Origin: Promethearchaeota archaeon
Lineage (GTDB): Archaea > Asgardarchaeota > Lokiarchaeia > Sigyniarchaeales > SOKP01
Direction of reading: 5' to 3'
NCBI GenBank assembly: GCA_030603385.1
Contig: JAUVXW010000009.1
Location: forward strand, 62,958 to 126,957
DNA: 64,000 nt
The position numbers were made by a program, and so were the translations under genes. The notes beneath the pieces were generated by a model that was given only the letters and a program-made list of their open reading frames with translations, was not told the DNA's origin and did no database searches. How positions within the stretch are numbered: the first letter of the stretch is position 1; each line of letters starts with the position of its first letter. Shown one piece after another: positions 1-64,000 of the stretch.

Positions 1-131
1 ATAGATTTTAATCAAGATTCTCAAGGTATACAAGCCATTAAAAATCTCTACTCTAAATTAAAAAAATTGAAAAAAGAAATTATCGATTTATAGTTCTCCA
101 TAGATTTATTTTTAATTCTATAAATCTTAAG

Positions 132-374
132 TTATAGCATCTCGGATAAATCTAAATCTTGTTCTTCTGCAAGTTCCTTCCACTGTTCTATTGACTCTAA
201 TGCATCTTTTTCATCCATCATTTCAATTGCATAACCTGCATGGACAATAACGAATTTCCCAACCTCTGGATCTTGAATTAAAGCTATAATTACTTTTTGT
301 TTGATACCATCAAAATCTATTAATGCTGAATTTCCATCGATTTTCAAGATTTTTCCTGGTATGGCTAGACACAT
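132..374 (-). CDS. hypC: Hydrogenase maturation chaperone HypC
   Basis: N-terminal MCLAIPG and VIVHAGYA motifs; 80 aa. Confidence 0.97.
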   Translation of the reverse strand: MCLAIPGKILKIDGNSALIDFDGIKQKVIIALIQDPEVGKFVIVHAGYAIEMMDEKDALESIEQWKELAEEQDLDLSEML

Positions 375-542
375 ATTAAATCAGTTTGGAACTTTATTTT
401 ATACACATTTGATAATATATAAAACCAAATAAAATTATTGATTCATTTTCAAAAGAGAACCATTTATTTTTAAGTATAATGAAAACAATATATTTCTAAT
501 ACATTAGCTTAAAAATTCATTAAATAAAATACGTGAAGAAAA

Positions 543-1097
543 ATGTTCTTGGATAGATTTAAAAAATTTCCTAAAAATAGAATCTTGTACCTTATAACAA
601 TAGCAGGTTTCTTGATCGTTCTATTAGTAGAAATATTCGTATTTATACCTATTGAAGCTACTGTCTCTGGGTATGGTATCTTGGATTATGAGTTTGCTTG
701 GACTTCAAGCCGAGTCGAAATTATTTTTTCTGTGTGGGGTACTGATGGAATAGATAATCAACTAATGGCAATATATTGGGACTTCTTATTTATTGTTGGC
801 TATGTTTCATTGGCTTTTGGTTTAATAATCATAGTATTACGGAGATCAAATAGCAAAATCGAGACTATTGGATCTTTTATGGCTATAACACCCTTTTTAA
901 CAGGAATTTTTGACGTAATTGAGAATGTATTTTTAATAACAATGGCTAATACTCCGACTTCTGTTTCAAATCCTCAACCTTTAATAGCCTCTTTAAGCGC
1001 AACGCTGAAATTTGGTCTCTTATTTGCTGCAATAATATATTTCGTTATAGCCCTAATAACTATTTTAATCACCAAATTTAAAAAGAGAAATGAGTAA
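543..1097 (+). CDS. Hypothetical integral membrane protein (~4 TM)
   Basis: Four hydrophobic segments; D-x-x-E-N motif (FDVIENV). Confidence 0.75.
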   Translation: MFLDRFKKFPKNRILYLITIAGFLIVLLVEIFVFIPIEATVSGYGILDYEFAWTSSRVEIIFSVWGTDGIDNQLMAIYWDFLFIVGYVSLAFGLIIIVLRRSNSKIETIGSFMAITPFLTGIFDVIENVFLITMANTPTSVSNPQPLIASLSATLKFGLLFAAIIYFVIALITILITKFKKRNE

Positions 1098-1157
1098 AAA
1101 TCGATTTAATTAAACAGTATAATTAAATTAACAAGGAGCCCAAAGGCTCCAGTTTGG

Positions 1158-1958
1158 CTAATCTCTTCGAGAATAAAAGGCAACTAAATCATCAAGCCAG
1201 TTAAAGATCTCTTCCTTAGATAAGCCATCAACATTGAATTTTAGTCTATCTAATTCTCGTAATAAATTCTTTATATCTAAGGGAACAGGATTATGACATA
1301 ATTCAAATAAGTATTCATTAGTCTTTGTTACTAGTGCCTTTATACCTAAATCCATCGGATCAAAAACTGATTTTTTAGTTACTTCACTAATGCTTTTATC
1401 TAATTCAACCAGATGATTTATTAAGTCAAATAGACGCCCAGTTTCATTTCCCTTAAAGGAACTCCCTACTTGATAATAATATCCTTTATAATCATCTATA
1501 GGTATTAATTCCATATATTTATTGGCTATTTTGATAACAGATTTCACATTTTTATAAAGGTTTGATGGTGCCCATGAATGAATATCAAAACTGGATTCAA
1601 TTTTTTCATTATGAACTACTAATCTAAATTTATGCTCATCCTTAAAATAACCAAAAGGAATTATGACAAAATCCAAAGAATTCATAGGTTCTTTATTTAA
1701 AACATATTTAAGATCATTTATCATATGAATTTGATCAATCGAATGCTTATAAAGATCAAATTTAATTCTTGTAGAATGAGGCTTATACATATAAAAAAGT
1801 AATCCTTCAAATCCTTGGATGTCTAATTCTATTGAATATTCTATTTGTTCTTGAATGATGTCTCTATTATTAAATCTTATATTCAAAAACAAATGATAAT
1901 AATTTTCTATATGATGAAAAAACCAAGGAACCTCCCGATTTAGATTATAAAGAACCAT
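1158..1958 (-). CDS. Hypothetical protein
   Basis: 266-aa ORF, no recognisable motif. Confidence 0.65.
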   Translation of the reverse strand: MVLYNLNREVPWFFHHIENYYHLFLNIRFNNRDIIQEQIEYSIELDIQGFEGLLFYMYKPHSTRIKFDLYKHSIDQIHMINDLKYVLNKEPMNSLDFVIIPFGYFKDEHKFRLVVHNEKIESSFDIHSWAPSNLYKNVKSVIKIANKYMELIPIDDYKGYYYQVGSSFKGNETGRLFDLINHLVELDKSISEVTKKSVFDPMDLGIKALVTKTNEYLFELCHNPVPLDIKNLLRELDRLKFNVDGLSKEEIFNWLDDLVAFYSRRD

Positions 1959-2160
1959 ATTTAGCTCAATTCAAGAAATTAATTGTTATATTCTTATATT
2001 TAAAAAGTTTAAGAAACCCAACTTATTAATGAAATCTTTATTATTTAAATTTTACAATCCAGAAAATTTCTTATTTTGTAATAATCCCTAAGATAAATAC
2101 AATGGAATTGGATAATTGTACAAATTTATAAAATTCCAAATTATCTTTCTTATTTAAACT

Positions 2161-2358
2161 TTACAACCGTTCTTCTAATCTCTTTTTAGCATTTTCCATG
2201 ACTTGTTTATGAGGAATTACTTTTCCTAGCTCAACCTCTTCAATGCCCGTTAATATCTTCTTTTTAACATATAGATGATACATGATATCATCAATTGTAG
2301 CATCTTCTGGTAATTTTCTTATAAGAGCTATTATTTCTTCCTTAAGATTAGTAGTCAT
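2161..2358 (-). CDS. Putative addiction-module antitoxin-like protein, no intact toxin downstream
   Basis: KLPEDATIDDIMYHLYV...GKVIPH pattern typical of small antitoxins found upstream of RelE/ParE toxins. Confidence 0.6.
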   Translation of the reverse strand: MTTNLKEEIIALIRKLPEDATIDDIMYHLYVKKKILTGIEEVELGKVIPHKQVMENAKKRLEERL

Positions 2359-2516
2359 AAGTTCTCACTATCTAAATAACCATTTTAACTTTTATAATTA
2401 CTTATCCACTTCTAATAACAAGAACTCATTAAATTTAAAAAAAAAATAATTGACAATCCAAATTACAAAAAATAAAGAAAATAAAAAAAATAAATTAAAT
2501 ATTAATTTAAGACTTT

Positions 2517-3380
2517 TTATAAATCTATTTTCAATCGGACTCGATGGAATTTTAATCCTATATCATCAGGACTAATTCCCATTGCTAAAGCATACAATTC
2601 AGTTAAATACAGAACAGGTATATTATATTCTGTCTCAAACTTCTTAGAAAGATCTCTTTGTCGTGTATCAAATTGTTGGAAACAAGCAGGACAATTTACT
2701 ACGATTATATCTGCTCCCGCATTTTTAATGCTATCCATCTTAATCTTTAGATTTGCTAATCCATGTTCTTCATATGCATTTGTAACTGCAGATCCACAAC
2801 AAAGTGCTAACTCTTCATAATCCACAACTGTTGCACCACTTGCAGCTACAAGTTCTTTTAAGTTTACAGGTCTCATCGGATCATCTGATTCCATCCATTC
2901 AGCGGGTCTCATATAATGACACCCAGGATGGCACGCAACTTTTAAACCGCTTAATTGTTTCGTAAAGGAACCTTTAATTTTATCAATCCCAACTTCGTCT
3001 TTTAAAACATCTACGAAATGCTTTACATCAATAAATCCCTTAAATTCTTTACCAATCTTTGCTAATTCAGCATTGACTTTTTCTTTCTTAAGACTATCAT
3101 GCTTCAGCTGATGCTGCACGCCTCTTAATGTATTTGTACAACCATTACATAAGGAAATAATGTCTTTTCCCTCTGCTTCTGCTAATGTAAGATTTCGCGC
3201 TCCAAGTGCTAGCCACGCATCATTATCGAAACTTTTCATTCCAGTTGGATCAGGACAACACGAAAATGGAGCCTGTGATGTCTCAATTCCAAGCTTTTCA
3301 AAAACTTTCTTTGAAGCAGCTTCGATAAAGGGGATTCGATTTCCAATAACACAACCTTGAAAAATTTTATATTCTGTCAT
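2517..3380 (-). CDS. hdrB: Heterodisulfide reductase subunit B
   Basis: Two CCG-type domains (GC...SCCP...CNGC; GCH...CCG...CPAC). Confidence 0.93.
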   Translation of the reverse strand: MTEYKIFQGCVIGNRIPFIEAASKKVFEKLGIETSQAPFSCCPDPTGMKSFDNDAWLALGARNLTLAEAEGKDIISLCNGCTNTLRGVQHQLKHDSLKKEKVNAELAKIGKEFKGFIDVKHFVDVLKDEVGIDKIKGSFTKQLSGLKVACHPGCHYMRPAEWMESDDPMRPVNLKELVAASGATVVDYEELALCCGSAVTNAYEEHGLANLKIKMDSIKNAGADIIVVNCPACFQQFDTRQRDLSKKFETEYNIPVLYLTELYALAMGISPDDIGLKFHRVRLKIDL

Positions 3381-3397
3381 TTTCTTTTACCCTCGAA

Positions 3398-3904
3398 TTA
3401 TTTTAATTTTTTATCTGAACCAATGTTTTTTAATAATGTTTGTACTTCATTAACATCCGGAACAATTATAGCTGGTAATCCTAATTGTTCTCTTCTCCTT
3501 TCAATTGCTGGTTGTGGTGGAATTGCTTTAGCACTATCGAATATTGCTTTAGCTTGTGCGTAAATGAAATCTGGACCCTTTCCTAAAGCTATACTTTGAT
3601 TTTTCAAAAAGGTAAAAATCTCAGTAAGCTCTATATTTTGAGGACAAACTTCATCACAAGTATCACATACAGTACAACCCCATATTCCTAACTCATCTCC
3701 TCCAAGAAGTAAATCTTTGTATCCTAAAAGAGCGGCTAAAATATTTTTTCTAGGATCGTATCCCGTTGTAGTATAAAAGTCAGCTGTAACAGCAGTTACG
3801 GGGCAATTATCGGAACATCGACTACATTGATAGCAATATTTAATTACATCAGACCCAATATGAAAATCCATAACTTGTTTTCTAAATTCAAAATTCGCTT
3901 CCAT
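3398..3904 (-). CDS. hdrC: Heterodisulfide reductase subunit C; start moved to ATG 3904 (MEANFEF)
   Basis: CYQCSRCSDNCP and CTVCDTCDEVCP 4Fe-4S motifs; adjacent to hdrB. Confidence 0.92.
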   Translation of the reverse strand: MEANFEFRKQVMDFHIGSDVIKYCYQCSRCSDNCPVTAVTADFYTTTGYDPRKNILAALLGYKDLLLGGDELGIWGCTVCDTCDEVCPQNIELTEIFTFLKNQSIALGKGPDFIYAQAKAIFDSAKAIPPQPAIERRREQLGLPAIIVPDVNEVQTLLKNIGSDKKLK

Positions 3905-3949
3905 TTTTTTTCCACTTTTTTTGTTTTTTTTGAATAACTTATTAATTTT

Positions 3950-4025
3950 GTAGGTTTTAACCCCACGCAAGGGGCAGTTATATCCAATTTCTATTATTTT
4001 TATTGGACATTCATCCTAAACCTAC
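3950..4025 (-). promoter_or_regulatory. SECIS-like RNA structure at the 3' end of vhuU
   Basis: Minus strand reads GUAGGUUU-AGG-AUGA-AUGUCCAAU-AAAAAUAAUAGAA-AUUGGAUAU-AA-CUG-CCCC-UUGCGU-GGGG-UUA-AAACCUAC. It has AUGA, a 9-bp stem and an A-rich apical loop, ~80 nt after the Sec codon. Confidence 0.6.
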
Positions 4026-4160
4026 GTTCATCTCTCGAGAGTAAATCTCTGCGCCTTCTTCATCAACAACTGTGATGTGAGCTGCGCATGATAGTCAACA
4101 GTCAAAACAACGAACTATCATTTCTAAGATATTTACTACTCCTTCTGGTATATCACTCAT
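4011..4160 (-). CDS. vhuU: Selenocysteine-containing small subunit VhuU of F420-non-reducing hydrogenase (49 aa; absent from ORF track)
   Basis: Manual translation MSDIPEGVVNILEMIVRCFDC-U-LSCAAHITVVDEEGAEIYSREMNVGLG; TGA at 4095-4097 sits at the first Cys of the DPCxxCxxH Ni-binding motif that the upstream large subunit lacks. Confidence 0.93.
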
Positions 4161-4193
4161 CTTTTTTTTTCACACTCTAAATTTTGATTTAGT

Positions 4194-5501
4194 TTATTTT
4201 ATCCATGGTTCTGGTAATTTTAATCCATCTAACGCCTTATCTTCAAATACCTGTTTAGCAACATGCATTAATGTTTTTTCGATTCCAGCAATATTGTGAT
4301 TAGTCGCAACTAAGAGATTTGCTTTCTTACAGATACCTTCAGCATCTGAAAAGATATGGTACAACAAAAGTCCTCTTGGTGCTTCTACTACGCCAACCCC
4401 ATCAGCTTCTCTTGGCTGAACATCCAATGTTTTGCAATCCGGATTTACAATATCAGGATCCTGAAGTAATGTAGCAATCATTTCAATTGATTCAACAAGT
4501 TCTATAAGCCTAGCCCAGTGATATGCAAATGTGTGATGAGGTATGTTTGTTCCCAATTTGGCTCTCATCGCTTGTAATGCTTCATCGGCTAAAGGTGTTG
4601 CCATTTTATCAGCAGCGTTAATCATTGCTAATGTGTTTGCTCGATAAATACCTTCAGGATATCCAGCAGGTTTATAATACATATGGGTTGCATAAGAATG
4701 TTCAGGAATGTGTTCTCCTAAGGCATCTAAATATTTTTGAGGAGCATAATCAAATTTTTCTCCAGTAGGAGAAACAATTCTAATATCTCCTTCATAGATG
4801 TCGTGAACACCATTCTTAGTCATTCCTACGTAGTATGTTGGAACAACTCCTACGTTAGCTACAACGTCCCAATAGTCATCGATAACCTTTAAACCAATTT
4901 CAACTGTTTTCTTGCTCCATTCTACTTGGTCTTCAATCTGCTTCAAAAATAAGTCTCGAGCACTTTCATCCATTGGTTTTTTCATACCTCCAACTATTGC
5001 AGATACTGGATGAACAGACTTCCCACCTACTGTAGCACACAATTTCTGTCCAAAATCCATCATTTTCAATGCCATTGCACCTACATCTGGCATTTTATTG
5101 ATTACATGAACTACATTCCTTAATGCAGGATCAGCGAAAGGTCCTAATAAGAAATCAGGAGCTGCAAGTGCATAGAAATGTAACGTATGTGAGGAGTATT
5201 GTTTTGCATTTATTAACAATTGTCGCAATTTCAAAGCTGGAGTAGGGATTTCGACACCCCACGCATCTTCAATAGCCTTAGTTGGAGCTATATGATGAGG
5301 AATTGGACAAATTCCACAAATTCTAGGTGTTATTCTTGGAATGTGTTCACAATAACGTCCCTCAAGAAATTTTTCAAAAAACCTCGTTGATGTGATGTTA
5401 AATTGAACATCTTGAACTTTTCCATCATCACTTAAAACTATTCTCAAACCTCCGTGCCCTTCTAATCGAGTTACGGGCTCTACTACTATTTCTTTTACCA
5501 T
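4194..5501 (-). CDS. vhuA: Group 3c [NiFe(Se)] hydrogenase large subunit VhuA/MvhA; start moved to ATG 5501
   Basis: EPVTRLEGHG, RICGICPIPH, EAPRG; ends without the C-terminal DPCxxC motif. Confidence 0.93.
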   Translation of the reverse strand: MVKEIVVEPVTRLEGHGGLRIVLSDDGKVQDVQFNITSTRFFEKFLEGRYCEHIPRITPRICGICPIPHHIAPTKAIEDAWGVEIPTPALKLRQLLINAKQYSSHTLHFYALAAPDFLLGPFADPALRNVVHVINKMPDVGAMALKMMDFGQKLCATVGGKSVHPVSAIVGGMKKPMDESARDLFLKQIEDQVEWSKKTVEIGLKVIDDYWDVVANVGVVPTYYVGMTKNGVHDIYEGDIRIVSPTGEKFDYAPQKYLDALGEHIPEHSYATHMYYKPAGYPEGIYRANTLAMINAADKMATPLADEALQAMRAKLGTNIPHHTFAYHWARLIELVESIEMIATLLQDPDIVNPDCKTLDVQPREADGVGVVEAPRGLLLYHIFSDAEGICKKANLLVATNHNIAGIEKTLMHVAKQVFEDKALDGLKLPEPWIK

Positions 5502-5505
5502 TTTT

Positions 5506-6813
5506 TTATACACCTCCTTTTCTACTTGCCAGAGTGAATTTTTCAAAAGTGCCAATAGGATCTTTTACCTGAGCGAGTAGTTCCTGTTTGGATAAACTCA
5601 CATTAAATCCTTTCAATACTGTATCCGCAAATCTCTCTGCTTGGTTAACACCCCATTCTGTTTGGCCATAACAGCCAGAACATGGTGTATTAACCTTTAT
5701 ACATAAACCACCGCAGCCAGCACGAGTGACAGGTCCCATACAGATATATCCTTGTTCAATAAGGCAATCATCCATATTAGGAAGTCCCTCATAGTCTCTT
5801 TTAACTCTTGTCATCGTTGATTTACTTCCAATAATTCTTGGACATGTGTCACAAACATTTGAAATTTCAGTGAATTCTGGATTATCCCTTAGAAAACTCA
5901 TTAAACTCCCTGAAATTTCTGTAGTTGTGGGGGGCATATTTGCTAAGGGTGTCTCAGGTGCTCCGCGTTTCTTAATTTGTTTTAAGATATCTCCAGCTAA
6001 ATCAAATCCCGCCATTAAGGGAATATTGAGAAACAGCGTTAAGAATTCATAGAGGTTCTTTTTATCACCTGAACTGATTGAGCCAAGGTTTTTAGTCATA
6101 TTATTCAGCTTCTCCGCTCTAGAATCTACTGTTTTTGCCGGTCCAAAACAACCTACACAAGGTTTTCTATCACTTGTACACTTTAAGCTACAGCCGATAC
6201 TTGTAATAGGTCCGAAGCATAAGGTTCCTGCATCTAATAAACAACTATCTTTTATCGCACAATCATTACAAAATGCGAGATCATTCATAGGAAAAGGTTT
6301 TTGTCCCAATAAAAAGACCACCGAACTTATAATTTGTTCTGTCTTAGGAGGACAACCCGCCATATAAACGTCTACATTGATAACCTCATCAACATTTACA
6401 ATCTTATCTTGAAACGGAGGTACATGTTGAGTTGGAATCGTCTGATCAGTTGCAGATTCTACTTCCATGAATTTTCGTTTTATACATTCTTCAATGTCCC
6501 ATTGATTCGCTAAACCTGCTACATTTCCATAGCAGGAACATGAACCAAATGCTATAATAAGAGCACATTTCTGTCTCATCAGTTTAACATTTTCATAGTC
6601 CTCTTTTGTTCTGATTGCTCCTTCAATAAAACCGACTAATATTGAACCGTCTTCTCTAGCTTTTAATGAATCGTGTTTGAAATCAACTACTGCTGGCCAG
6701 TAAACTATTTCGAGTGCTGGAAGAACTGGTAACAATCCTAAGTGTGCATTTAATAAGGACTGATGACATCCCCAACAATCGGAAAGTTGCATAAAAGCTA
6801 CTTTTACTGCCAT
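5506..6813 (-). CDS. vhuG: Hydrogenase small subunit VhuG/MvhG with duplicated C-terminal Fe-S domain
   Basis: CWGC, FGSCSCYG, GCPP, followed by two Cys-rich C-x-GP-x-T-x-x-GC...PCxGC blocks. Confidence 0.9.
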   Translation of the reverse strand: MAVKVAFMQLSDCWGCHQSLLNAHLGLLPVLPALEIVYWPAVVDFKHDSLKAREDGSILVGFIEGAIRTKEDYENVKLMRQKCALIIAFGSCSCYGNVAGLANQWDIEECIKRKFMEVESATDQTIPTQHVPPFQDKIVNVDEVINVDVYMAGCPPKTEQIISSVVFLLGQKPFPMNDLAFCNDCAIKDSCLLDAGTLCFGPITSIGCSLKCTSDRKPCVGCFGPAKTVDSRAEKLNNMTKNLGSISSGDKKNLYEFLTLFLNIPLMAGFDLAGDILKQIKKRGAPETPLANMPPTTTEISGSLMSFLRDNPEFTEISNVCDTCPRIIGSKSTMTRVKRDYEGLPNMDDCLIEQGYICMGPVTRAGCGGLCIKVNTPCSGCYGQTEWGVNQAERFADTVLKGFNVSLSKQELLAQVKDPIGTFEKFTLASRKGGV

Positions 6814-6969
6814 TTTACATCATTTTTTGTTTATAGTTTTTAAATTAATTTTAAATATAATTGTTTAGGTTAATTTATTTCCCACTCAATTAAAAAATTC
6901 TGCTTTTCTTTATCTTTGGAGTAAAATTGTTTATGGATAAATATGAATTATTATTCATAACTAATTTTT

Positions 6970-7094
6970 TTTTAGGTTCAGTTAATTAGATGAATGAATT
7001 CTTTTGAATAATTATTCATTTTATTGTAAATTTTGTCTATAAAGGTATCATTTCTAGCAATTCTTACTTAGAAGAATTTAGCTAATTTGATAAT
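6970..7094 (+). repeat. Dispersed ~125-bp repeat, copy 1 (possible IS-end remnant)
   Basis: Closely similar to 46673-46803 in the same orientation; begins TTTTAGGTTCAGTTAAT. Confidence 0.85.
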
Positions 7095-7492
7095 TAAAGA
7101 AAAAGTTTTCTTTATCATTTAAACCATTGATAAATAGATACAGATTTTGAATAATTATTAATTTTATATAATTGTTAGATTATATTCGCAACGTCAAAAA
7201 TAACAAATCTAACTATTCCTAGAACTATTAATATATGTCCTAAGTGTAATAAAAAAAGTAAAATAACTCAAGATAAAAGTATGAACAAAGATGAAATAAT
7301 TCAGTGGTTTTCTCTCTTCATCAATATAAATAAAGATAATTTCACATTAGATTGGTTTAGAGGGCAAAAGTTAACATTTGAGAGTATTTATGAAATGAGA
7401 AAACAACCTTATTAATCAAAATTTATATAAAAGAAAGCAACCTAATTATTAATTACTTACAAATTATATTTTACAAATTTGGCGAAATTAAT

Positions 7493-8851
7493 ATGAAATC
7501 AAATACAAAATCAAATTTAATCATTATAGGATTCCTTTTCGCATTATCAACGATGATAAGCATTAATCTCAATTCTGATGCAGGAAATAACGATAGAAGT
7601 ACGGAATATAGTGATGATATTGAGTTTGATTATGAAAATGTGAAACTCTCAAAAATATCGGGAAAAATTCATATTGATAATAATTGGACTGTTGCCAAGA
7701 GTGCGGGAATTTGTACAGGTTCTGGCACTTATTCTGATCCATATGTCATAGAAGATTTGGTAATAGATGGTAAGGGAACGGGAAATTGTATATTGATTGA
7801 AGACTCTAATGTATTCTTTAAAATAGAAAATTGTACGCTTTATAATTCCGGAGGTGGACCACTTACGGCTGGGATTAAGTTAGATTCTGTTCGTAATGGA
7901 TTATTAATCCAAAATAATGTTTTAAATAACTATGCATTTGGGATATATTTACTGTCTAATGAAAAAGTAAAAATTATAGGAAACACCGTAAGTAACAACG
8001 TCGCCGATGGAATACAATTATCAATGGCTAATAATAACACGATTTCGGGAAATGATGTAAATACTCATCCTTATTGGGGAATAGATTTACACCATAGTGA
8101 TAATAACATGGTTTCGGACAACACTGCAAGCAACAATGATGATGGAATACGTTTAGGGTTAAGTAATAATAACATAATTTCGGGAAACACTGTAAATTCT
8201 AATAATAATTTTGGGATAGAGATAATAACTAGTGATAACAACACGGTTTTTGACAACACCGTAAACAATAACCGTCAAGGGATAGAATTAGGTAAAAGTG
8301 ATAATAACACGATTTCGGGAAACACCGCAAATAATAACAGAGAGAATGGAATACGTTTAGGGTTAAGTCATCATAACAAAATTTCGGGAAACATTGTAAA
8401 CAACAATACTGAAGATGGGATATATATACACTATAGTAATAATAACACTGTCTCGGGAAACACTTTATTCAACAACAACAATACAGGGGTATATATAAGC
8501 TCTATTTCCAATAATAACAACATAGCTCTTAATTGCTTTATTACTAATACTATCAATGCTGTTGATTATGGCTCGGGTAATCAATGGGATAATGGAATTA
8601 GGGGGAATTATTGGGCGGATTATGCTGGTTCAGATGCTAATGCTGACGGAATTGGTGACATTCCGTATAATATTACAGGTTCTGCGGGAAGTCAGGACAA
8701 TTTTCCATTAATGAAATGTCCAATTTCAACTCGAAAGGGTGGGGGGGTTCCTTTCGAATTGATTATTTTAATTTCGGTTATTAGTGGAGGAGCAGTAATA
8801 GGTGTAGCAACCTTACTGTTAATTAGACGTAAAAGGAAAGGAATACAATAA
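7493..8851 (+). CDS. Membrane-anchored parallel beta-helix (NosD/CASH-type) surface protein
   Basis: Signal peptide, ~22-aa GI-x-L-x-x-S-x-NN-x-I-SGN repeats, GNYW-x-DY...D-x-x-PL motif, C-terminal TM + RRKRK. Confidence 0.88.
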   Translation: MKSNTKSNLIIIGFLFALSTMISINLNSDAGNNDRSTEYSDDIEFDYENVKLSKISGKIHIDNNWTVAKSAGICTGSGTYSDPYVIEDLVIDGKGTGNCILIEDSNVFFKIENCTLYNSGGGPLTAGIKLDSVRNGLLIQNNVLNNYAFGIYLLSNEKVKIIGNTVSNNVADGIQLSMANNNTISGNDVNTHPYWGIDLHHSDNNMVSDNTASNNDDGIRLGLSNNNIISGNTVNSNNNFGIEIITSDNNTVFDNTVNNNRQGIELGKSDNNTISGNTANNNRENGIRLGLSHHNKISGNIVNNNTEDGIYIHYSNNNTVSGNTLFNNNNTGVYISSISNNNNIALNCFITNTINAVDYGSGNQWDNGIRGNYWADYAGSDANADGIGDIPYNITGSAGSQDNFPLMKCPISTRKGGGVPFELIILISVISGGAVIGVATLLLIRRKRKGIQ

Positions 8852-8908
8852 TTAAATTTTTTTTTCCTATTTTTTTATTATTTTAAAATACTTAGTTTTT
8901 AACCCTCT

Positions 8909-9196
8909 TTTTCAATATCTCCAAGTATCTAAATCTAAGATAAATTCATCTGCGAAACCTTCCAATCAATCTATTTACTCTACGCCACTATTTGAAAGTT
9001 CATATTCAAAAGGGCGCCTATAAGGATTATGCTTACGCCTTATTAATCCATTTCTGCGATAGTGCCAAATAGAGCTATTTACATTATTACTGTCTATGTT
9101 AGGTTCTATTTTTTGAAGGGATTCGGCTATATCTCGAACTATAGTCTCTTTATTCTCATTATTCATTATCTCAATTACAGTAAGAATTTGATACAT
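8909..9196 (-). pseudogene. Winged-HTH protein, apparently truncated by nonsense codons
   Basis: wHTH wing GLIRRK...YELSNSG; frame continues E*ID*LEGFADEFILDLDTWRY*. Confidence 0.5.
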
Positions 9197-9349
9197 TCTA
9201 CTTCATTAAGGATTAATTTTGAAAATGAAAATTTTATATAATAGCGAATATACTCAAACAATTTTATATAAAAATTTATGAAAGTTTCCAAAATTATAAA
9301 TATAATAATTAATTTATAATAATTATAAATTTAAAAAAAATTTAAATTT

Positions 9350-10822
9350 TTGGAGGTATTAAGAAACATGTTAGAATTGAGTGAAGAAAAAGTATACGAT
9401 ATTCGAAAGGTTTATGGAAAAGACAAGAAATCAGGAGAAGACTTTTATAACAAATGGCTTAGAGAATATCCAATCCTAAAAAACGAAGATGTACAAAAGT
9501 GGATTAGAAATAAGATAAATCAATTTACTGATGAGGGAAAAAATCCGAAAGGTTTCAAAATAACGACATATTTAAGACCATTATATCAATATTGCCTGTT
9601 TAATAAAGTAGAAAACCCTACAGATTTATTAGATGAAGTAAACATGACTGTAGAAATAAACGGAAAAAAGGGAGATATAGAAAACGGAAATCTAAGATTA
9701 AAGACATATATTAATTTTCTTTTGGATGTAATAAAAGACAAAAATAACAAACAGAAATTACAGAAATTAAAAGATCTAAAATTTAGGGTAATGAAAAATA
9801 CTGGAAAAGTAAAGATACCAAACGAAGTTTCAGTTAGAAATATGATACAAGGCAGAATTAGGAGTTTTTACTCATCCCGTGGATTTCAATTATCCGTAAA
9901 AATAAAAACAAAGGATTCTGGTAAAAATGTAAACGAAATAGATGTAGACAAAGAAATGATAAAACGAATTAAAAACAACATCAATAATATTACATATAAT
10001 TTGGTCTGTAAATTTCAAACTCAGACAGGATTAAGAATAAATGATATATTGAAAGAGTTAACAAATGGTAAATATGTAATTGAAAATTATAAAGATGGAG
10101 ATTTCGAACGTTACTTTATTAGAAATTTTGAAACACAGAAAGAAAAAGTGGTAATTAATTTTATGCCATTTACAAACGAATTAGCAGATATGTTGAGTCT
10201 TACATATCCTGAAATAAAAGATGATTTAACCAAATTGGATTTATCAAATTTATTTATAACAAGAAACAATAAACGTATAAGGGAAGTTGATTACTTAGAC
10301 AGATTAAAATTGGCAACTAAAAGGGCTGGAATAAAAGGAAATATGAAGACACATTTGCTTAGAAAATATTATATAACACAGATAGAAGATGTTAAGGAAA
10401 TAAGTAGTAAATTTAGAGACCATTTAGAAGGACATACCACAGATTATTCAGATAAAACATATAATAAGAATATTAGACGTATCAAATGGTTTTTTGATAA
10501 TTGGAAATTAATAGAAGAGAGTATTTGTGTAAACGGTGTTATATATGGTAAAACAGATAAGAAAGTTATAAAATTGGATAAAAGATACAAAGATATAATG
10601 GAACAATTAGTTGAAACCAATAAAACAAATACAGAATTACAAAATAAATTAAATAGTATGGAACATAAGGTAGAAGGATTTGACCAGTTATTTAGAATAT
10701 TACTCGAAAAGCAAAGATATTCAGAGGAAATCGATGAAAAACATGGAATTGAATCTACAAAGGTATACAAAGTTATGAAAAAGGTATTTGAAGAACATTT
10801 TGAAAAGTTAAGTAAAAAATAA
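9350..10822 (+). CDS. Tyrosine recombinase/integrase with C-terminal coiled coil
   Basis: Catalytic set R (QTGLRIND), K (ETQKE), HxxR (THLLRKYY), H (LEGH), Y (DKTYN). Confidence 0.92.
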   Translation: MEVLRNMLELSEEKVYDIRKVYGKDKKSGEDFYNKWLREYPILKNEDVQKWIRNKINQFTDEGKNPKGFKITTYLRPLYQYCLFNKVENPTDLLDEVNMTVEINGKKGDIENGNLRLKTYINFLLDVIKDKNNKQKLQKLKDLKFRVMKNTGKVKIPNEVSVRNMIQGRIRSFYSSRGFQLSVKIKTKDSGKNVNEIDVDKEMIKRIKNNINNITYNLVCKFQTQTGLRINDILKELTNGKYVIENYKDGDFERYFIRNFETQKEKVVINFMPFTNELADMLSLTYPEIKDDLTKLDLSNLFITRNNKRIREVDYLDRLKLATKRAGIKGNMKTHLLRKYYITQIEDVKEISSKFRDHLEGHTTDYSDKTYNKNIRRIKWFFDNWKLIEESICVNGVIYGKTDKKVIKLDKRYKDIMEQLVETNKTNTELQNKLNSMEHKVEGFDQLFRILLEKQRYSEEIDEKHGIESTKVYKVMKKVFEEHFEKLSKK

Positions 10823-10865
10823 TTTTTTTTTTTCGTGAATTATTATTTTAAAATTAGTATTCTTA

Positions 10866-12083
10866 TTATTTCCCTCTCTTTTCTATTAATAAATCTAAAA
10901 TATCTTCTATGGTCATATCTCCAAAAAATTCATCAATCTTTTTATCCTTCAACGAATTTAATTTTTTCTTTGTATATTCAAGCTTTTCGTTTATAAGTTT
11001 ACTCTCTCTTTTAATATACTTTTTGGAATTTTCCAAATTTTTTATCGCATATTCTGATTCTTCCATCTCCTTCATATAAAAGAATATATAATCATTAAGA
11101 CGTTCTAATAATAATAGTATTGTTTTTATTAAATATGGTTTATCTTGTGTAATTAATTTCTCTAAAACATCTGTGTCTTTTTTCTCCCTACCTATAAATT
11201 TTCCACGTGTATATTCATCATATTGATAACCTAAAATAGCATCAACAACAATTTTATCCAAATTATTATTAATATTTCCAATATGAAAATCATCTTTTTT
11301 TCTATCCTTAGAAATTATTTCACTTATATATTTTAAAATATTAGTATTTTTATATTTTATCGAATGTTCTATCATATCATCTAAATAATGATTTCTCATA
11401 TAATTATAAACTTCATTGGTTGGTTCTGTTCTTAAAATAGAATTGATCATATCTCGATTTACATTAATTTTATTATCTGGATATTTTATATTATAATCAT
11501 TAAAATAATCTATTAAATAATTTACAATAGGTTCAATATAATGTGGATGTCTATTAGGATCCTTTCTATAATACAAAGTTTTATACATAAATGCCTTTTC
11601 GGAAACTGGTAAATTTAATCCTCTTTTTTCATCCTCTTCTTTTTTCTCCCTTTTTTCATCCTCTCTCTTTTTTTTCTCTTCTTTTTTTATTTCTAATTTT
11701 ACTTTTCTTTTTATACGTTCCTCATACCATTCCTTTTCTACAATAGGAAGTCCAATCACTTCATTTACATTATTAATATCAATCATATTCATAGTTTTTA
11801 TTAATTCCTCTTTTTCTATATCATTCATATGTTCTATTTCAGATTCTCTTTTACGGAAATCAAAAGGCATTTCATGAGTCTCAAAATAAAGCAATTGTAC
11901 AAACTTCCATTTATAATCACTTTTATGACTTTTAAGTCTACCTAAGATATGCTTTGTTTCTCCAGTGTAATATCTCCAATCATCATTTCTACTCAAACAA
12001 TTTAATATATAAATAAAATGATATTTATGTTTATTAATTCCACATAAAAATTCCATTTCTTTTTTAAACTCATCAATCTTCAT
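10866..12083 (-). CDS. GIY-YIG nuclease domain protein with long C-terminal extension
   Basis: FIYILNC...YYTGET...GRLKSH...RESEI at the N-terminus. Confidence 0.78.
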   Translation of the reverse strand: MKIDEFKKEMEFLCGINKHKYHFIYILNCLSRNDDWRYYTGETKHILGRLKSHKSDYKWKFVQLLYFETHEMPFDFRKRESEIEHMNDIEKEELIKTMNMIDINNVNEVIGLPIVEKEWYEERIKRKVKLEIKKEEKKKREDEKREKKEEDEKRGLNLPVSEKAFMYKTLYYRKDPNRHPHYIEPIVNYLIDYFNDYNIKYPDNKINVNRDMINSILRTEPTNEVYNYMRNHYLDDMIEHSIKYKNTNILKYISEIISKDRKKDDFHIGNINNNLDKIVVDAILGYQYDEYTRGKFIGREKKDTDVLEKLITQDKPYLIKTILLLLERLNDYIFFYMKEMEESEYAIKNLENSKKYIKRESKLINEKLEYTKKKLNSLKDKKIDEFFGDMTIEDILDLLIEKRGK

Positions 12084-12388
12084 TTAAATAACCTTAATAA
12101 GCCATTTTTCTAAATAAATTATAATGTTTATAAAATTTAATAATTTTGAATAAACACCATATCTAACAACCAATAATCATTAGAAAAAGAATAATTAATT
12201 TTTTTTCTCTAAATATCAAATTAAATAATCTAAAAATCAATACAATCATCATTTATAACTGAAAATTTGAATGAATCATCACACATCAATATTTTATATT
12301 GGAAATTTATAAATATTATAAAAACCAATGTTTTGACTCTTAAATTTGATAAACGCCAAAACATTTTAAATAAAAGAAAAAAAATTAA

Positions 12389-13099
12389 TTATTGTTCTTT
12401 TCCGCACATTGGACAGAACATTTTTGTTTCGTCTAATATTTCAGTTCCACATTCTGGACAATATAACTTTTGTATTTTATAAATTTCTTTTTGCTTTTTT
12501 ATGGTTTCTCTTATATTCCTTTTTTTATGTCTCTTTTTGAATATATTTTTCCCTGTAATAATAATAACTACAGACATATATCCAAGACATCCTAAAAATA
12601 TATAAATAGGTATAAAAGTAAGTAGAACCAAAAAATCCAACGAAGTCTCTTTATATGTAGAATAATATTCAAAAGATATATAGGAAGAAATTACATCAAA
12701 ATTTATAACCAAAATAGTCCACGTATCGTAAAAAGGGAAATCCATATTATACCATGCTTCTCCTCCAGATTCATCTGTAAAATGCCAATAATTAGTATAT
12801 GAATTATAATCATAAACATCAAAGTCAAGCCCGTGTTGCCCAGAAGACAATAAAACAACATAAAAATCGAATGGTGGATCACAATAAAATTTAAAAAGAA
12901 AATGATCTCCATCTTGTCCTTTAACATAAAAAAGCCATCCTGTATCTCTCTGCATTTCACGTTCAGTACGTCCTTCCCATGTTTCTACTTTTGGATAAAA
13001 AACAACTATTATCGCTGAAATAACTACTCCTATTAATAAAAAGGAAACCAAAAACAAAACAATTATATATTTCTTCATTTTTTTTATCACCTCCTTCAT
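12389..13099 (-). CDS. Membrane protein with extracellular beta-rich domain and C-terminal zinc ribbon; likely start ~13078
   Basis: Two TM segments, DTWTILVINFD motif, CPECG...CPMCG. Confidence 0.75.
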   Translation of the reverse strand: MKEVIKKMKKYIIVLFLVSFLLIGVVISAIIVVFYPKVETWEGRTEREMQRDTGWLFYVKGQDGDHFLFKFYCDPPFDFYVVLLSSGQHGLDFDVYDYNSYTNYWHFTDESGGEAWYNMDFPFYDTWTILVINFDVISSYISFEYYSTYKETSLDFLVLLTFIPIYIFLGCLGYMSVVIIITGKNIFKKRHKKRNIRETIKKQKEIYKIQKLYCPECGTEILDETKMFCPMCGKEQ

Positions 13100-13122
13100 T
13101 TGTTTAATTTGAAATAAATTTA
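13087..13122 (-). repeat. Gene-junction repeat copy A
   Basis: TAAATTTATTTCAAATTAAACAAATGAAGGAGGTGA; the first TAA is the stop of ORF 13120-13596. Confidence 0.8.
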
Positions 13123-13596
13123 TCCAATTATCATTTCTCCTGTATATCTAAAATTAATTCCTTCAACAATCAATTCCTCCATATCTGGATATTCACTCTT
13201 CATTCCCATAATTACCTGTTTCCATGTTATTAATTTACATGTCATACATTCTGTCTCACCATATATATCAACAAAATCTTCAAGATAATGCTTATTTTTG
13301 GGTTGAATCCATTTTTTTAATCCTGTTAGTATCCAGATATGATCTTCTTTAAACAGACATTCATCATATATTGGCTGAATTCTATGTCTATCTGCAATTA
13401 TTTGCTTTATATTGTGCTTCTTATTATGAGTTTTACACCATACATACCTCTCATCTTTCGTCCTTAGCTTGTTAATTTCAATCATCTTCTCAGAATGTTG
13501 TTCGTCTATTTCGTTAAATTTTTTTCTTAAAATTCTGCTCTGTTCCCTTAGTTTCATTATTTCTTCATATAATTCCATTATTTCTTCTTCACTCAT
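13120..13596 (-). CDS. Hypothetical protein (N-terminal coiled coil, scattered Cys/His)
   Basis: 158-aa ORF with GGAGGTG SD. Confidence 0.7.
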   Translation of the reverse strand: MSEEEIMELYEEIMKLREQSRILRKKFNEIDEQHSEKMIEINKLRTKDERYVWCKTHNKKHNIKQIIADRHRIQPIYDECLFKEDHIWILTGLKKWIQPKNKHYLEDFVDIYGETECMTCKLITWKQVIMGMKSEYPDMEELIVEGINFRYTGEMIIG

Positions 13597-13610
13597 TATT
13601 TAACACCTCC

Positions 13611-13925
13611 TTATTTTTTTAATGAATAATTTAACATATTAAATACAGCCATATTTCTCCTCCTTATATTCATCAACCCGCCACTCTCATCTGTTTGGAA
13701 TCTAAATTTTCTACCATCTTTTAGATTAATTAATGGTCTTTTAGCTGTTTTCGGAAATTTCTCAGAAATAGTAACAGAATTAATTTCTTCAAATTTAATC
13801 TCAGTTATATTTCCTCTATGAAACAAAAATACGATCTTATCGTCCTCAATCTTTAAAGTTCCCCAGTGTCGTCTTTTTGGTAATCGTGTTTCTCCTTCCA
13901 ACATTAAAAATCCCTGATAACTCAT
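13611..13925 (-). CDS. PH-like/GRAM-like domain protein
   Basis: WGTLKIEDDKIVF...EIKFEEINSV...LINLKDGRKFRF strand pattern. Confidence 0.6.
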   Translation of the reverse strand: MSYQGFLMLEGETRLPKRRHWGTLKIEDDKIVFLFHRGNITEIKFEEINSVTISEKFPKTAKRPLINLKDGRKFRFQTDESGGLMNIRRRNMAVFNMLNYSLKK

Positions 13926-13929
13926 CTTT

Positions 13930-13950
13930 TCACCTCCTCATTTGTTATTT
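13930..13950 (-). repeat. Gene-junction repeat copy B (partial)
   Basis: AAATAACAAATGAGGAGGTGA; contains the stop of ORF 13945-14151. Confidence 0.75.
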
Positions 13951-14151
13951 TTTTAATGATTTTAAATCTTTTATCTTTTCATAAATATCTTTGTCAAATT
14001 GTTTTAAAAATTCTGAACTACATTTTTCTTTTAAATATTTCACTATTTCCCTGATAATCGTTAATGAATCACGATTCATTTGTATACTTGATTTAACGTT
14101 CTCCTGTATAGAATCAATTCGTTTTAATATATCATCTAATTTTTCACTCAT
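13945..14151 (-). CDS. Small hypothetical protein
   Basis: 68 aa, SD present, MSEK start. Confidence 0.65.
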   Translation of the reverse strand: MSEKLDDILKRIDSIQENVKSSIQMNRDSLTIIREIVKYLKEKCSSEFLKQFDKDIYEKIKDLKSLKK

Positions 14152-14158
14152 CTTATTA

Positions 14159-14191
14159 TCACCTCATCATTTGTTATTTGGAATAAATTTA
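14159..14191 (-). repeat. Gene-junction repeat copy C
   Basis: TAAATTTATTCCAAATAACAAATGATGAGGTGA. Confidence 0.85.
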
Positions 14192-14193
14192 TA

Positions 14194-14397
14194 TCATGAT
14201 AATGATTTTTGATCTAATAAAATTCGAGTTAAATGTAACCCAAGACCTGGATATGCCCCTCCCCATATTCCAGCATATTCTCCAATTATAGCAATAGTAA
14301 GGAAGGTTATGACAATAATAATAAATATAATTGTATATTCCAATAACTTAATTCTTTTTTCCAAATATTTTATTCTATTATCAAAATCTTCTGTCAT
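14194..14397 (-). CDS. Small single-TM protein
   Basis: One hydrophobic helix; ATGA overlap with upstream ORF. Confidence 0.65.
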   Translation of the reverse strand: MTEDFDNRIKYLEKRIKLLEYTIIFIIIVITFLTIAIIGEYAGIWGGAYPGLGLHLTRILLDQKSLS

Positions 14398-14753
14398 GTT
14401 AGAACCTCCTGTTTTAATTTTTCCATATCTTTTATTGCTTCATCTCTATATTCTATTACAATATCTTTTAATTCTGGCAATTCAAATAATTCTAATTTTA
14501 AAAATGTCACACGATTTTCATCATATATTTCTAAAAACATAACCAATTCATTTTTTGGATGATAAGTCCATTCAAATCCACCGTATTTAATATTCCTTTT
14601 TTTTAATGCTTCGTTGGTTTTATTTATTAAATTAGAATATTTATCCAATAGTTTACCTTTTAAAAAAATAGGTTCACTCCATTTTTCACCTGTATCTTTT
14701 TCTAATCGTTTTTGTCTTAGTTTTATCATTCTCTTATGATATTTTTCACTCAT
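14394..14753 (-). CDS. Hypothetical protein
   Basis: 119 aa, MSEK start after junction repeat. Confidence 0.7.
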   Translation of the reverse strand: MSEKYHKRMIKLRQKRLEKDTGEKWSEPIFLKGKLLDKYSNLINKTNEALKKRNIKYGGFEWTYHPKNELVMFLEIYDENRVTFLKLELFELPELKDIVIEYRDEAIKDMEKLKQEVLT

Positions 14754-14761
14754 CTCTTTTC

Positions 14762-14793
14762 TACCCCTTCATTTGTGATTTGGAATAAATTTA
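14762..14793 (-). repeat. Gene-junction repeat copy D
   Basis: TAAATTTATTCCAAATCACAAATGAAGGGGTA. Confidence 0.85.
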
Positions 14794-14795
14794 TT

Positions 14796-15527
14796 TTATA
14801 TTAAAGCCTCAATATCATTTTCTTTATTTCCAATATCAATCCAATAATCTATGGCTTGTTTAGCCTTTGGATTTGCTTCAAATCCAATGTATTTTCTATT
14901 TGTTATGATACAATTATAAGCAGTAGTTCCATTTCCCATAAAAGGGTCTAATACGATATCTCCTTCATTGCTTGAATTTTCAATTAAATCACGAACTAAT
15001 CGATTTGGTAGTTTAGTACCAATTTTCGGTACATTAGCAGAAATTCTAGGTCTACTCATAGTAAAAACATCTGGCATATTGAGTCTTAGTCTATTAAACT
15101 TGTATTTGTTTATGTCCCTAACCAAGAAATAGATATGATAATGAGCTGATGAGTATTTCTTTTTTGCTTTTGCTTGTGTAGTGCCACATACCCAAATACA
15201 ATGGTTTAACCTAATCAAATCGAGTCTGTCTAATATTCTTTCTACATTATTTAAATGATTCCAACCTAACACTATATACATTGAGCCAGAATGTTTTAAC
15301 ACTCTTTCTGCTTCTAACATCCATTTAAGTGTAAAATTATAATAATGTTCTGGTTTAACTTCTACATATCCTTCCATTAAATTTTCAGAGTTTCTGACAT
15401 AATTATATGCACCCTTATCAAACCAAATGCCAAACGGAGGATCTGCTATAATTAAATCAATTGAATTGTTACGTATTCTTTTCATGCCTGATATACAGTT
15501 TTCATAATAGATATGATTTAATTCCAT
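14796..15527 (-). CDS. N4/N6 DNA methyltransferase (beta class), solitary
   Basis: IIADPPF precedes VLDPFMGNGTT...IGFE. Confidence 0.92.
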   Translation of the reverse strand: MELNHIYYENCISGMKRIRNNSIDLIIADPPFGIWFDKGAYNYVRNSENLMEGYVEVKPEHYYNFTLKWMLEAERVLKHSGSMYIVLGWNHLNNVERILDRLDLIRLNHCIWVCGTTQAKAKKKYSSAHYHIYFLVRDINKYKFNRLRLNMPDVFTMSRPRISANVPKIGTKLPNRLVRDLIENSSNEGDIVLDPFMGNGTTAYNCIITNRKYIGFEANPKAKQAIDYWIDIGNKENDIEALI

Positions 15528-15531
15528 TTAA

Positions 15532-15561
15532 TCACCTGTTCTGTTTTTTGAAATAAATTTA
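15532..15561 (-). repeat. Gene-junction repeat copy E
   Basis: TAAATTTATTTCAAAAAACAGAACAGGTGA; the first TAA is the stop of ORF 15559-15834. Confidence 0.7.
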
Positions 15562-15834
15562 TTTAATTATTCCTAAACGTATCTTGTTGGCTTTCCGTAA
15601 ATACAATATTGGATAAATCATAAAAACAACAATAGTTAAAACTATACCTATACACAAGCTAATCATTGCTTCGTATTGAAGGACATAATTACCCGTTGTA
15701 TCTACATAATCAAGAGTTTGTATTGCATGTATCATAATATAAAGAATCACACAGCCAACTATTATTGAAATTGTGACCAATGTTCTTAATTTATCATATT
15801 TCATCATTTCCTCTTCACTCATCCTTATTACCAC
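15559..15834 (-). CDS. Small 2-TM membrane protein
   Basis: Two hydrophobic helices. Confidence 0.7.
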   Translation of the reverse strand: MVIRMSEEEMMKYDKLRTLVTISIIVGCVILYIMIHAIQTLDYVDTTGNYVLQYEAMISLCIGIVLTIVVFMIYPILYLRKANKIRLGIIK

Positions 15835-15842
15835 CTCCTATA

Positions 15843-16295
15843 TTATTTAATTTCGATTTTTAAATGTTTACATTCCTTCAACTTCCTTTTTAAGAAATTC
15901 AAGAATTTTTTATATGATTTTAAACCATATCTTTTTTTAATCCAGTTGGTCATTGCTATGAAAATCATATCTACATCTTCCAATGTCTCTTTTAAAATTT
16001 GATTATCTAACTCCTTTTCTGTCACTTCTGTAAATCCTAATTCCTCCAATTTTTCTATTGACGGATCATCTAAAAATTTCTGCTTTAATTTTTCTTGTTT
16101 ATTTTCTTGTTTATTTTCTTGTTCATGTTCCCACATTTTAAAAGCATGAGTTATCTCGTTATTTTTATTTAACGCAGTCCTATTTGTTTCATGATAATAT
16201 TGTTCAAATAATATTTCTTGTCTTTTTGTATATCTTTGTCTACTACCTTGAGAATAATACCATTTCTTTATTCTCCTCCAAAATTCATTACTCAT
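15843..16295 (-). CDS. Hypothetical protein with ETGK-like module
   Basis: YYHETNRTALNKNNEITHAFKMW. Confidence 0.7.
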   Translation of the reverse strand: MSNEFWRRIKKWYYSQGSRQRYTKRQEILFEQYYHETNRTALNKNNEITHAFKMWEHEQENKQENKQEKLKQKFLDDPSIEKLEELGFTEVTEKELDNQILKETLEDVDMIFIAMTNWIKKRYGLKSYKKFLNFLKRKLKECKHLKIEIK

Positions 16296-16301
16296 TTTAT
16301 A

Positions 16302-17033
16302 TCACGTCCTGTTTTGTTTAATTTTCTTTTGATATTGTAACCATTGTTTAAATTGTACAGTGATTTTATTACCCCAAATAACATGTTGACCTGTCTCGGC
16401 TTCAAATCTTTTTATTAATTTTGGATATTTATTTTGAAACTCATTTACACTCATTTTTATTCCTTTTTGTTTCTTTAAATTTTGCGGATTTAAAAGAACA
16501 TGAAACATAAAATTCAATTTATTTTTTTCCCCGTCCTTTTCATCTTCTTTATCATATTCATAAGTTTCATAAACTCCATATATCCTTCCGTACAATTTAC
16601 ATAAGGAAATAAATTTATCAAAGTTCTGTCTAATATGAATAATTTTTTCGAGATTATTAGTGGCATAATCAATAATTTGAATGTAATTCTTAAACTCTTT
16701 ATGTAGCTTTAATTTTAATAAAATTTCAATGAACTTTGCTTTATATTTAAAAGTGAATTTATTATATTTGTCACGTTTACTCTCAATACATTCAGCAAAA
16801 TTATACCATAAATTATTATCAAGATATTTTATAAAACCTCCACCAAGTTTTAATGCACCTCTCATCGAAATAAGCACATATTTACCATCCTCTGTATCTG
16901 GTGTTTCTGGTAAAGGTATATTGCTTTTAATGAATTCTTCAGCAGTAAGCTCTATATAATCTTTCTCATTCCCCTTTTCAAACATTTTTCTTACCATTTC
17001 TTTTAATCTCCTTCTTTTTATTAGGAATTCCAT
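16302..17033 (-). CDS. Hypothetical protein with C-terminal ETGK-like module (possible internal start 16454)
   Basis: MSVNEFQNKYPKLIKRFEAETGQHVIWGNKITVQFKQW. Confidence 0.7.
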   Translation of the reverse strand: MEFLIKRRRLKEMVRKMFEKGNEKDYIELTAEEFIKSNIPLPETPDTEDGKYVLISMRGALKLGGGFIKYLDNNLWYNFAECIESKRDKYNKFTFKYKAKFIEILLKLKLHKEFKNYIQIIDYATNNLEKIIHIRQNFDKFISLCKLYGRIYGVYETYEYDKEDEKDGEKNKLNFMFHVLLNPQNLKKQKGIKMSVNEFQNKYPKLIKRFEAETGQHVIWGNKITVQFKQWLQYQKKIKQNRT

Positions 17034-17493
17034 AACGAAATTTATCTGTATGTTTAATATATGTGAGTCTCTTTTCGATGAGTTTTATGATGGATTTTGT
17101 GCTTTCATCATCAACGTGTTCTCTAATAAATTGATAATACTCATCCCAAGTTTCCAATTTGTGATATTTCATAAATCTCGCAATATCTAATAAAGGTAAA
17201 TCTGTACCTCTTCCTTTTTCAAACAAATAAAAAATACAGAAAATATTGTTTTTCCAACCATAATCAACCTCTTCTATGCCTAAATCTTTAAAAACTCTCT
17301 TTATGAACGGCACCAAATTAATAATTTCTTTCTCATATCTCAGAACTTTATGTGCTGGCTTTTTCACAAATTTCGTTAAAAAATCCAAATAACCTGTATA
17401 TGTATAACAACGTACAACTCCACATCTTAAATATCCTTCATCTACTTTTCCTTTTTCTAAGACATTCTTATATTTATTGCTCAATTTTTTCAA
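16978..17493 (-). CDS. Hypothetical protein
   Basis: 171-aa ORF co-oriented in the operon. Confidence 0.65.
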   Translation of the reverse strand: MKKLSNKYKNVLEKGKVDEGYLRCGVVRCYTYTGYLDFLTKFVKKPAHKVLRYEKEIINLVPFIKRVFKDLGIEEVDYGWKNNIFCIFYLFEKGRGTDLPLLDIARFMKYHKLETWDEYYQFIREHVDDESTKSIIKLIEKRLTYIKHTDKFRYGIPNKKKEIKRNGKKNV

Positions 17494-17505
17494 CTCTTTT
17501 TTTTA

Positions 17506-18201
17506 TTACTTCGCATAACCTTTATGCTCTTTATATACATTCCCTCTATAATGTGTTCTCTTACACCACGAGCAGTAATAAGGTTGAGTCATAGGTGGCG
17601 GTGGTCTATTAGTCCTTTCAATATTATCTACCCATTCATTTAAGTTATGGATTTCATCATTACTAAGTAATCCTTTTTCTATTTTTTCATTCAATATACC
17701 TCGAAAAAGATATGTTTGTTTTTGTATTTGTTCGTATGATAATTCTTTACAACCTAAATTTGCTGAAACAAAAATACCCATAGCTTCACTATCAGAGAGT
17801 TCCATTATTTTACAACTAATTTTTTCACGACCTAACTTTTTCGTGGCAGTAAACCTTCGATACCCCTCCACAAGAGAATATTTTTCACTATTATTAATTG
17901 GTCTAATAATAACAGGAGTTATCAAACCTACATCAAGTATAGACATTAATAAAGCTCCATCATTTTCGTCATTAGACCATCTATCTCGAAATGAGATAGA
18001 ATCATCAATTTTAATATTCTTAATGTCAATCTCTTTTATATTCCATTTCATTTGTTTTATCTCTTTTTGCTTATATCTCCATTGTTTAAATTGTCCAGAT
18101 AGCTTACCACCTATAATGGCATTTTTGCCTGTCTCTTTTTTAAACAATAAAGTCGATTTATATATTTTTGGATATTTATTTTTGAATACTTCTGTGTTCA
18201 T
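17506..18201 (-). CDS. ParB/Srx-like domain protein with N-terminal ETGK-like module and C-terminal CxxC-H motif
   Basis: LLMSILDVGLITPVIIR...YSLVEGYRRFTA...SANL. Confidence 0.85.
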   Translation of the reverse strand: MNTEVFKNKYPKIYKSTLLFKKETGKNAIIGGKLSGQFKQWRYKQKEIKQMKWNIKEIDIKNIKIDDSISFRDRWSNDENDGALLMSILDVGLITPVIIRPINNSEKYSLVEGYRRFTATKKLGREKISCKIMELSDSEAMGIFVSANLGCKELSYEQIQKQTYLFRGILNEKIEKGLLSNDEIHNLNEWVDNIERTNRPPPPMTQPYYCSWCKRTHYRGNVYKEHKGYAK

Positions 18202-18362
18202 TATCTAACCTCCTTGTTATTTGAAATAAATTTTTTAATTGATAATTTCTTTAAAAATTCATACTCGTCATAAGGGCTATGTGGTACATAATATAGAGAG
18301 TCATAATTCAGGAGCTTATGAGTTTCAGCATCTACAGGTAGTTTTTTAATTTCCTTACTCAT
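18201..18362 (-). CDS. 53-aa hypothetical protein (not in ORF track)
   Basis: MSKEIKKLPVDAETHKLL...; overlaps both neighbours at start and stop; reads through junction repeat F. Confidence 0.5.
   Translation of the reverse strand: MSKEIKKLPVDAETHKLLNYDSLYYVPHSPYDEYEFLKKLSIKKFISNNKEVR
18208..18234 (-). repeat. Gene-junction repeat copy F
   Basis: AAAATTTATTTCAAATAACAAGGAGGT. Confidence 0.75.
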
Positions 18363-18672
18363 CTTTTTTAACCTCCTTGATAAGTTCTGATAATTTATGT
18401 TGACATTTTTTAAACTCCCATTGTATCATATTATATACTTCCTCTGCTGTATCCAATTCTCGAACTAATTCACCAATTTCACCGATAATTGACATTTTTT
18501 TACTGACTTTAATTATAGCAGGTGAAAACATTCCTTGCTCTTTTTTTACCTTCTCCACATGTTTAATTATATTATCCAATGAGTTTCTTATCTGGCTCAT
18601 ATTCCTAAAATTCAACATATGTCTCAATTTTTTCAAATTATCCAATAAATTTTCTGTAAAGGGTTCTGGCAT
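18355..18672 (-). CDS. Hypothetical helical protein
   Basis: 105 aa, abuts the upstream stop. Confidence 0.65.
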   Translation of the reverse strand: MPEPFTENLLDNLKKLRHMLNFRNMSQIRNSLDNIIKHVEKVKKEQGMFSPAIIKVSKKMSIIGEIGELVRELDTAEEVYNMIQWEFKKCQHKLSELIKEVKKDE

Positions 18673-20679
18673 TTACTCATCCTCCAATTCAAATTCAATT
18701 TCATCATCTATTTCCTCATCTTCAATTTCCTCTAATTCCTCTTCTTCAAGTTCAATATCTTCAATTTCCTCATCACCCAATTCTTCGAAATCAATTGGTT
18801 CCTCAAGTATTTCAATAAGTTCGTCTTGTAATTCTGTCATAAAATTATCAAAATTAGTTTCAATAAAACTTTCTCTTCTCTCTATAAATTCCTCTTTAAG
18901 TTCATTATATTCTGGAATTTGCTTAATAATTCTTTTACATATAACCTTTTGCTTTCTTACCAGTTTTCTAAGTCCCTCAGTTTGTTCATTTGATAATATA
19001 CGCAATTGTCTATTCTGCTTTTCAATAATACTCCAAGGATCTTTAACAATATTATCACCCTTATATCCCTTATTTTTCCTTAGAATTTTTTTGAAAATAT
19101 CATATTTACCCTTTGTATATATTAGATTTTGGAGCTCCTCATTAGTCTCACGCATTTTATTAACTCTATCTCTTATAAGCTCATACCAATCTGTCGTAAA
19201 TCGCACGTTCCTCTCATCTAAATACTCATTAAATTCTCTATATGCTTCTTCTCCAATTTCTCCCTGTTTTTCAGTTATTTTATCTGATAATTCCCTCAAT
19301 TTATTATTGACAATATTTATTCTTCTCTCTATTTCCTTGTCTATATTATCTATAAATTCTGGTCTTGAAACATTGAGAGTATTTAATGTTGGCTCATAAT
19401 AATCTGGTTTTTCATATCTACTCAAGTTCCATGGTCTTTCTGGATCTTCTAAAATTCCAATTAAATAATCAATAAAATCTCTGGCTTTATTTTGCTCATA
19501 ATCTTCTTCTTCTCTTTTTGTTAACAAACTGTTTATCTCTGCCCGCCTCTCTAAACAGGAATTAATCCAATTATTATATTTTTCTCTTTCATCTTCAGTT
19601 ATATCAAACTCTAAAACCTTATTTCTTACCTTTTCTTTCTGTTTTTCTTTCTGTGTTTCTGTAACATCATAATCTTCGGCTATTTCATCAAACTCCACCC
19701 CAATATGCTCTAAAAAGTCAGGATTTATCCCTACACTTTCACAGGGAAATCTTTCCCTAATGTTGAAATAAATCATAAGTCCGTCTATATCTAAATCATG
19801 TTGAACAAATACATAAAAATTTCTAACTTTTGAAAATGGTATTAAATATTTAATTACTGCACTTACAGGATAACCACCTAAAGAAATACCATAAAATCCC
19901 TCGTTATATCCCCTATTAATTAGTTCTCGCATTGTAAAATCAATAAGTATCGTTTTTTCACAGATAATTAAGAAAAAAGGTACATTTTCAAATTCCTCCA
20001 ATCTCTCCAATTCAATCAGATTTTTCTTTGTTAAAATAATTTCTACCATATTCATATCAAATATATTCGCAGTACCCTTAATATCAACTCCGAGATAATC
20101 TGGAACATAACCCCAATACTCAAAACCTAAAAATTCAAAGAGTTTATTATAATATTTATCTACTGCTTGACCAATAGCTTTTTGTTGCTCTTCTTTAGTG
20201 CCTTTTAAATTTAATTTACCACCAAAACTTTTCCTGACCTTATAGAATACCTCCCGTTTATCTGTTTTTTGGAGGTTCAAATCTAATTGCTTAAAAATCC
20301 ATCTCTTATTTAATATCTTAACTACTTCTTTTTTTTCTTTAATTCTTGGAAATTCTTTGACTAAATACACTATATCTTTATATTTTGTTTTTGGTATTTG
20401 TTTCCTATAATAATCATCCAATTTTTCAACAACATGTTCTCTAACATTTGTCCTCCATATAGGTATATGAATAGCACGACAAATATGATGATATTTTGGT
20501 TTTCTCATTAACCAAACTTCAAAATCCCCCAGATGTACTCCATTATCTTTAAATGCCTGTTTACCTGTTTCGGCATAATATTCCTTTATCGATTCGTCTC
20601 CATACTTTTCTATAAATTCATTATAAAGCATTCGAACAACAGGCGAGTGAAATTTTTTTATTAAATCTTCTCGATTCAA
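18673..20679 (-). CDS. Spo11/topoisomerase VI A-like protein with N-terminal ETGK-like module, coiled coil and acidic tail
   Basis: REVFY (catalytic-Tyr-like motif); Toprim motifs IICEK, GGYP, HDLDIDG. Confidence 0.78.
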   Translation of the reverse strand: MNREDLIKKFHSPVVRMLYNEFIEKYGDESIKEYYAETGKQAFKDNGVHLGDFEVWLMRKPKYHHICRAIHIPIWRTNVREHVVEKLDDYYRKQIPKTKYKDIVYLVKEFPRIKEKKEVVKILNKRWIFKQLDLNLQKTDKREVFYKVRKSFGGKLNLKGTKEEQQKAIGQAVDKYYNKLFEFLGFEYWGYVPDYLGVDIKGTANIFDMNMVEIILTKKNLIELERLEEFENVPFFLIICEKTILIDFTMRELINRGYNEGFYGISLGGYPVSAVIKYLIPFSKVRNFYVFVQHDLDIDGLMIYFNIRERFPCESVGINPDFLEHIGVEFDEIAEDYDVTETQKEKQKEKVRNKVLEFDITEDEREKYNNWINSCLERRAEINSLLTKREEEDYEQNKARDFIDYLIGILEDPERPWNLSRYEKPDYYEPTLNTLNVSRPEFIDNIDKEIERRINIVNNKLRELSDKITEKQGEIGEEAYREFNEYLDERNVRFTTDWYELIRDRVNKMRETNEELQNLIYTKGKYDIFKKILRKNKGYKGDNIVKDPWSIIEKQNRQLRILSNEQTEGLRKLVRKQKVICKRIIKQIPEYNELKEEFIERRESFIETNFDNFMTELQDELIEILEEPIDFEELGDEEIEDIELEEEELEEIEDEEIDDEIEFELEDE

Positions 20680-21173
20680 TCATCTTCATCTCCTATTCCC
20701 CTATCTTTACCACCAAAAATATATGGCGAGTATAATTCCTCTAAATCCTGATAACTTAAATCTTTTAAAGAATTATTACCTTTCCATCGATTTTTCCAAA
20801 ATATTTCTAATTCGTCAAGTGTATTAAATTCAGCACCTTCTAAATAATCTGGATTTTGTCTTACCCAATGAAACATATATATTGGAATTAGTTCTGGATA
20901 TTCCTTAACAAGTTTTAAATATTTTATAAAAAATTGGTTTGTTTTTTTCTCAGTTAATCCAAGAATTTTTATCATGGATTTTACATTATACGATGAATCA
21001 GGTTTATGATTATCCGATATATCTTTAAACAATGGTTCTAATTCCTTTTTTAACCAATTTAAATTATTAGCATCTTCTCCTTCCAAATTACAGAATTCAA
21101 TAGCCCATTCAAATTCTTTATATTTTTTCATACATTTTAAAATTATTTCCTTAAACATCAAATGTTCACTCAT
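20676..21173 (-). CDS. Hypothetical protein coupled to the Spo11-like gene
   Basis: 165 aa, 4-nt overlap. Confidence 0.7.
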   Translation of the reverse strand: MSEHLMFKEIILKCMKKYKEFEWAIEFCNLEGEDANNLNWLKKELEPLFKDISDNHKPDSSYNVKSMIKILGLTEKKTNQFFIKYLKLVKEYPELIPIYMFHWVRQNPDYLEGAEFNTLDELEIFWKNRWKGNNSLKDLSYQDLEELYSPYIFGGKDRGIGDEDD

Positions 21174-21322
21174 TATTCTCTGACCTCCTCGTTTTTTACT
21201 TTAATATCAAGATAATTTCTAACAAGTTCAGCAACCAGCTTTTTTATGGATTTGTTTTCTTTTGAGGCTCTTGTTTTCAATAGAATGTGAAGTTCGTCAT
21301 CTATAATAATTTGTTTAACCAT
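21173..21322 (-). CDS. Ribbon-helix-helix (Arc/CopG-like) regulator, 49 aa (not in ORF track)
   Basis: MVKQIIIDDELHILLKTRASKENKSIKKLVAELVRNYL; first gene of the leftward operon. Confidence 0.75.
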   Translation of the reverse strand: MVKQIIIDDELHILLKTRASKENKSIKKLVAELVRNYLDIKVKNEEVRE

Positions 21323-22626
21323 AATATAATCTCTCTTTCATTTTTTTCGATTTATCGATTAATCTATTAATTAAAATAAATATTGGATTATTTATAAATC
21401 TATTTTTCACATACAAACGATATATCCTGTTTGATAATAACATTAGCAATAATTAGATTCATGAGTTGAATAATTAGACAGATGTGATATTTTGAGTTTC
21501 TGGGAATTTTAGATATTTGACTTGTAGTATGGTTTAAACTCAATTATAATACATGAAATTGTGTTTTGAATATTCCAAACATGTTTTAAATCTTTCTACT
21601 CTATAAATATGGCATAATTGGAATATCGAAAATTTTTCGATCTTATATTTTTATATTTTATTAGTTTGATGACATCTATATATCCAATTAATCTACAACT
21701 CCAATTTGATATATAGCATTTAATAGATTAAAAAAAATCCAATGTACACCAATTCTATTGGTGTATTAATATATACTATAATTGAAAATTAGAGTGTATG
21801 TATATGTACCTTGGAATATTTAAGTTTAAAAATTTTTTTGAAAAAAATTTAATTTTTTTACAAAAAATAGATAAATATTGAAAAATTTTTAATGTTCTCT
21901 TAAATTGTTTAAAAGATATTATAGAGATTGAATGATTTTCCGTTATATATTAGATATAATATAAAATCTTTAAAATAAATAAATAATTATATCATTTTTT
22001 TCAAATAATAGGAATTTTTTACTTTATAATAATTATTATTTTATTGGATTGTTTAATATATAAAGTTAAAGTATAATGATTATGGTTTCTGGCTATTTGT
22101 TTGATGTACTTATTATTTTCAATACTAATTTCTAAAACTTGGGTAATTTTAGTATTAAAAAAATCCAAAAATAACACGAAATTAGTTAATTATAATTAAA
22201 ATCATAATTATCTTTGATTTAAATTAGATTAAATCCAATAAATTTAATAGAAATAGAATGAAATTAAGTTATTTTTAAAGATAATTGATTTTGAATAGTG
22301 GAAATGATAGAATCATTAGAAAATTTATTTTGATTATAACAGGAGATATAATGTATAAATTTTTTATTAGATGATTTATTCTGAATACGATTAGAAAGTT
22401 TCTACTCAATATAGATATGTTTTATATTTAAATCAATCGTGATTTTTTTTAAAATTCTGCTTCTAAATACCAAATTCAGAGTTTAATTTTTTCTCCATAA
22501 TGAGAAATGAAGAAATATTCAAATATTCTATATATAGGAAAAAAAAAAAAATAAAAAAAAATAATAAAAAAAAATAAAATATATATAATATAATATTGAG
22601 TTTTTTCTAATTATCTCATTATGAAT
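21323..22626. other. 1.3-kb AT-rich non-coding block, candidate replication origin
   Basis: No ORF of 60 aa or more; several palindromes; A-tract at 22539-22579; directly downstream of the helicase gene. Confidence 0.4.
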
Positions 22627-24405
22627 TTAAAAAGCTTCAAATTGAAAATCATCGTCTGTTTCAAAAAGCTCATTAGCATCTATTTTCTCAGAGTCCTCTA
22701 ATTTAATATCATCAAAAATTTCTACTTGTTTTTCTGTTTCAAATTCACTTTTTCCATATTCCTCGTTTTCCTCTCTTGCATCTTCAAATGCCCTTCTTAC
22801 TCTTATTGATTGTATGTTATCATCACTTTTAAAATCTTCGTTATAACTTATTCCTCTATATTTATAACCACTACTTTCTGAATGTGTTTTCTTGCTAACT
22901 GAAATAACTCTTACTTTTGGATATATCGATTTTAAGGAACGCGTACATTTTGATTTAGAAATTTCTGGGAGTCCTCGTTTCTTCCTCCAATTACATATCA
23001 TCTCATAAAATAATTGACAATCAATTGAACCAGTTTCATTATCTGAACAATATCTTTCAGTATATTGTGCTACTGGATTCCTCTCAAGTGCCCAAGTCAC
23101 CCTAACATACTCTTCAGTTTGTCTAAATCCCTTTCTCTCCTCTAATCTTAATATGGCTATCAAACATTTATTTAATAATCCACTTAATTCTTCTTGTGTA
23201 GAAATTTTATCTCCAAAATCTCGAATTATTTCTTTTATTCCAAATATATTATAACATGGTATTAATATCCATCTTCTATGAAATCCTTCTGATACATATT
23301 TATCGTCTGGTAATATATTACAACCAAATAAATTTTTTGTAATATTCCACCATGTAACATCATCTTGAACTCCTTTCATTTCTCCCGATAATATCTTATT
23401 AGTAACAATTTCATTAAATGTATCTGTATATTTTATAGGTTTATCTAAAAGATCATCTCCAATATTTACCATTTTATCTCTTAAGTTATGTATTTGAAAA
23501 GTTCTACCAAGTTCATGTAATTTTTTTTTACAAATATGTTCCTTTCCAATAAAATTTGTTATAATCTCTATAAGTGTTGTTTTACCTGAACTGGGAGGTC
23601 CAAACAGCATAAAAGCCTTTTGAAATTTAATTGTTGGTATTAAAAAATAACCAATCATTTCATATACATCGTTTTTATACCTTTTTCCAACAATTAAACT
23701 AATTTCCTTATCAATTAAAGGACATTTAGCTTTTGGATTGAATTCAACAGGTAATTGAGTAAATGTTCTAATTGGTTTTTCTATCTTTTTATGAGATATG
23801 AATTGCCATTTTTTACCCCTTCTTATTAATAAACCATTTAACACATTTATAATATTTTCATTGTAGTGAAATGTATCTAAATGTACATATGTTTCATCTC
23901 GAATTAGATCATAAACATTATTACGTGTTGATATGGTATGTCTGAAACCTTCAATTCCTTTGGCAATTTTATTAATCTCCTGTTTTATCTTTGTTTTTGG
24001 TATTGTTCCTCTTTGATAATATCCCTTATTATATAAACAGAATTCATCAGTTTCTCGAAGTGTTAATAATTTATCTCCATGTTTATCTACAATTTGTTTT
24101 TCTATATTTCTCTCAATTTGTTCAGATGTTTCTGTTTGTTTTTCTGCTTCAATTTGAACCTTAATTGTATGTTCTAAATTAACAAAATAATTTAATAATT
24201 TTTGAGCTGTATTGTTAGTTAAAAAATTTAATTCCGAAAGATATTGATTAAGTTCATTTTTAGGTTTTTTAATTTCAATATGTTGTTTTTTATTCCAATT
24301 AAAGTAACATATAAAATTCTTATCATGAAATATATTAACTCCCTTTTTATCAGGGTCAATTACTAACACTAAATTATCATTAACTTTTAATCTTCTTCTT
24401 ACCAT
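22627..24405 (-). CDS. Phage/plasmid D5/P4-family SF3 helicase
   Basis: INVLNG (D5_N-like), Walker A GPPSSGKTT, Walker B NIGDD, motif C FGCN, GFHRRW. Confidence 0.9.
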   Translation of the reverse strand: MVRRRLKVNDNLVLVIDPDKKGVNIFHDKNFICYFNWNKKQHIEIKKPKNELNQYLSELNFLTNNTAQKLLNYFVNLEHTIKVQIEAEKQTETSEQIERNIEKQIVDKHGDKLLTLRETDEFCLYNKGYYQRGTIPKTKIKQEINKIAKGIEGFRHTISTRNNVYDLIRDETYVHLDTFHYNENIINVLNGLLIRRGKKWQFISHKKIEKPIRTFTQLPVEFNPKAKCPLIDKEISLIVGKRYKNDVYEMIGYFLIPTIKFQKAFMLFGPPSSGKTTLIEIITNFIGKEHICKKKLHELGRTFQIHNLRDKMVNIGDDLLDKPIKYTDTFNEIVTNKILSGEMKGVQDDVTWWNITKNLFGCNILPDDKYVSEGFHRRWILIPCYNIFGIKEIIRDFGDKISTQEELSGLLNKCLIAILRLEERKGFRQTEEYVRVTWALERNPVAQYTERYCSDNETGSIDCQLFYEMICNWRKKRGLPEISKSKCTRSLKSIYPKVRVISVSKKTHSESSGYKYRGISYNEDFKSDDNIQSIRVRRAFEDAREENEEYGKSEFETEKQVEIFDDIKLEDSEKIDANELFETDDDFQFEAF

Positions 24406-24419
24406 TATTTAACCTCTTA

Positions 24420-24962
24420 TCAATTTATATTAATATCCTTCCAATATTTTTCCGTTTTGGCTTTGGCAAAAAAATTCAATACGTCTTCTGGTGGTTGTGA
24501 TGTAATATTCCCAGATTCTAAATTTCTTTTTAAATAATTAACATAACTTTTACAAAAACCTTTAAAAGATGTATTTGGAATTTTCCAATTATATCCAATT
24601 AATTCTAATAATAATAAACAACGTATATTATCTTCCCTCTCAATCTTTCCTTTAATATTAATAGTAATTAAATTATCAAATTCTTGTTGTGTTACGACCT
24701 CACCAGATTGTGTTTCAATAAATTCTTTTAACTCCTTAATTTTTTTGCCAATACCAATTGGAAAAATTGGTCTACCGAATGTTGTAAATATTACAATAAA
24801 ATCTCCATTTCTGGATGTTCCAGGTGTGTAAACTCCATTTTCAATAACATCCATTCCAACACCACCTAAAATTAAAACCCAGTTATTATCTAAATATTCC
24901 TCTAACATACTCCATAATTCGTTATTATCAAAAAGTCCAATCTTTCCATGTTTTTTACTCAT
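24420..24962 (-). CDS. Hypothetical protein in replication operon
   Basis: 180 aa immediately upstream of the helicase. Confidence 0.7.
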   Translation of the reverse strand: MSKKHGKIGLFDNNELWSMLEEYLDNNWVLILGGVGMDVIENGVYTPGTSRNGDFIVIFTTFGRPIFPIGIGKKIKELKEFIETQSGEVVTQQEFDNLITINIKGKIEREDNIRCLLLLELIGYNWKIPNTSFKGFCKSYVNYLKRNLESGNITSQPPEDVLNFFAKAKTEKYWKDININ

Positions 24963-25387
24963 CTTTTATAACCTTTTATTAAACTCCCTACATTTTCTTT
25001 TTCTATCAATAATTTATTTAATTCTTCTTTGGTGTCGCACGGTTTAACAATAATATAATGTGCTTTACAATGTAGACATCTGATATATATAAAAATTACT
25101 AATACCTGATTACAAACTTCAATATCATCTATAATTACGTTTTTATTACATGTTCCACAGATGTTATTATCCAACAATTGTTTTACATGTAAATCTATAT
25201 CTTCTTTGGTTATAACTAATTTGAATTTAGTTATAATATTACAGTGTAAACATCCTTCTGAAACTATAACATCATAATCTTTTAGATTATATTCCGTTTG
25301 TTTAATTAAAGGATTTTTACATATACTACAAATATTCGATTCAAGAATTCTCCTTTTGCTTGATTTTAATTTTTCTGTCACTTTCAT
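24959..25387 (-). CDS. Double zinc-finger protein (internal duplication)
   Basis: NICSICK...CLHC and NICGTCN...CLHC. Confidence 0.7.
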   Translation of the reverse strand: MKVTEKLKSSKRRILESNICSICKNPLIKQTEYNLKDYDVIVSEGCLHCNIITKFKLVITKEDIDLHVKQLLDNNICGTCNKNVIIDDIEVCNQVLVIFIYIRCLHCKAHYIIVKPCDTKEELNKLLIEKENVGSLIKGYKR

Positions 25388-25565
25388 CTTCCAAGTTTTT
25401 AGTTAGATTTTTAATTCTAATTCTTTTAAAATCATTTTCTTCCCCAAACTCAATTAAATCATCAAGCACATAATTATATGACTCTCTTTTAGCTAATTTA
25501 AAATCATCTAATTTTACCTTGTTTGACTTACTTATTTGTATTGAAGAATATTCATCGACAACCAT
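25341..25565 (-). CDS. RHH/antitoxin-like DNA-binding protein
   Basis: SSIQISKSNKVKLDDFK...ESYNYVLDDLI. Confidence 0.65.
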   Translation of the reverse strand: MVVDEYSSIQISKSNKVKLDDFKLAKRESYNYVLDDLIEFGEENDFKRIRIKNLTKNLEDESDRKIKIKQKENS

Positions 25566-26083
25566 AATTTAATCATCCAATTTTATCATAACTTATAATT
25601 AATTATTATAATTTATTATTATTTATAAATATTATTGAGTAAATCGATGTAATACATAGATTCAACATAAAACATACATAAGCACATGATTTGGATAAAT
25701 CTAACAAAAGTTAAAAAATAGTTAAAAAATTGTAAATGTCGTTAAAACATATATGAGATGTTATTTTTATACATTAGATGAAAAATGAACAAAGACAAAA
25801 ATATTCGAAAAATTGAAAAGACCCCTGTGGAAGGCAGGGGCAATAAATAGAGGTTTAAGATTTTGACAGAAAAATTAAACTCTAATTATTATAAAATTTA
25901 TAACATTTATAAATTTATTTGAATGTAATCATTCTAAACCTATCATTGGGTTTTAGTTTTATCCAATTTGTAAAATTGACTTAAATATTCACTTATTTGT
26001 TATTAGAAGTTATATAATAGAAAAATTATAATTGGATTAAAAATTTATTTTAATTAATTGGATAACCAAATAGAGTAATTAGA

Positions 26084-26674
26084 ATGAAGATATTGATAAC
26101 AGAAATCCCAGAAAAACGTCCAGATTTAATTTTGATGTTTGAAAGAGAAACTGGTAAGAATGCTATGTATAAGAAGAGTGGAAAAATAACTAAACAATTT
26201 AAATATTGGCTTCGACAAAAAATAAAATATGAAAACCTTCAATGTGACATCTGTAGCAGAAATGACTTTAAAAATAAATATTCGTTGGCTCGTCATTTAA
26301 ACTGGCATAATAAAGAATATCGAGAAAATCATAGTGGAGAAAACCATCCTCATTTTGGTAAACGTGGCAAAGAAACTCAGTATTGTAAGGGTGATAATGC
26401 TGGTTATCATGCTATACATAACTGGGTTGATAAATATATGCCAAAGACAGGTATTTGTGAGATATGCGGTAAGCCAGAAAATTATAGAGATTTAGGTCCA
26501 TTAGAAAAATCCAACAAGACTGGGAAATTAATTAGAGATATCAATAATTTTCAGTGGGCTCATAGATATTGCCACAATAAATATGATAAAGATAACAATA
26601 TAATACATGAGGGTTCACCTAATTTAAAAAAAGAAATAAATTTAATTAGTTTATCATCTGCCAAAATCGAATGA
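26084..26674 (+). CDS. ETGK module + C2H2 zinc finger + NUMOD3-like + HNH-like endonuclease
   Basis: FERETGKNA; CDIC...HLNWH; SGENHPHFGK; YHAIHNWV...CEICG...N...CHNKYD. Confidence 0.72.
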   Translation: MKILITEIPEKRPDLILMFERETGKNAMYKKSGKITKQFKYWLRQKIKYENLQCDICSRNDFKNKYSLARHLNWHNKEYRENHSGENHPHFGKRGKETQYCKGDNAGYHAIHNWVDKYMPKTGICEICGKPENYRDLGPLEKSNKTGKLIRDINNFQWAHRYCHNKYDKDNNIIHEGSPNLKKEINLISLSSAKIE

Positions 26675-26678
26675 TATT

Positions 26679-26972
26679 TTATCTTCTCGATTTATTCATC
26701 CTTAAATCTATGTTCTTCTCTGTCTCCTCTATTATCTGTTTTAAAATTTCTTCGTTCAGAAGTTCCGACAAGTCATAAATATGTCTCTTTCTCTGTCTCT
26801 TTTTAGAAGTCCACGTTCCGATATGTATTTCATTCATTTTTTTAAAATATAATATCTTACATTTCATGCTACAGAAGTTGTTATTATATTCTTTTGATAT
26901 TTTACCGCAATATCCACATCGACATTTGAGAAATCTAAATACACCTTCTGTGATATTGTTATATTCAGTCAT
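26679..26972 (-). CDS. Small TRASH/treble-clef-like zinc protein
   Basis: CGYCGK...FCSMKC. Confidence 0.6.
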   Translation of the reverse strand: MTEYNNITEGVFRFLKCRCGYCGKISKEYNNNFCSMKCKILYFKKMNEIHIGTWTSKKRQRKRHIYDLSELLNEEILKQIIEETEKNIDLRMNKSRR

Positions 26973-27261
26973 TTATCATCATTAAAATTTATTTTATAAC
27001 GAGTTGATGTATGGTAATTTTAATCTGGCTTTTCTCTTCTCTTTAATTTTCTGTTGCTTCCGTTTCTTTCTTTTACTCATTATTTTCTTAATCCTTCGAC
27101 CTACCATCATTACCAATTCCAAAAATTCTGTAAATCTTCTTGTGTAAATAAGCCAAACATTATAAATATACACATTAACACAAAAAATAAAGTAATGCAC
27201 ATGGAAACAATCGAAAGCTTATTCCTGCGTGTTTGCCATGTTTTCCAATTTTTCTCAACCA

Positions 27262-27696
27262 TTATTTTTTACCAACTTTTTCTTTACATTTTACGCAAAT
27301 TAAAAAACCATTCTGTTCTATTATTTCTTTATGTGTACAGAACAAATCAAGAAGTTTTTCTTTTCTATCTTTCTTTTTATTAACTCTAACTCCACACACT
27401 CTACAAACAGTAAATCCGTCAGTGTCCATCATGGATTCGTCGTGTATACATTTAGTAATGATACCATCAGGAATAAGACTCTCTTTTTGTCTTTTAATTT
27501 CTTTATCACTAATTTCTTCCTTGTTTTCTGTTAATATGGGGTGTAATGCTCGATGGCTCTTATTGATAATATTTTCAAATTTTTGGATAGCCAATTCTTT
27601 TTCTTCTTTAGTTCTCCGTCTTTTTCTCTTTCTTTCATATGGTTTTACTAGTGGAGATCCAATTGAATATTCTCCAATTTTTTTAATTTTTCCCAT
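27262..27696 (-). CDS. Protein with two TFIIB-like zinc ribbons
   Basis: CIH...DGFTVCRVCG and CTH...NGFLICVKC. Confidence 0.65.
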   Translation of the reverse strand: MGKIKKIGEYSIGSPLVKPYERKRKRRRTKEEKELAIQKFENIINKSHRALHPILTENKEEISDKEIKRQKESLIPDGIITKCIHDESMMDTDGFTVCRVCGVRVNKKKDRKEKLLDLFCTHKEIIEQNGFLICVKCKEKVGKK

Positions 27697-27697
27697 T

Positions 27698-28198
27698 TTA
27701 ATTCACCATATCTTTATTTATTTTATATGTTTTCTGAGAATATCTTTCAAGCATACCTTTTTCTATGTAATACCTGATTATACTAGCAAAATCTCTTTTA
27801 ATATTACCATCCTCGGTTATAGGTGGATGCACCTTATCCTTATATATCCCTATTATTATGTTCTTAGAAAAGTAGGTGTGTTCATTCAAGAAATTTAAAA
27901 AAAACTCATGAATATGATTATTCGAATCAAAATTTAATTTTATTTCTTTGTGACGCCATTTATGTGAAGTTAATCCATGTTTACTATCAAATTCTCTATT
28001 ACAAATATTACAACGATTATTCGGATTTGAATTTATTTTTTGACCTTTATATGTTATTATTATATTTCTTTCTTGTGATAGCCAATTTATAAACGCAGTT
28101 GTAAATTTATTAGATCGAAATGGAGGGCTACGTGGAGTTTCTTTTCTGAAATCTGAAATTAAATTTGAATGCACTTGCTTAAATCTATTTATATCCAT
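27698..28198 (-). CDS. ETGK-like module + C2H2 finger + wHTH-like C-terminus
   Basis: DFRKETPRS...KFTTAFINW; CNICNREFDSKHGLTSHKWRH; KGMLER...YKI. Confidence 0.7.
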   Translation of the reverse strand: MDINRFKQVHSNLISDFRKETPRSPPFRSNKFTTAFINWLSQERNIIITYKGQKINSNPNNRCNICNREFDSKHGLTSHKWRHKEIKLNFDSNNHIHEFFLNFLNEHTYFSKNIIIGIYKDKVHPPITEDGNIKRDFASIIRYYIEKGMLERYSQKTYKINKDMVN

Positions 28199-28377
28199 TA
28201 ATATTTATAAAATTTCTAATTATTATAAATTATTTGTGTTTTAACACGATTTTAACAATCAAACCATATAAAAATATTATGATGAAAAATTAATAATAAA
28301 AACATAATATTTAAATAATAGAAAAATAATATTAAATTAATTAAAAAAATAATAAAAACATAATAAAGGTTAAAAAA

Positions 28378-28623
28378 ATGGTCTATAAATTAATAAGTGA
28401 ATGGAAAAGTAAGGATGGAAAATCTCACGAGATTACAGTTTATAAGTATAATGTAAGCCAAGACAATGTAATAAGATATAACTATGAATCGAAAAATGAT
28501 TATGTAGATATAAAGGTTCAATGGTTTGGTAATCCTACTATGACTGAATATGTTTATGTTCAATATAATAAACAAAAATTAACTGAAAATGAAAGAGCCT
28601 TAGTTCAAATCGGGAGGGATTAA
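28378..28623 (+). CDS. Hypothetical protein
   Basis: First ORF of a rightward operon. Confidence 0.6.
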   Translation: MVYKLISEWKSKDGKSHEITVYKYNVSQDNVIRYNYESKNDYVDIKVQWFGNPTMTEYVYVQYNKQKLTENERALVQIGRD

Positions 28624-28625
28624 AA

Positions 28626-28979
28626 ATGCCAAAAGTAAATTATGAAAAACAACCTTTTAGATTATGTAGATGGAATTCTATTGATTATAAAAGGAAAGGA
28701 AGAGAAGATATGTATTGGTGTTCTGATGCAGAAGAGTATGTTGAAGAAGATAGATGTATGAAATGTTTCTGTAATAATTGGTTTAATATTTGTTCAACCT
28801 GTAAAAAACAAATTCTTAAAACAGAGCTTATATATGTTTTCTTGCCAGAATTCAAACTTGGTTATATCTGTAATGATTGTTATGATGGTGAAGAGAAAGT
28901 TCAGAAAAAACCTTCAAAAACAGAAAGATATATAATTTTTGATATAAAAAAATGGATAAAATTAAATAAAGAGGAATAA
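28626..28979 (+). CDS. Cys-rich zinc-binding protein
   Basis: CSTC...ICNDC plus an upstream Cys cluster; SD GGAGG. Confidence 0.65.
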   Translation: MPKVNYEKQPFRLCRWNSIDYKRKGREDMYWCSDAEEYVEEDRCMKCFCNNWFNICSTCKKQILKTELIYVFLPEFKLGYICNDCYDGEEKVQKKPSKTERYIIFDIKKWIKLNKEE

Positions 28980-28984
28980 AAAAA

Positions 28985-29347
28985 ATGACAGAAATATCAA
29001 AAAGACAAAAGTTGTTAGTATTATTAAAAGATAAAGAATTAACAGCAAAAGAAATATCGGAACAATTAGAAATTCCAATAGAATATGTGAGAACCTATAT
29101 ATCTCAATTTCCACAGATAAAAAAAGTCGGTAAAAAAGGTAGATATAATTTATATAGATTTGTAGAGGCTAAACCAATAGAAATTGATGATTCTGGAGTT
29201 ATGTCAAATTTTAAAAGACTTTACGAAATAATGAATATATGGTTAATTAGTAAAATGACACAAAAACAAATTTCAAATATTCCTGAAAATGTTTTAAAAG
29301 AATTAGATAATATGGAGGGAATTCTAAATGTCAAGTCTAACCGATAA
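28985..29347 (+). CDS. Winged-HTH protein
   Basis: LTAKEISEQLEIPIEYVRTYI...KKGRYNLY. Confidence 0.75.
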   Translation: MTEISKRQKLLVLLKDKELTAKEISEQLEIPIEYVRTYISQFPQIKKVGKKGRYNLYRFVEAKPIEIDDSGVMSNFKRLYEIMNIWLISKMTQKQISNIPENVLKELDNMEGILNVKSNR

Positions 29348-29606
29348 AATTAGAAAAGCTAAAAAATCAATGGAAATTCGAGAAGAGTTTAAAGATATAC
29401 CTGGATTAAAAAAGAAACTTAAAGATCTTAAAGAGAATGGCAAAAAAATAGATGAAGAACTTGGAAAACCTATAAAATCTGACTGGGATAAAATTCACGA
29501 GACTTCTGATTATAAGAGATATATTTATCGAGTATTTGAAGGAAAGACTTTTAGAGGCTCAAATGCTGAATTAGATGAGTGGATCAAAACAAAATTTAAT
29601 AGATAA
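29328..29606 (+). CDS. Hypothetical protein
   Basis: 92 aa with SD GGAGG. Confidence 0.6.
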   Translation: MSSLTDKIRKAKKSMEIREEFKDIPGLKKKLKDLKENGKKIDEELGKPIKSDWDKIHETSDYKRYIYRVFEGKTFRGSNAELDEWIKTKFNR

Positions 29607-29700
29607 AATATTTTTTTTTCTCTAAATATCGATATTTTTAAGAGGTTATGGCTTAATTTCAACTTTTTTGAATATTTTTATATATCCAAATAAGAACAAT

Positions 29701-30052
29701 TCAAATTTCGAGATATAACAATAGAGTTTATTGATGTTTGAAATAAATTCTAATTAGAAATTTATTTTTTTGATCCAAAATCCTTATTTTGTTCGATCTT
29801 AATTATCAAATTTTTCTAAAAAACAGTGTTTTTGGCATTCTTCCAATGTCTACTCTATTTAGAATACATAATTTTATTATGTTAATTTAAAAGAGTAGAC
29901 GGTATGTAATCGAATATATGATCCAATATAGATCTTTTGAATATGATATCGAATGAAATTAATGAAATTAAGTATAATATTATCTAAATTATCATTTTAA
30001 TATATTTAGATGTAGTTCTATATCATAATCAAATTTCGAGAAATAACAATAG
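29701..30052 (+). repeat. Direct repeat pair TCAAATTTCGAGAWATAACAATAG (29701-29724, 30029-30052) flanking inverted repeat GTCTACTCT/AGAGTAGAC (29848-29900)
   Basis: 23/24 identical direct repeat; 9-bp perfect IR with 35-nt spacer. Confidence 0.75.
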
Positions 30053-30349
30053 TTTTAATCGATTTTTGAATTTTCTAATCCAATATTCAAAAAATAAATT
30101 TTCCATCGATCCTTTGGAGCAAATATAGGGTTATTTCTAAATTTAAATGAATTTTCTAATTGAAAATTTATTTTATTGTAAATATATTTGATGATTTTTA
30201 ATTTTCTGTTTGTAAATCAACTCAAAATGCACATGAACACAATAAATTTATATATGAACATTGTAATCTATTTATTAATTAAAAATTTATTTAAAATGAT
30301 TAAGAATATTTATCGAGAATCGATTGTAAATAAGGAGGTATAGAGTAAA

Positions 30350-30622
30350 ATGGAAGAAATAGATTATACATTGGTGGCAGAAGTTTCTAAAGCTTTTGCT
30401 GGAATAATTAATAAGAAAGTTATGGTTTCAAAAACATCTGAAGCTATAAAATATCTAAGAACCATCAAACAAGCAATTGTAAAAGGATGTAAAAGATCTG
30501 ATTTCTTTTCTACATTTGGGCAAATTCTAAATTTAGTCCAATCTACAGTAGAAACGTGGTTAGATTGTTTACAACCAAGATATGTTGGGACATATAAGGG
30601 AACATGGAGTCCTTATAATTAA
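30350..30622 (+). CDS. Hypothetical protein
   Basis: Strong SD AGGAGGT. Confidence 0.65.
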   Translation: MEEIDYTLVAEVSKAFAGIINKKVMVSKTSEAIKYLRTIKQAIVKGCKRSDFFSTFGQILNLVQSTVETWLDCLQPRYVGTYKGTWSPYN

Positions 30623-30680
30623 TTTCAAATTTAAAGAAAATGAATATTTTATCAAAAATTAAAATAGGAGGTATAGTAAA

Positions 30681-31217
30681 ATGACAAAAAAAGCAAAAGC
30701 AAAACAGGTAGTAGTAGAAAAGAAAGAGCAAATGATTGTAGACGATTTATCAATTGGAGATATAGTACCTGATTTACATGGTGTAGATGTAGAAATCACA
30801 GATGACTTAATTTCGGATATGAAAACTTTTGAATCTGAAGGAAAAACAAAAGCAATTTGGCGAAATAAAATCACTGGAATGTTTTTATTTTGGAGAATGA
30901 ATAAAGACAAGCCAAAGAAAGAGAAAAAGGTGAAGAAAGCTAAGCCAAAAGTCGTTGAAGAAGAAATCGAAGAAGAACTTGAAGACATTGAAGTTGAATA
31001 TGATGACGAAGAAGAAATCGATGAGATGGAAGAAATAGAAGAAGCAGTAGACGAAGTTAACAAATTAGATGAAGCAATAGAAATAGAAGCAGAAGAAGAA
31101 ATAGACGAATTAGAACTTATCGATGAAGCATATAAAGAGAAATTTAGTGTCCAAAAAGTTAATCGAAACGCAAAGAAATACAAAGCATTTGCTAAGAAGT
31201 ATAGAGAGTCAGAATAA
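30681..31217 (+). CDS. ETGK-like module protein with Lys-rich linker and highly acidic tail
   Basis: FESEGKTKAIWRNKITGMFLFW; E/D-rich C-terminal half; N-terminus resembles 39607-40020. Confidence 0.75.
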   Translation: MTKKAKAKQVVVEKKEQMIVDDLSIGDIVPDLHGVDVEITDDLISDMKTFESEGKTKAIWRNKITGMFLFWRMNKDKPKKEKKVKKAKPKVVEEEIEEELEDIEVEYDDEEEIDEMEEIEEAVDEVNKLDEAIEIEAEEEIDELELIDEAYKEKFSVQKVNRNAKKYKAFAKKYRESE

Positions 31218-31260
31218 ATTTTAAATTTTTTTTCTCTATTCATGAAATAAATAAAATCTA

Positions 31261-31329
31261 TAATCCAATTATTATTTCTAATGATTCTAATGAACACTAC
31301 ATATATTTAAAACACCAATATATTTAAAT
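31261..31329 (+). promoter_or_regulatory. Duplicated promoter-like module, copy 1
   Basis: 18-bp identical core TCTAATGAACACTACATA shared with 34325-34342, followed by a TTTAAA TATA-like box. Confidence 0.6.
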
Positions 31330-31372
31330 TTTAGAAATTTATATTAATATTAATAATCAAAATTTAATTTGA

Positions 31373-31615
31373 GTGGTGTATATTAATTATATGAAGGGTT
31401 TAGAACATAAGATTCAAATTTTAGATAAATTGATCAATTTTAACACGAATTTGATGACGAATTCTAATTGTGACGGTGTTAAAAAATCTTACGAGACATT
31501 TATCCAATTATTGTTAAATCAGAAAATAAAAATCCAACAAACAATTGATGATTTTAAATCCAAAAAAGAATTTGAACAAGAAAGTAAAAAATTATTAAAG
31601 AACATATCACGGTAA
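31373..31615 (+). CDS. Hypothetical protein
   Basis: 80 aa. Confidence 0.55.
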   Translation: MVYINYMKGLEHKIQILDKLINFNTNLMTNSNCDGVKKSYETFIQLLLNQKIKIQQTIDDFKSKKEFEQESKKLLKNISR

Positions 31616-31657
31616 AGAATTTTAATTCTTTATAAAACAAAAAAGAAAAGAGGAAAA

Positions 31658-32962
31658 ATGAAAAGATTTAATCATAAATGTGTGCGATATGATCGAAACG
31701 ATCTTCGCAAATTTTTAAAAGTTTCATTTGCCCTTCTAATATTATTTATTGCTTCCATTCCATTGTCCACATTTGTTGATGCTAAAGACAAGGATAAAAA
31801 ACCTAAAAAACCTAAGGATAAATCTGCGATATTTAATCTATCATATCTCAATCCAGATGCACAATTCACATCAATTGATTATTCAGGTATCGAATATTAC
31901 CTGAATGGTGAACTATTATATGTTACCAATAGTTTAGGACTCATTGAAATAGATATTAATAAACTTGGAGAACAAAATTTTACAATGATTTTCGGTGGAG
32001 TACGTTATGAATTTATTTTTAACGAATCTATTACAGAATCCATTATCCTTAACACAAAATCCATAGATGCATTAGCAATGTGGGATGAAATATTCATGTC
32101 TATAGTTAATAGTACAAATGATTTTAACTTAAATCTACTATACTTTGATGGTACAAGCTGGGTTACGATTGAGACGTTTACTGCCGTTGAAAGTGGGATG
32201 GTTCAATTCAACAATTTAATTATGGGCGAATATGCATTAAGTTCTGGTATTAAAGATACTTCGATTACATTTACAATTGGACAAGATATGATTAATTACA
32301 CCGATACCATGATTGTAGTTCCAGACAAAACAGAAATTTCAATAACATACTTTGATTCTATATTTGGAACTGACTATCCAGTTGATTTATCTACTATAAA
32401 CTATATATTAGAAATTTGGTCTAATACCGCAAATGATTACATAACTATTCCTGAGAATTACTATGTCGCAGTTAAAGATGATGTTTTAGGTATGATAGTA
32501 ATCTATGAATTGCTTCAATCTGGTAATGAATATAGAATTTGTATTGGCAATGCTTGGAATGAAAATTATGAGTTTAATGAAGATGTATTAACGGAAATTG
32601 GATTAACAGCCAAATCATTAGTAGCTGAATTCTTATGGAGTTTCGAATCAGAACCAGTTAATGGAACGAACTTTGAATTATTCTATTATGACGGTACTGA
32701 CTATATTTCTGCTGGTATATACACAACTGATATAAATGGTAAAATTATCATAACAGAATTATTACCAATGGGAACCTATAAATTCGATGATTACGCAACT
32801 TTTGATATTGTAGCTGATGATGTCGTAAAGACAGTGGGTTACACTGTTGAATCCATATTAGGAGGTTTTAGAACACCTGCTTGGATTTCATTTGGAAGCG
32901 TGAAGTCTAAGCTTTTTTCTTTTTTAACAATTAAAATAAATTTATATTATGAAGGTGAATGA
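31658..32962 (+). CDS. Secreted/anchored acidic beta-rich surface protein with internal repeat
   Basis: Signal/TM segment; LLYFDGTSWVTIETFT vs LFYYDGTDYISAGIYTT repeated domain. Confidence 0.75.
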   Translation: MKRFNHKCVRYDRNDLRKFLKVSFALLILFIASIPLSTFVDAKDKDKKPKKPKDKSAIFNLSYLNPDAQFTSIDYSGIEYYLNGELLYVTNSLGLIEIDINKLGEQNFTMIFGGVRYEFIFNESITESIILNTKSIDALAMWDEIFMSIVNSTNDFNLNLLYFDGTSWVTIETFTAVESGMVQFNNLIMGEYALSSGIKDTSITFTIGQDMINYTDTMIVVPDKTEISITYFDSIFGTDYPVDLSTINYILEIWSNTANDYITIPENYYVAVKDDVLGMIVIYELLQSGNEYRICIGNAWNENYEFNEDVLTEIGLTAKSLVAEFLWSFESEPVNGTNFELFYYDGTDYISAGIYTTDINGKIIITELLPMGTYKFDDYATFDIVADDVVKTVGYTVESILGGFRTPAWISFGSVKSKLFSFLTIKINLYYEGE

Positions 32963-33264
32963 TAATAGAAAAAATGACTATGCAATTTATTAGTAGCATA
33001 TCGAGAGAAAATCAAATTTTTAAGGGCAGATCATATAAAATTGGAAGTTTTGTTAATGGAGAACCTGTAATTGAGCATAAAATTCCAATTCCAGATTCAG
33101 ATATTCTCTGTGATTGGTGCAATGCTAAAATACTAACAGAGAAAATAAAGGTAGTTGTTAATTTTGACATTTTAACAGGAAAATCAAGTATATCGTATGT
33201 TATTTGTGATAATTGTAAAGAAAACAAGTTTAATGATATAATCGAAATTAAGAGTGTAAAATAA
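32959..33264 (+). CDS. Zinc-finger hypothetical protein
   Basis: CDWC...ICDNC. Confidence 0.65.
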   Translation: MIIEKMTMQFISSISRENQIFKGRSYKIGSFVNGEPVIEHKIPIPDSDILCDWCNAKILTEKIKVVVNFDILTGKSSISYVICDNCKENKFNDIIEIKSVK

Positions 33265-33292
33265 AAAAAATCATGCTAAACCTTAAATCATG

Positions 33293-33399
33293 TGAGCTGT
33301 TGGTATACCTGGATTTTAAGAGTATTCAATTCGATTATTCTGATCAATGTCTTTTGGATTTCACCCTCAAACTCTTTCTAATCAATTGCCAACAGCTCA
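33293..33399. other. Long hairpin closed by an 11-bp perfect inverted repeat (candidate ncRNA or MITE)
   Basis: TGAGCTGTTGG (33293-33303) / CCAACAGCTCA (33389-33399); inner AAGAGT/ACTCTT. Confidence 0.5.
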
Positions 33400-33709
33400 A
33401 TTTATTCAATTTATTTATGGAGTGAGGGAAAATGACAATAAACAAATTTCTTAGGGGTTTAATAAAAGAGATGAGTGAATTTATAGATGGTGAGAATCCT
33501 AAGAATTTAAGAGTTTTCAAATTTGATAAAGATGGTAAGCAAATAGAAGTAATAAATGAATTAGAATTATGGAGGTGAGAGAAGTTGTTTGATATAAAAT
33601 TTATTACAATTAAAATAATGAAAATATTGAAGAAACAAAAGTTTCTCAGACATTTAGGTCCATTACAAATAGAAACGTTAGAAGAAGATGTTTTCGAATT
33701 GTTAGAAGA

Positions 33710-33907
33710 ATGGGAAAAAGTAACGAAGGAGGATTAAAAATGTCTGATAAATTTATGAAAATGTTGTTAATGATCTTACTTATTGGTTTTATAGCAATGT
33801 CATTATCGTATATTTTTATTGTAAACCAGATTTTAATCGATATGAGAAATGAAGTAAACGAACTTATAGAAATCGTAAATGGTACAATTGGAGCTAATTT
33901 AAAATGA
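33710..33907 (+). CDS. Small single-TM protein (likely start at MSDKF)
   Basis: One TM; SD GGAGG before the internal ATG. Confidence 0.6.
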   Translation: MGKSNEGGLKMSDKFMKMLLMILLIGFIAMSLSYIFIVNQILIDMRNEVNELIEIVNGTIGANLK

Positions 33908-34070
33908 AGGAATATGAGAGTTTAATGCATAAGGTATATGAGAATCACCAAAAAATAGAATTATATACTTTAAACAATAATACATATAGCAAAACTATGA
34001 TTAATAGATTGAAAATAGAAAATACCAAGCTAAAAGACAAATTAAGTGAATTAAAGAGGGATAATAAAAA

Positions 34071-34292
34071 ATGAATAGAGATCAATTTAATATTTTAGTT
34101 AATGCAGGAATTATAAATGCTAAGGATGAGAAAAAACCAAAAGGAAAGCCTAAACTTACAATAGGAGATATAATGATAAAACTCGAGTTCTTTAATAGAC
34201 ATGGTATTATCAAAGCTTTAAACATCCAAGATAGTGGTATTAATGCTTGTAAAGAATATACTCATATTTCTTTTAAAATACCAAAAGAATGA
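34071..34292 (+). CDS. Hypothetical protein
   Basis: 73 aa. Confidence 0.55.
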   Translation: MNRDQFNILVNAGIINAKDEKKPKGKPKLTIGDIMIKLEFFNRHGIIKALNIQDSGINACKEYTHISFKIPKE

Positions 34293-34299
34293 TAATCCC

Positions 34300-34366
34300 T
34301 AATCCATTTTATCATTTAATTAAGTCTAATGAACACTACATACATCTAAAATCCAAATATTTAAAT
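34300..34366 (+). promoter_or_regulatory. Duplicated promoter-like module, copy 2
   Basis: Matches 31261-31329; upstream of an RHH gene. Confidence 0.6.
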
Positions 34367-34423
34367 ATTTTTCAAAATATATTAATTATATTAATTAAAT
34401 TAATTTTTATATGAATAAGACTT

Positions 34424-34588
34424 ATGACAAATATTATAACGATAACGATGGATGATGAGATAATCAAGAATCTCGATAAGATAAGAGAATCATCAAATAT
34501 ATCACGTAGCAAATTAATCCGAAGCATTTTGACTAATTTCTGTAATGATAACGAATTAATTAAAAAGGTGTTAAAAGAAATTGAGTAA
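34424..34588 (+). CDS. CopG/RHH regulator, 54 aa (not in ORF track)
   Basis: MTNIITITMDDEIIKNLDKIRESSNISRSKLIRSIL. Confidence 0.8.
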   Translation: MTNIITITMDDEIIKNLDKIRESSNISRSKLIRSILTNFCNDNELIKKVLKEIE

Positions 34589-34598
34589 AAATAGAAAA

Positions 34599-34754
34599 AT
34601 GGAAAAAATATTTAAGGTTTATGTTTGGAAATGTTCTAATTGTAATAAACAAGTTGGATATAATGAGTTAATACATGGTGAATGTCCTTTTTGTAAAAGT
34701 AGAGAAATTGTGAGTGTGCCAGAATTCCTGAGCACCAATAAAAACAAAATTTAA
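34599..34754 (+). CDS. 51-aa zinc-ribbon protein (not in ORF track)
   Basis: WKCSNC...ECPFCKS. Confidence 0.6.
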   Translation: MEKIFKVYVWKCSNCNKQVGYNELIHGECPFCKSREIVSVPEFLSTNKNKI

Positions 34755-34772
34755 ATAAAAAAGGTTTAAAAT

Positions 34773-36785
34773 ATGAGTGAAAATGATATATTTAGAGAGA
34801 AAAAACGAATTGGAGCAATAATACTTTCTATATTATTTGTAACAGCGGGGATAACAGCGGTAATATTTGGAATATCATTTATACGAACAGATGATAAATA
34901 TAATGACATATCTGGTGATTACGATGATTTATATGGCGAATATGAGACATTATTAAATGATTTCAATGAACTTGAAGATGACTATTCTATTTTAACAGGA
35001 GAACATGTTGAATTGGAAAACGATTATAATGCTTTAGTAATTGAATTGGCAGATATGACTGCTGAATTGGAGGCTTTAGATAATAATTTAGTTGCTATGA
35101 CCGCCGAAAGAGATGATTTATTAGATCAAGTAGATACTCTCAATGCTGAGATAACTAACCATTTAAACACTATTACTGGATTAAATAACCAAATATATAT
35201 TTTAGAAGCTGAGATAGATGTTCTTGAAGCACAAGCTGTAGTAGATGAACAAGCTATTGCTGATTTAAATGCTCAGATTGTTGATTTAAATGATGAGATA
35301 GCTGGTTATTTGTCTACTATTGCTGGATTACAAGCTACAATTGATGCAAATGTAATTACTATTAGTGGATTAGAAGCTGACTTAGCTAATATGACTACTT
35401 TAAGAGATAACTTACAAATTGATTTAGACGCACTTCAATTACAATACGATACTCTTGTTAGTGATAATATTTTACTTCAAGCAGAATACGATGCCCTTTT
35501 TAGTGCTTATAATACACTTATCGATTCTAATAATGCACTTCAAATTGCTTTTGATAGTCTAACAATTGATTACAATAATTTACAATCTACTTTTGATATG
35601 CTTCAAAGTTCTTATGATGCCCTTCAAATTGAATATGATAATCTCGAAGCTAATTATAATTCTCTTTCAGGTGATTACGATGATCTTTTAGTTAATTTTA
35701 ATACACTCCAAGTAACTTATGCTACCCTACTAAATGATTTCAATGTATTATTAAATGACTATGATATCCTTTCAAATGACCATATTGCTTTACAGAATGC
35801 TTTTGATACACTTCAAAATAATTTTGATTTACTTCAATCGAATTATGACGTTCTATTTAGTGACTATAATACACTGTCAGGATTATACGATGTACTTCAA
35901 AATGAATACGATATTCTTTCGAATACTTTTGATGCTCTAACAATGGCTTATGGATATATTACTGAAACTATAAGACAATCGATACTTCCAGTTCAATTTA
36001 GTATTTTTGCCGAAGCTGTTAGAAGATACTATACGCCAATTTATTTAGGAGGAAAAACAGGAAAAGATTATTGGTTAGGATATGCTGAATTTTGCCGAGA
36101 TATGGTATTACACGATACTTATCAATACAATGCCTTTACTGAAGTATCTGATGCTTTTTCTGATGCTTTAAAATTTGGAAGTGATACAATGTATTTAGCG
36201 TATGAAGCAATGTGGCTTAATTGGCAGTGGATGCCAAATTGGGAAGGTTGGAACTTAATTGGCGATGAACTTGTTGATATTGATACTTTAGTTGATTGGA
36301 CTATTAATGAGATTATTTGGGAATATGATTCTATTGTGACTGTTCTCCAAGAATCTCCAACTGATGATTACATTAAATTTCCTGTAGAAACAGCTTTTAG
36401 AGGAGCAGGAGACTGGGAAGACCAAGCAATATTTATGGCTGCTTACTTAGAATCCTGTGGATTTGAAACAACGATAGTAGTTCTTCATAGTTCAGAACCT
36501 GGTGACACAATGAATGGATTTTATAATTGTGTTCCTTTAGTACATATAGAAGATATTGTTGCTTTTGAGTTAGCATTTCCAGATTGTACTTTATGGAGTT
36601 TAGATGATGAATTTAGAACAGTAATAGATCCGTATTCAGGAGAAACATGGTGTTGGATTGGTACCGACTTAGACGTGTCTTTTGGTTCTGAACCATCTTG
36701 GCTTCAATTCTGGGATGACTATGGTTTTCTTCCAATTTCGGCTGGAACGTTTGCTCTCTGTGATATATATGGTGGTATTAGTTAA
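34773..36785 (+). CDS. Membrane-anchored long coiled-coil protein with degenerate transglutaminase-like head
   Basis: N-terminal TM, ~350 aa of heptads, then DYIKFPVET...GAGDWEDQAI...LES-x-GF. Confidence 0.8.
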   Translation: MSENDIFREKKRIGAIILSILFVTAGITAVIFGISFIRTDDKYNDISGDYDDLYGEYETLLNDFNELEDDYSILTGEHVELENDYNALVIELADMTAELEALDNNLVAMTAERDDLLDQVDTLNAEITNHLNTITGLNNQIYILEAEIDVLEAQAVVDEQAIADLNAQIVDLNDEIAGYLSTIAGLQATIDANVITISGLEADLANMTTLRDNLQIDLDALQLQYDTLVSDNILLQAEYDALFSAYNTLIDSNNALQIAFDSLTIDYNNLQSTFDMLQSSYDALQIEYDNLEANYNSLSGDYDDLLVNFNTLQVTYATLLNDFNVLLNDYDILSNDHIALQNAFDTLQNNFDLLQSNYDVLFSDYNTLSGLYDVLQNEYDILSNTFDALTMAYGYITETIRQSILPVQFSIFAEAVRRYYTPIYLGGKTGKDYWLGYAEFCRDMVLHDTYQYNAFTEVSDAFSDALKFGSDTMYLAYEAMWLNWQWMPNWEGWNLIGDELVDIDTLVDWTINEIIWEYDSIVTVLQESPTDDYIKFPVETAFRGAGDWEDQAIFMAAYLESCGFETTIVVLHSSEPGDTMNGFYNCVPLVHIEDIVAFELAFPDCTLWSLDDEFRTVIDPYSGETWCWIGTDLDVSFGSEPSWLQFWDDYGFLPISAGTFALCDIYGGIS

Positions 36786-36869
36786 AATTTAGGTGTAATT
36801 TATATTATGCCAACCTAATTAATTTTTTTTTTTGTAAAAATAGTCAAATTATTAAAATGTGGAATAAAA

Positions 36870-37133
36870 ATGTCCAAAACTGAAAAATTACAAAGAAATC
36901 CAATGTCATTAAAAGAACATATAATAGAAGTTTATTATGGAATTAAGTTAAAAATAGGTCATGCAAGTTTTAATAAATTTATGACCAAACAATTTAATTG
37001 GATTGTTGTTCAAGACTGCCAAGTTGAAGGCTGTAAAAATAAAGCCATAGGTTATAGTGGAACAAAGGAAGATGGCTCTAAATTCCTTCTTTGCCATAAA
37101 CATTGGTGTGAAATAGTATATAATGATGATTAA
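36870..37133 (+). CDS. Small zinc-finger protein
   Basis: CQVEGC...LCHKH. Confidence 0.6.
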   Translation: MSKTEKLQRNPMSLKEHIIEVYYGIKLKIGHASFNKFMTKQFNWIVVQDCQVEGCKNKAIGYSGTKEDGSKFLLCHKHWCEIVYNDD

Positions 37134-37135
37134 AA

Positions 37136-37327
37136 ATGAGAAAAAAAAGAATACAAAAAAAATTAGACAATTTATCTGAAAAAGAGAAATTGGTTGTTAA
37201 ATATTTTAGAGATTTCGCTAAAGAAAGAAAAGCATATCCAAGTGATATAGCTGAGTATTATGATTGGAAATTTTTAGAAACTCTTCAAATTTGTCAAAAT
37301 TTAGAAACGAAAGGGATATTATATTGA
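37136..37327 (+). CDS. Small winged-HTH protein
   Basis: YPSDIAEYYDW...ICQNLETKGIL. Confidence 0.65.
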   Translation: MRKKRIQKKLDNLSEKEKLVVKYFRDFAKERKAYPSDIAEYYDWKFLETLQICQNLETKGILY

Positions 37328-37343
37328 GGATGGTTAGTTAAAA

Positions 37344-37559
37344 ATGTACATTGAATATCAAGAGAAAATTGTATCAGAAGACGATACAATCCAAAAATTA
37401 GCTGTAATTCTTGGAAAATTAGAAATGAAAGCAATAATTAAACTTGTTGATGAAATAGAATTATCAAAAATTTTAGAGAAATATTTGTCGAAGAAAGAGC
37501 AAGATATTTATCACAGGAGCAAATATAAATTAAAAGAATTACTGATAAAAGAGGTGTAA
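37344..37559 (+). CDS. Hypothetical protein
   Basis: 71 aa. Confidence 0.55.
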   Translation: MYIEYQEKIVSEDDTIQKLAVILGKLEMKAIIKLVDEIELSKILEKYLSKKEQDIYHRSKYKLKELLIKEV

Positions 37560-37682
37560 AATGATAACCTTTTTTACTTAGTTGTCCAATTAATTAATTG
37601 TCAAAAATTTTTGGATTAATTTTATTCATTTCGAATAAGAAAAGCAAACAAAAAATAAATTTGATAAAAGGAGGTTAAAGAA

Positions 37683-38171
37683 ATGAAACGTAAATATATC
37701 TTAGGAATTTTGTTGATTTTATCAATGAGCTTTTTTGTTATACCCACTAAGGCTTACGAGGATACTGAATATTTGATTTTTGGGAGTGAATATTATGGAT
37801 TTGCTGATTACGGGGTAGAAATGAACGAAGGAGATAATTTAACTTGGAGTTTTGAAACGAGGCTGGAAGAGTTCGAAGTTTTAGTTAAAATAGGTGGTGA
37901 AGATGTTTCTGAGGGATTAGAATTCGATTCGGGAATTTGGATCGCACCCAGAACAGATACATTTTGGATTATTTTCATTAACTACGATTATCTATTACGA
38001 AGAGACGGTTATATTGATATTTATTTTGAAGTTAACGTAGAACCCGAACCAGAGCCAGAGCCTGAACCAGAAGACGATGATATTATTGGAATTGATTTAA
38101 TTCCCTTAATAACGATAATCAGCTTAGCAACAATAATTCCATTGATAATAATAACAAGAAAAAAGAAATAA
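37683..38171 (+). CDS. Secreted beta-sandwich (GOLD/emp24-like) protein with EP linker and C-terminal TM anchor
   Basis: Signal peptide, DTFWIIFINYD, (EP)n, TM+RKKK. Confidence 0.7.
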   Translation: MKRKYILGILLILSMSFFVIPTKAYEDTEYLIFGSEYYGFADYGVEMNEGDNLTWSFETRLEEFEVLVKIGGEDVSEGLEFDSGIWIAPRTDTFWIIFINYDYLLRRDGYIDIYFEVNVEPEPEPEPEPEDDDIIGIDLIPLITIISLATIIPLIIITRKKK

Positions 38172-38249
38172 AATCAAAATTAATTAGTTTTTTTATTGTA
38201 AGTGTGCTCTGGTATCCAGAACACCAATTAAAAATGAATAAAAGGTAGA

Positions 38250-38438
38250 ATGTCAGATTATACAAAAAGAAAAACACAAGACATTAGAAAATATAATATA
38301 ATTGGAAAGATATGCCATGAGCTTGACCATTTATATGATTATGCTTTAAAATTAATTCCAAAAAATATGACTCATGATTTAGGCTATAAAAAAGAGCTTT
38401 TGAAAGGAATAATAGAGGAGTTAATATTACAATTATAA
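38250..38438 (+). CDS. Hypothetical protein
   Basis: 62 aa. Confidence 0.5.
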   Translation: MSDYTKRKTQDIRKYNIIGKICHELDHLYDYALKLIPKNMTHDLGYKKELLKGIIEELILQL

Positions 38439-38624
38439 ATAAGGAGGTTAACGATAACGATTGAAGCCTGTTTAAAGTGCAGAATCATTCAAAAGAATAT
38501 TCAAGAAAACGAAATCAAGGAAGAGATTAAAGCTTTTTTAGAAGCACCAGAGAACTTTTATGTTAAATATAATCCGCAAACAGGATTCTACAAATTTGAG
38601 TTGATTATTTAAGCAATTCTAAAA

Positions 38625-38658
38625 TAAATTTATTTTAAATTACAGAATAAGGAGGTGA
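38625..38658 (+). repeat. Gene-junction repeat copy G
   Basis: TAAATTTATTTTAAATTACAGAATAAGGAGGTGA. Confidence 0.65.
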
Positions 38659-39581
38659 AAAATATGGATGAAGCAATTCTAATAATTGTTATTATTTCTA
38701 TTGTAGTGACTGTTACTATAAATTTAATAATATACATGTTTTTAAGAAATAAATTTCAGGCAATAGATATAATTAGAGATTCTGCTATTAAACTTGATAC
38801 AACGGTTTCAACAATTACTACCTTAAGTGGTAATCTTTTTAAGCAAATAGCTGGTTTGACAAAACTTCAATCAGAATTAAAATTAAATTTTCAAAGTTTC
38901 TATGATAAACTTATAATGAAACCATCTGTAAAAGGAAGGGTAGGAGAAGGAATTATCAAATTTATTTTGAGTAGTTTTCCCGAAAAATTATGGAAGGAAC
39001 AATATAAAATTTCTGGCTCTGGTGTAGTAGATTTCGCAATTTTTATGCCACCAGATGATAGAATATTACCAATGGATGCCAAATTTTCATTACCAGAAGA
39101 AGGAATAATAGATAAGGAGTTAGAAGAAGGAGAAATTGTGTTTTTAAATAAGGAACAGAGAAAAAAAGCCAATTCACAAGTAATCAAGAGAATGCGAGAG
39201 GTTACCAAATATATTAATCCATTAGAGGGAACAATGAATTTTGCTTTAATGTTTATCCCAGATTCAGTTTATTTAGCTTTAACAAATGAAACATTGAGTG
39301 AATTACAATCGAATAGAGTTATTCCCGTAAATACAAGTGGTTTAATAAGCACACTATTCTTAATAGAACGTCAATATGTTTCGATAAGAATAAGTAAAGC
39401 TGTGGAAAGATTAGAGGATATAAAATCCACAATGGAATATCAATTTATTAAAATCTCTAATACATTGAAAAAGGCAGAAACACAGGGAGAAAATTCAAAT
39501 AAGAATATTACAAATGCTATTCAGCAGATTAAAAAAGCAGAGAGTAAAATTTTGGTAAGTTTTGGTTTGTTAGAGGAATAA
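38655..39581 (+). CDS. rmuC: RmuC-family PD-(D/E)XK protein
   Basis: N-terminal TM, KGRVGE, EQY, VDFAI, PMDAKFS, KYINPLEGTMNFALMFIP. Confidence 0.85.
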   Translation: MKNMDEAILIIVIISIVVTVTINLIIYMFLRNKFQAIDIIRDSAIKLDTTVSTITTLSGNLFKQIAGLTKLQSELKLNFQSFYDKLIMKPSVKGRVGEGIIKFILSSFPEKLWKEQYKISGSGVVDFAIFMPPDDRILPMDAKFSLPEEGIIDKELEEGEIVFLNKEQRKKANSQVIKRMREVTKYINPLEGTMNFALMFIPDSVYLALTNETLSELQSNRVIPVNTSGLISTLFLIERQYVSIRISKAVERLEDIKSTMEYQFIKISNTLKKAETQGENSNKNITNAIQQIKKAESKILVSFGLLEE

Positions 39582-39606
39582 GAATAATTTAAAGGAGGGA
39601 TAAAAG

Positions 39607-40020
39607 GTGAGTGAACTTGATAATGTAAAGGTAGGAGATATAGTTTCAAATATGTATGTTTTAAAAGGAGAGATGACTCAAATTATGCTGGACAAGATGA
39701 AAATTTTTGAGGAACTTAATCTTGGAAAATATGTTGCTATTCACAATAACAAGGCAACCTGGAGTTTTGTGTTTTGGCTTTGGAATTTTGATGTAAGGAG
39801 ATTTGAATCAATAAAAGAGTATGATGAATTAATAAAAATGAACGATGAGATAATAAAAAGGTATGAGGAATTTACAAAAGAGAAAGTCGAATTAAAAAAA
39901 GATGACATACAAATTACCAAAACAAACTCTAAAAAACCTATTTATAGGGTATCTGATGATTATATGTCTTGGATTCATAATTATGATATAAAAAAAAGAG
40001 TAGATAAATTAAAAAGATAA
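39607..40020 (+). CDS. ETGK-like module protein, paralogue of 30681-31217
   Basis: DNVKVGDIV...MKIFEELNLGKYVAIHNNKATWSFVFW. Confidence 0.7.
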   Translation: MSELDNVKVGDIVSNMYVLKGEMTQIMLDKMKIFEELNLGKYVAIHNNKATWSFVFWLWNFDVRRFESIKEYDELIKMNDEIIKRYEEFTKEKVELKKDDIQITKTNSKKPIYRVSDDYMSWIHNYDIKKRVDKLKR

Positions 40021-40271
40021 TAACAAATATAATTCTAAATTTTTTTCTTTAAAATTGAGTCCAAATAAATTCAATTAAGAATATTTAATTTCATCCTATT
40101 TTTAATCAATTTAATTTATATATTATTCATTTTTGGATTAATGGATTGATGTTTTTAATATAATCAACTAATTTAATGATATTTATCGATTTTTTGAAGT
40201 TTTCTTTATATATTTCAAAATCCCGTCTACTCGTGATATATTAGAATTCGGTTTGAAATAAAATTCTAATC

Positions 40272-40315
40272 TTTCTCAATTGTATCTAATTGAGTTTTCT
40301 CAATTGTATCTAATT
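40272..40315 (+). repeat. Tandem 20-bp direct repeat TTTCTCAATTGTATCTAATT x2
   Basis: Copies at 40272-40291 and 40296-40315. Confidence 0.8.
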
Positions 40316-40471
40316 TTTTTTCTTTTTTGATTTTATAATTTTCTCGATAGAAATTTTTACATAATCTCCTTTATTTAAATCCAATAAAGTTGCTATATCT
40401 TTTCGAACATTGATATACAAAGAATTACCGATCTCTCTAATCTTCTCCACGCTATCAATTTTATTTTCCAT
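40310..40471 (-). CDS. AbrB/MazE/SpoVT-type DNA-binding protein, 53 aa (not in ORF track)
   Basis: KIREIGNSLYINVRKDIATLLDLNKGDYVKISI. Confidence 0.8.
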   Translation of the reverse strand: MENKIDSVEKIREIGNSLYINVRKDIATLLDLNKGDYVKISIEKIIKSKKKKN

Positions 40472-40704
40472 AATCAAGAAAATTAAGTTTATATTTAATG
40501 TAGTAAATTCTAAACATTTTTTAATTTTCTTATTATTTTCTATAACTTTACATATGATATTTTTACATTTCCGTAAACTTAATTAACTTTATATTTAACT
40601 AAGTTTAAGAATTCTTATGTAAACATTTACTTGCTTAATATTAAATACGACCAAATTTATATTATAAATAATAAAATAAATTTAAATAAAAGAGATATGA
40701 AAAA

Positions 40705-41235
40705 ATGAAAAATAAAAAAATGATATTTGGAACAATAATACTTTTATTTGTTATGATAGGAATTTCTAATACACCAAATGTATCTGCTGAAGAAACAATT
40801 GAGATACCGCCATTATCATATTATTATTATCATATGGGTTATTTGGAAAATGGAGATTATATTAGAATTATTAACATTAATCCTGAAAGTGGAGGAATTA
40901 ATGTTTATATTATGAATGATCGACAATTCAGTAGACTTCAAGATACTGGTTATTTTTCTTCTGAAAAGATGTGGGAGGATATTGCACAAATAAGTGGTTG
41001 GTCAATTGAAATTACAGATGATGATTATTATTATGTTGTTCTATATAATGATGATATACTTTTTTCAAGGACTGTAGTAGTTGATATAGAGATTTTATAT
41101 CATTCTCCTGCTAAATCAAATGATAATAACTGGAATTTGTTATTTATTATACTCCCCGCTATTGCTGTTGTAATTGTTGTATTAGTTCTTGTTATAAGAC
41201 ATAAGAGAAAAAGTTCAGGAGAACCAATAATCTAA
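40705..41235 (+). CDS. Secreted beta-sandwich (GOLD/emp24-like) protein with C-terminal TM
   Basis: Signal peptide, INVYIMN, DDYYYVVLYN, TM+RHKRK. Confidence 0.72.
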   Translation: MKNKKMIFGTIILLFVMIGISNTPNVSAEETIEIPPLSYYYYHMGYLENGDYIRIININPESGGINVYIMNDRQFSRLQDTGYFSSEKMWEDIAQISGWSIEITDDDYYYVVLYNDDILFSRTVVVDIEILYHSPAKSNDNNWNLLFIILPAIAVVIVVLVLVIRHKRKSSGEPII

Positions 41236-41265
41236 ATGTGGAGTTAAATAACTAAATTTATTTTT

Positions 41266-41291
41266 TTTATTTTAAAATAACAAATAGGAGG
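41266..41291 (+). repeat. Gene-junction repeat copy H (partial)
   Basis: TTTATTTTAAAATAACAAATAGGAGG. Confidence 0.6.
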
Positions 41292-41297
41292 CGTAAA

Positions 41298-41537
41298 ATG
41301 GCAAAGTTAAGAGGTATACATATATTATATGGAATTGGAAGTGTTATAGTAATAATTTTTGTATGGATAATAATAGCTCCCGCTGAAATAAGTTATTATA
41401 CATCTTATAATTGGGAATTCGATTATTGGTCATTTCAACGAGATTTAACTGATAGACTTTATCCATTTGTAATTATTATTATAACAATTGTAGGATTTTT
41501 TATAATTCCTTATGTATACGATAAGAAATTAAAATAA
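41298..41537 (+). CDS. Small 2-TM membrane protein
   Basis: Two hydrophobic helices. Confidence 0.7.
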   Translation: MAKLRGIHILYGIGSVIVIIFVWIIIAPAEISYYTSYNWEFDYWSFQRDLTDRLYPFVIIIITIVGFFIIPYVYDKKLK

Positions 41538-41556
41538 TTTTTTTTCTTTTGATAAT

Positions 41557-41590
41557 AAAAGGTCTAAAGTTTTTTTCTTTAGACCTTTTT
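41557..41590 (+). terminator. Perfect 13-bp hairpin, terminator-like
   Basis: AAAAGGTCTAAAG-T7-CTTTAGACCTTTT, 20 nt after a stop codon. Confidence 0.6.
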
Positions 41591-41970
41591 GCTCAATTAT
41601 ATGATCCTTAAAAATTTTAGAATTCCATCTACTCGTGATATGTCCATATTATTTTAAAAATAATTTGGCTTTTTCATATCTACTCGTTGGTGTAATTTGG
41701 TTTAATTTCAAATCGAAAAATTTTTGATTTGAATTTTATCATGATTTTGGTCATTGGATTTTTTCTCCAATGATGAACTTCCAAATTCTTTTTGGAAGTT
41801 GAACTTTCATTTGATTTTTGCTTTTAATTTCTTTAAAAGCAATTTTTCATCAATCGTGATTTCAATACCTAAGAGATTCTCAGATGCTAAAAGTTATTTG
41901 TATGATTAGAAAATTTAAATAAATATAGAATATTATTCTAATTAATAGAATAACTCAAAGTGATTATTAG

Positions 41971-42540
41971 ATGGCTTTTATTTGTCCAGAACCAAATTGT
42001 AATAGAGAATTTGATAGTAAAGGATCACTGGCTCGACATAGAAATTGGCATAGACCAGGATATAGGAAAAGTCTTTCAAAAATACATAAAGAAGTATGGA
42101 ATCAACCAGGATTTAGAGAAAGTATGAGTGGAGAAAATAATCCTATATATGGTAAATTTGGAAAAGAAAGTAGTGCTTATAAAGAAGATGCTAAATATAA
42201 AGCAAATCATAGATGGATTAGAATACACTATCCTCCAGAAGAATTTTGTAATAAATGCGAAATATGTGAAATAATAAATCTGAATTTAAATTTAGCTCAA
42301 TTTAGACATGTAAATGTAAGGAATATGGAGGATCCAATGGTAGATTACCTGTACATCTGCCCAAGAACAGAAAAGAATAGTTGCCATCGAATTTATGATA
42401 CCTTATCTGATAAACAGAAAAAAGAATTATTGGAAGGAGCCATTACAAGAGAAGAGAAATTAGAAAGAGTCAGAGAATATGTATTGAAAATAAAAAAATA
42501 TTTATTAAATGGTTATATTTTTAGAAAGTTTAAAATCTAA
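41971..42540 (+). CDS. C2H2 zinc finger + NUMOD3-like + HNH-like endonuclease, paralogue of 26084-26674
   Basis: CPEPNCNREFDSKGSLARHRNWH; SGENNPIYGK; YKANHRWI...CEIC...C...CHRIYD. Confidence 0.72.
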   Translation: MAFICPEPNCNREFDSKGSLARHRNWHRPGYRKSLSKIHKEVWNQPGFRESMSGENNPIYGKFGKESSAYKEDAKYKANHRWIRIHYPPEEFCNKCEICEIINLNLNLAQFRHVNVRNMEDPMVDYLYICPRTEKNSCHRIYDTLSDKQKKELLEGAITREEKLERVREYVLKIKKYLLNGYIFRKFKI

Positions 42541-42859
42541 TAAATTTGAGTATTAAATGAATGTATTATGGAAATTAATTATATATATAAAATCCTTTAA
42601 ATATATCGATTATTCGAAAAAATTGGATTTAGTAAATATGAAATAAGGATTTTATAGAAATTCAAAAATCTTAAAGATTATGATGTATTTAGTTTTTAGA
42701 TCTAAAAAGATTATTATTAATATTTGTGTTCTAAAATCGTGTAAATCATAAATTATAATTAACGTAAAGAGAATTAGAAAATTCTTTAGAAATATTCATA
42801 AATTTATTAAAAAATTTTAAAAAGATTTGATAGACATTGTAATTATAAAATTACTATTT

Positions 42860-43423
42860 CTAAAAATTCCCACATCCGGTACATTTCGCGTCAAGATATG
42901 CGGCACAATTTTTGCAGATATTTCCACATTTGCTTTCTTGACTTTCTTGACTGAAAAGATTAAGAGGCAGATATTTTGGTAAAATGAGATCTGAAGCAAA
43001 GATTGAAGCTGAATGGAGAATTCCTTTTTTATTCGTAGGACCGCAATAATTTAGATATCTGTCTAGAACATCGACGTTTTGCCCAATGATTCCTAAAATT
43101 AGGTTATACTGACCAGTCACATGTGCTAACATAAAAACTCTTGGGCAATCTTCATAGGCTTTAATTACATTTTGCACTTCTTCGTAGTTACTCATTTCCA
43201 TTAATATAAATGCAGCTTTGTATTGAAGTTTCTTAATATTAGTATTCGCCTGGACCTTAAGAATCCCCTTATCTTCCAATTTTGTGATTCTTTTTGCTAT
43301 TCCCGTATGACTCATAGTTTCGGTACCAGATTTAAATATGATTTTTTCTAAGTTTGTTAAGCTCTCACGCCCATTGTTAAATAATGCTTTTAATATTTGT
43401 TTATCAATACCATCTAATTGCAT
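42860..43423 (-). CDS. Lrp/AsnC-family regulator with Cys-rich C-terminus
   Basis: LDGIDKQIL...RITKLEDKGIL; VTGQYNL; C-x3-CKNC...CTGC. Confidence 0.88.
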   Translation of the reverse strand: MQLDGIDKQILKALFNNGRESLTNLEKIIFKSGTETMSHTGIAKRITKLEDKGILKVQANTNIKKLQYKAAFILMEMSNYEEVQNVIKAYEDCPRVFMLAHVTGQYNLILGIIGQNVDVLDRYLNYCGPTNKKGILHSASIFASDLILPKYLPLNLFSQESQESKCGNICKNCAAYLDAKCTGCGNF

Positions 43424-43719
43424 AATTTCTAGTTTAATAATGAAATGATTAGTTAATATTATCTTGATTCACAGTTTTTAAAACATGTCGTTATAAATAA
43501 TATAGTTATAACCATACTGCAGAAACTAACATTGTAAAAACTATTTATTTCAAGTTGCAAATGAAGATAATTCTCCAATTAAAGTTATGGATATTTCGCA
43601 GCTTTTACTCGATTGCGAATTTTATTGAAAGATTTTCCAGAATTCAAATAAATTATTAGTTTAACCATGAAAATTTATTAATTTTTATTTAAATTTGGAA
43701 AACTTTTAAGACTGCTTGT

Positions 43720-46131
43720 TTATTTAACGGTTAAAAATGAATAAGCTAATTCATTTTTTCTTTCTATCGTTAATTTATTACTTATAATAGGAAAATCAAA
43801 AATTATTTCACTTATATCCGAATTCGAGTTGAAACTTTCAAATGAGCGAATGTTTATTCTAGATTTTGGAGGTGTTTCTAATTGAGTATCATTCAATTTC
43901 CCGTTTTCAAGTAACCTGAGCTCACCAATTGAATCGGATTGCTTTATTAATTCGTTTTTACTTTCTATAGTAAGTTTTTTACTAATAAAGGGATAATCAA
44001 AGACATTATCAATGTTATCTGAATTCAAAGAGATATTTTCAAGTGAGGGAATATTCTTAATAGATTTTGGGAGAGATATTAGTTGATTGTTATTCAAATT
44101 CAACTTTTTAAGTGATTTAAGCTTTCCAATTGAGTGAGGTAAATATTTCAATTTGTTTCCATTTAACCATATTTCTTCAAGAGATAATAACGAACTTATT
44201 GATTTTGGAATTCGTAAAATATTATTTCCACTAATATTTAACTTTTCAAGCAAATGAAGTGAACCGATAGTGTCAGGAATCTTTTTTAATTGATTATCAC
44301 TTAATTTGAGGATTTTAAGAGATGTTATTTGGTCAATACACTCTGGTAGAATCTCAATTTTATTACGAGAAGCATCCAAAAATTCAAGTGAAGAAAGAAG
44401 ACATATTGATTCGGGAAATTTTTGTATTTTATTTCTGTTCAAACATAAAACCTTAAGCGAAGCTAGAGATCCAAGCGAAATGGGAAGTTTTTCAATTTTA
44501 TTCCAACCTAATTTCAGAGTTTCTAATGATCTCAGTAATCCAATAGATCTGGGGAGGATTCTGAGTTTATTATCTTCTATACATAGAGTCTTGAGTGAAG
44601 AAACTGAATTTATTGAATCTGGGATTTTTTTCAAATTATTATTATCTAAATTAAGGTTTTCAAGTGAATAGAGTAATCCAATCGAATGTGTTAGATATTC
44701 TATTTTGTTTGAATTTAAGTTTAATGATCTAAGAGATTTAAGAGCGCTTATTGATGATGGAATCTGCTTTAAATTGTTCTTACCGGCATTAAGCTTTTCT
44801 AATGACTCAAGATATCCAATAGAACTAGGGAGATTTGCTATATTATTATTTTCTAAATTTAAATCTCGGAGAGAAGAAAGAGTTCCTATTGAATAAGGTA
44901 GTTTTTGTAATTTATTATTGCTTAAATTTAATATTCTAAGTGAAGTAAGAGAAGAAATAGACTTCGGGATAGCCTTAAGGTTATTTTCTTGTAAACCTAA
45001 AACTTTTAAATGTTTAAAAGATCCTATTGATTCAGGAAGGTTATATAACCTACATCCTTTTAATATTAAAGAGCGAAGTGAATGAAAATGTTTAATGAAG
45101 TCTGGTATAGTAGTTATTGGTGCGCTTTCAATATGAATTGAAATGACTTCTCCTTTCTCTACATTATATTCCATCGAGGGGTATTTGTTTTTAAAAAATG
45201 AAATAGTTATATAATTCCTTAAAATGTCTGATAATTTTGAAAGAGAAATATTTTCAATTTTCTGATGAGATTTTAATAGAGCTTTAATTGATAAACTGAA
45301 TTTCTTATCAGATATTTTGTTTAATTGAGTAATCAAAGCATTTTTAGCTGTAATATTATTTAATCTTTCCAGAGCTTCTATTAAAGCAATTGAACTCTTA
45401 TAGGTGAATTCATTCTTTAAAACCCATTGTAATGAGAAGAATTCTACCTTCCTTAAGTATTTTAAATTTTTTATTCCGATTATATCAGAACAATTTTCGA
45501 GTGATTCTCTATCACGCCAATATATTATTTGATTATCAACATTTGAAAAATCTAGTTCATTAATATATCCGCTTTCAATTTTGTAATTGATTTTATCAAA
45601 TTTATTTTTCAAATTATTAATGGTGATTAAGCCTATAAGCATTTCTACTAATTTATCGGGAGAAGATTGTTCAATTATATTCTGAGTAAACAAGGGATTT
45701 ATCCATTTCCACATCTTATCCCAGGAAATTTTTTTTATTTCATTAATCAATGTTGAAACAATTCTATCATCACCGATTTTTTCCAAAGATTTAATCACTG
45801 TGATCAGACAATCATAAGAAGACTCATGTTGAAGAGTCCAAAGAAAAGGATTTAAAGCGTTTTTAATGAATTTATTTTTTATAACTTTTGCTGCGGAATA
45901 TCGCAAATCTTCATTTGGTTCAGAGATTAATATTTGTTCTAAAATTTTAAAAACTTTTACACTTTTAAGATCAAGTTTGTTTAATGTATCAATGCATTCC
46001 TTTCTAACTATATCATCTTCAATATTTTCAATTAGAGTAATTAACAGATCTACGGTTTCTTTTTTACCCACTTTTTCTTTTAAGTAATTTTCATAAATTT
46101 TTTTTGGTATTAACCCCATTTTATATACCAT
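43720..46131 (-). CDS. HEAT-repeat + leucine-rich repeat protein
   Basis: About 15 23-aa LPxSIGxLxxLxxLxLxxNxL repeats; N-terminal HEAT-like helices. Confidence 0.93.
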   Translation of the reverse strand: MVYKMGLIPKKIYENYLKEKVGKKETVDLLITLIENIEDDIVRKECIDTLNKLDLKSVKVFKILEQILISEPNEDLRYSAAKVIKNKFIKNALNPFLWTLQHESSYDCLITVIKSLEKIGDDRIVSTLINEIKKISWDKMWKWINPLFTQNIIEQSSPDKLVEMLIGLITINNLKNKFDKINYKIESGYINELDFSNVDNQIIYWRDRESLENCSDIIGIKNLKYLRKVEFFSLQWVLKNEFTYKSSIALIEALERLNNITAKNALITQLNKISDKKFSLSIKALLKSHQKIENISLSKLSDILRNYITISFFKNKYPSMEYNVEKGEVISIHIESAPITTIPDFIKHFHSLRSLILKGCRLYNLPESIGSFKHLKVLGLQENNLKAIPKSISSLTSLRILNLSNNKLQKLPYSIGTLSSLRDLNLENNNIANLPSSIGYLESLEKLNAGKNNLKQIPSSISALKSLRSLNLNSNKIEYLTHSIGLLYSLENLNLDNNNLKKIPDSINSVSSLKTLCIEDNKLRILPRSIGLLRSLETLKLGWNKIEKLPISLGSLASLKVLCLNRNKIQKFPESICLLSSLEFLDASRNKIEILPECIDQITSLKILKLSDNQLKKIPDTIGSLHLLEKLNISGNNILRIPKSISSLLSLEEIWLNGNKLKYLPHSIGKLKSLKKLNLNNNQLISLPKSIKNIPSLENISLNSDNIDNVFDYPFISKKLTIESKNELIKQSDSIGELRLLENGKLNDTQLETPPKSRINIRSFESFNSNSDISEIIFDFPIISNKLTIERKNELAYSFLTVK

Positions 46132-46295
46132 TTTTAACCTTAATCGAGTCCAAGTTGAATTTACTTTACGAACCTCTTATCTGCTTCAACGAAACAATTC
46201 TTAATAACGATGGTTTTAAGAGGCTCTTTAGTTATAAATTGATTTTAACCCAATCCAATGTGAATGTAGCGAAACTAAATTTCATTAAATTTCTA

Positions 46296-46487
46296 TCACA
46301 TTTCAACATTCATCAGATTAGAATAAAGATCTTTCCCCTTTTTATCTGTAATGGAAAATTTTAAACGTGGTGTTCCTGCTAATAATAGTTTAAAATATTG
46401 ATCAGTATTTTTTTTTCCTTCAACTTCAAATTCAGGGAGGGTTACTTTTTCTTCATGTTTAATTTCAATTAGGGTAGCGTCAACCAT
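46296..46487 (-). CDS. Small hypothetical protein
   Basis: 63-aa ATG ORF. Confidence 0.5.
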   Translation of the reverse strand: MVDATLIEIKHEEKVTLPEFEVEGKKNTDQYFKLLLAGTPRLKFSITDKKGKDLYSNLMNVEM

Positions 46488-46672
46488 ACATTTTCAACTT
46501 TTTATTTTCAATTTACATTAATTTCTTTTACTTAAATTAGAATTCGAAATGGTCATATATAAATATATCGTTTAAAGATTAATTTAAACAGCGCAATTGA
46601 TTCTGGTTTCAATTTGCTACAAAATATTATTTAAAAGTTTAAGTTTGAAAATTTGTCAATAAACAAATTTTG

Positions 46673-46803
46673 TTTTAGGTTCAGTTAATAAGATTGATGA
46701 ATTCTTTTGAATAATTATTCATTTTATTGTAAATTTCGTCTATAAAGGTACCAATTCTAGCAATTCTTGCTAATTCTTAGAATAATTTAGCTAATTTGAT
46801 AAT
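46673..46803 (+). repeat. Dispersed ~125-bp repeat, copy 2
   Basis: Matches 6970-7094. Confidence 0.85.
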
Positions 46804-46978
46804 AATACTAAAAAAAATATTTCTGATAAAAATACAGAGAAAAACCATTCAATAAGTTATAGATAGAAATGTATAAGTTTCAAATCCCTATTAAATAATT
46901 TTAAATAGAGTAAAATATAATCCCAATTATCGATTTAATATCGAATATATATTCACAAAATTAAATAATAAAATAGGA

Positions 46979-47221
46979 TTGAAGAAAATGGTAGATATTA
47001 CGGAAACACTGGATTGCACGGGCGAAGTATGTCCCTATCCAGATGTAAAAAGCAAAAGAAAAGTAAAAAAGATGAATTCAGGAGAAGTCTTAGAAATATT
47101 AGTTGATTATCCTCTTTCAGCTGAAAGAATTCCCGAGACCATGGAATCTTTAGGGCATAAAGTGCTATCTGCTGATAAAACCGGAACTTCTGCTTGGAAG
47201 ATTTTAATCCAAATAAAATAA
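46979..47221 (+). CDS. tusA: TusA/SirA/YedF-family sulfur carrier
   Basis: LDCTGEVCPYP motif. Confidence 0.9.
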   Translation: MKKMVDITETLDCTGEVCPYPDVKSKRKVKKMNSGEVLEILVDYPLSAERIPETMESLGHKVLSADKTGTSAWKILIQIK

Positions 47222-47232
47222 GGTGAAAAAAA

Positions 47233-48279
47233 ATTTTAACTAGTGAATTTTGGTATGTATTAGTAGTAGGACTTCTAATAGGCGCGATTTTTGGTTTTAT
47301 ATTACAACGTGGAAGATTTTGCATGAACTCAGCCTTTAGAGATATCATCTTGTTGAAAGAATTTAAATTAGCAAAAGCAGTACTTGTTTCATTAGCAGTT
47401 TTAATGATTGGTTTTGCATTATTTGTCTTCGGGGATGTTATTACTTTAGCTCCAAAAGGGTTTAAACCATGGAGTGCAATTGTTGGTGGCTTGGTTTTTG
47501 GAATTGGTATGGTTCTTGCAGCAGGATGTGCGAGTGGGACTACATATCGAGTAGGAGAAGGTATGATGGGTTCTTTTGTCGCAGCAATTGGATTGACTAC
47601 AGGTGCAATGATGACATTTTCAAATAAGGCAATTCCTGCCCTTTCAGGAATTTTAAGTGTAGCTAAATCTGACTTACAACATGTTCTAATTGGAGATAAA
47701 ACTCCGACAGGAAATGCACTTTTAATGCTTATTGTTGGCTTAGTGGGAATTGTATTAATGTTTATCTTCTGGGGATTACCGGCAATTAAGAAGAAAAGAG
47801 AAGCAAATGAACCAATGATAAAAACAGAGAATCTTGTAGATTCAACCTTTAAAAAGGCATATCCATGGTGGGTTACAGGTATTCTTATCGGAATAATATT
47901 AACCGCTGGTTATGTTGCTAGTAATGGCGTAATAGGTATTACTGGTGGCTGGATGGATATAGATACTTGGCTATTAACAAAAGATTCAGTTATGTGGGCC
48001 GGTTTTATAATCTTTGGTATTATTATTGGTGCTTTTGCAGGTGCTTATCTTGCTGGTGAATTCAAGTTTAGAGTCCCAAAGGATGGCTTTACGATAGTCA
48101 AACAATTTATCGGTGGCGGGTTAATGGGTTTTGGTGCTGTTGTCGCAATGGGGTGTAATATAACCAATATTTTAGGCGGTGTTCCACAACTTTCTTTACA
48201 TAGTATCGTAACAGGCGTATGTATAGTGTTTGGCTCATGGATTGCAGCTTATCTGTTGTTCATGTGGAGAAAAGATTAA
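47233..48279 (+). CDS. YeeE/YedE thiosulfate-transporter family membrane protein (extended upstream of ATG 47323)
   Basis: GFILQRGRFC lies upstream of the ATG; GMVLAAGCASG and GAVVAMGCN motifs. Confidence 0.88.
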   Translation: MLTSEFWYVLVVGLLIGAIFGFILQRGRFCMNSAFRDIILLKEFKLAKAVLVSLAVLMIGFALFVFGDVITLAPKGFKPWSAIVGGLVFGIGMVLAAGCASGTTYRVGEGMMGSFVAAIGLTTGAMMTFSNKAIPALSGILSVAKSDLQHVLIGDKTPTGNALLMLIVGLVGIVLMFIFWGLPAIKKKREANEPMIKTENLVDSTFKKAYPWWVTGILIGIILTAGYVASNGVIGITGGWMDIDTWLLTKDSVMWAGFIIFGIIIGAFAGAYLAGEFKFRVPKDGFTIVKQFIGGGLMGFGAVVAMGCNITNILGGVPQLSLHSIVTGVCIVFGSWIAAYLLFMWRKD

Positions 48280-48302
48280 ACATTGGAGATGATTAATTAA
48301 AA

Positions 48303-48665
48303 ATGGGAAGACTGGGAATTCTTTTTTTCAATGGGCCTTACCAAGCACAATCTTCAGAGACAGTAGTGAAATTAGCAAATGCAGCATTAGATAAAGGGCA
48401 TGGCGTGCATATATTTTGTTATATGGATGCAGTTAATGCAGCTTTAGAAAATCAAAAAAATGTTGAAGGGATCTATAATATCGAAGAGGGATTTAAGGAA
48501 ATCCTCGAGAAAGGAGCAACTGTAAGGTTATGCAATCTCTGTTTATTGGTTAGAGGCACTATGAAAAATTGTTTAAAAAGAGAATGTGGTGACGTTAAGA
48601 GAGCGGGAACACCTGATCTGGCAAAGATTATTGAAGAGACCGATCGATTAGTTGTAATATGCTGA
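48303..48665 (+). CDS. DsrE/TusD-like sulfur relay protein
   Basis: NGPY, FCYMDAV, CNLCLLVRG. Confidence 0.85.
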   Translation: MGRLGILFFNGPYQAQSSETVVKLANAALDKGHGVHIFCYMDAVNAALENQKNVEGIYNIEEGFKEILEKGATVRLCNLCLLVRGTMKNCLKRECGDVKRAGTPDLAKIIEETDRLVVIC

Positions 48666-48674
48666 GGTGATATC

Positions 48675-49019
48675 ATGTCTGAAGAAAAAGAGATAGTTAT
48701 ACTTTTACGGCAACCTCCTCATGGTATTTTGTACCCTGTTGAAGGTTTAAGGATGTCAGTTGCTGTGAGCGGAGATTTTGAACCAATAACTGTAGCGATT
48801 AACGATGGAGTGTATACATTTCTCAAAGATGTAGACAAAACTATGTATTCAATGCACATTAACTTTTTAGAAGATATAGATTTGGAAATCTATGTGGATA
48901 AAAAATCACTTGATGAGCGTGGACTCACCAAAGACGATTTAATTGACAGCGTTGAAATTAAGGAGCATGGAGAGATTTTAAAAATTATTCAAAATTCAAC
49001 GGTTACCATACCATTTTAG
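48675..49019 (+). CDS. DsrF/TusC-like protein
   Basis: RQPPHG...EGLR...DGVY...SLDERGL. Confidence 0.85.
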   Translation: MSEEKEIVILLRQPPHGILYPVEGLRMSVAVSGDFEPITVAINDGVYTFLKDVDKTMYSMHINFLEDIDLEIYVDKKSLDERGLTKDDLIDSVEIKEHGEILKIIQNSTVTIPF

Positions 49020-49033
49020 GAGGTGTAGAAGTA

Positions 49034-49333
49034 ATGGGCAAAAAAGTTTTATATTTTATTTCAAGTGAAGATATAACAGGAATACAACTTGCTATGGAAC
49101 ATACAGATGAAGATGACGTTACTATATTTTTACTCCAGAACGCTGTCTATTTCGCAAATAAATCTAACGCAACAGTTTCCCAAGCTTTAAATCAAAAGAA
49201 AACAGTAGCAGCATGTAAAGAAGACATCGATGTTCGAGGTTTAAACAATTTCATTTCTGATAAAATAAAATTAATTTCATCTAGCGATGTTATTGATTTG
49301 ATTTTTGAAAGTGAAACTATTATAAATATGTAG
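49034..49333 (+). CDS. DsrH/TusB-like protein
   Basis: LLQNAVY...EDIDVRGL. Confidence 0.82.
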   Translation: MGKKVLYFISSEDITGIQLAMEHTDEDDVTIFLLQNAVYFANKSNATVSQALNQKKTVAACKEDIDVRGLNNFISDKIKLISSSDVIDLIFESETIINM

Positions 49334-49435
49334 TTAAATAAATCGAAACACTTCTTTTTTTTTTACATAATTATTTTTATATTGTACTTGTTTTATAACC
49401 TAAATTCTTTTAATTTTTGTTTCAATCTTGCATTT

Positions 49436-50488
49436 ATGAGTAAAAAAAAAGAGAGTTTAGATGTAATCCGTTTGGCACATGGAGCTGGTGGAGTTTTACA
49501 AGAAAAATTAATAGATTTCATTACAAAAAATATTCCACTTAAAAAAGTAAATAATGGTATTGGTGTTGAAGAATTAGATGATGGTGCTACAATCCCTTTA
49601 GATAACTATAATAAAGAAATTGTTGTTACTGCAGATGGGCATACGGTTTTTCCTTTATTTTTTCCTGGTGGAGATTTAGGAACTTTAAGTGTGTGCGGTA
49701 CTGTAAACGATCTTTTAATGATGGGAGCAGAACCTGTTGCTCTAACCTCTATGATAATTATTGAAGAAGGATTCGAATTTGAAAAATTAGGAAAATTAGT
49801 TAATTCGATGAATTTGAAATCGAAGGAAGCAAACATTGCGATAATTGCGGGAGATACTAAAGTAATGCCACGGGGTACATTAAATGAAATGATAATAGCC
49901 ACAACTGGTATTGGAATTAAAGATAAAAAAATCAAGGTTTTAGATAATCATCTAAAAGCTGGGGATAAGATTATTTTAACTGGAAGTATTGGAGATCATG
50001 GAACCGCATTAATGGCTTCTCGAGAAGGTTTAAATATTTCCACTAATTTAAAATCAGACTTATCATTGTTAATTGATATTTATAACGCGATTCAATTCGA
50101 AATTAATAATAACTTAATTCATGCAATGAAGGATCCTACTCGTGGTGGTATTGCTGGAGCATTAAATAATTGGGCAGAAAAATCTAATGTGAGTATCTGG
50201 ATTGAAGAAGAAAAAATTCCAATTAAGAAGCAAGTTGTCGCGATATGTGATATGTTAGGTTTAGATTCTTACAATATAGCATGCGAAGGAAGGGCTCTCT
50301 TAGCGGTTGATCCCGTAAATTCAAAAATAATTTTAAAAAAAATAAAATCTACTCAGATTGGGAAAGACGCTGAAATAATTGGAGAAGTGAAATCTGAGAA
50401 TCCTAAAAGAGTTTTTTTAGAAACAATTGTGGGGGGCACCAGATTTATAGATATGCCCTTAGGAGAACCAATCCCTAGGATTTGTTAA
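49436..50488 (+). CDS. hypE: Hydrogenase maturation protein HypE; start moved to ATG 49436
   Basis: LAHGAGG, PLFFPGGDLG, DPTRGG, C-terminal PRIC. Confidence 0.96.
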   Translation: MSKKKESLDVIRLAHGAGGVLQEKLIDFITKNIPLKKVNNGIGVEELDDGATIPLDNYNKEIVVTADGHTVFPLFFPGGDLGTLSVCGTVNDLLMMGAEPVALTSMIIIEEGFEFEKLGKLVNSMNLKSKEANIAIIAGDTKVMPRGTLNEMIIATTGIGIKDKKIKVLDNHLKAGDKIILTGSIGDHGTALMASREGLNISTNLKSDLSLLIDIYNAIQFEINNNLIHAMKDPTRGGIAGALNNWAEKSNVSIWIEEEKIPIKKQVVAICDMLGLDSYNIACEGRALLAVDPVNSKIILKKIKSTQIGKDAEIIGEVKSENPKRVFLETIVGGTRFIDMPLGEPIPRIC

Positions 50489-50844
50489 TCATTATTTCTA
50501 TCCTTATCCTTTTTCCTTATAATTTGCTCAATACTATTTTTAAGAGTTGATATGTCTTTCTTAGCTGTATTCCATATTTCTTTTAGATCCACTATGAAAT
50601 ATCCATGGATTAATTTATCTCTCATTCCCGCTATTTTTAGCCAAGGTATAATTTTAAAAGTTTTTCTTAGATCATCAGTAATATTCTTTGTAGCTTCTCC
50701 AATTATTTCAAGTTCTCTAATTACGGCACTTTGAATCAAGCGTGTTTTTTTGAAAGTCTCAAAATCAACATTCGTGGTAAATTCTATAATGTGTGTACAT
50801 GAATCAAGTATATGATTTAAAAAAAGGTTATTTTTATCACTCAT
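50485..50844 (-). CDS. HepT-like (DUF86/HEPN) RNase toxin
   Basis: LEIIGEA...IPW...GMRDKLIHGYF (RX4HXY). Confidence 0.9.
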   Translation of the reverse strand: MSDKNNLFLNHILDSCTHIIEFTTNVDFETFKKTRLIQSAVIRELEIIGEATKNITDDLRKTFKIIPWLKIAGMRDKLIHGYFIVDLKEIWNTAKKDISTLKNSIEQIIRKKDKDRNND

Positions 50845-51140
50845 TCATAAATCACAATTGCTTCTTTCAATACTTGATCTTTAATATATGGGCTTATTCC
50901 ATTACGAGATAATAGATCAATTTTCATATTCAAAGCTTCAGATAATTCAATTTCTATACCAACATGATCTAATAAACTAGTTCCGTCAGGAAACTCTACA
51001 ATCAGGTCTAAATCACTTTTTGGTGTTGCTTCATTGCGAGCATAAGATCCAAATATTGATATTCTTTTAATACCATGTTTTACAAGAATTGAAATTATCT
51101 TTTTTCTAATCTCTTCATTTAATTGTATCTCTGTATTCAT
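50841..51140 (-). CDS. Minimal nucleotidyltransferase antitoxin (MNT)
   Basis: FGSYARNEATPKSDLDL. Confidence 0.9.
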   Translation of the reverse strand: MNTEIQLNEEIRKKIISILVKHGIKRISIFGSYARNEATPKSDLDLIVEFPDGTSLLDHVGIEIELSEALNMKIDLLSRNGISPYIKDQVLKEAIVIYE

Positions 51141-51278
51141 TTTGTATCACCACTAATTTATTTTGATAATGTTTTAATTATAGAGAAAAAATATCTTAAA
51201 TAACTTCTACTATAAATAAAGATAATTTACATTATTATAATTTGCTTAACTTTCAAAAAATTTTGTTTAGATAATATA

Positions 51279-52391
51279 ATGAATATTCCCGAATTAACTA
51301 TCCTTAAAAGTAAGGCATTTACAAATAAGATTATAAAATCAATCAATAAATTAGTAAAAGATATCAGTAGACAACTTAAATTTATGCACGTTTGTGGAAC
51401 CCATGAGCATACAATTTCTAAATACGGATTAAGAACTCTTTTACCTAAAGAATTTGAAATTTTATCAGGTCCAGGATGTCCAGTTTGCATTTGTCCTGCT
51501 GCTGATATTGATAAAGCAGTTGAACTTGGAAAAAGAGATGATACTATTATAACCACCTTTGGAGATATGATACGAGTTCCTGCAACAAATATATCTTTAG
51601 CTGAACTTAAAGCAAAAGGTGCTGATGTTCGAATAGTATATGGACCCAATGATGCAGTAAGAATCGCTAAAGAGAATCCAGGCAAAGAAGTGGTATTTTT
51701 TGCTATAGGGTTTGAAACTACAGTTCCTTTAATTGGATATGAATTACAATCTGGTCCCCCCTCAAATTTCTCAGTAATTTGTGCCCTAAAACTAATCCCA
51801 GCGGCTCTAGAACTCTTAATGAGTCAATCCCAGTTAAGAATAGATGGTTTTATATCTCCTGGGCATGTTTCAACTATAATTGGCTTAAAACCATATGAAA
51901 TTTTTTCCCAAGGATATAGAATTCCTAATGTGATTTCTGGATTTGAGCCAAACGATGTTTTACTTTCAATACTGATGCTTTTAAAGCAAGTGAGAGATAA
52001 AAAATATGATACGATAAATGAATATTCAAGAGTGGTGAAGTCTGAAGGAAATTTGATTGCCCAAAAAATTATAGAAGAAGTTTTTCAGTCTGTTTCATCA
52101 CCATGGAGGGGAATTGGAAGGGTGAATGATGGTGGATTAGTCATCAGAGAAAAATATAAAGAATTTGATGCTGATAAAAAGTTTGATATAACAATCGAAA
52201 AATCTCAAGATATCCCTCCTGACTGTTCTTGCCACTTAATAATGGTTGGAAAACTTTACCCTTATGAATGTAAATTATTTAGAAAAGAATGTACTCCACT
52301 TAACCCCATTGGACCTTGTATGGTTTCTATGGAGGGTACTTGTAGTATTTATTACAAATATCATAGTGACAATGACATAATAAAATATTAG
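51279..52391 (+). CDS. hypD: Hydrogenase maturation protein HypD
   Basis: VCGTHE, GPGCPVC, GFETT, PGHVS, CMVSMEGTC. Confidence 0.97.
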   Translation: MNIPELTILKSKAFTNKIIKSINKLVKDISRQLKFMHVCGTHEHTISKYGLRTLLPKEFEILSGPGCPVCICPAADIDKAVELGKRDDTIITTFGDMIRVPATNISLAELKAKGADVRIVYGPNDAVRIAKENPGKEVVFFAIGFETTVPLIGYELQSGPPSNFSVICALKLIPAALELLMSQSQLRIDGFISPGHVSTIIGLKPYEIFSQGYRIPNVISGFEPNDVLLSILMLLKQVRDKKYDTINEYSRVVKSEGNLIAQKIIEEVFQSVSSPWRGIGRVNDGGLVIREKYKEFDADKKFDITIEKSQDIPPDCSCHLIMVGKLYPYECKLFRKECTPLNPIGPCMVSMEGTCSIYYKYHSDNDIIKY

Positions 52392-52458
52392 CTTTTTTTT
52401 ATAGCGATTATTAATTAATTTAGATTTAAATTATATATGAAAATTCAAATATAGCTAA

Positions 52459-54864
52459 TTGACAGATTATAAAACTACCGAAATTATTATAACTGGAATT
52501 GTCCAAGGAGTAGGGTTTAGGCCTTTTCTATATAACTTAGCTCGTTCCTTGAACCTAAATGGATATATATTAAATAGAGGGAACGCTGGTGTTAGATTGG
52601 TTTTACAAGGGTCTTCCCAAATTTTAAGAAAATTTTTAGAAGAAATCGAGTTAAAGAAACCCAAAATTTCATATATAGAAAATATTGAAGTAAATTATTT
52701 AGAGAATTCACAAGAGTTTAAGACTTTAGAAATTCAAAAAAGTGAACAAGGCCGTGGAGTTAGTTTAACACTTCCGCCAGATATTGCAATCTGTAATGAT
52801 TGTTTAAGAGATATGCGTAGTCCTCAAAAAAAAAAGTATTATAACTATCCATTCATTGCGTGTGCTGAGTGTGGTCCGAGGTTTACTACTGTAACTGAAT
52901 TACCTTATGATAGAGAACGCAGCACAATGATTGAATTTCCATTTTGTATGCAAGCAGAACCAGAATCTTGCGTTCAAGAATATTCAGATTTCAATAACAG
53001 GAGGTTTCATGCCCAAACCTTTGCGTGTTCTGTGTGTGGACCACATTATAAACTTTTTAACAAACAGAGAGAAATTCTTAAATATGATTCAATAGAAGCT
53101 ATTTTGCAGGAAACAGCTAAAAGAATAAATGAAGGTAATATCGTTGCAGTTAAGGGTATAGGAGGAGTTCATTTAGTTTGTTTAGCTGATAATGATGACA
53201 TTATCCTTAAATTACGTAAAAGGAAGGGTGAAAGAAAGTATAAACCTTTTGCCTTAATGGTTCCAAATTTAAAAATTATTGAAAGTATTTTAAAGATATC
53301 TGAAAAAGAAGGAGAACTCTTGAATTCATATCGTAGACCTATTGTTCTTTTAGAGAGAAGGACTCCAAATGATAATTCAATAATTAGTAAAGAAATTGCT
53401 CCTGGGTTGAATAATGTTGGAATAATGCTTTCTTATTCTGGTATACATCATCTTTTATTTGATTATATTGGAAATAAACCATTAGTTTATACCAGTGGAA
53501 ATAAATCTTATATTCCTATGGCAATAGATAACATAAAAATCTTTGATCAACTTCAAGATCTTGCTGATGTTTTTCTCCTTCATAATCGACCAATTTATCA
53601 AAGAGCTGATGATAGTGTTTTAAGAATCCATGACGATAAAGTAAAATTAATTAGGCGTTCTAGAGGTTATGTCCCTGAATATTTACCTTTATCATTTGAA
53701 GTAGATGTTCCAGGTGCAATTGCTACAGGACCCCTATTAGCAGCAACTGGAGCTATATTGAGGCGGAACAGGATTTTTCCTACACAACATATAGGTAATG
53801 TTTCTCATTTGGAAACATATGAATTTCTTAAGAATGCTCTTTTTCACATGAAAACTCTTCTACAAATAAATGATTCTGAAATTAAATTTATTGCATGTGA
53901 TGCCCATCCAGAATTTATTACAACTAAGTTAGCTAGAGAATTCAGTATTCAATTCAAATGTGATCTTTATAGAATACAACACCATTATGCTCACATTTTA
54001 GCCTTGATGGCTGAAAATAATGTAAAAAAGAACGAAAGTATAATAGGAATATCTACTGATGGAGTTGGATACGGGGAAGATGGAAATATATGGGGTGGTG
54101 AAATACTACTATCTTCTTATTATGATTATAAACGTTTAGGTCACCTAGAATATCAACCAATGATTGGAGGAGATCGATGCACGAAATATCCTGCTCGTAT
54201 GACAGCCTCAATTATACTAAATTCACTAGGAGTAGAGAAATCAACCAAAATCTTTAAGAAGATAAAATTAGAAAATGATCTTGAATATAAAAATACTGAA
54301 TTAGAGACTTTAATTTCTCAGTTCAAGCAGGCAGAAAATCATTTTCCATCTCAAAATATCCCTTTAACAAGTTCTACAGGAAGAATTTTCGATTCTATAT
54401 CATATCTTTTAGGTGCCGCAAATTTAAAAACTTATAGAGGAGAACCTGCTATGAGACTTGAAGGGATGGCTATAAAAGGAAATCCTGATAATGTTGAGTT
54501 AAAAATAGGATTCATAAAGAAAAATGGAATGTATAAAATTATAACATCAGATCTAGTACTAGAGATAATTACTTTGTTAGAAGAAGGTAAATTTAAAAAT
54601 GAGGATATTGCTGCCAGATTTCAAATTGAGTTTGGAAAAACCTTTGCTGAAATAGCCATAAAACTTGCTAATGAAAATGGTGTAAAAAAAATAGGATTGA
54701 CGGGAGGTGTTGCATATAATTATTTTTTCTCTAAAGCCATAAAGGAGGAAGTTCTTCACTCAGGTCTGATTTTTTTGGAACATAATATTGTCCCTCCGGG
54801 GGATGCTGGAATAAGCACAGGGCAATTAATTGGTGGCTTATTTAAATATTATACTCAGAATTAA
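52459..54864 (+). CDS. hypF: Carbamoyltransferase HypF
   Basis: GIVQGVGFRPF, zinc fingers, QHHYAH, PPGDAGIS. Confidence 0.97.
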   Translation: MTDYKTTEIIITGIVQGVGFRPFLYNLARSLNLNGYILNRGNAGVRLVLQGSSQILRKFLEEIELKKPKISYIENIEVNYLENSQEFKTLEIQKSEQGRGVSLTLPPDIAICNDCLRDMRSPQKKKYYNYPFIACAECGPRFTTVTELPYDRERSTMIEFPFCMQAEPESCVQEYSDFNNRRFHAQTFACSVCGPHYKLFNKQREILKYDSIEAILQETAKRINEGNIVAVKGIGGVHLVCLADNDDIILKLRKRKGERKYKPFALMVPNLKIIESILKISEKEGELLNSYRRPIVLLERRTPNDNSIISKEIAPGLNNVGIMLSYSGIHHLLFDYIGNKPLVYTSGNKSYIPMAIDNIKIFDQLQDLADVFLLHNRPIYQRADDSVLRIHDDKVKLIRRSRGYVPEYLPLSFEVDVPGAIATGPLLAATGAILRRNRIFPTQHIGNVSHLETYEFLKNALFHMKTLLQINDSEIKFIACDAHPEFITTKLAREFSIQFKCDLYRIQHHYAHILALMAENNVKKNESIIGISTDGVGYGEDGNIWGGEILLSSYYDYKRLGHLEYQPMIGGDRCTKYPARMTASIILNSLGVEKSTKIFKKIKLENDLEYKNTELETLISQFKQAENHFPSQNIPLTSSTGRIFDSISYLLGAANLKTYRGEPAMRLEGMAIKGNPDNVELKIGFIKKNGMYKIITSDLVLEIITLLEEGKFKNEDIAARFQIEFGKTFAEIAIKLANENGVKKIGLTGGVAYNYFFSKAIKEEVLHSGLIFLEHNIVPPGDAGISTGQLIGGLFKYYTQN

Positions 54865-54926
54865 AATTATCTTTAAATGATAGGTAATCTTACTTCTTTT
54901 AATTCTAAAATATATGTGAATTAGAA

Positions 54927-55985
54927 ATGATCCTAAATGATGAGCATAGGGAAGATTTAATAAAGATTGCTAAAAAATTAATAAGAAAACCACATTCGAT
55001 TCCAACAGACGAAAATGAAGAGCCTACGGAAACGTATATTGAATATTTAAGCCTTATGTATAATCCTGAAATCGCGAAACTAGTTCAATATCTTCCCGTT
55101 TTTCCTGAGGGGATACATATCGCAAAATTCGCTAATCTGGTTAATATTGATAAAAAAGAATTAATTAAAAAACTTGACGAAGTTAGTAAGAAACGATTTG
55201 TTGTGACACTTGGAAGACAATATGCTTTACCTGATCCTTTTATGATGTATGATGTTCCTTTCATTGTCAAAGAGAATTATGAAGGGCCTGATGCGAAAAA
55301 ATTTGCTGATTTAAGCAGAAAATTTTTCATTGAGGATAAGTACTATAAAAAATGGGAGACTTCTTGGAAGGGTACACCATATATGAGAGTTTTAACCGTT
55401 AGCGAGGAAATTGACCCAGAACATGAAATCATGCCTTTAGAAGAAGTATATAGCATTATTGATAACCATAGCTCTTTTGCGATAATTGATTGTCCATGCC
55501 GATTAAGAGCAGGGATTAGTGGTGTGAGAAAATGTACTGATAAATATCCACTTCATAACTGCCTTCAAATAGGTCCTGCTGCTGAATATATTGGCGCTAA
55601 AAAAATCTCTAAGGAAGAAGCTAAAGAAATAATGAAGCAATCTGCAGAAGTAGGTCTAGTACTGACAACTGATAATACAGCGAAATTTACTAGTGTGATA
55701 TGTTCGTGTTGTGAATGTTGTTGTGGAATGTTGAGAGGATTAACTGAATTTGATAATCCAAGAGCGATCGCTAAAGCGAATTTTATATCGAGCATCGATG
55801 AGGATGCTTGTACAGCATGTGAAACTTGTGTGGAACGGTGCAAGTTTAACGCAATTACTGTAGATGACTTTGCTAACGTGAATGCTAAAAAATGTATAGG
55901 GTGCGGTTTATGCGCTGTTACGTGTCCAAGTGATGCGATAACGATGAAAAGATTTGAAAGAGAAAGTATACCGGGTTTGTCATAA
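54927..55985 (+). CDS. 4Fe-4S dicluster-domain protein
   Basis: CPCR, CSCCECCC, CTACETCVERC, CIGCGLCAVTCP. Confidence 0.85.
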   Translation: MILNDEHREDLIKIAKKLIRKPHSIPTDENEEPTETYIEYLSLMYNPEIAKLVQYLPVFPEGIHIAKFANLVNIDKKELIKKLDEVSKKRFVVTLGRQYALPDPFMMYDVPFIVKENYEGPDAKKFADLSRKFFIEDKYYKKWETSWKGTPYMRVLTVSEEIDPEHEIMPLEEVYSIIDNHSSFAIIDCPCRLRAGISGVRKCTDKYPLHNCLQIGPAAEYIGAKKISKEEAKEIMKQSAEVGLVLTTDNTAKFTSVICSCCECCCGMLRGLTEFDNPRAIAKANFISSIDEDACTACETCVERCKFNAITVDDFANVNAKKCIGCGLCAVTCPSDAITMKRFERESIPGLS

Positions 55986-56093
55986 CCATTAGTTTTTAAC
56001 TCTATATTAAGCCAATTAAAAAGTATTTTAATAATATTTATTTTAGTACATTTTTTGAATTACTTAAGTCTTCGAAAATTAAGATTTCTTATC

Positions 56094-56909
56094 ATGCCAT
56101 TAACTAAACGTATTATACCTTGTTTAGACGTAACAAACAATAGAGTAGTTAAAGGTACGAAATTCATTGATATAAAAGATGCCGGAGATGCTATTGAATT
56201 AGCACGATTTTATGATGAAAATGGAGCTGATGAGCTAGTTTTTTTGGATATCACTGCATCTTCAGATAAGAGAAAAATATTGATAGAATTAGTTGAAAAA
56301 ACTGGTGAACAAATATTTATTCCCTTTACTGTGGGTGGCGGATTAAGAACTGTACAAGACATTAAAGAAATTTTAAGAGCAGGAGCAGATAAGGTTTCTG
56401 TGAACACTTCTGCTGTTCAAAATTCTGAATTGATAACTGAAGGAGCAAAAATATTTGGATCCCAATGTATTGTAACAGCTATAGATGCTAAAAGAGTTTA
56501 TGTAGAATCTCCAGAAGAGGCGCAACAAAATGTAGTTATTAAAGTAGATGATAAATATTGTTGGTGGGAGGTTTATATTAATGGCGGAAGAACTCCCACA
56601 GGAAAAGACGCTATTTTATGGGGTGAAGAAGCTACTAATTTAGGAAGTGGTGAAATTCTATTGACTTCTATGGATTGTGACGGAACTAAAAATGGATATG
56701 ATTTAGAATTAACAAGAGCTTTTAGTGAAGGATTAGATGTTCCAATAATTGCTTCAGGCGGTGCAGGAAGTCCTCAGCATATTATAGATGTATTTAAACT
56801 TGGTAAAGCTGATGCTGCATTAGCGGCTTCGATTTTTCACTATAATGAATATCCAATTGAGGTAGTTAAACATGAATGTAATAAAGTTGGAATCCCTATG
56901 AGGTTATAA
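56094..56909 (+). CDS. hisF: Imidazole glycerol phosphate synthase cyclase subunit
   Basis: [32 protein letters not shown]. Confidence 0.97.
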
Positions 56910-56912
56910 AAT

Positions 56913-57542
56913 ATGCCATTTAATATTGCCATTATAGATTATGAGATGGGAAATCTTAAGAGTATCTATAAACTTTTTCGCTATTTAGAGGGTAAAAGTA
57001 CTATTACTTCAGATCCAAAAAACATCAAAGATGCTGATGGGGTGATTCTACCAGGAGTTGGAGCGTTTGGAGATGCGATGAAACATCTAAATGAAAAAAA
57101 CTTGATTACTACAATTGAAGATATAGTAAAGGAGAAAAAGCCATTATTTGGCATATGCCTTGGATTGCATCTATTATTTTCCCAAAGTTCTGAAATGGGA
57201 AAACATAAGGGATTAGATATGGTTAAAGGTAGAGTAATTTCATTTGATAAAAAAAAAGTAGATAAAATCCCTCAAATCGGGTGGAACAATGTTCAAATTT
57301 TAGATGAAAACCATTTTTTAGTTAAAGAAATTCCAAATAACGCCTATTTCTATTTTGTGCATAGTTTTTATGCTATTCCCAAAGAAAAAGAAACTATACT
57401 CGGTAAAACAAATTATGGAGAAACTGAATTTTGTTCTATAGTTTGTAAGGATAATATTATCGCTACTCAATTTCATCCTGAAAAATCGGGTAAATATGGT
57501 ATAAAAATGTATCAAAATTTTATCCATTATTGTAGGAAATAA
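56913..57542 (+). CDS. hisH: Imidazole glycerol phosphate synthase glutaminase subunit
   Basis: LPGVGAF, GICLG, QFHPEKS. Confidence 0.97.
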   Translation: MPFNIAIIDYEMGNLKSIYKLFRYLEGKSTITSDPKNIKDADGVILPGVGAFGDAMKHLNEKNLITTIEDIVKEKKPLFGICLGLHLLFSQSSEMGKHKGLDMVKGRVISFDKKKVDKIPQIGWNNVQILDENHFLVKEIPNNAYFYFVHSFYAIPKEKETILGKTNYGETEFCSIVCKDNIIATQFHPEKSGKYGIKMYQNFIHYCRK

Positions 57543-57611
57543 GTTTTAGCTTAGTAGATTAATAAATTAGTTTAAAAATCTTTTATCTAACTTATACATG
57601 GAGGAAAAATT

Positions 57612-59009
57612 TTGGGAGGATTATTCGCAGTCTTTTCAGATAATGATTGTATAGAGGATTTATTCTTCGGAACTGATTATCACAGCCATTTAGGTACAGT
57701 AAGAGGTGGCTTAGCTGTAAAGAACTCAGGTGGATTTCAAAGATTTATTAAGAATATAACCACATCTCAATTCAGATCGAAATTTGAAAAAGATATCAAG
57801 AAAATGCATGGTAATAAAGGTATTGGGGTGATTAGTGATTTTGAAGATCAACCTTTAATAATCAACTCACGCTTAGGCGTGTTTGCAATTTCTACTGTTG
57901 GGAGAATAAATAATTTGGAATATTTAGCAAAGGAAGCCTTAAAAAACGGAACACATTTCTCAGAAATGCATGGAGGCGAAATTAATCCAACAGAATTGAT
58001 TGCAACAATAATAAGCCAAGGGAGGACCTTTGAAGAAGGAATTCAAAAGGTACAAAATATGATTGATGGCTCGTGTACAATGCTTATACTAACTGGGGAA
58101 GGCATCTATGCTGCGAGAGATAGGCTTGGGAGAACACCTCTTATCATTGGAAATAAACCTGGTTCTTATGCTGTTACCATGGAAACCAGTGCATTTCCAA
58201 ACCTGGGATATAAAATATCAAAATTTCTTGGGCCAGGTGAAGTAATTTTCATAAATGAAAAAGGATTCGAACAAAGAATCCCTCCTGGTGATCGCCTACA
58301 AATTTGTGCTTTTTTATGGGTTTATTATGGATACCCTGCTTCAGATTATGAAGGAATTAATGTGGAAGTTGTTCGCTATAAATGCGGGGCGTATTTAGCA
58401 AAGAATGACGATGTGGAAATTGATTTAGTGGCAGGTATCCCAGATTCTGGAACAGCCCATGGTTTGGGTTATGCAAATGAAACAAAAATACCATTCTCTC
58501 GACCATACGTGAAATATACTCCAACTTGGCCCCGAAGTTTTATGCCTCAAGATCAATCAATTAGAGATCTAGTTGCAATAATGAAACTTATCCCAATTAA
58601 TGAACTGATTAATGGCAAACGCCTTCTTTTCTGTGAAGATTCGATTGTACGAGGAACTCAGCTTAGAAAAACAATTCAACGATTGTTTGATTCCGGAGCT
58701 AAGGAAGTTCATATGAGACCTGCATGTCCTCCGCTTGTTTATGGCTGTAAATTTCTCAATTTCTCTCGATCTCGTTCTGAGTTAGATTTAGCTGGACGAT
58801 GGGCTATAAAAGAACTAATTGGAAGGGATATAGGAGATCCTGCGGAATATACTGATCCGAATTCTGAGAATTATAAAGCCATGGTTGATGTTATACGTAA
58901 GAAGTTAGGTTTAACTACGTTACAATATCAGAGACTTGAAAACTTGGTTAAAGCTATTGGTTTACCAAAGGAAAGGCTATGTACATATTGCTGGGATGGT
59001 GTAGAATAA
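57612..59009 (+). CDS. Amidophosphoribosyltransferase-like protein lacking the N-terminal catalytic Cys
   Basis: Starts MGGLF; GIPDSG, EDSIVRGT, RPACPP, CTYCW. Confidence 0.85.
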   Translation: MGGLFAVFSDNDCIEDLFFGTDYHSHLGTVRGGLAVKNSGGFQRFIKNITTSQFRSKFEKDIKKMHGNKGIGVISDFEDQPLIINSRLGVFAISTVGRINNLEYLAKEALKNGTHFSEMHGGEINPTELIATIISQGRTFEEGIQKVQNMIDGSCTMLILTGEGIYAARDRLGRTPLIIGNKPGSYAVTMETSAFPNLGYKISKFLGPGEVIFINEKGFEQRIPPGDRLQICAFLWVYYGYPASDYEGINVEVVRYKCGAYLAKNDDVEIDLVAGIPDSGTAHGLGYANETKIPFSRPYVKYTPTWPRSFMPQDQSIRDLVAIMKLIPINELINGKRLLFCEDSIVRGTQLRKTIQRLFDSGAKEVHMRPACPPLVYGCKFLNFSRSRSELDLAGRWAIKELIGRDIGDPAEYTDPNSENYKAMVDVIRKKLGLTTLQYQRLENLVKAIGLPKERLCTYCWDGVE

Positions 59010-59011
59010 AT

Positions 59012-60535
59012 TTAAATTCTACTTCTGACAATTGATTTTTCCAATTCTGCTAATTTTTTTACAGATTTTAATTGATAGTCTCCTGTTAAACACGCTAAAC
59101 ATAATTTGTTTTTATCCTTCCCAATAGCTTGAGTCAAATCTTCAACAGTTTGATATAATAAAGTATCTGCCCCAATTGTTCTTCGAATTTCTTCTAGAAA
59201 ATTTTCACCATATAGTTCTTGAAACCTTCCAGCTATTAATTCATCTTTGGTTGGAAAATCAATTCCCATATAGCATGGACTTATAATTGGAGGACAACTT
59301 ACTCGTAAATGAACTCGCTTAGCTCCTCCTTTTTCTCTTAAAAGTGAAACTATTTGTTGGGTTGTGGTTCCTCTTACAATTGAATCATCTAAGAGGATTA
59401 TATCTTTATCAAAAACAACACTTTTTATAGGATTTAATTTTTCTTTCACAGCTAATTTTCGTTTTGCTTGACCTGGCATAATAAAGGTTCTATGCACATA
59501 TCTATTTTTCATCATTCCTTCTACATAAGGAAGCTTAGCTTCTTTGGCATATCCTACAGCGACACTACGACCGGAATCTGGAACAGGTACCACTATTGCA
59601 TTTTCTCTAATTTCAGGATCTCTTAAAATGGGATCGTTTTTAGCTAAATATGCACCTAATCTCAATCTTGCTTCTGCAACTGAAACTCCATCAATAATCG
59701 AATCTGGGCGAGCAAAATATACAAATTCAAACTGACATAGCGCAGTTCTATTTGATTTAATAACATTTTCAGAGTGAATGTCTTTTTGGTGGCTTAAATG
59801 TATTATTTCACCAGGTTTAACATCTCGTATGAGAGTTCCACCTACAACATCTATAGCACAAGATTCAGAGGCAACAAAATATATATTTCTCCTTGGATTC
59901 TTTAATTCACCAATACATAAAGGCTTAAATCCGAGGGGATCCCTCATTGCATAGATATCTCCTTCAGGGGTCATTAAAATTAATGAATATGAACCATCTA
60001 ATAATCTGCTAGCTAATGTTAAAACTTCTGGCCAATCTTCTGTCCCTAAAGCAATAGAGCCAATTAATTGCGCAATTACTTCAGTATCAGTATCGGTAAT
60101 AAAGACACGCCCCATATCATCCATCTTTTTCTTAATGTCATCAAAATTAGCAATAGTGCCATTAAAAGCCATAGAAAATTCAATTTCATTATTTTTGAAA
60201 TGAAATGGTTGCATATAATCGGTGGATTTATATCCTATTGCCCCTGTAGTAGCGTATCTATTGTGTCCAATACCTACATTTCCCCAATATTGAGATAAAA
60301 TTTTACTTTCTAAAACTTTCGAGACTAACCCACTCTTTTTATAAGTAATAATTTTTCCGCCTGTTTTTAATATTGAAATTCCAGTTGATTCCTGTCCTCG
60401 ATGTTGTAATGCAATTAAGCCTTGATACAAGAGCTTAGATACGGAAAAACCTAAATCATCAGAGGTAACACCAAAAATAGCACAATGGTCTTTTATCTTA
60501 TCTCTCATTTTTATTTTAGGTTTATTAAAGAGCAT
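59012..60535 (-). CDS. purF: Amidophosphoribosyltransferase
   Basis: Propeptide + CAIFG, LQHRGQES, GHNRYAT, DDSIVRGTT, PCYMGID, CLAC. Confidence 0.95.
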   Translation of the reverse strand: MLFNKPKIKMRDKIKDHCAIFGVTSDDLGFSVSKLLYQGLIALQHRGQESTGISILKTGGKIITYKKSGLVSKVLESKILSQYWGNVGIGHNRYATTGAIGYKSTDYMQPFHFKNNEIEFSMAFNGTIANFDDIKKKMDDMGRVFITDTDTEVIAQLIGSIALGTEDWPEVLTLASRLLDGSYSLILMTPEGDIYAMRDPLGFKPLCIGELKNPRRNIYFVASESCAIDVVGGTLIRDVKPGEIIHLSHQKDIHSENVIKSNRTALCQFEFVYFARPDSIIDGVSVAEARLRLGAYLAKNDPILRDPEIRENAIVVPVPDSGRSVAVGYAKEAKLPYVEGMMKNRYVHRTFIMPGQAKRKLAVKEKLNPIKSVVFDKDIILLDDSIVRGTTTQQIVSLLREKGGAKRVHLRVSCPPIISPCYMGIDFPTKDELIAGRFQELYGENFLEEIRRTIGADTLLYQTVEDLTQAIGKDKNKLCLACLTGDYQLKSVKKLAELEKSIVRSRI

Positions 60536-60643
60536 GATTCTTGGATAATTAAGAGAGGAAATTTAAGTATCTTCAATTAATTTAAATCATATATAATTTT
60601 TAATTATTAGTCTAATAGAAAATTAACGATTTTAATAAAAGAA

Positions 60644-61312
60644 GTGTTAAAAATAATCAATAAATTAAAAAGCCTTGCTATTGCTATACTTATAGGAGGG
60701 AAAAGTACTCGTTTTGGAAGTGATAAGGGGCTTTTTGAGATTCATGGGAAACCCTTAATTTCCTATCAGCTTGACATATTAACTCAAACCGATTATGATA
60801 TTTTCTTAGTCGCGCATTCCATAGAACAAGTTCAATCTTACATTAATAAAATTGATATTAGACAGATTACAGGATTCATAATTGATGATAATTCTCTTTC
60901 ATCAGATTCAAATTTATATACCCCTATGAAAGGATTATATTCAGCATATAAAGAATTAAAAGACATGGGTTATGAAAAATCCCTTACACTTTCTTGTGAT
61001 TTACCACTTATTAATCTCGATGTAATTGAATTTTTGATAAAACAATCAAGAGGATATGATTGTTGTATTCCAAAATGGAATAATGGATTCTTAGAGCCAT
61101 TATTTGCGATATATCCTATTAAAAAAGCTTATAAAAAAGCTGAGGAAAACTTGAAAAATCGGAAATACAAACTCACTAATATTATGAGTGATAATTGGAA
61201 AATTAACTTCCTATCTGTTGAAAACTTAATTAAGCAATATGATCAAAATCTTCTTACTTTTCTTAATATCAATACTCTTGAAGACATTGAACTATTAATG
61301 GGGAATAATTAA
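60644..61312 (+). CDS. mobA: Molybdenum cofactor guanylyltransferase
   Basis: GGKSTRFGSDKG, SCDLP, EPLFAIY, NINT. Confidence 0.9.
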   Translation: MLKIINKLKSLAIAILIGGKSTRFGSDKGLFEIHGKPLISYQLDILTQTDYDIFLVAHSIEQVQSYINKIDIRQITGFIIDDNSLSSDSNLYTPMKGLYSAYKELKDMGYEKSLTLSCDLPLINLDVIEFLIKQSRGYDCCIPKWNNGFLEPLFAIYPIKKAYKKAEENLKNRKYKLTNIMSDNWKINFLSVENLIKQYDQNLLTFLNINTLEDIELLMGNN

Positions 61313-61353
61313 ACATTATAAAAAAGAAAAAAAAAAGAATTAATTAATTCTAC

Positions 61354-61863
61354 CTAATCTATAGTAGCGCCACCTATTAGTCCCAAAACGCCTCCTCCAA
61401 TTGCTAAATAGAATCCTATCCATAGACCCCAATCCACTCCAGGCTCGCTCCCAAAAAAGAGGCTTTTACCTCCTAAGAGTGAGGCTATGGCTTCGAAATC
61501 ACCATATTCAATGAATAACGCAACAATAAGGAGAATTGGCCCAACTATCATAAGAACTCCGCCCAAAATTCCAATCATTTTATTTTCTATTAAACCACCA
61601 ATTATAGCTAGAGCTCCTCCTGCAACAATTAATACACAAATAATCAACAACATTATATCTTCATAATATTCAGGTCCATACCCAACACCTAAAGCTTCCC
61701 CAGTAGCAGATCCAAATCCCCCTAAAAATATGCTAAGAAAAGGGGCACCATCAAGTCTCCATAAACAAAAGATTTCGGGCAAAACAAAATATAAACCTAT
61801 AGTAAGAATTCCTAAAACACCACCAATAATGGCGATTATTTTACCTACTCCCATATTTATCAC
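61354..61863 (-). CDS. 4-TM membrane protein, paralogue of 62070-62585
   Basis: MGVGKIIAIIGG...IGFYLAIGGGVLGLI. Confidence 0.75.
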   Translation of the reverse strand: MINMGVGKIIAIIGGVLGILTIGLYFVLPEIFCLWRLDGAPFLSIFLGGFGSATGEALGVGYGPEYYEDIMLLIICVLIVAGGALAIIGGLIENKMIGILGGVLMIVGPILLIVALFIEYGDFEAIASLLGGKSLFFGSEPGVDWGLWIGFYLAIGGGVLGLIGGATID

Positions 61864-62069
61864 ACTTTTTTTTATTATTATTTCAATTCTTAATTTAAAA
61901 ATTATTTAATATTAGATAGATTGAAGGTAATATATAAGATTTATCTTTGGTCTTTCTAGAATAAATTCTTGTTAGAAGTACTTTGAAAACTTAAAATTTT
62001 ATAAGCAGTTTATTTTATTTGAATTTCAACTGTTTAATAAAAAAAAAGAGAGAGAGAGATTTATATAAT

Positions 62070-62585
62070 TTAAAATGGCCCAGGTCCATAAACAGAAGCA
62101 ACAATCCCTACAATACCGCCAGCATATAATAAATACAATCCTATATCAAAAGTACCAGGACCAAATATTGTTATTGGAATGATATTTTCTATTAACAGTT
62201 CGTCTGTCCCTAGAATATAATATACCCAATTTGCCTTATCAATTACATCAGCCATACTTAACATGAGTAAAATTGCTATTCCAAGCGATACGATAGTCCC
62301 TACTATTACAAATGCACGGTGTTTCATTCCTAAAATTTGTAAAACACCCGAAGCCAAGAATAAAATAAATATACCCGCAATAATATAAAATGCAAACACA
62401 GGGATTTCTAATGTGCTTCCTAAACTTTCGGCATCTGTAAACATAGCTGGAAGATTTTTAATTATCCCTATGCCATTTGCATAGTAACCACTACCCCCAA
62501 TGTGTAGAGCAATCCATGAAAATAAAAAGGTCGCAACAAGTGTTATTATTCCAGATATCACACTTAATTTTTTTCCTATTGCCAT
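62070..62585 (-). CDS. 4-TM membrane protein
   Basis: MAIGKKLSVISG...IGLYLLYAGGIVGIV. Confidence 0.75.
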   Translation of the reverse strand: MAIGKKLSVISGIITLVATFLFSWIALHIGGSGYYANGIGIIKNLPAMFTDAESLGSTLEIPVFAFYIIAGIFILFLASGVLQILGMKHRAFVIVGTIVSLGIAILLMLSMADVIDKANWVYYILGTDELLIENIIPITIFGPGTFDIGLYLLYAGGIVGIVASVYGPGPF

Positions 62586-62826
62586 TGTCGATCACTTTTT
62601 TTAAAAATTTTAATTTTTATTGTTAAATAGATCTTGTATAATATAAAATATAAAACTATTTTAATCAATTTTTAATTAATGAGAGAGTTAGGTGAAATTT
62701 GTAAGATTAAATAGAACAATTTCCAAGTATTATTCCACTATTCTCAAACTATGGACAATACAGTCTAAATTAATTTAATAATAATTATCGTATAAAAAGT
62801 ATAGAAAATAAATCTAAGTAAAAATT

Positions 62827-63204
62827 TCAGTTTTCTAATACCAGTTCTTCACAAATTTTCTGGATAATAACCAATAACTTACGCAGATTAAACGGTTTAT
62901 CGAGAAAAGCACAAGCACCAAGTGCAATGGCTTTTTGCTTTATAGTAATATCCGCACTTGCAAATATAACTTTGGTATGATTATTGATTTGTAAAATTTC
63001 AGCCATGGCATCAAGTCCATTTTTTACGGGCATAAGATGATCCATTAATATAATATCAGGTTTTTCTTCAAAATTATTAAACTTTTCAACAGCAATCTTA
63101 CCATTGAATGCTGTATCAATAATTTCAAAACCAGCTTCCTTTAATATCAAAGTATATAATTTTTGTAGGGATTGATCATCATCAACAATAAAAATCTTTA
63201 CCAT
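62827..63204 (-). CDS. Single-domain response regulator
   Basis: IVDDD, ILMDHLMP-x-x-NG, FLDKPF. Confidence 0.92.
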   Translation of the reverse strand: MVKIFIVDDDQSLQKLYTLILKEAGFEIIDTAFNGKIAVEKFNNFEEKPDIILMDHLMPVKNGLDAMAEILQINNHTKVIFASADITIKQKAIALGACAFLDKPFNLRKLLVIIQKICEELVLEN

Positions 63205-63660
63205 GCCAAAACCCCTAAATCATATGAGAGATGATAACTTGCTATTAATATTTGTTCTAAAACAGTAAACTGGTTTTTATAGATTACAATAATAAACAAA
63301 CACTTCTATTTAAGTTTAAACAAAAAAAAAAAATTATATATAAACACTCTAAAGACCATATAAATTGTATACTCTTTTCCTAACAAAATCGTATATTGCA
63401 CAGTAATCTTTAAATATGTACAATTGATAGATATAATAATAATGTTCGTAAGACCTCTCTTGAATAAGTTATTGGTATTATTAGTACTCAGTTTAGTTGT
63501 AGTATTATTATTACTCTAAATCAAGAGAGACGAACCTGATTCCTTTTTTGATATATCTTTTCTCATGGATTTGTTCTCTCTTGATATCCAGTTAATTATA
63601 TCTAAAAAAGAAATATATGGTTCACGAAATATATTGGAATACAGAAAAGGAGGTGAGAAG

Positions 63661-63819
63661 TTGGAAAAAACCAAACAAAGGGCAACAGAAATAACGCCCC
63701 CAGAAAAAGAAGAGATTGATTGGGCAAAATATCTTGATTATACAAGATTTTTCGAACCTGCTGAAATAAATAACATTTCACAGGAACTCTTTAAGAAAGA
63801 TTTTGAAGAGAATGAATAA
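63661..63819 (+). CDS. Small hypothetical protein (likely TTG start after SD GGAGGTGA)
   Basis: SD at 63649-63656; ORF track extends the start to 63565. Confidence 0.45.
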   Translation: MEKTKQRATEITPPEKEEIDWAKYLDYTRFFEPAEINNISQELFKKDFEENE

Positions 63820-63917
63820 TATTTTTCGCCCAAATATATTCTATAATAAAATCTTATTCGGTTAATTTTATAAACGAATTAACAATTATAAATTAACCCC
63901 CTTTTTTGTTTTCTTAC

Positions 63918-64000
63918 ATTATAATCCCCCGTTCTAGTAGGTCGGCGCATTCTATGAGTTTTAGATTGTTCATTAAAAAATTTCCCCTCACTTGTCGAGT
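63918..64000 (-). ncRNA. Possible 3' end of RNase P RNA, cut by the window edge
   Basis: Minus strand UAGAAUGCGCCGACCUACUAGAACGGGGGAUUAU resembles the conserved 3' GAAUG...ACAGAA-N-GGCUUA segment; followed by AT-rich sequence. Confidence 0.3.

Follow-up and report, generated by a model that had tools for sequence, protein, structure and literature searches.

A 33.6-kb integrated element of a Loki-type Asgard archaeon, probably plasmid-like and of a previously undescribed family

What kind of mobile element encodes its own integrase and replication helicase together with a set of membrane and surface proteins, and no recognisable capsid, terminase or conjugation genes? This question is raised by a locus in the window, the whole 64,000-nucleotide stretch of a Promethearchaeota archaeon that was analysed (GCA_030603385.1 JAUVXW010000009.1:62958-126957). 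The first-pass annotation had described an integrated Asgard mobile element at 9260-42820 and offered two readings, an integrative plasmid-like element or an enveloped or vesicle-borne one in which the membrane proteins form the particle. The analysis favors, with a probability of about 0.6, a cryptic mobile element, integrative and plasmid-like, that belongs to a previously undescribed family and resides in a Loki-type Asgard archaeon.

DNA comparison with about 120 genomes of the family was used to delimit the element. A core of 33.6 kb at 9272-42845 is unique to the host genome, except for the RmuC gene, of which a host copy exists, and a few short stretches; its ends agree with those first proposed to within about 25 bp. 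The element has a GC content of 26.1% against 32% in the flanks, and its 52 ORFs (80% coding) form two gene arms, on the minus strand at 10866-28198 and on the plus strand at 28378-42540. About 35 of these ORFs have no assigned function, those of at least 230 aa being 10866-12083, 12389-13099 and 16302-17033. The larger genes are all intact, and the hallmark genes carry no frameshifts. An Asgard host is borne out by the true actin encoded in the genome (441 bits) and by a relative of the element in a Promethearchaeota metagenome-assembled genome (MAG). The host assembly contains no CRISPR array.

An empty site was found on comparison with close genomes. The same locus occurs without element DNA in 18 congeners, in three alternative layouts between the left gene (5506-6813) and the gene at 49382: the left gene is joined straight to an Lrp-like gene in 11, to the TusA operon in 4 and to the gene at 49382 itself in 3. 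The other family genomes searched also lack the element, and its SF3 helicase was not found in 24 congeners, so that an insertion rather than core genome, as first proposed, is upheld. Synteny with 11 congeners is lost at about 6955 and about 42845, and a host-type cassette on the left stops at 9265-9271, next to the core. The insertion site is a hypervariable chromosomal locus, a recombination hotspot with four layouts. The features around the core are as follows.

6959-7123, no strand: left-hand copy of a direct repeat (about 165 bp), starting where synteny with all congeners ends
7155-9271, no strand: NosD/beta-helix surface-protein cassette, with a small ORF, a 452-aa NosD-like protein (NosD match 1e-52) and a 73-aa ORF
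42846-46661, minus strand: Lrp/AsnC-like regulator, HEAT plus LRR protein and 63-aa ORF, host genes outside the element
46662-46832, no strand: right-hand repeat copy, lying upstream of the TusA operon

Orthologues of the Lrp/HEAT-LRR genes adjoin the left-flank gene in 11 congeners, and in one genome (G011) ordinary ccm/ABC/FAD genes lie between them. The two copies of the 165-bp repeat, the only ones in the 3.9-Mb genome, match at 92% over 110 nt, with 40 nt identical; near the right copy, type B genomes are homologous as far as 46651 and type A genomes from 46889 on. This pair is the only significant repeat and encloses host genes besides the element; the ends of the core itself share nothing better than an AT-only match of 10 bp, as chance would give. 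Neither the repeats at the locus nor those at the core ends fix an att site, and a tRNA gene search of the window found none, in line with the earlier remark that no tRNA target is visible. The NosD cassette is a multi-copy module of host type, and its paralogues are found both in the host and across most genomes of the family. Congeners lack it at this locus, and a beta-helix gene also lies near the core in two related elements (L017 and L078); the cassette is possibly cargo of the element.

The genes for integration, replication and DNA handling were identified mainly through profile searches.

9350-10822, plus strand: tyrosine recombinase (integrase), intact, with Pfam and PHROG integrase matches
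10866-12083, minus strand: 405-aa protein, weakly matching GIY-YIG at its N-terminus (PF01541, 20.9 bits, below the 22.6 cut-off)
14796-15527, minus strand: N6/N4 DNA methyltransferase (PF01555, 1.6e-32; PADLOC MTase_II and orphan methyltransferase models)
17506-18201, minus strand: ParB N-terminal-domain protein with a C-terminal zinc ribbon (PF02195, 7.9e-12)
18673-20679, minus strand: Topo VI-A/Spo11-like ('Topo mini-A'-like) protein of 668 aa, recognised by fold match, with a C-terminal coiled coil and acidic tail
21174-22626, no strand: non-coding stretch of 1.45 kb, 21-22% GC, downstream of the helicase gene, the lowest GC in the window
22627-24405, minus strand: D5/P4-type superfamily 3 (SF3) helicase (DUF5906 and D5_N; PHROG primase-helicase families down to 1.3e-41)
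26084-26674, plus strand: Cys-rich C2H2-finger protein with a putative nuclease role, paralogue of 41971-42540 (39% identity)
38655-39581, plus strand: RmuC family protein (PF02646, 3.2e-19)

The integrase itself scores 25.7 bits against Phage_integrase (PF00589), just under the 27.1 cut-off; the family is present in 27 of 27 homologues, and R223, K258, H329-x-x-R332 and Y365 are invariant among 16 aligned homologues, which together establish a tyrosine recombinase. The SF3 helicase, ParB-like, methyltransferase and RmuC genes named in the first-pass annotation were likewise supported by the matches listed. No restriction-enzyme partner was recognised for the methyltransferase. The RmuC protein has a chromosomal counterpart on contig C24 with 89% identity (tblastn; 88% at the DNA level). 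The claimed nuclease genes fared less well: the GIY-YIG match is weak and below the cut-off, PHROG and PADLOC searches with the 405-aa protein gave no match, the Cys-rich protein at 26084-26674 has weak zinc-finger matches only (L017 has homologues at 58-61%), and profile searches did not confirm any HNH nuclease. The stretch at 21174-22626 contains no ORF of at least 60 aa and no clear iterons; as an AT-rich gap beside the helicase gene, it is a candidate replication origin.

Structure prediction covered two element proteins, the Spo11-like and an Ig-like protein, and the other ORFs were judged by profiles. Sequence searches with the 668-aa Spo11-like protein gave no match. Its AlphaFold model has a pLDDT of 76-85 over residues 80-410, and all of the top 12 Foldseek hits are Topo VI-A, Spo11, MksG or JetD, with alignments spanning 313-383 columns. 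In VIA, residues 202-417 align with Topo VI-A, MksG, Spo11 and JetD at Z 10.3-13.1 and rmsd 2.7-3.8 Å over 159-189 residues, whereas generic Toprim gives Z of about 7. The conserved Toprim glutamate and DxD motif (E241, D295, D297) are invariant in the homologues, and it is this fold and these residues, rather than a sequence match, that bear out the Spo11-like gene. An R142-E-V-F-Y146 motif with an invariant Y146, the candidate catalytic Tyr of a 5Y-CAP (winged-helix) domain, lies upstream of the Toprim domain, outside the 202-417 span of the stricter VIA alignment, which takes in the Toprim half only.

The Spo11-like gene is the signature gene of the element's family. Its homologues comprise 8 proteins, 25 metagenome loci and 1 Promethearchaeota MAG locus, and about 30 relatives of the element were found in marine-sediment metagenomes and in that MAG, combining the Spo11-like gene with differing subsets of the other modules. 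L017 has 10 genes in common with the element in the same order, and ends in a different integrase adjoining host TrmB/thioredoxin genes at another chromosomal site. That the gene order persists at another site and beside another integrase shows that the module is moved as one piece. L069, from Loki's Castle, has integrase, adhesin and Spo11-like genes in common with the element. The larger ORFs of the relatives gave no capsid or ATPase family match.

The absence of recognisable capsid, terminase and conjugation genes stood up in the searches. Pfam was searched with about 50 ORFs and PHROGs with 30, and neither returned a capsid, portal, terminase, VirB4 or relaxase family. Between 6900 and 46900 only one Walker A motif occurs, GPPSSGKT of the SF3 helicase. 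This region accordingly encodes no terminase ATPase of a tailed provirus (Duplodnaviria), no A32/FtsK-type packaging ATPase (Varidnaviria, Skuld-/Fylgja-type), no pI/B251-like morphogenesis ATPase and no VirB4/TraG-type ATPase. Neither an HK97-fold capsid protein nor a portal matched any ORF in Pfam or PHROGs, profiles found no double jelly-roll capsid protein, and no relaxase family matched in Pfam. Packaging or conjugating DNA by any known mechanism is ruled out because the element has no DNA-translocating NTPase. Structural proteins of archaeal viruses often escape profile detection.

Hydropathy gives 10 membrane or secreted proteins, including the N-terminal anchor of RmuC, where at least 8 membrane or surface proteins had been claimed.

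15559-15834 and 41298-41537: two small proteins with two hydrophobic helices each
31658-32962, plus strand: secreted or membrane-anchored tandem Ig-like protein, adhesin or pilin-like (SpaA domain; AlphaFold pLDDT 76.7)
34773-36785, plus strand: N-terminal membrane anchor, coiled coil of about 350 aa and putative C-terminal transglutaminase-like domain (coiled-coil Pfam matches)

In the PDB, the Ig-like protein comes closest to two pilins of Gram-positive bacteria, BcpA and SpaD, and to the TIE protein (E 1e-10 to 1e-12); its family is small, with about 30 proteins. The coiled-coil protein has its transmembrane segment at residues 16-34 and homologues in L017, L062 and L068; its putative transglutaminase-like head is suggested by Atlas features (0.92 to Transglut_core clusters) and a weak PF01841 match (E 0.025). 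With the beta-helix protein nearby, these two make up the conserved surface block, which is syntenic with L017, L046 and L069, the adhesin being kept in all three. The two surface proteins that were folded or profiled resemble an adhesin of the cell surface and a transglutaminase-like stalk.

Could these proteins form a particle? A provirus of a novel enveloped, pleomorphic or spindle-like archaeal virus, with the membrane and surface proteins as its particle and DNA taken up without a packaging ATPase, would account for the ten membrane or secreted proteins and the conserved surface block. It would also fit a His1-like gene style (CxxC mini-proteins, proteins with a signal peptide and C-terminal anchor, two-helix proteins of 79 and 91 aa), the Ig-like folds known in archaeal virus spikes such as HHIV-2 VP17, and the beta-helix proteins recurrent in the family. 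This reading is nevertheless unlikely. A major capsid protein should be conserved, as is the one of about 80 aa with two hydrophobic helices in spindle-shaped viruses, but the 79-aa two-helix protein is an orphan without homologue among 5.8 billion proteins, and neither small protein was found in the relatives, L017, L046 and L069 among those compared. Neither matched a Pfam or PHROG profile, and in BLASTP against His1 VP21 one gave E 0.44 and the other no match. The best matches of the adhesin are cellular pilins. Pleolipoviruses have a morphogenesis ATPase in VP8. One is also carried by wyrdviruses and, with B251, by fuselloviruses (10.1101/2021.07.29.453957), but the element has none. Quite unlikely is the wider proposal that the whole family represents a novel sort of archaeal virus, or of element carried in vesicles, with a particle of Ig-like spike, coiled-coil stalk and beta-helix proteins, no known capsid fold or packaging NTPase, and the Spo11-like protein as replication initiator or genome-end processor.

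A satellite-like hitchhiker, comparable to P4 or PICI, would take its capsid from a co-infecting helper virus. The combination of an integrase and a P4/D5-type helicase without structural genes is consistent with this, viruses and proviruses exist in the host lineage (10.64898/2026.02.13.705702), and a putative Asgard satellite has already been proposed (10.64898/2026.08.12.739948). It is very improbable, since 33.6 kb is too large for the capsids of known Asgard viruses (≤20 kb; 10.1101/2021.07.29.453957), no capsid-remodelling, small-terminase or cos/pac-like features were recognised in the element, and no helper virus was identified in the host genome. An immobile genomic island, either the decaying remains of a former element or a hotspot patchwork built through reused promoter-like linkers, would suit the four-layout hotspot, the missing att site, the exchange with the chromosome shown by RmuC, and the linker-like look of the 165-bp repeat and of a conserved 260-bp leader of the NosD cassette, but has just as little probability given the intact larger genes, the 80% coding fraction, the frameshift-free hallmark genes, the intact catalytic residues of the integrase and the gene order kept in L017.

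Of the first-pass interpretation, the insertion, the integrative self-replicating gene set and the Asgard host stood, and the integrative plasmid-like reading is the best fit; the part in which membrane proteins form the particle found no support. The small two-helix proteins are orphans, and a morphogenesis NTPase is absent. As a plasmid-like element, it would be excised as a circle by its recombinase and replicated from the AT-rich gap at 21.2-22.6 kb by the SF3 helicase with host polymerases. The ParB-like and Spo11-like proteins may serve in segregation, decatenation or initiation, the methyltransferase may protect the element's DNA, and the numerous Zn-finger and wHTH proteins could regulate the two divergent gene arms. 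The surface proteins would not build a virion but alter the surface of the host cell, with effects on adhesion, contact between cells or exclusion. Because there is no DNA-translocating NTPase, spread would be vertical or by a borrowed route such as a helper virus, vesicles or cell fusion. Several points count against the plasmid-like reading: no att site is fixed, ten membrane proteins and a conserved surface module exceed the needs of a plasmid, and a capsid protein of novel fold is possible among the roughly 35 ORFs without function.

Among known systems, P4-type satellites of phages and the pT26-2/TKV class of integrated plasmids in archaea resemble the element in gene content, with an integrase, a D5/P4-type helicase and no capsid genes. 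The pT26-2-like elements also have conserved membrane proteins of obscure role, as here, but pT26-2/TKV-type plasmids encode additional ATPases that the present element lacks. It differs from P4-type satellites, compared by gene content, in having no known helper.

The Spo11-like protein agrees with Topo mini-A, Topo VI-A, Spo11, MksG and JetD in the Toprim Glu and DxD and in a fold Z of 10-13, and has an R-E-V-F-Y motif upstream of them. Its gene has no neighbour encoding a B subunit, which is also true of Topo mini-A. It differs from the Topo mini-A group by about 250 extra residues (coiled coil and acidic tail), and from MksG/JetD in that the element has no SMC partner. With wyrdviruses and His1-type viruses, the element has in common an archaeal or Asgard host, an adhesin, small membrane proteins of two helices, surface proteins with anchors and many Zn-finger mini-proteins, and WyrdV4 has a Topo mini-A. 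In contrast to these viruses, no conserved capsid protein of His1 type was recognised in it and it lacks a morphogenesis ATPase, its genome is twice as large, and it encodes an SF3 helicase rather than a protein-primed polymerase or rolling-circle protein.

Parallels are also found among unclassified elements of Asgard archaea. Medvedeva et al. described 'enigmatic' CRISPR-targeted Asgard elements (7H_42-like, 10H_0 and 8H_18) and left them undecided between plasmid and new virus (preprint 10.1101/2021.07.29.453957). By description, these resemble the present element: they have an Asgard host, lack capsid genes that can be recognised, and encode Topo mini-A homologues, several nucleases (putative in the present element) and numerous Zn-finger proteins that are not orthologous, with an SF3 primase-helicase in the 7H_42-like elements. 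They differ in being free contigs of 9-85 kb, some circular, whereas the present element is integrated and has an integrase; they carry PCNA, TFB, MazG or Rad51-like genes, none of them found in the present element, and the Spo11-like protein here has a long coiled-coil tail. Guacar (MGE-9917; Valentin-Alvarado et al. 2024, PMC11529989), a circular element of 26.7 kb whose transmembrane proteins number at least 14, likewise could not be assigned to viruses or plasmids and is rich in membrane proteins. Integrated elements of Atabeyarchaeia carry tyrosine integrases, methyltransferases and ParB-like proteins, and the variable Cys-rich HNH-like proteins of Opia viruses resemble the element's C2H2/Cys-rich paralogues (PMC11529989). 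Guacar and the Atabeyarchaeia elements, likened here by description, come from another Asgard class in wetland soil, and the Atabeyarchaeia integration sites were proven with population reads (PMC11529989), whereas the present site is inferred from congener comparison. The element is an addition to the unclassified Asgard mobile elements that stand outside known virus or plasmid types.

The window lies on host contig C31 at 62958-126957, and its element-specific DNA spans 9272-42845 (33.6 kb, 52 ORFs, 80% coding), with a GC content of 26.1% versus 32% in the flanks. The host, an Asgard archaeon, has a genome of 3.89 Mb (58 contigs, 30.8% GC) that encodes a true actin (441 bits). ORF calling resolved two divergent, tightly packed gene arms, on the minus strand at 10866-28198 and on the plus strand at 28378-42540. 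The limits of the element were set from the end of a neighbouring cassette, from the limits of homology with type B congeners (other genomes of the genus, listed below) and from DNA searches of family genomes. The cassette at 7155-9271, comprising a small ORF, a NosD/beta-helix protein and a 73-aa ORF, is of a multi-copy host type, and its end at 9265-9271 recurs in two other genomes (G089, G074). Type B homology ends at about 6955 and restarts at about 42845, the stop codon of the Lrp-like gene. When 9272-42840 was searched against 120 family genomes, the matches listed held only RmuC and a few short stretches. The first-pass annotation had placed the element at 9260-42820, essentially the span that these synteny breaks and searches delimit.

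The left neighbouring gene (5506-6813, Oxidored_q6) has conserved counterparts in 32 of 40 congeners. Three layouts without the element were seen at this locus in other genomes:

Gene order at the insertion locus in congeners
Type A (G003, G055, G008, G013): left gene followed by the TusA/sulphur-transport operon within 900 bp
Type B (G042, G016, G014, G011, G024, G053, G017, G044, G015, G022, G054; n = 11): left gene followed by an orthologue of the Lrp-like gene 42860-43423
Type C (G002, G005, G006): left gene followed directly by the gene at 49382

Because of these three other layouts, the interval 6813-49382 is, by comparison of gene order, a hypervariable hotspot in the genus, and the Lrp and LRR genes are chromosomal. 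Four gene contents were seen in the interval: it can be empty, or it can hold the TusA operon, an Lrp...LRR block plus ccm/ABC genes, or the element with both. In G011, a type B genome, ordinary ccm, ABC and FAD genes stand before the LRR gene. A reading of the region as core genome fails, since the locus lacks the element in congeners of all three types and, RmuC and a few short stretches apart, its DNA had no counterpart among the matches listed from the 120 family genomes. The genus was also searched for the helicase of the element, which is missing from 24 other species. G019, the closest relative (93% DNA identity over the right flank), is broken at the locus and yields no empty site. Right of the island, the TusA/sulphur-transporter operon (46979-49333) has a paralogous copy on another host contig (C10:109945-113145, 50-82% identity), which adjoins another Lrp-like regulator. 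On the left, the 260-bp leader of the NosD-like gene (7155-7414) is 86-91% identical in G141, G088 and G011, versus about 75% for coding genes, and contains a small ORF of about 44 aa with a CPKC motif preceding; possible explanations are a conserved leader peptide, an RNA or a portable promoter for the multi-copy NosD cassettes. As previously stated, no tRNA target is present, the window being without a tRNA gene. Rfam gave no match across 6500-47500, and no iterons were found in the AT-rich gaps of the element.

Principal features of the element
9350-10822: tyrosine recombinase (Pfam 25.7 bits, slightly below the cut-off; PHROG integrase match)
10866-12083: weak GIY-YIG match (Pfam)
14796-15527: N6/N4 methyltransferase (Pfam, PADLOC)
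17506-18201: ParB_N protein (Pfam)
18673-20679, minus strand: 668-aa Spo11-like protein
21174-22626: AT-rich gap
22627-24405: D5-type SF3 helicase (Pfam, PHROGs)
31658-32962, plus strand: 434-aa adhesin
34773-36785, plus strand: 670-aa coiled-coil protein
38655-39581: RmuC (Pfam)

The recombinase, helicase, ParB-like, methyltransferase and RmuC genes named in the first-pass annotation were each matched by profiles (Pfam, with PHROGs or PADLOC for some). For the nucleases that it also listed, profile searches gave the weak GIY-YIG match; an HNH nuclease was not confirmed, and the two Cys-rich paralogues (26084-26674, 41971-42540) gave only C2H2-finger signals. PADLOC found nothing on the element beyond the methyltransferase, save a negligible DruC match on the coiled coil. 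All 27 integrase homologues examined match PF00589, and R223, K258, H329-x-x-R332 and Y365 are kept. This integrase family is also present on unrelated elements with MCM or defence genes. RmuC is 88% identical in DNA and 89% in protein to a chromosomal copy on host contig C24, which is likewise matched by a 78-bp stretch upstream of RmuC (37608-37685); these matches point to a recent exchange between element and host.

The hallmark genes of virions and conjugation had been reported as missing, and this held in all searches. Capsid, portal, terminase, tail, VirB4, coupling-protein and relaxase genes gave no match when about 50 ORFs were compared with Pfam and 30 with PHROGs. A six-frame Walker A scan of 6900-46900 (pattern [AG]xxxxGK[ST]) identified one real site, GPPSSGKT in the helicase, which is direct evidence against all known machines for DNA packaging or conjugation. 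Pleolipoviruses carry a morphogenesis ATPase. One has also been described for wyrdviruses and fuselloviruses (10.1101/2021.07.29.453957). In IMG/VR nothing was found with the helicase or with the alignment of the Spo11-like protein, and a phage/virus GenBank collection gave no match to the Spo11-like protein or to either small membrane protein. A k-mer scan of the host's 58 contigs found no CRISPR arrays of at least 4 repeats, and no spacer-sized matches from the 120 family genomes to the element were among the matches listed.

Sequence searches of Pfam, the PDB and viral records gave no match to the 668-aa protein. Y146 (in R-E-V-F-Y), E241 (in ICEK) and D295-x-D297 are conserved in its eight homologues. 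In an AlphaFold model (pLDDT 76-85 over residues 80-410), the top of the Foldseek list held only Topo VI-A, Spo11, MksG and JetD. A stricter aligner gave the Toprim half Z scores of 10.3-13.1 to these proteins versus about 7 for generic Toprim, and a 5Y-CAP half is tentatively suggested by the R-E-V-F-Y motif and long Foldseek alignments. On the strength of these matches, Z scores and motif, the earlier name 'Spo11-like' is right for the modelled fold. The protein also has about 250 residues of coiled coil and an acidic tail.

The Spo11-like gene was found in 8 proteins of a 5.8-billion-protein set, 25 metagenome loci and one Promethearchaeota MAG locus. As a stand-alone Spo11/Topo VI-A-like gene, it defines a family of about 30 elements from marine-sediment metagenomes and Asgard MAGs, in which an SF3 helicase, an integrase and a set of conserved surface proteins accompany it in varying combinations. 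The gene is paired with the helicase at two metagenome loci (L076, L077), with the coiled-coil protein at two others (L062, L068), and with a beta-helix gene at L078. Homologues of element genes occur in the Loki's Castle metagenome, where L069 combines the Spo11-like gene with the adhesin and an integrase of the element's family. Precomputed and fresh Pfam scans of related contigs found no capsid or packaging genes, and by its sequences the family is one without a capsid or DNA-translocating ATPase.

The relative L017 (ENA ZHAO22-1 scaffold_444, 38 kb) has ten genes in common with the element, in the same order, including the Spo11-like gene (67% identity), the adjoining 105-aa gene, the adhesin (46%), the coiled-coil protein (49%) and the Cys-rich paralogues (about 60%). 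It ends in a beta-helix gene and a different integrase next to TrmB and thioredoxin genes, whose orthologues are adjacent on host contig C53. L017 is therefore an element of the same kind, integrated elsewhere. In L017:16402-18713 and L047:1401-3118, from different samples, the integrase adjoins a thioredoxin/OST3-like host gene, which suggests that this gene is a preferred target of that integrase type. The host genome has a second integrase (C54:60286-60957), 31% identical to those of L017 and L047; a methyltransferase and an LRR gene are weakly matched nearby, so this region is probably another mobile element.

Further sequence features were observed within the element. A motif of about 30-60 bp (…TTTGAAATAAATTTAT…) lies just upstream of at least five unrelated minus-strand genes in 13087-18243, and resembles a promoter or ribosome-binding cassette specific to the element. 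A module some 30 aa long, ETGK...F-x-x-W, occurs at one terminus, N or C, in at least six element proteins within 15843-31217 (ParB-like, Spo11-like, 16302-17033, 26084-26674, 27698-28198, 30681-31217) and also in L017 homologues; these proteins may share it for docking or DNA binding. The first gene of the helicase operon (74 aa, 25341-25565) has a 67%-identical copy on metagenome contig L020 and a 63%-identical copy at C31:54989-55210, 7.7 kb upstream of the window, the latter perhaps a solitary regulator that a sister element left behind.

On the evidence taken together, the element is best read as cryptic, integrative and plasmid-like, and as belonging to a new family. Such an element would excise, would replicate from the AT-rich gap 21174-22626, and might be partitioned or decatenated by its ParB-like and Spo11-like proteins, and its adhesin block would remodel the cell surface.

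An enveloped or vesicle-borne particle built from the membrane proteins is possible, at odds of roughly one in six to eight. At least eight membrane or surface proteins had been claimed, and hydropathy gave 10 in 9272-42845, including the N-terminal anchor of RmuC. The 434-aa protein was modelled (pLDDT 76.7) as a string of Ig-like beta-sandwiches, whose best solved structural matches are the Gram-positive pilins BcpA and SpaD and the TIE protein; in viruses the matches are of a generic kind, to baseplate, fibre and spike proteins decorated with Ig domains. The 670-aa protein combines a membrane anchor with some 350 coiled-coil residues and a C-terminal domain that is tentatively transglutaminase-like by two weak, independent signals. 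Two-helix proteins of 79 and 91 aa gave no PHROG or capsid-family Pfam match, and the smaller has no homologue among 5.8 billion proteins. As candidate spindle-virus capsid proteins they gained no support: neither resembles His1 VP21, and the 79-aa one is an orphan.

The genome also has a direct repeat of some 165 bp, with 92% identity over 110 nt and one run of 40 identical nt. Its only two copies, at 6959-7123 and 46662-46832, enclose both the element and the host Lrp and LRR genes. The repeat holds the palindrome TGAATAATTATTCA. Its left copy begins exactly where synteny with all congeners ends, its right copy occupies the stretch from 46651, where type B genomes cease to match, to 46889, where type A genomes begin to match, and the 39.9 kb that the repeats bound is the precise difference from type A genomes. 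The view of these repeats as attL/attR of a 39.9-kb element was dropped as the leading one because the Lrp/LRR genes neighbour the left gene in 11 congeners, with ordinary metabolic genes between. The repeat could be a reused promoter-like linker, or it could be attL/attR of a larger unit. In the second case Lrp/LRR would have been captured by aberrant excision and reintegration, which would reconcile the repeats with the chromosomal origin of these genes but is speculation. At the ends of the 33.6-kb core itself, the best repeat is a 10-bp AT-only match expected by chance.

The family offers a concrete, intact and chromosomally anchored case for asking how such elements move, and a natural setting for studying the function of B-subunit-free Spo11-like enzymes. 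Comparable cases have been described. CRISPR-targeted 'enigmatic' Asgard elements carry Topo mini-A, an SF3 primase-helicase, nucleases and many Zn-finger proteins (10.1101/2021.07.29.453957). In Atabeyarchaeia, a 26.7-kb unclassified element encodes at least 14 transmembrane proteins, and integrated elements carry integrases, methyltransferases and ParB-like genes (PMC11529989). An Asgard provirus has been found integrated intergenically (10.64898/2026.02.13.705702). Capsid-less unclassified Asgard elements are thus already on record, so the present element, though real, is worth cataloguing rather than a new principle or, as yet, a new mechanism, and would be a moderate surprise to a specialist.

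What the first reader, a model, noticed from the sequence alone, without database searches (positions are those of the whole stretch)
13087..18234. Conserved ~35-bp gene-junction repeat gives a cassette-like array next to the integrase
Consensus TAAATTTATTYCAAATAACAAATGAAGGAGGTGA lies just upstream of unrelated genes at 13087-13122, 13930-13950, 14159-14191, 14762-14793, 15532-15561 and 18208-18234 (minus strand), and at 38625-38658 and 41266-41291 (plus strand). Conservation extends ~25 nt beyond the Shine-Dalgarno. In three copies a TAA of the repeat is the upstream gene's stop, and many genes in the array start MS(E). Inference: a portable junction allowing genes to be inserted or exchanged with their own translation signal. 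It is integron-like in logic but has no attC hairpin, and the array converges on the recombinase. Alternatively it is a shared RNA-level regulatory site, like phage start-associated sequences.
Basis: partly seen in the sequence, partly recalled or inferred. Interest (0 to 1): 0.8.

Follow-up and report, generated by a model that had tools for sequence, protein, structure and literature searches.

The report
Conserved gene-junction module in Lokiarchaeal mobile elements
A roughly 50-base sequence (an AT-rich promoter-like core, a strong ribosome-binding site and a fixed gene start) recurs before unrelated accessory genes in an integrated mobile element of an Asgard (Loki) archaeon and in two related elements, so it is probably a reusable expression-and-exchange module.

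Summary
The repeat is real. There are six strong copies (five in the minus-strand array at 13-18 kb, one before rmuC at 38.6 kb) and two partial ones. All point the same way as the downstream gene. No other copy exists in the 3.9-Mb genome.

The host is a Lokiarchaeial (Asgard) MAG. The window holds a ~34-kb integrated element with a primase-helicase, a 668-aa core gene, an accessory-gene array and a tyrosine recombinase.

The same junction occurs in two related elements from other metagenomes (L188/L189/L225 and L190; core protein 67% and 48% identical). There too it lies in the variable array before non-homologous genes. Its core is 78% identical between elements, while flanks are near random and the integrases are almost unrelated.

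It has no attC-like hairpin and no significant RNA fold, so it is not an integron.

Best reading (about 45%): an expression cassette. It combines a BRE/TATA-like core placed for a start 0-11 nt before the ATG, a Shine-Dalgarno site for read-through RNA, and enough homology for cassette exchange. The main rival (about 30%) is an mRNA-level start-associated signal.

No transcript data could be obtained. The closest known analogues are PeSL cassettes, SAS/ESAS repeats and the HGTV-1 motif.

The parts
13079..13130 (-). Junction copy J13108, before a 229-aa membrane/zinc-ribbon gene (ATG 13077). The stop TAA of the upstream gene (13120-13122) lies inside it.
   Evidence: 35.3 bits.
13922..13950 (-). 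Half copy (3' part only: ATAACAAATGA, SD, ATGAGT) before a 104-aa gene. It matches the same part of J14177 at 18 of 19 positions, so the 68-aa gene is flanked by direct repeats.
   Evidence: 13.1 bits.
14148..14199 (-). Junction copy J14177, before a 68-aa gene (13945-14151).
   Evidence: 46.1 bits.
14750..14801 (-). Junction copy J14779, before the 119-aa and 67-aa gene pair. It is 81% identical to J14177 over 64 nt, including the first four codons.
   Evidence: D3; 38.4 bits.
15523..15570 (-). Junction copy J15547, before the N6/N4 DNA methyltransferase gene (14796-15527). The upstream stop TAA (15559-15561) lies inside it.
   Evidence: 30.7 bits.
18198..18242 (-). Junction copy J18220, before the ParB-N-domain gene (17506-18201). 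It lies inside, and is translated as, the C-terminus of the 53-aa ORF 18201-18362.
   Evidence: 27.3 bits.
38617..38665 (+). Junction copy before rmuC (38664-39581). It contains an 18-bp perfect AT palindrome. The 88% nucleotide homology to a second rmuC on contig C24 starts here.
   Evidence: 36.8 bits.
41255..41297 (+). Diverged copy with a T8 insertion, before a 79-aa gene.
   Evidence: 12.3 bits, weak.
18673..20679 (-). 668-aa conserved core gene of the element family, directly upstream of the array. It was the anchor that found the related elements. An earlier scan note calls it TopoVI-A/Spo11-like; this was not tested here.
9368..10822 (+). Weak tyrosine-recombinase-like gene that converges on the array.
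   Evidence: PF00589, 25.7 bits, below the 27.1 cut-off.
22627..24405 (-). D5/P4-type primase-helicase, the replication hallmark of the element.

Best explanation
The repeat is a conserved junction module (J) of about 50 nt, belonging to a small family of integrated mobile elements of Lokiarchaeia.

Its layout is: a stop-rich AT tract with a BRE/TATA-like core (A)AATTTATTCYAAAT, a short A-rich linker, a strong Shine-Dalgarno site (GGAGGTGA), a conserved spacer (often GATAAATAAGAG) and an ATG-AGT-GAA start.

It stands before the element-specific accessory genes, or units of 1-5 genes, in the variable array between the conserved 668-aa gene and the integrase.

Proposed mechanism:
1. Host TBP/TFB bind the core and start transcription about 30 nt downstream of its first T. 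That is 0-11 nt before the ATG, so each accessory unit gets its own leaderless or very short-leader mRNA, as a moron promoter would provide.
2. On read-through polycistronic RNA the SD drives internal initiation.
3. As a by-product, the ~50 nt of shared sequence lets homologous recombination insert, delete or swap the units between copies and between related elements.

Shown here: existence, orientation, restriction to the element, conservation across three elements, and association with variable genes.

Inferred: promoter activity, dual-mode translation and recombination.
For: 1. Specificity. There are six strong copies, all co-oriented with the downstream gene, and none elsewhere in 3.9 Mb.

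2. Conservation.
- The same module is found in L188/L189/L225 and in L190, before different genes.
- The core is 78% identical between elements and 89% within an element, against 36-45% for the flanks.
- The core proteins are only 48-67% identical and the integrases are nearly unrelated.
- The invariant columns are TTTA-T and AAA, more constant than the SD itself.

3. Promoter likeness.
- In 6 of 7 window copies the six bases before TTTATT fit the BRE pattern RNWAAW (own reading).
- The first T of TTTATT lies 29-41 nt before the ATG. That overlaps the host's TTTAAA peak at -32 to -28, which marks leaderless promoters.
- The predicted start often falls on a T-A step in GATAA.

4. DNA-level hints.
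- In L188 the copy before the 166-aa gene follows a T4+T7 run placed directly after the upstream stop. That gene would then need its own promoter.
- Three of 11 copies lie inside upstream ORFs yet remain conserved, which suits a DNA-level signal.

5. Translation.
- Strong SDs are about 10-fold enriched in the element (15 of 170 genome-wide hits).
- SDs are reported to be rare in Lokiarchaea (PMC12993045). Dense operons need them for internal cistrons (established knowledge from Sulfolobus).

6. Cassette behaviour.
- Only 1 of 11 J-preceded genes is shared between elements, against 11-12 of 23 other array genes.
- There is one X-J-Y1 versus X-J-Y2 case.
- The homology of the MTase and rmuC genes to their relatives ends at gene or J boundaries.
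Against: - There are no transcript data.
- The SD sits between the putative TATA and the predicted start, in the region an archaeal promoter must melt. It would therefore be missing from J-initiated RNA.
- SD-led, highly expressed host genes (histones, thermosomes) have their TATA at -48 to -63, not -29 to -41.
- The BRE-like bases are not kept in the relatives.
- TTTATTYC is not the host's commonest TATA word, and no sharp host promoter consensus could be derived.
- The conserved spacer and first codons point to a translation-level role.
- No recombination event at J was observed. Two near-identical element copies have the same gene order.
Confidence: 0.45

Rival explanations
1. J acts only in the mRNA. 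It would be an extended translation-initiation region, a 'start-associated sequence', within polycistronic transcripts. The AU-rich core would be bound by a host or element factor (a protein, or the ribosome platform) that enhances, represses or times initiation at the adjacent SD. This resembles SAS/ESAS of cluster K mycobacteriophages, or the AU-rich operators of T4 RegA.
For: - J is always intercistronic and co-oriented. It is contiguous with a strong SD, a conserved spacer and conserved first codons.
- Strong SD conservation implies that transcripts cross the whole repeat.
- The TATA-like core is too close to the ATG for the SD to be in a J-initiated RNA.
- The region is no more structured than shuffled sequence (z +0.3 to +1.4 in five of six copies), as expected for an open ribosome landing site.
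- The phenomenology matches SAS closely: one orientation, non-structural half of the genome, absent from the host, upstream stop codon inside the repeat (PMC3203893).
- J-like intercistronic copies occur in other Loki genomes, for example between a NYN RNase gene and a 499-aa gene.
Against: - Keeping a leader unstructured does not need 14 invariant bases.
- The core is more conserved than the SD.
- Three of 11 copies are translated as part of the upstream ORF.
- No candidate RNA-binding factor was identified.
- No conserved SD-sequestering hairpin exists (2-3 of 8 copies only).
Confidence: 0.3
2. The core is a DNA site for an element-encoded dimeric DNA-binding protein. It would be an operator for one of the many wHTH/C2H2/'ETGK'-module proteins, or a centromere for the ParB-like protein, and would not itself be a promoter.
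For: - The consensus core is palindromic (AATAAA|TTTATT). The copy at 38620-38637 is a perfect 18-bp palindrome.
- Copies cluster around the ParB-like gene.
- Similarity is higher within an element than between elements (0.89 against 0.78), as for the ESAS half-sites that differ between phage subclusters.
Against: - Strict co-orientation with genes and a fixed position next to the SD are not expected for a centromere.
- Palindromy is weak evidence in AT-only sequence, and it is lost in several copies and in the relatives.
- L188 and L190 carry J, but BLASTP found no homologue of the window's ParB-like protein in the parts of them that are held.
Confidence: 0.12
3. The array is an integron-like system. 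J would be a site-specific recombination site used by the neighbouring tyrosine recombinase to capture gene cassettes.
For: The array lies next to a recombinase in both the window and L188. J flanks single genes or small groups of genes.
Against: - There is no attC-like hairpin.
- The recombinase converges on the array instead of diverging from it.
- The window's recombinase is a sub-threshold Pfam match and lies far below the XerA/integron-integrase cut-off (30.8 against 220 bits).
- The recombinases of the two J-bearing elements are almost unrelated, while J is 78% conserved.
Confidence: 0.03
4. J has no function of its own. It would be a relic of repeated junction duplication or gene conversion during gene insertions, maintained only by recency.
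For: - The repeat unit overlaps both neighbouring ORFs.
- Adjacent copies are the most alike (14177 and 14779 at 81%; 14177 and the half copy 18 of 19).
Against: J is conserved across elements whose core proteins are only 48-67% identical and whose other intergenic DNA does not align. The invariant core contrasts with near-random flanks.
Confidence: 0.07

Closest known systems
PeSL (promoter-early stem-loop) mobile regulatory cassettes of T4-type phages (Arbiol et al. 2010, PMC2839356; Comeau et al. 2014, PMC4122927)
   Same: Both are short conserved regulatory repeats, in one orientation, before small and mostly unknown genes in the variable ('hyperplastic') part of a mobile genome. In both, repeat-bounded genes differ between relatives. 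The proposed role is the same: expression signal plus substrate for homologous recombination.
   Different: A PeSL is a sigma-70 promoter plus a terminator stem-loop. J has an archaeal BRE/TATA-like core, no stem-loop, and includes the SD, spacer and start codon. PeSL-mediated indels and mini-circles were shown experimentally; nothing of that kind is shown here.
Start-associated sequences (SAS) and extended SAS of cluster K mycobacteriophages (Pope et al. 2011, PMC3203893)
   Same: Both are conserved asymmetric sequences that contain the SD a few nt before the start codons of a subset of non-structural genes. Both occur in one orientation and are absent from the host genome. The upstream stop codon sometimes lies inside the repeat. 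Both are conserved across related genomes before different gene families. An extra conserved block lies just upstream. In both cases the function is unknown.
   Different: SAS is a 13-bp GC-rich motif, and ESAS is a pair of 17-bp inverted repeats. J is AT-rich, TATA-like and lacks clear inverted repeats. The host is an Asgard archaeon, where SD use is reported to be rare.
Conserved TATA-like motif with inverted repeat before most ORFs of the left arm of haloarchaeal virus HGTV-1 (Sencilo et al. 2013, as summarised in PMC3950731)
   Same: An archaeal virus or mobile element with a repeated motif containing a TATA-like region in front of many small ORFs. That motif is interpreted as a PeSL-like regulatory and shuffling element.
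   Different: The sequence, host phylum and copy number differ. The HGTV-1 motif has an inverted repeat, and fusion to an SD and start codon is not reported for it. The primary paper was not available to me, so the comparison rests on the review.

Membership tests
Integron (IntI, attI, attC cassettes) | attC: an imperfect palindrome that folds into a hairpin at each cassette boundary | tested here: not met
   Folds of six copies give z-scores of +0.26 to +1.38 (one at -1.24). There is no shared hairpin.
Integron (IntI, attI, attC cassettes) | IntI-type tyrosine recombinase diverging from the array | tested here: not met
   PF00589 scores 25.7 bits, below the 27.1 cut-off. The NCBIfam XerA/integron-integrase model scores 30.8 against a cut-off of 220. 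The gene converges on the array. Recombinases of J-bearing relatives are nearly unrelated.
PeSL-type mobile regulatory cassette | Contains a functional promoter | tested here: inconclusive
   A BRE/TATA-like core lies 29-41 nt before the ATG. No transcription-start data exist, and the SD lies inside the would-be promoter.
PeSL-type mobile regulatory cassette | Contains a stem-loop terminator | tested here: not met
   No significant fold. A T-run appears only in some copies (L188 15.8 kb; window 41.26 kb).
PeSL-type mobile regulatory cassette | Flanks variable genes; differences between relatives are bounded by the repeat | tested here: inconclusive
   Only 1 of 11 J-preceded genes is shared, against 11-12 of 23 others (p 0.02-0.05). 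There is one X-J-Y1/Y2 case. The relatives are too distant for exact breakpoints, and two near-identical copies show no rearrangement.
PeSL-type mobile regulatory cassette | Excised mini-circles joined at the repeat | not testable with these tools
SAS/ESAS-type start-associated repeat | Conserved asymmetric motif that includes the SD, a few nt before the start codons of a subset of genes, in one orientation | tested here: met
SAS/ESAS-type start-associated repeat | Absent from the host genome and conserved among related elements before different gene families | tested here: met
SAS/ESAS-type start-associated repeat | Sequence membership (GGGATAGGAGCCC; 17-bp inverted repeats upstream) | tested here: not met
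   J is AT-rich and has only a weak AT palindrome. The resemblance is analogy, not homology.
Archaeal core promoter (BRE-TATA-Inr) | Purine-rich BRE directly 5' of an 8-bp TATA box | tested here: inconclusive
   RNWAAW followed by TTTATTYC is present in 6 of 7 window copies, but the BRE part is not kept in L188 and L190. A host consensus could not be derived.
Archaeal core promoter (BRE-TATA-Inr) | Transcription start about 24-26 nt downstream of the TATA centre | not testable with these tools
   No RNA data.

The most novel reading that the evidence does not exclude
J is a dual-mode mobile expression cassette of Asgard archaeal mobile elements. Host TBP/TFB would start a leaderless or near-leaderless mRNA just after the SD. 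The same SD would serve internal initiation on read-through RNA. Homologous recombination between J copies would move single accessory genes within and between Lokiarchaeal elements. That would be an archaeal counterpart of PeSL cassettes, built around both archaeal modes of translation initiation.
Probability: 0.22. Interest if true: 0.65.

Novelty: new variant of a known kind. Interest (0 to 1): 0.5.

Why it matters
Almost nothing is known about promoters, translation signals or gene exchange in Asgard archaea and their mobile elements. The Asgard mobile-element papers I searched do not mention promoter or junction motifs.

A short module kept across elements, and always placed before accessory genes, is a natural and compact candidate expression signal for Lokiarchaeia. 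It gives a concrete handle for three things:
- understanding how these elements acquire defence-type cargo such as the methyltransferase, the ParB-like protein and RmuC;
- building expression cassettes for future Asgard genetics.

If it turns out to be only an optimised ribosome-binding region, it is a modest annotation note.

Tried and rejected
- **Exact-pattern scans.** I scanned GTDB genomes, IMG/VR and JGI metagenomes for the 20-mer and for a core+SD+ATGAGY pattern. Only single chance hits came back. The real relatives differ by 1-2 bases in the core and were found only through the 668-aa protein.
- **Other protein anchors.** The primase, ParB and MTase gave contigs that were too short or that lacked J.
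- **Host promoter consensus.** tRNA upstream regions (aragorn found only 13-18 tRNAs), positional k-mers and a home-made EM all failed to give a sharp motif.
- **SD-sequestering hairpin or translational-coupling hairpin.** It is strong in only 2-3 of 8 copies. Rejected as a general feature.
- **Known RNA family.** Rfam found none.
- **Antisense sRNA from the 29.7-kb non-coding block.** Complementarity is only 13 nt. Rejected.
- **att sites of the element.** No clear direct repeat was found.
- **Virus hallmark genes.** None was found with Pfam or PHROGs, so the type of element is left open.
- **Covariance-model hits in other genomes.** Many are a conserved coding stretch, that is, false positives.


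Full report
**Observation.**
- The core AAATTTATTYCAAA occurs exactly five times, all on the minus strand in the 5-kb array. With one mismatch there are 11 matches against 2.1 expected.
- The repeat finder recovers the family independently. One pair (14139-14202 and 14741-14804) is 81% identical over 64 nt, including the first four codons.
- In the whole 3.9-Mb assembly there are 12 exact cores. The seven outside the array have no SD or start codon after them.
- An nhmmer profile and a covariance model find six strong copies and nothing else above noise.
- The sites at 13922-13950 (3' half only) and 41255-41297 are partial.
- The bias for ATG-AGT starts is real: 9 of 17 in the array against 4.8% in host ORFs, p = 3e-8.

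**Context.**
- The genome encodes four TBP genes, no sigma-70 and no McrA. Its PurF is 98% identical to a Promethearchaeia MAG. The host is therefore a Lokiarchaeial (Asgard) archaeon, and bacterial promoter logic does not apply.
- Window ~9.3-43.5 kb is an integrated element. It holds a weak tyrosine-recombinase gene (9368-10822), a D5/P4 primase-helicase (22627-24405), a 668-aa core gene (18673-20679), a ParB-N protein, a DNA methyltransferase, RmuC and many unknown proteins. No capsid or terminase was recognised.
- Host genes flank it: Vhu/Mvh hydrogenase on one side; a sulfur transporter, selD-like gene and hypF on the other.
- Strong SDs (GGAGGT/GAGGTGA correctly spaced before an ORF) number 170 in the genome, and 15 of them lie in this 34.5-kb element. 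A review states that SDs are rare in Lokiarchaea (PMC12993045).
- Upstream of host SDs the sequence profile is flat. The 25-nt block is therefore not a general feature of SD-led genes.

**Relatives.** Exact-pattern scans and the primase, ParB and MTase baits did not find the repeat elsewhere. MTase genes 78% identical to the window's (L157, L158) have unrelated flanks without the repeat. Homology ends at the start and stop codons.

The 668-aa protein gave the breakthrough.
- L188/L189/L225 (67% identity) has the same architecture: large gene, array of small genes, converging integrase, host genes.
- L190 (48% identity to the window protein; 58% to L188's) carries a primase, the large gene and an array.
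- Both contain the junction in slightly variant form. Examples are AATTTATTCCAAATAACAAAAGAGGGGGTGATAAATAAGAGATGAGT before a 166-aa gene in L188, and three copies in L190.
- An 11-copy alignment (A2) has TTTA-T and AAA invariant. The consensus is AATAAATTTATTCCAAATAACAAA..AGGAGGTGA.
- Core identity is 0.89 within elements and 0.78 between them, against 0.36-0.45 in the 5' flank.
- More distant relatives (L191 at 44%, L222, L071, L072, L157) have no copy.
- Model R1 against 135 genomes of the taxonomic family finds only the six true copies in the window's genome. Other genomes give scattered single hits. Many are a conserved coding stretch. A few are true J-like intercistronic junctions, for example between a NYN RNase gene and a 499-aa gene in two genomes.

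**Association with variable genes.**
- The large gene and the small gene after it are shared and have no J.
- Of 11 J-preceded genes in the three elements, one has a BLASTP homologue in another element. Of the 23 other array genes, 11-12 do (Fisher p 0.02-0.05).
- Window 14194-14397 and L190 8703-8981 are 50% identical. Each is followed by J and then by unrelated genes.
- The 68-aa gene 13945-14151 is flanked by direct repeats of the 3' half of J (18 of 19 identical).
- The element's rmuC is 88% identical in DNA to a second copy on contig C24. The homology starts at the junction and ends 24 nt after the stop. This rmuC type occurs in only 2 of 54 genomes of the genus.
- The recombinases of the window and L188 share only a 59-aa stretch (E 0.008). 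J is therefore not tied to a particular recombinase.
- Two near-identical copies of the L188 element from different samples have identical gene order.

**Mechanism.**
- RNA structure is excluded as a shared feature.
- The core reads as a BRE (RNWAAW in 6 of 7 window copies) plus a TATA-like TTTATTYC.
- Its first T lies 29-41 nt before the ATG. Standard archaeal geometry (established knowledge) places the start about 30 nt after the first T of the TATA box. That is 0-11 nt before the ATG, often on the T-A step of GATAA.
- This overlaps the host's enrichment of TTTAAA at -32 to -28, the signature of leaderless promoters.
- In L188 one copy follows a T4+T7 run directly after the upstream stop, so the next gene needs its own promoter.
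- Three copies are translated as part of the upstream ORF and are still conserved, which suits a DNA-level signal.

Against this reading:
- The SD then lies upstream of the predicted start, in the region that must melt.
- Host SD-led genes (histones, thermosomes) carry their TATA at -48 to -63.
- The spacer and first codons are conserved as well, which points to translation.

I therefore favour a dual-purpose expression cassette (0.45) over a purely mRNA-level start-associated signal (0.30). A regulator or ParB site (0.12), a neutral relic (0.07) and an integron-like site (0.03) follow. Recombination at J is compatible with the data but not demonstrated.

**Comparison with known systems.** The phenomenology matches three known cases:
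- SAS/ESAS of cluster K mycobacteriophages (PMC3203893);
- PeSL cassettes of T4-type phages (PMC2839356);
- the TATA-plus-inverted-repeat motif of haloarchaeal virus HGTV-1 (PMC3950731).

J shares no sequence with any of them. It lacks the PeSL stem-loop and the ESAS inverted repeats, so it is an analogue and not a member. The Asgard mobile-element and virus papers I could search do not mention such motifs.

**Verdict.** This is a new variant of a known kind, of moderate interest.

Noticed in passing
L188:14690-14740 and genome contig C24:22745-22790: A second junction type, CCAATTTAAAATAAAATTACWAATAAAAA..GAGGT, is nearly identical before a NosD/beta-helix gene in L188 and before the chromosomal rmuC copy on C24 of the window's genome. 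Junction sequences other than J are therefore also shared between unrelated genes and genomes.
   Followed up: partly
window 9298-9342, 25579-25613, 28200-28235: A shared AT-rich motif (TAATTTATAATAATTA-like) lies upstream of the recombinase gene, of the gene starting at 25565 (-) and of the wHTH gene starting at 28198 (-). In the last case the TATA-like part starts at -31, as for a leaderless promoter. It may be a common promoter or operator of the element's control genes (I5/I10).
   Followed up: no
window 31245-31337 and 34284-34376: A 93-nt direct repeat (71% identity) with TATA-like words lies upstream of the SpaA-like gene cluster and of the 670-aa coiled-coil gene. It is probably a duplicated promoter region of the plus-strand module (D5).
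   Followed up: no
window 21174-22626: A stretch of about 1.4 kb between the primase gene and the next gene has no ORF of 60 aa or more on either strand. It could be an origin or a non-coding RNA region.
   Followed up: no
window 38614-39605 versus contig C24:22747-23724: The element's rmuC has an 88% identical DNA copy elsewhere in the genome. This rmuC type is present in only 2 of 54 genomes of the genus, so both copies look like mobile cargo.
   Followed up: partly
window 47198-47250: A weak J-like stretch (16 bits) forms the junction between a small ORF (46979-47221) and the sulfur-transporter gene. That gene probably starts at GTG 47244 and not at ATG 47323.
   Followed up: partly
genome contigs C13:~28390-28455 and C46:~59800-59870: Both thermosome genes carry the same upstream motif, TTTTATGACTTAGAGATCT(W)TATATATA. 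It is probably a heat-shock regulator site fused to the TATA box.
   Followed up: no
window 16302-16454 and 17506-18201: The N-terminal ~50 residues of the ParB-like protein are 50% identical to a ~50-codon ORF at 16302-16454. This agrees with an earlier scan note on a shuffled 'ETGK' module.
   Followed up: partly
genome G037 (same taxonomic family), many contig ends: About 22 identical copies of AAATTTATTCCAATTATCAA, mostly at contig ends, indicate an unrelated high-copy repeat or IS end in that genome.
   Followed up: no
L197:947-3041 and L198 (genomes G061, G089): A NYN-domain RNase gene (189 aa) is followed by a J-like junction and a gene of more than 499 aa with a TTG start, in two genomes of the genus. 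This may be a defence or toxin-type pair.
   Followed up: partly

Follow-up and report, generated by a model that had tools for sequence, protein, structure and literature searches.

The integrated element and its module-bearing proteins

The window, that is the whole stretch of 64,000 nucleotides analysed here, contains an integrated element in which a short protein segment with an ETGK core recurs in eight different proteins. A tyrosine recombinase marks the left part of the element, which also encodes a D5-like primase-helicase that does not carry the segment. The features are listed with coordinates, strand and main evidence.

9350..10822, plus strand: tyrosine recombinase, marking the left part of the element with the eight copies (Phage_integrase PF00589 at E 1.2e-5, slightly under the curated cut-off)
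16107..16241, minus strand: module copy near the N-terminus of ORF 15843-16295 (150 aa); weakest by sequence (leave-one-out E 2.5e-3, hhalign 77.5% against the foreign profile)
16317..16448, minus strand: module copy at the C-terminus of ORF 16302-17033 (243 aa; foreign-only profile E 2.2e-15, AlphaFold pLDDT 87)
18055..18186, minus strand: N-terminal module copy of the ParB-like protein 17506-18201 (foreign profile E 2.1e-9)
20488..20622, minus strand: probably a diverged copy of the module, N-terminal in the 668-aa ORF 18673-20679 (leave-one-out E 0.022; reciprocal best non-self BLASTP match with the 26084 module)
22627..24405, minus strand: D5-like primase-helicase of the element, without module (DUF5906 E 8.5e-10, D5_N E 4.7e-4)
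26096..26233, plus strand: N-terminal module copy of ORF 26084-26674; a C2H2-like finger and an HNH-like region come after it (foreign profile E 1.4e-16)
28058..28192, minus strand: N-terminal module copy of ORF 27698-28198; a C2H2-like finger comes after it (foreign profile E 3.8e-5, hhalign 93.5%)
30786..30917, plus strand: module copy of ORF 30681-31217, a 178-aa protein whose C-terminal half is acidic (foreign profile E 8.3e-11)
39664..39801, plus strand: module copy, strongly diverged, of ORF 39607-40020, which is paralogous to ORF 30681-31217 (BLASTP to 30681, E 1e-9 over 57 aa)

The eight peptides in which an earlier, sequence-only reading had seen one common pattern were all found exactly in the ORFs it named. 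The module is N-terminal in seven of the element proteins and C-terminal in one, and two homologues of the 668-aa protein lack the N-terminal module part, which bears out the view of the segment as portable. An intergenic motif recurs upstream of several element genes. Attachment-site direct repeats of at least 22 nt were not found around the element.

The proposal that the recognisable partners of the module act on DNA stands for the ParB-like protein, which matches ParB_N (PF02195, aa 55-145, E 7.9e-12, 45.5 bits against a curated cut-off of 26.3) and TIGR00180 (E 4e-11); a search for contigs encoding this protein returned no record. It is less secure elsewhere: the Pfam matches of ORF 26084-26674 to zf-C2H2_4 and HNH are weak, and four of the eight partners have no identity. 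The Spo11-like label once given to ORF 18673-20679 found no support in sequence searches of Pfam, NCBIfam and PDB sequences, which gave no TP6A_N, Toprim or TopoVI-A/Spo11 match; a remote relationship may still exist.

Detection of the module copies

The module family is defined here by profile A2. Leave-one-out profiles were run on the complete six-frame set of 25,327 ORFs from the 3.89-Mb genome, and a foreign-only profile, built from 125 foreign proteins, was likewise run on all genome ORFs. The cross-detection that the sequence-only reading had asked for succeeded for seven of the eight window copies at E<=0.022 (16302, 3.6e-12; 26084, 1.2e-9; 17506, 5.8e-6; 30681, 1.8e-5; and, more weakly, 15843, 27698 and 18673 at 2.5e-3, 1.3e-2 and 2.2e-2) and failed for the copy in 39607 (E 39). 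Five of the eight (16302, ParB 17506, 26084, 27698 and 30681) were also found by the foreign-only profile, with E-values from 1.4e-16 to 3.8e-5. The 15843 copy gave a weak domain match to that profile (E 0.095), and those in 18673 and 39607 were not found by it among all genome ORFs. In a reversed-ORF control the best E-values of the two profiles were 0.31 and 3.

Pairwise comparisons help to place the weaker copies. The segment in 39607 is 39% identical to 30681 over its 57 aligned residues, and its homologue in another genome, P0151, has the canonical motif; on account of this paralogy and of the homologue's motif we retain 39607 as a member. The segment in 18673 has the 26084 module as its best non-self match in the genome (E 0.017/0.039) with an hhalign probability of 47%, and by these sequence comparisons it is probably a diverged module copy. 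For 15843 no pairwise BLASTP match was found, and this copy is backed by profile only. Among the stronger copies, those of 16302 and ParB are 50% identical (E 1.9e-10). The element copies do not form one tight clade: the 30681 module matches the module on the C-terminal tail of the host RNA polymerase subunit A' (RpoA'; BLASTP E 1e-3) equally well as its own paralogue.

Sequence, predicted fold and conservation

The ETGK module is an autonomous mini-domain of about 30-35 residues without a family name, with the core L-[MI]-x-x-[FY]-E-x-E-T-G-K-x-A-I-W-[R]-G-K-x-T-K-x-[FY]-x-x-W. AlphaFold predicts a helix / beta-hairpin / helix around an aromatic core. The window copy modelled individually, that of ORF 16302-17033, gave a confident mini-fold at a pLDDT of 87, in which the conserved F/Y19, W29, F/Y37 and W40 form the core. 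A foreign natural tandem pair, modelled in a second independent run, gave the same fold at 85-92 per unit; the two units were joined by one long helix, and no fixed packing between them was predicted (pTM 0.44).

In column statistics of 141 copies, most of the conserved positions are aromatic residues of the core or cap a helix (T23, G24, T34, F19, F37, W40). Conserved residues around the hairpin are K25, R30, K32 and K35, and about 80% of copies keep the acidic E20 and E22; these columns show no conserved Cys or His. The mean net charge of the module segments is +3, and their lysine richness is due in part to the 31% G+C content of the genome. Across the lineage the module is attached at either protein end, usually adjoining low-complexity linkers, and sometimes in tandem, the arrays being connected through Lys/Ala/Pro-rich linkers. 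Free-standing versions of 45-60 aa also exist.

Distribution in the host genome and lineage

No module was found in the host genes flanking the element within the window, as the sequence-only reading had stated, but the genome as a whole carries 16 copies, eight of them outside the element. One of these eight is the RpoA' tail. The density of copies is what sets the element apart: half of the genomic copies fall in a 24-kb part of it, 0.62% of the genome (binomial P 2.7e-14). No module copy was present in fragments of related elements, which amount to about 52 kb on short contigs and encode homologues of either the primase-helicase or the 18673 protein, so the eightfold use appears peculiar to the present element and may be without function in some of the proteins.

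The module was present in 68 of 68 sampled genomes of the host's family and in 7/7 genomes of a second family of the same order; about 200 other genomes of the phylum lacked it, with the exception of one genus. Among 1.84 billion representatives, 561 protein clusters contain it at E<=1e-3. Its carriers include HisKA-REC regulators, GIFT, LRR and ABC ATPase proteins, MoxR-type AAA+ proteins, sensor kinases, BBS-like propellers, Arf-like GTPases and cytoplasmic tails of membrane proteins. The most conserved home of the module is the end of a lysine-rich leash on RpoA', where it is kept in 75 of 80 Lokiarchaeia loci, including those of Promethearchaeum syntrophicum MK-D1 and Lokiarchaeum ossiferum; a Bathyarchaeota RpoA' locus lacks the tail module. 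The module is specific to Loki-type Asgard archaea (Lokiarchaeia/Promethearchaeia). In the HisKA-REC family it directly precedes a ribbon-helix-helix (RHH) domain; Arc-type RHH-HisKA-REC proteins of Lokiarchaeum have been described (PMC5847659), and that paper does not mention the segment preceding the RHH.

Comparison with known domains

The impression that the module is not a named domain was confirmed. Scans of all eight proteins against Pfam-A, NCBIfam, PHROGs and PADLOC gave no family over the module even at E<=1, and the Pfam lists of 120 homologues name partner domains only. The profile reached a best E of 0.45 against PDB sequences. Searches with the predicted structure peaked at E 1.8 for the PDB (Foldseek), at Z 3.5, in the noise range, among 48,161 chains (VIA-align) and at E 0.76 for viral structures (BFVD), and an ESM-Atlas feature search returned unnamed clusters only, below 0.81. 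Judged from the model, the module has no convincing structural neighbour. Literature searches found no description of it.

Four known systems invite comparison. Like the NUMOD modules of homing endonucleases (NUMOD1 PF07453, NUMOD3 PF07460, NUMOD4 PF07463), the module is very small, is shuffled between mobile-element proteins and occurs beside nuclease domains and zinc fingers. Close relatives of the element's module subtype, that of 26084, even have C2H2 and NUMOD3 directly after the module, the NUMOD3 matches lying downstream of it at aa 79-119 and not over it. The module itself, however, has no sequence match to any NUMOD model, the Pfam scan gave no NUMOD match in the window proteins, and the module also occurs on host core proteins, RNA polymerase among them, and on proteins without a DNA role.

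The C-terminal domain of the bacterial RNA polymerase alpha subunit is a small folded domain on a flexible linker. The RpoA' tail resembles it in this respect and, by analogy only, could contact DNA, regulators or both. It differs in that the module sits on A', at the point where the Rpb1 homologue is split, has a predicted helix / hairpin / helix fold and recurs on hundreds of other proteins, as the alpha domain does not; nor does that domain appear among the matches listed by Foldseek (PDB) and VIA-align.

Winged helix-turn-helix domains (LysR/ModE type, HTH_1 PF00126; excisionase-type wings) share the order helix, helix, beta-hairpin, helix. An HTH_1 cluster (TM 0.60) and, in VIA-align, LysR and ModE DNA-binding domains (Z 2.6-3.1; 2.6-3.2 with that of FOXP3) gave weak matches over the whole model, with scores within the noise range. 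The module is about half the size, has no first helix and shows no sequence similarity to them. The classical C2H2 zinc finger (beta-beta-alpha), which adjoins the module in two element proteins, also has a hairpin followed by a helix and a conserved aromatic before the helix, but the module lacks Cys/His ligands, has one more helix at its N-terminus and is built around a Trp/Phe core in place of the metal. Similarity between the two was absent from every search; an origin of the module as a metal-free derivative of the adjoining finger was considered and is not claimed here.

Possible functions of the module

We are highly confident that the module exists as a portable, host-wide unit, that it is predicted to fold by itself and that it is strongly enriched in the element; this level of confidence applies to that part alone. 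That it binds anything, and what its ligand might be, we infer. Since the module is present on host RpoA' and on hundreds of Loki proteins, the element appears to have borrowed a host-wide tag. We propose that this tag is a tethered, non-catalytic binding or addressing unit, whose likeliest ligand would be nucleic acid or chromatin, bound in the way that homing endonucleases bind DNA with their small accessory modules and winged-helix domains with their wings. The element would have grafted it onto ParB, the C2H2/HNH-like nuclease, the C2H2 protein, the 668-aa protein and four small proteins, and the tagged proteins might thereby be brought to the same ligand as is contacted by the host polymerase tail. 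For this reading as a whole we see roughly even chances.

We lean towards nucleic acid because relatives of the subtype combine the module with C2H2 and NUMOD3, because the HisKA-REC family has it right before the RHH domain, because basic residues are conserved at the hairpin of a positively charged module, because tandem arrays have Lys/Ala/Pro-rich linkers, and because of the weak fold likeness to LysR/ModE winged-helix domains. Against this stand the noise-range scores of that likeness, the composition effect of the A+T-rich genome on lysine content, the conserved E20 and E22, which would be unusual on a DNA-contacting surface, the many carriers without a DNA link (LRR, ABC, MoxR-type AAA+, BBS-like, GIFT, membrane tails), and the lack of copies in the fragments of related elements.

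The main rival is a protein-protein docking domain that would bind a host hub protein or other module copies. Tagged ParB, nucleases and RHH-HisKA-REC proteins might then be recruited to RNA polymerase via the A' tail module, or compete with the tail. The extreme diversity of partners, reminiscent of eukaryotic adaptor domains, the conserved acidic and aromatic surface residues, the free-standing versions and the sharing of one module by polymerase and transcription-factor-like proteins all favour docking. Yet nothing in the tandem pair points to self-association, a search for a hub yielded no candidate, and subtype relatives set the module within arrays of DNA-binding motifs; we regard docking as possible and the less probable choice. 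A wider scheme seems unlikely to us: a lineage-specific addressing system in which the module brings the RpoA' leash and hundreds of signalling, membrane and scaffold proteins to one hub (chromatin or polymerase), possibly module to module, and which the element would have hijacked by tagging eight replication, partition and nuclease proteins that travel with the host transcription machinery.

The module might also have no specific ligand and act as a stable cap or folding nucleus ending disordered lysine-rich linkers, or as a tag for localisation, turnover or solubility. Its mostly terminal position beside low-complexity linkers would suit this, as would the fact that the most conserved positions are structural rather than on the surface. 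We consider it improbable, as exposed charged residues (E20, E22, K25, K32) are conserved too, and class-wide conservation on RpoA' together with repeated independent fusions argues for a selectable activity.

The sequence-only reading had envisaged a private modular system, with the tag addressing element proteins to a cis-acting site, e.g. the intergenic repeats. Eight copies within 24 kb next to module-free flanking genes, and the recurring intergenic motif, had made this attractive. As stated, it is already largely refuted by the host-wide occurrence of the module in Lokiarchaeia, on core host proteins in every sampled family genome and on RpoA' across the class, by the module-free fragments of related elements, and by the scattered affinities of the element copies, and we hold it to be very improbable. 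Chance or compositional resemblance between short Lys-rich segments of an A+T-rich genome, to which the failure of two of the eight in the foreign-profile search might point, is next to impossible given E-values down to 1e-16 against all genome ORFs, reversed ORFs never better than 0.31, a confidently predicted fold and 561 matching clusters worldwide; the foreign-profile E-values and the reversed-ORF control rule it out for at least five copies.

Significance for Lokiarchaeia

Lokiarchaeia are among the closest cultured relatives of eukaryotes. Because the module is short and two carrier species are in culture, the ligand question is directly testable, the isolated module being suited to NMR as well as to direct binding assays. 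With its eight tags of host origin, the element is an uncommonly clear example of how such elements can take up an addressing device of the host. A domain that Lokiarchaeia alone place on RNA polymerase, two-component regulators, Arf-like GTPases, LRR and BBS-like proteins and mobile-element proteins would offer a new handle on Loki transcription and protein targeting.

The eight module copies in the window

The sequence-only reading had described a small 'ETGK' module of about 35 residues in eight ORFs, named here by their start coordinates. All quoted peptides were found in their ORFs, which were as described, and their alignment revealed the shared core L-x3-[FY]-E-x-E-T-G-K-x-A-I-W-x-G-K-x-T-x2-F-x2-W. 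Searches were conducted on the six-frame translation of the whole source genome (58 contigs totalling 3.89 Mb, with 30.8% G+C), in which the window occupies C31:62958-126957. This translation yielded 25,327 open frames of at least 40 aa. Leave-one-out cross-detection among these frames recovered seven of the eight copies (E 3.6e-12 to 2.2e-2) and missed 39607. A foreign-only profile, built from 125 proteins of other organisms, matched 26084, 16302, 30681, ParB (17506) and 27698 with E values of 1.4e-16 to 3.8e-5 and 15843 weakly; 18673 and 39607 were not detected by it among the 25,327 genome ORFs. When single sequences were compared with the foreign profile by hhalign, ParB reached 97.9%, 27698 93.5%, 15843 77.5%, 18673 46.7% and 39607 11.9%. 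The modules of 18673 and 26084 were reciprocal best non-self matches in the genome (E 0.017 and 0.039). ORF 39607 is a paralogue of 30681: the two are 39% identical along 57 residues that include the module (E 1e-9). The homologue of 39607 in another genome (protein P0151, locus L020) has a near-canonical module that is closer to the consensus. With reversed ORFs as a control, the best match had an E value of 0.31. Based on these leave-one-out, foreign-profile, hhalign, pairwise and reversed-ORF results, five copies can be regarded as secure, two are supported via homology chains, and 15843 is supported via the profile only. The paralogues 30681-31217 and 39607-40020 also have a segment in common ahead of the module, D-x-[VL]-x-[IV]-G-D-I-V.

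The integrated element

Half of the genomic copies (8 of 16) lie within 24 kb, a clustering with a binomial P of 2.7e-14 given that these 24 kb are 0.62% of the genome; copies in other module-rich genomes are dispersed across many contigs. This module-dense stretch is part of an integrated element with the following genes:

9350-10822, tyrosine recombinase
22627-24405, D5-like primase-helicase
Further element genes: GIY-YIG protein, N6/N4 DNA methylase, ParB, RmuC-like protein

About 52 kb of fragments with homologues of the element primase-helicase or of the 668-aa protein (18673-20679) contained no module copy. Since two homologues of the 668-aa protein begin just past the end point of its module, sequence comparison provides direct evidence for an addition of the module. 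The previous label of this protein as 'Spo11-like' found no supporting match in Pfam, NCBIfam or PDB sequences, and its only match, a weak one, was to PADLOC DruC (E 5.9e-4).

A TTTGAAATAAATTTAT-like intergenic motif recurs on the plus strand at 13103-13131, 14172-14200, 15542-15570 and 18215-18243, directly upstream of several element genes encoded on the minus strand, and is probably a promoter/leader consensus of the element. Just left of the integrase, host ORF 7493-8851 contains three to four tandem repeats of about 135 nt (8006-8479) that are 64-74% identical.

Copies elsewhere and distribution of the module

The module had been proposed to be private to the element. Profile search found eight more genomic copies outside of it, and the module is not restricted to the element. 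Their carriers were typed by Pfam:

RNA polymerase subunit A' (RpoA'), contig C4, L002:8064-10874, module at the C-terminus
Two HisKA-REC proteins, adjacent to each other
957-aa protein with DUF4379 and CapR domains
Truncated N-terminal copy of the 957-aa protein, near rpo genes
GIFT-domain protein, LRR protein and 261-aa protein, one carrier each

The canonical RpoA' model stops about 93 residues before the stop codon and is followed by a Lys-rich linker and the module. Such a C-terminal module was present in 75 of 80 RpoA' loci, including those of Promethearchaeum syntrophicum MK-D1, Lokiarchaeum ossiferum B35 and Harpocratesius repetitus; the loci without it are on truncated or masked contigs, plus one Bathyarchaeota locus. 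Two ORFs lie upstream of RpoA' in the source genome: one of 114 aa (L002:5434-5778), which also bears a module, and one of 523 aa (L002:6115-7686), with a weak match to LAGLIDADG_3.

The module-bearing relatives belong to Promethearchaeota/Promethearchaeia (Lokiarchaeia). Matches occurred in all 24 congeners sampled (5-17 per genome), in all 68 sampled genomes of the host's family (4-24 each), in 7/7 genomes of a second family of the same order, and in 6 of 28 genomes of one further family, which had a single match each and came from the same genus. No match was obtained in about 200 other genomes of the phylum. Among 1.84 billion representative proteins, 561 matched at E<=1e-3, 38 of them at E<=1e-10, and single proteins had as many as eight copies in tandem. 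Among the partner domains are NosD/beta-helix plus a membrane span, LRR, a BBS-like propeller, and Cap4 nuclease with LRR and reverse transcriptase, to which structure search added ABC ATPases and MoxR-type AAA+ ATPases. In the foreign protein P0038 (415 aa) the module shares one chain with an Arf-like small GTPase and a receiver domain (REC), an unusual signalling architecture. Because the complete virus genome IMGVR_UViG_3300027901_000002 in IMG/VR (L120/L121; 99,014 bp, direct terminal repeats) has two ORFs (94 aa and 265 aa) with three copies between them, our data suggest that the module is also in use among viruses of Lokiarchaeia.

Five foreign proteins (P0001, P0002, P0007, P0012 and P0033) carry 6-8 modules each, arranged in compact pairs whose units share a helix, the last one of unit 1 being the first one of unit 2. 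Lys/Ala/Pro-rich linkers lie between the pairs, and an unannotated domain of about 150 aa precedes them N-terminally.

Fold and comparison with known domains

In line with the sequence-only reading, which had not recognised a named domain, the module region had no match in Pfam, NCBIfam, PHROGs, PADLOC or PDB sequences. Public annotations of 120 homologues read 'response regulator' or 'hypothetical protein', with precomputed Pfam lists covering partner domains only, and literature searches found no description of the module. AlphaFold2 with a 141-row alignment gave a confident single-module model (pLDDT 87). In this model two helices, the first short and the second terminating in ETGK, precede a hairpin of two strands (IW / K-x-T), and a long helix with F-x2-W follows. 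Modelling of a natural tandem pair in a further run returned the unit twice (pLDDT 85-92), joined by one continuous helix with the mutual orientation not fixed (pTM 0.44). Foldseek against PDB and BFVD returned no significant structural match, and an ESM-Atlas shape search retrieved mostly the module itself within other Promethearchaeota proteins. Exhaustive structural alignment reached a best Z of 3.5; several winged-helix DNA-binding domains scored Z 2.6-3.2, within noise.

In its putative mode of action the module would resemble small accessory binding modules, as exemplified by homing-endonuclease NUMOD modules, by the wing in winged-helix domains and by the tethered C-terminal domain of bacterial RNA polymerase alpha. 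The tests run placed the module in none of these three groups.

Architecture and putative ligand

Strongly conserved positions are mostly structural, namely the aromatic core (F/Y19, W29, F/Y37, W40) and helix caps (T23, G24, T34), and several exposed charged positions (E20, E22, K25, R30, K32, K35) are also conserved. The module is almost always located at a protein terminus and joined via low-complexity Lys-rich linkers, as would fit a tethered binding module.

We consider the chances about even that the putative ligand is a nucleic acid. This reading is based on four features. The element's own module subtype, marked by a K-[YF]-P-K-L-I helix in front of the module, is also present in foreign proteins, where a C2H2 finger and NUMOD3 motifs come next, as in the DNA-binding arrays of homing endonucleases. 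In the HisKA-REC family a ribbon-helix-helix directly follows the module (the RHH-HisKA-REC architecture is described in PMC5847659). Furthermore, the hairpin is basic, and tandem arrays are spaced by Lys/Ala/Pro linkers. Counting against a nucleic-acid ligand are the many carriers without a DNA-related function and the conservation of an acidic pair. Less probably, the module might instead be a protein docking domain that binds a hub or another module, and such contacts would tie the tagged proteins to the polymerase tail. A purely structural or localisation role without ligand takes the remaining share of probability.

We rate the module, with its putative nucleic-acid or protein ligand, as a putative promiscuous tethered binding module. 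The observation of the sequence-only reading is confirmed and its interpretation holds in part: the module is portable and undescribed, and its owner is the host lineage, not the element.
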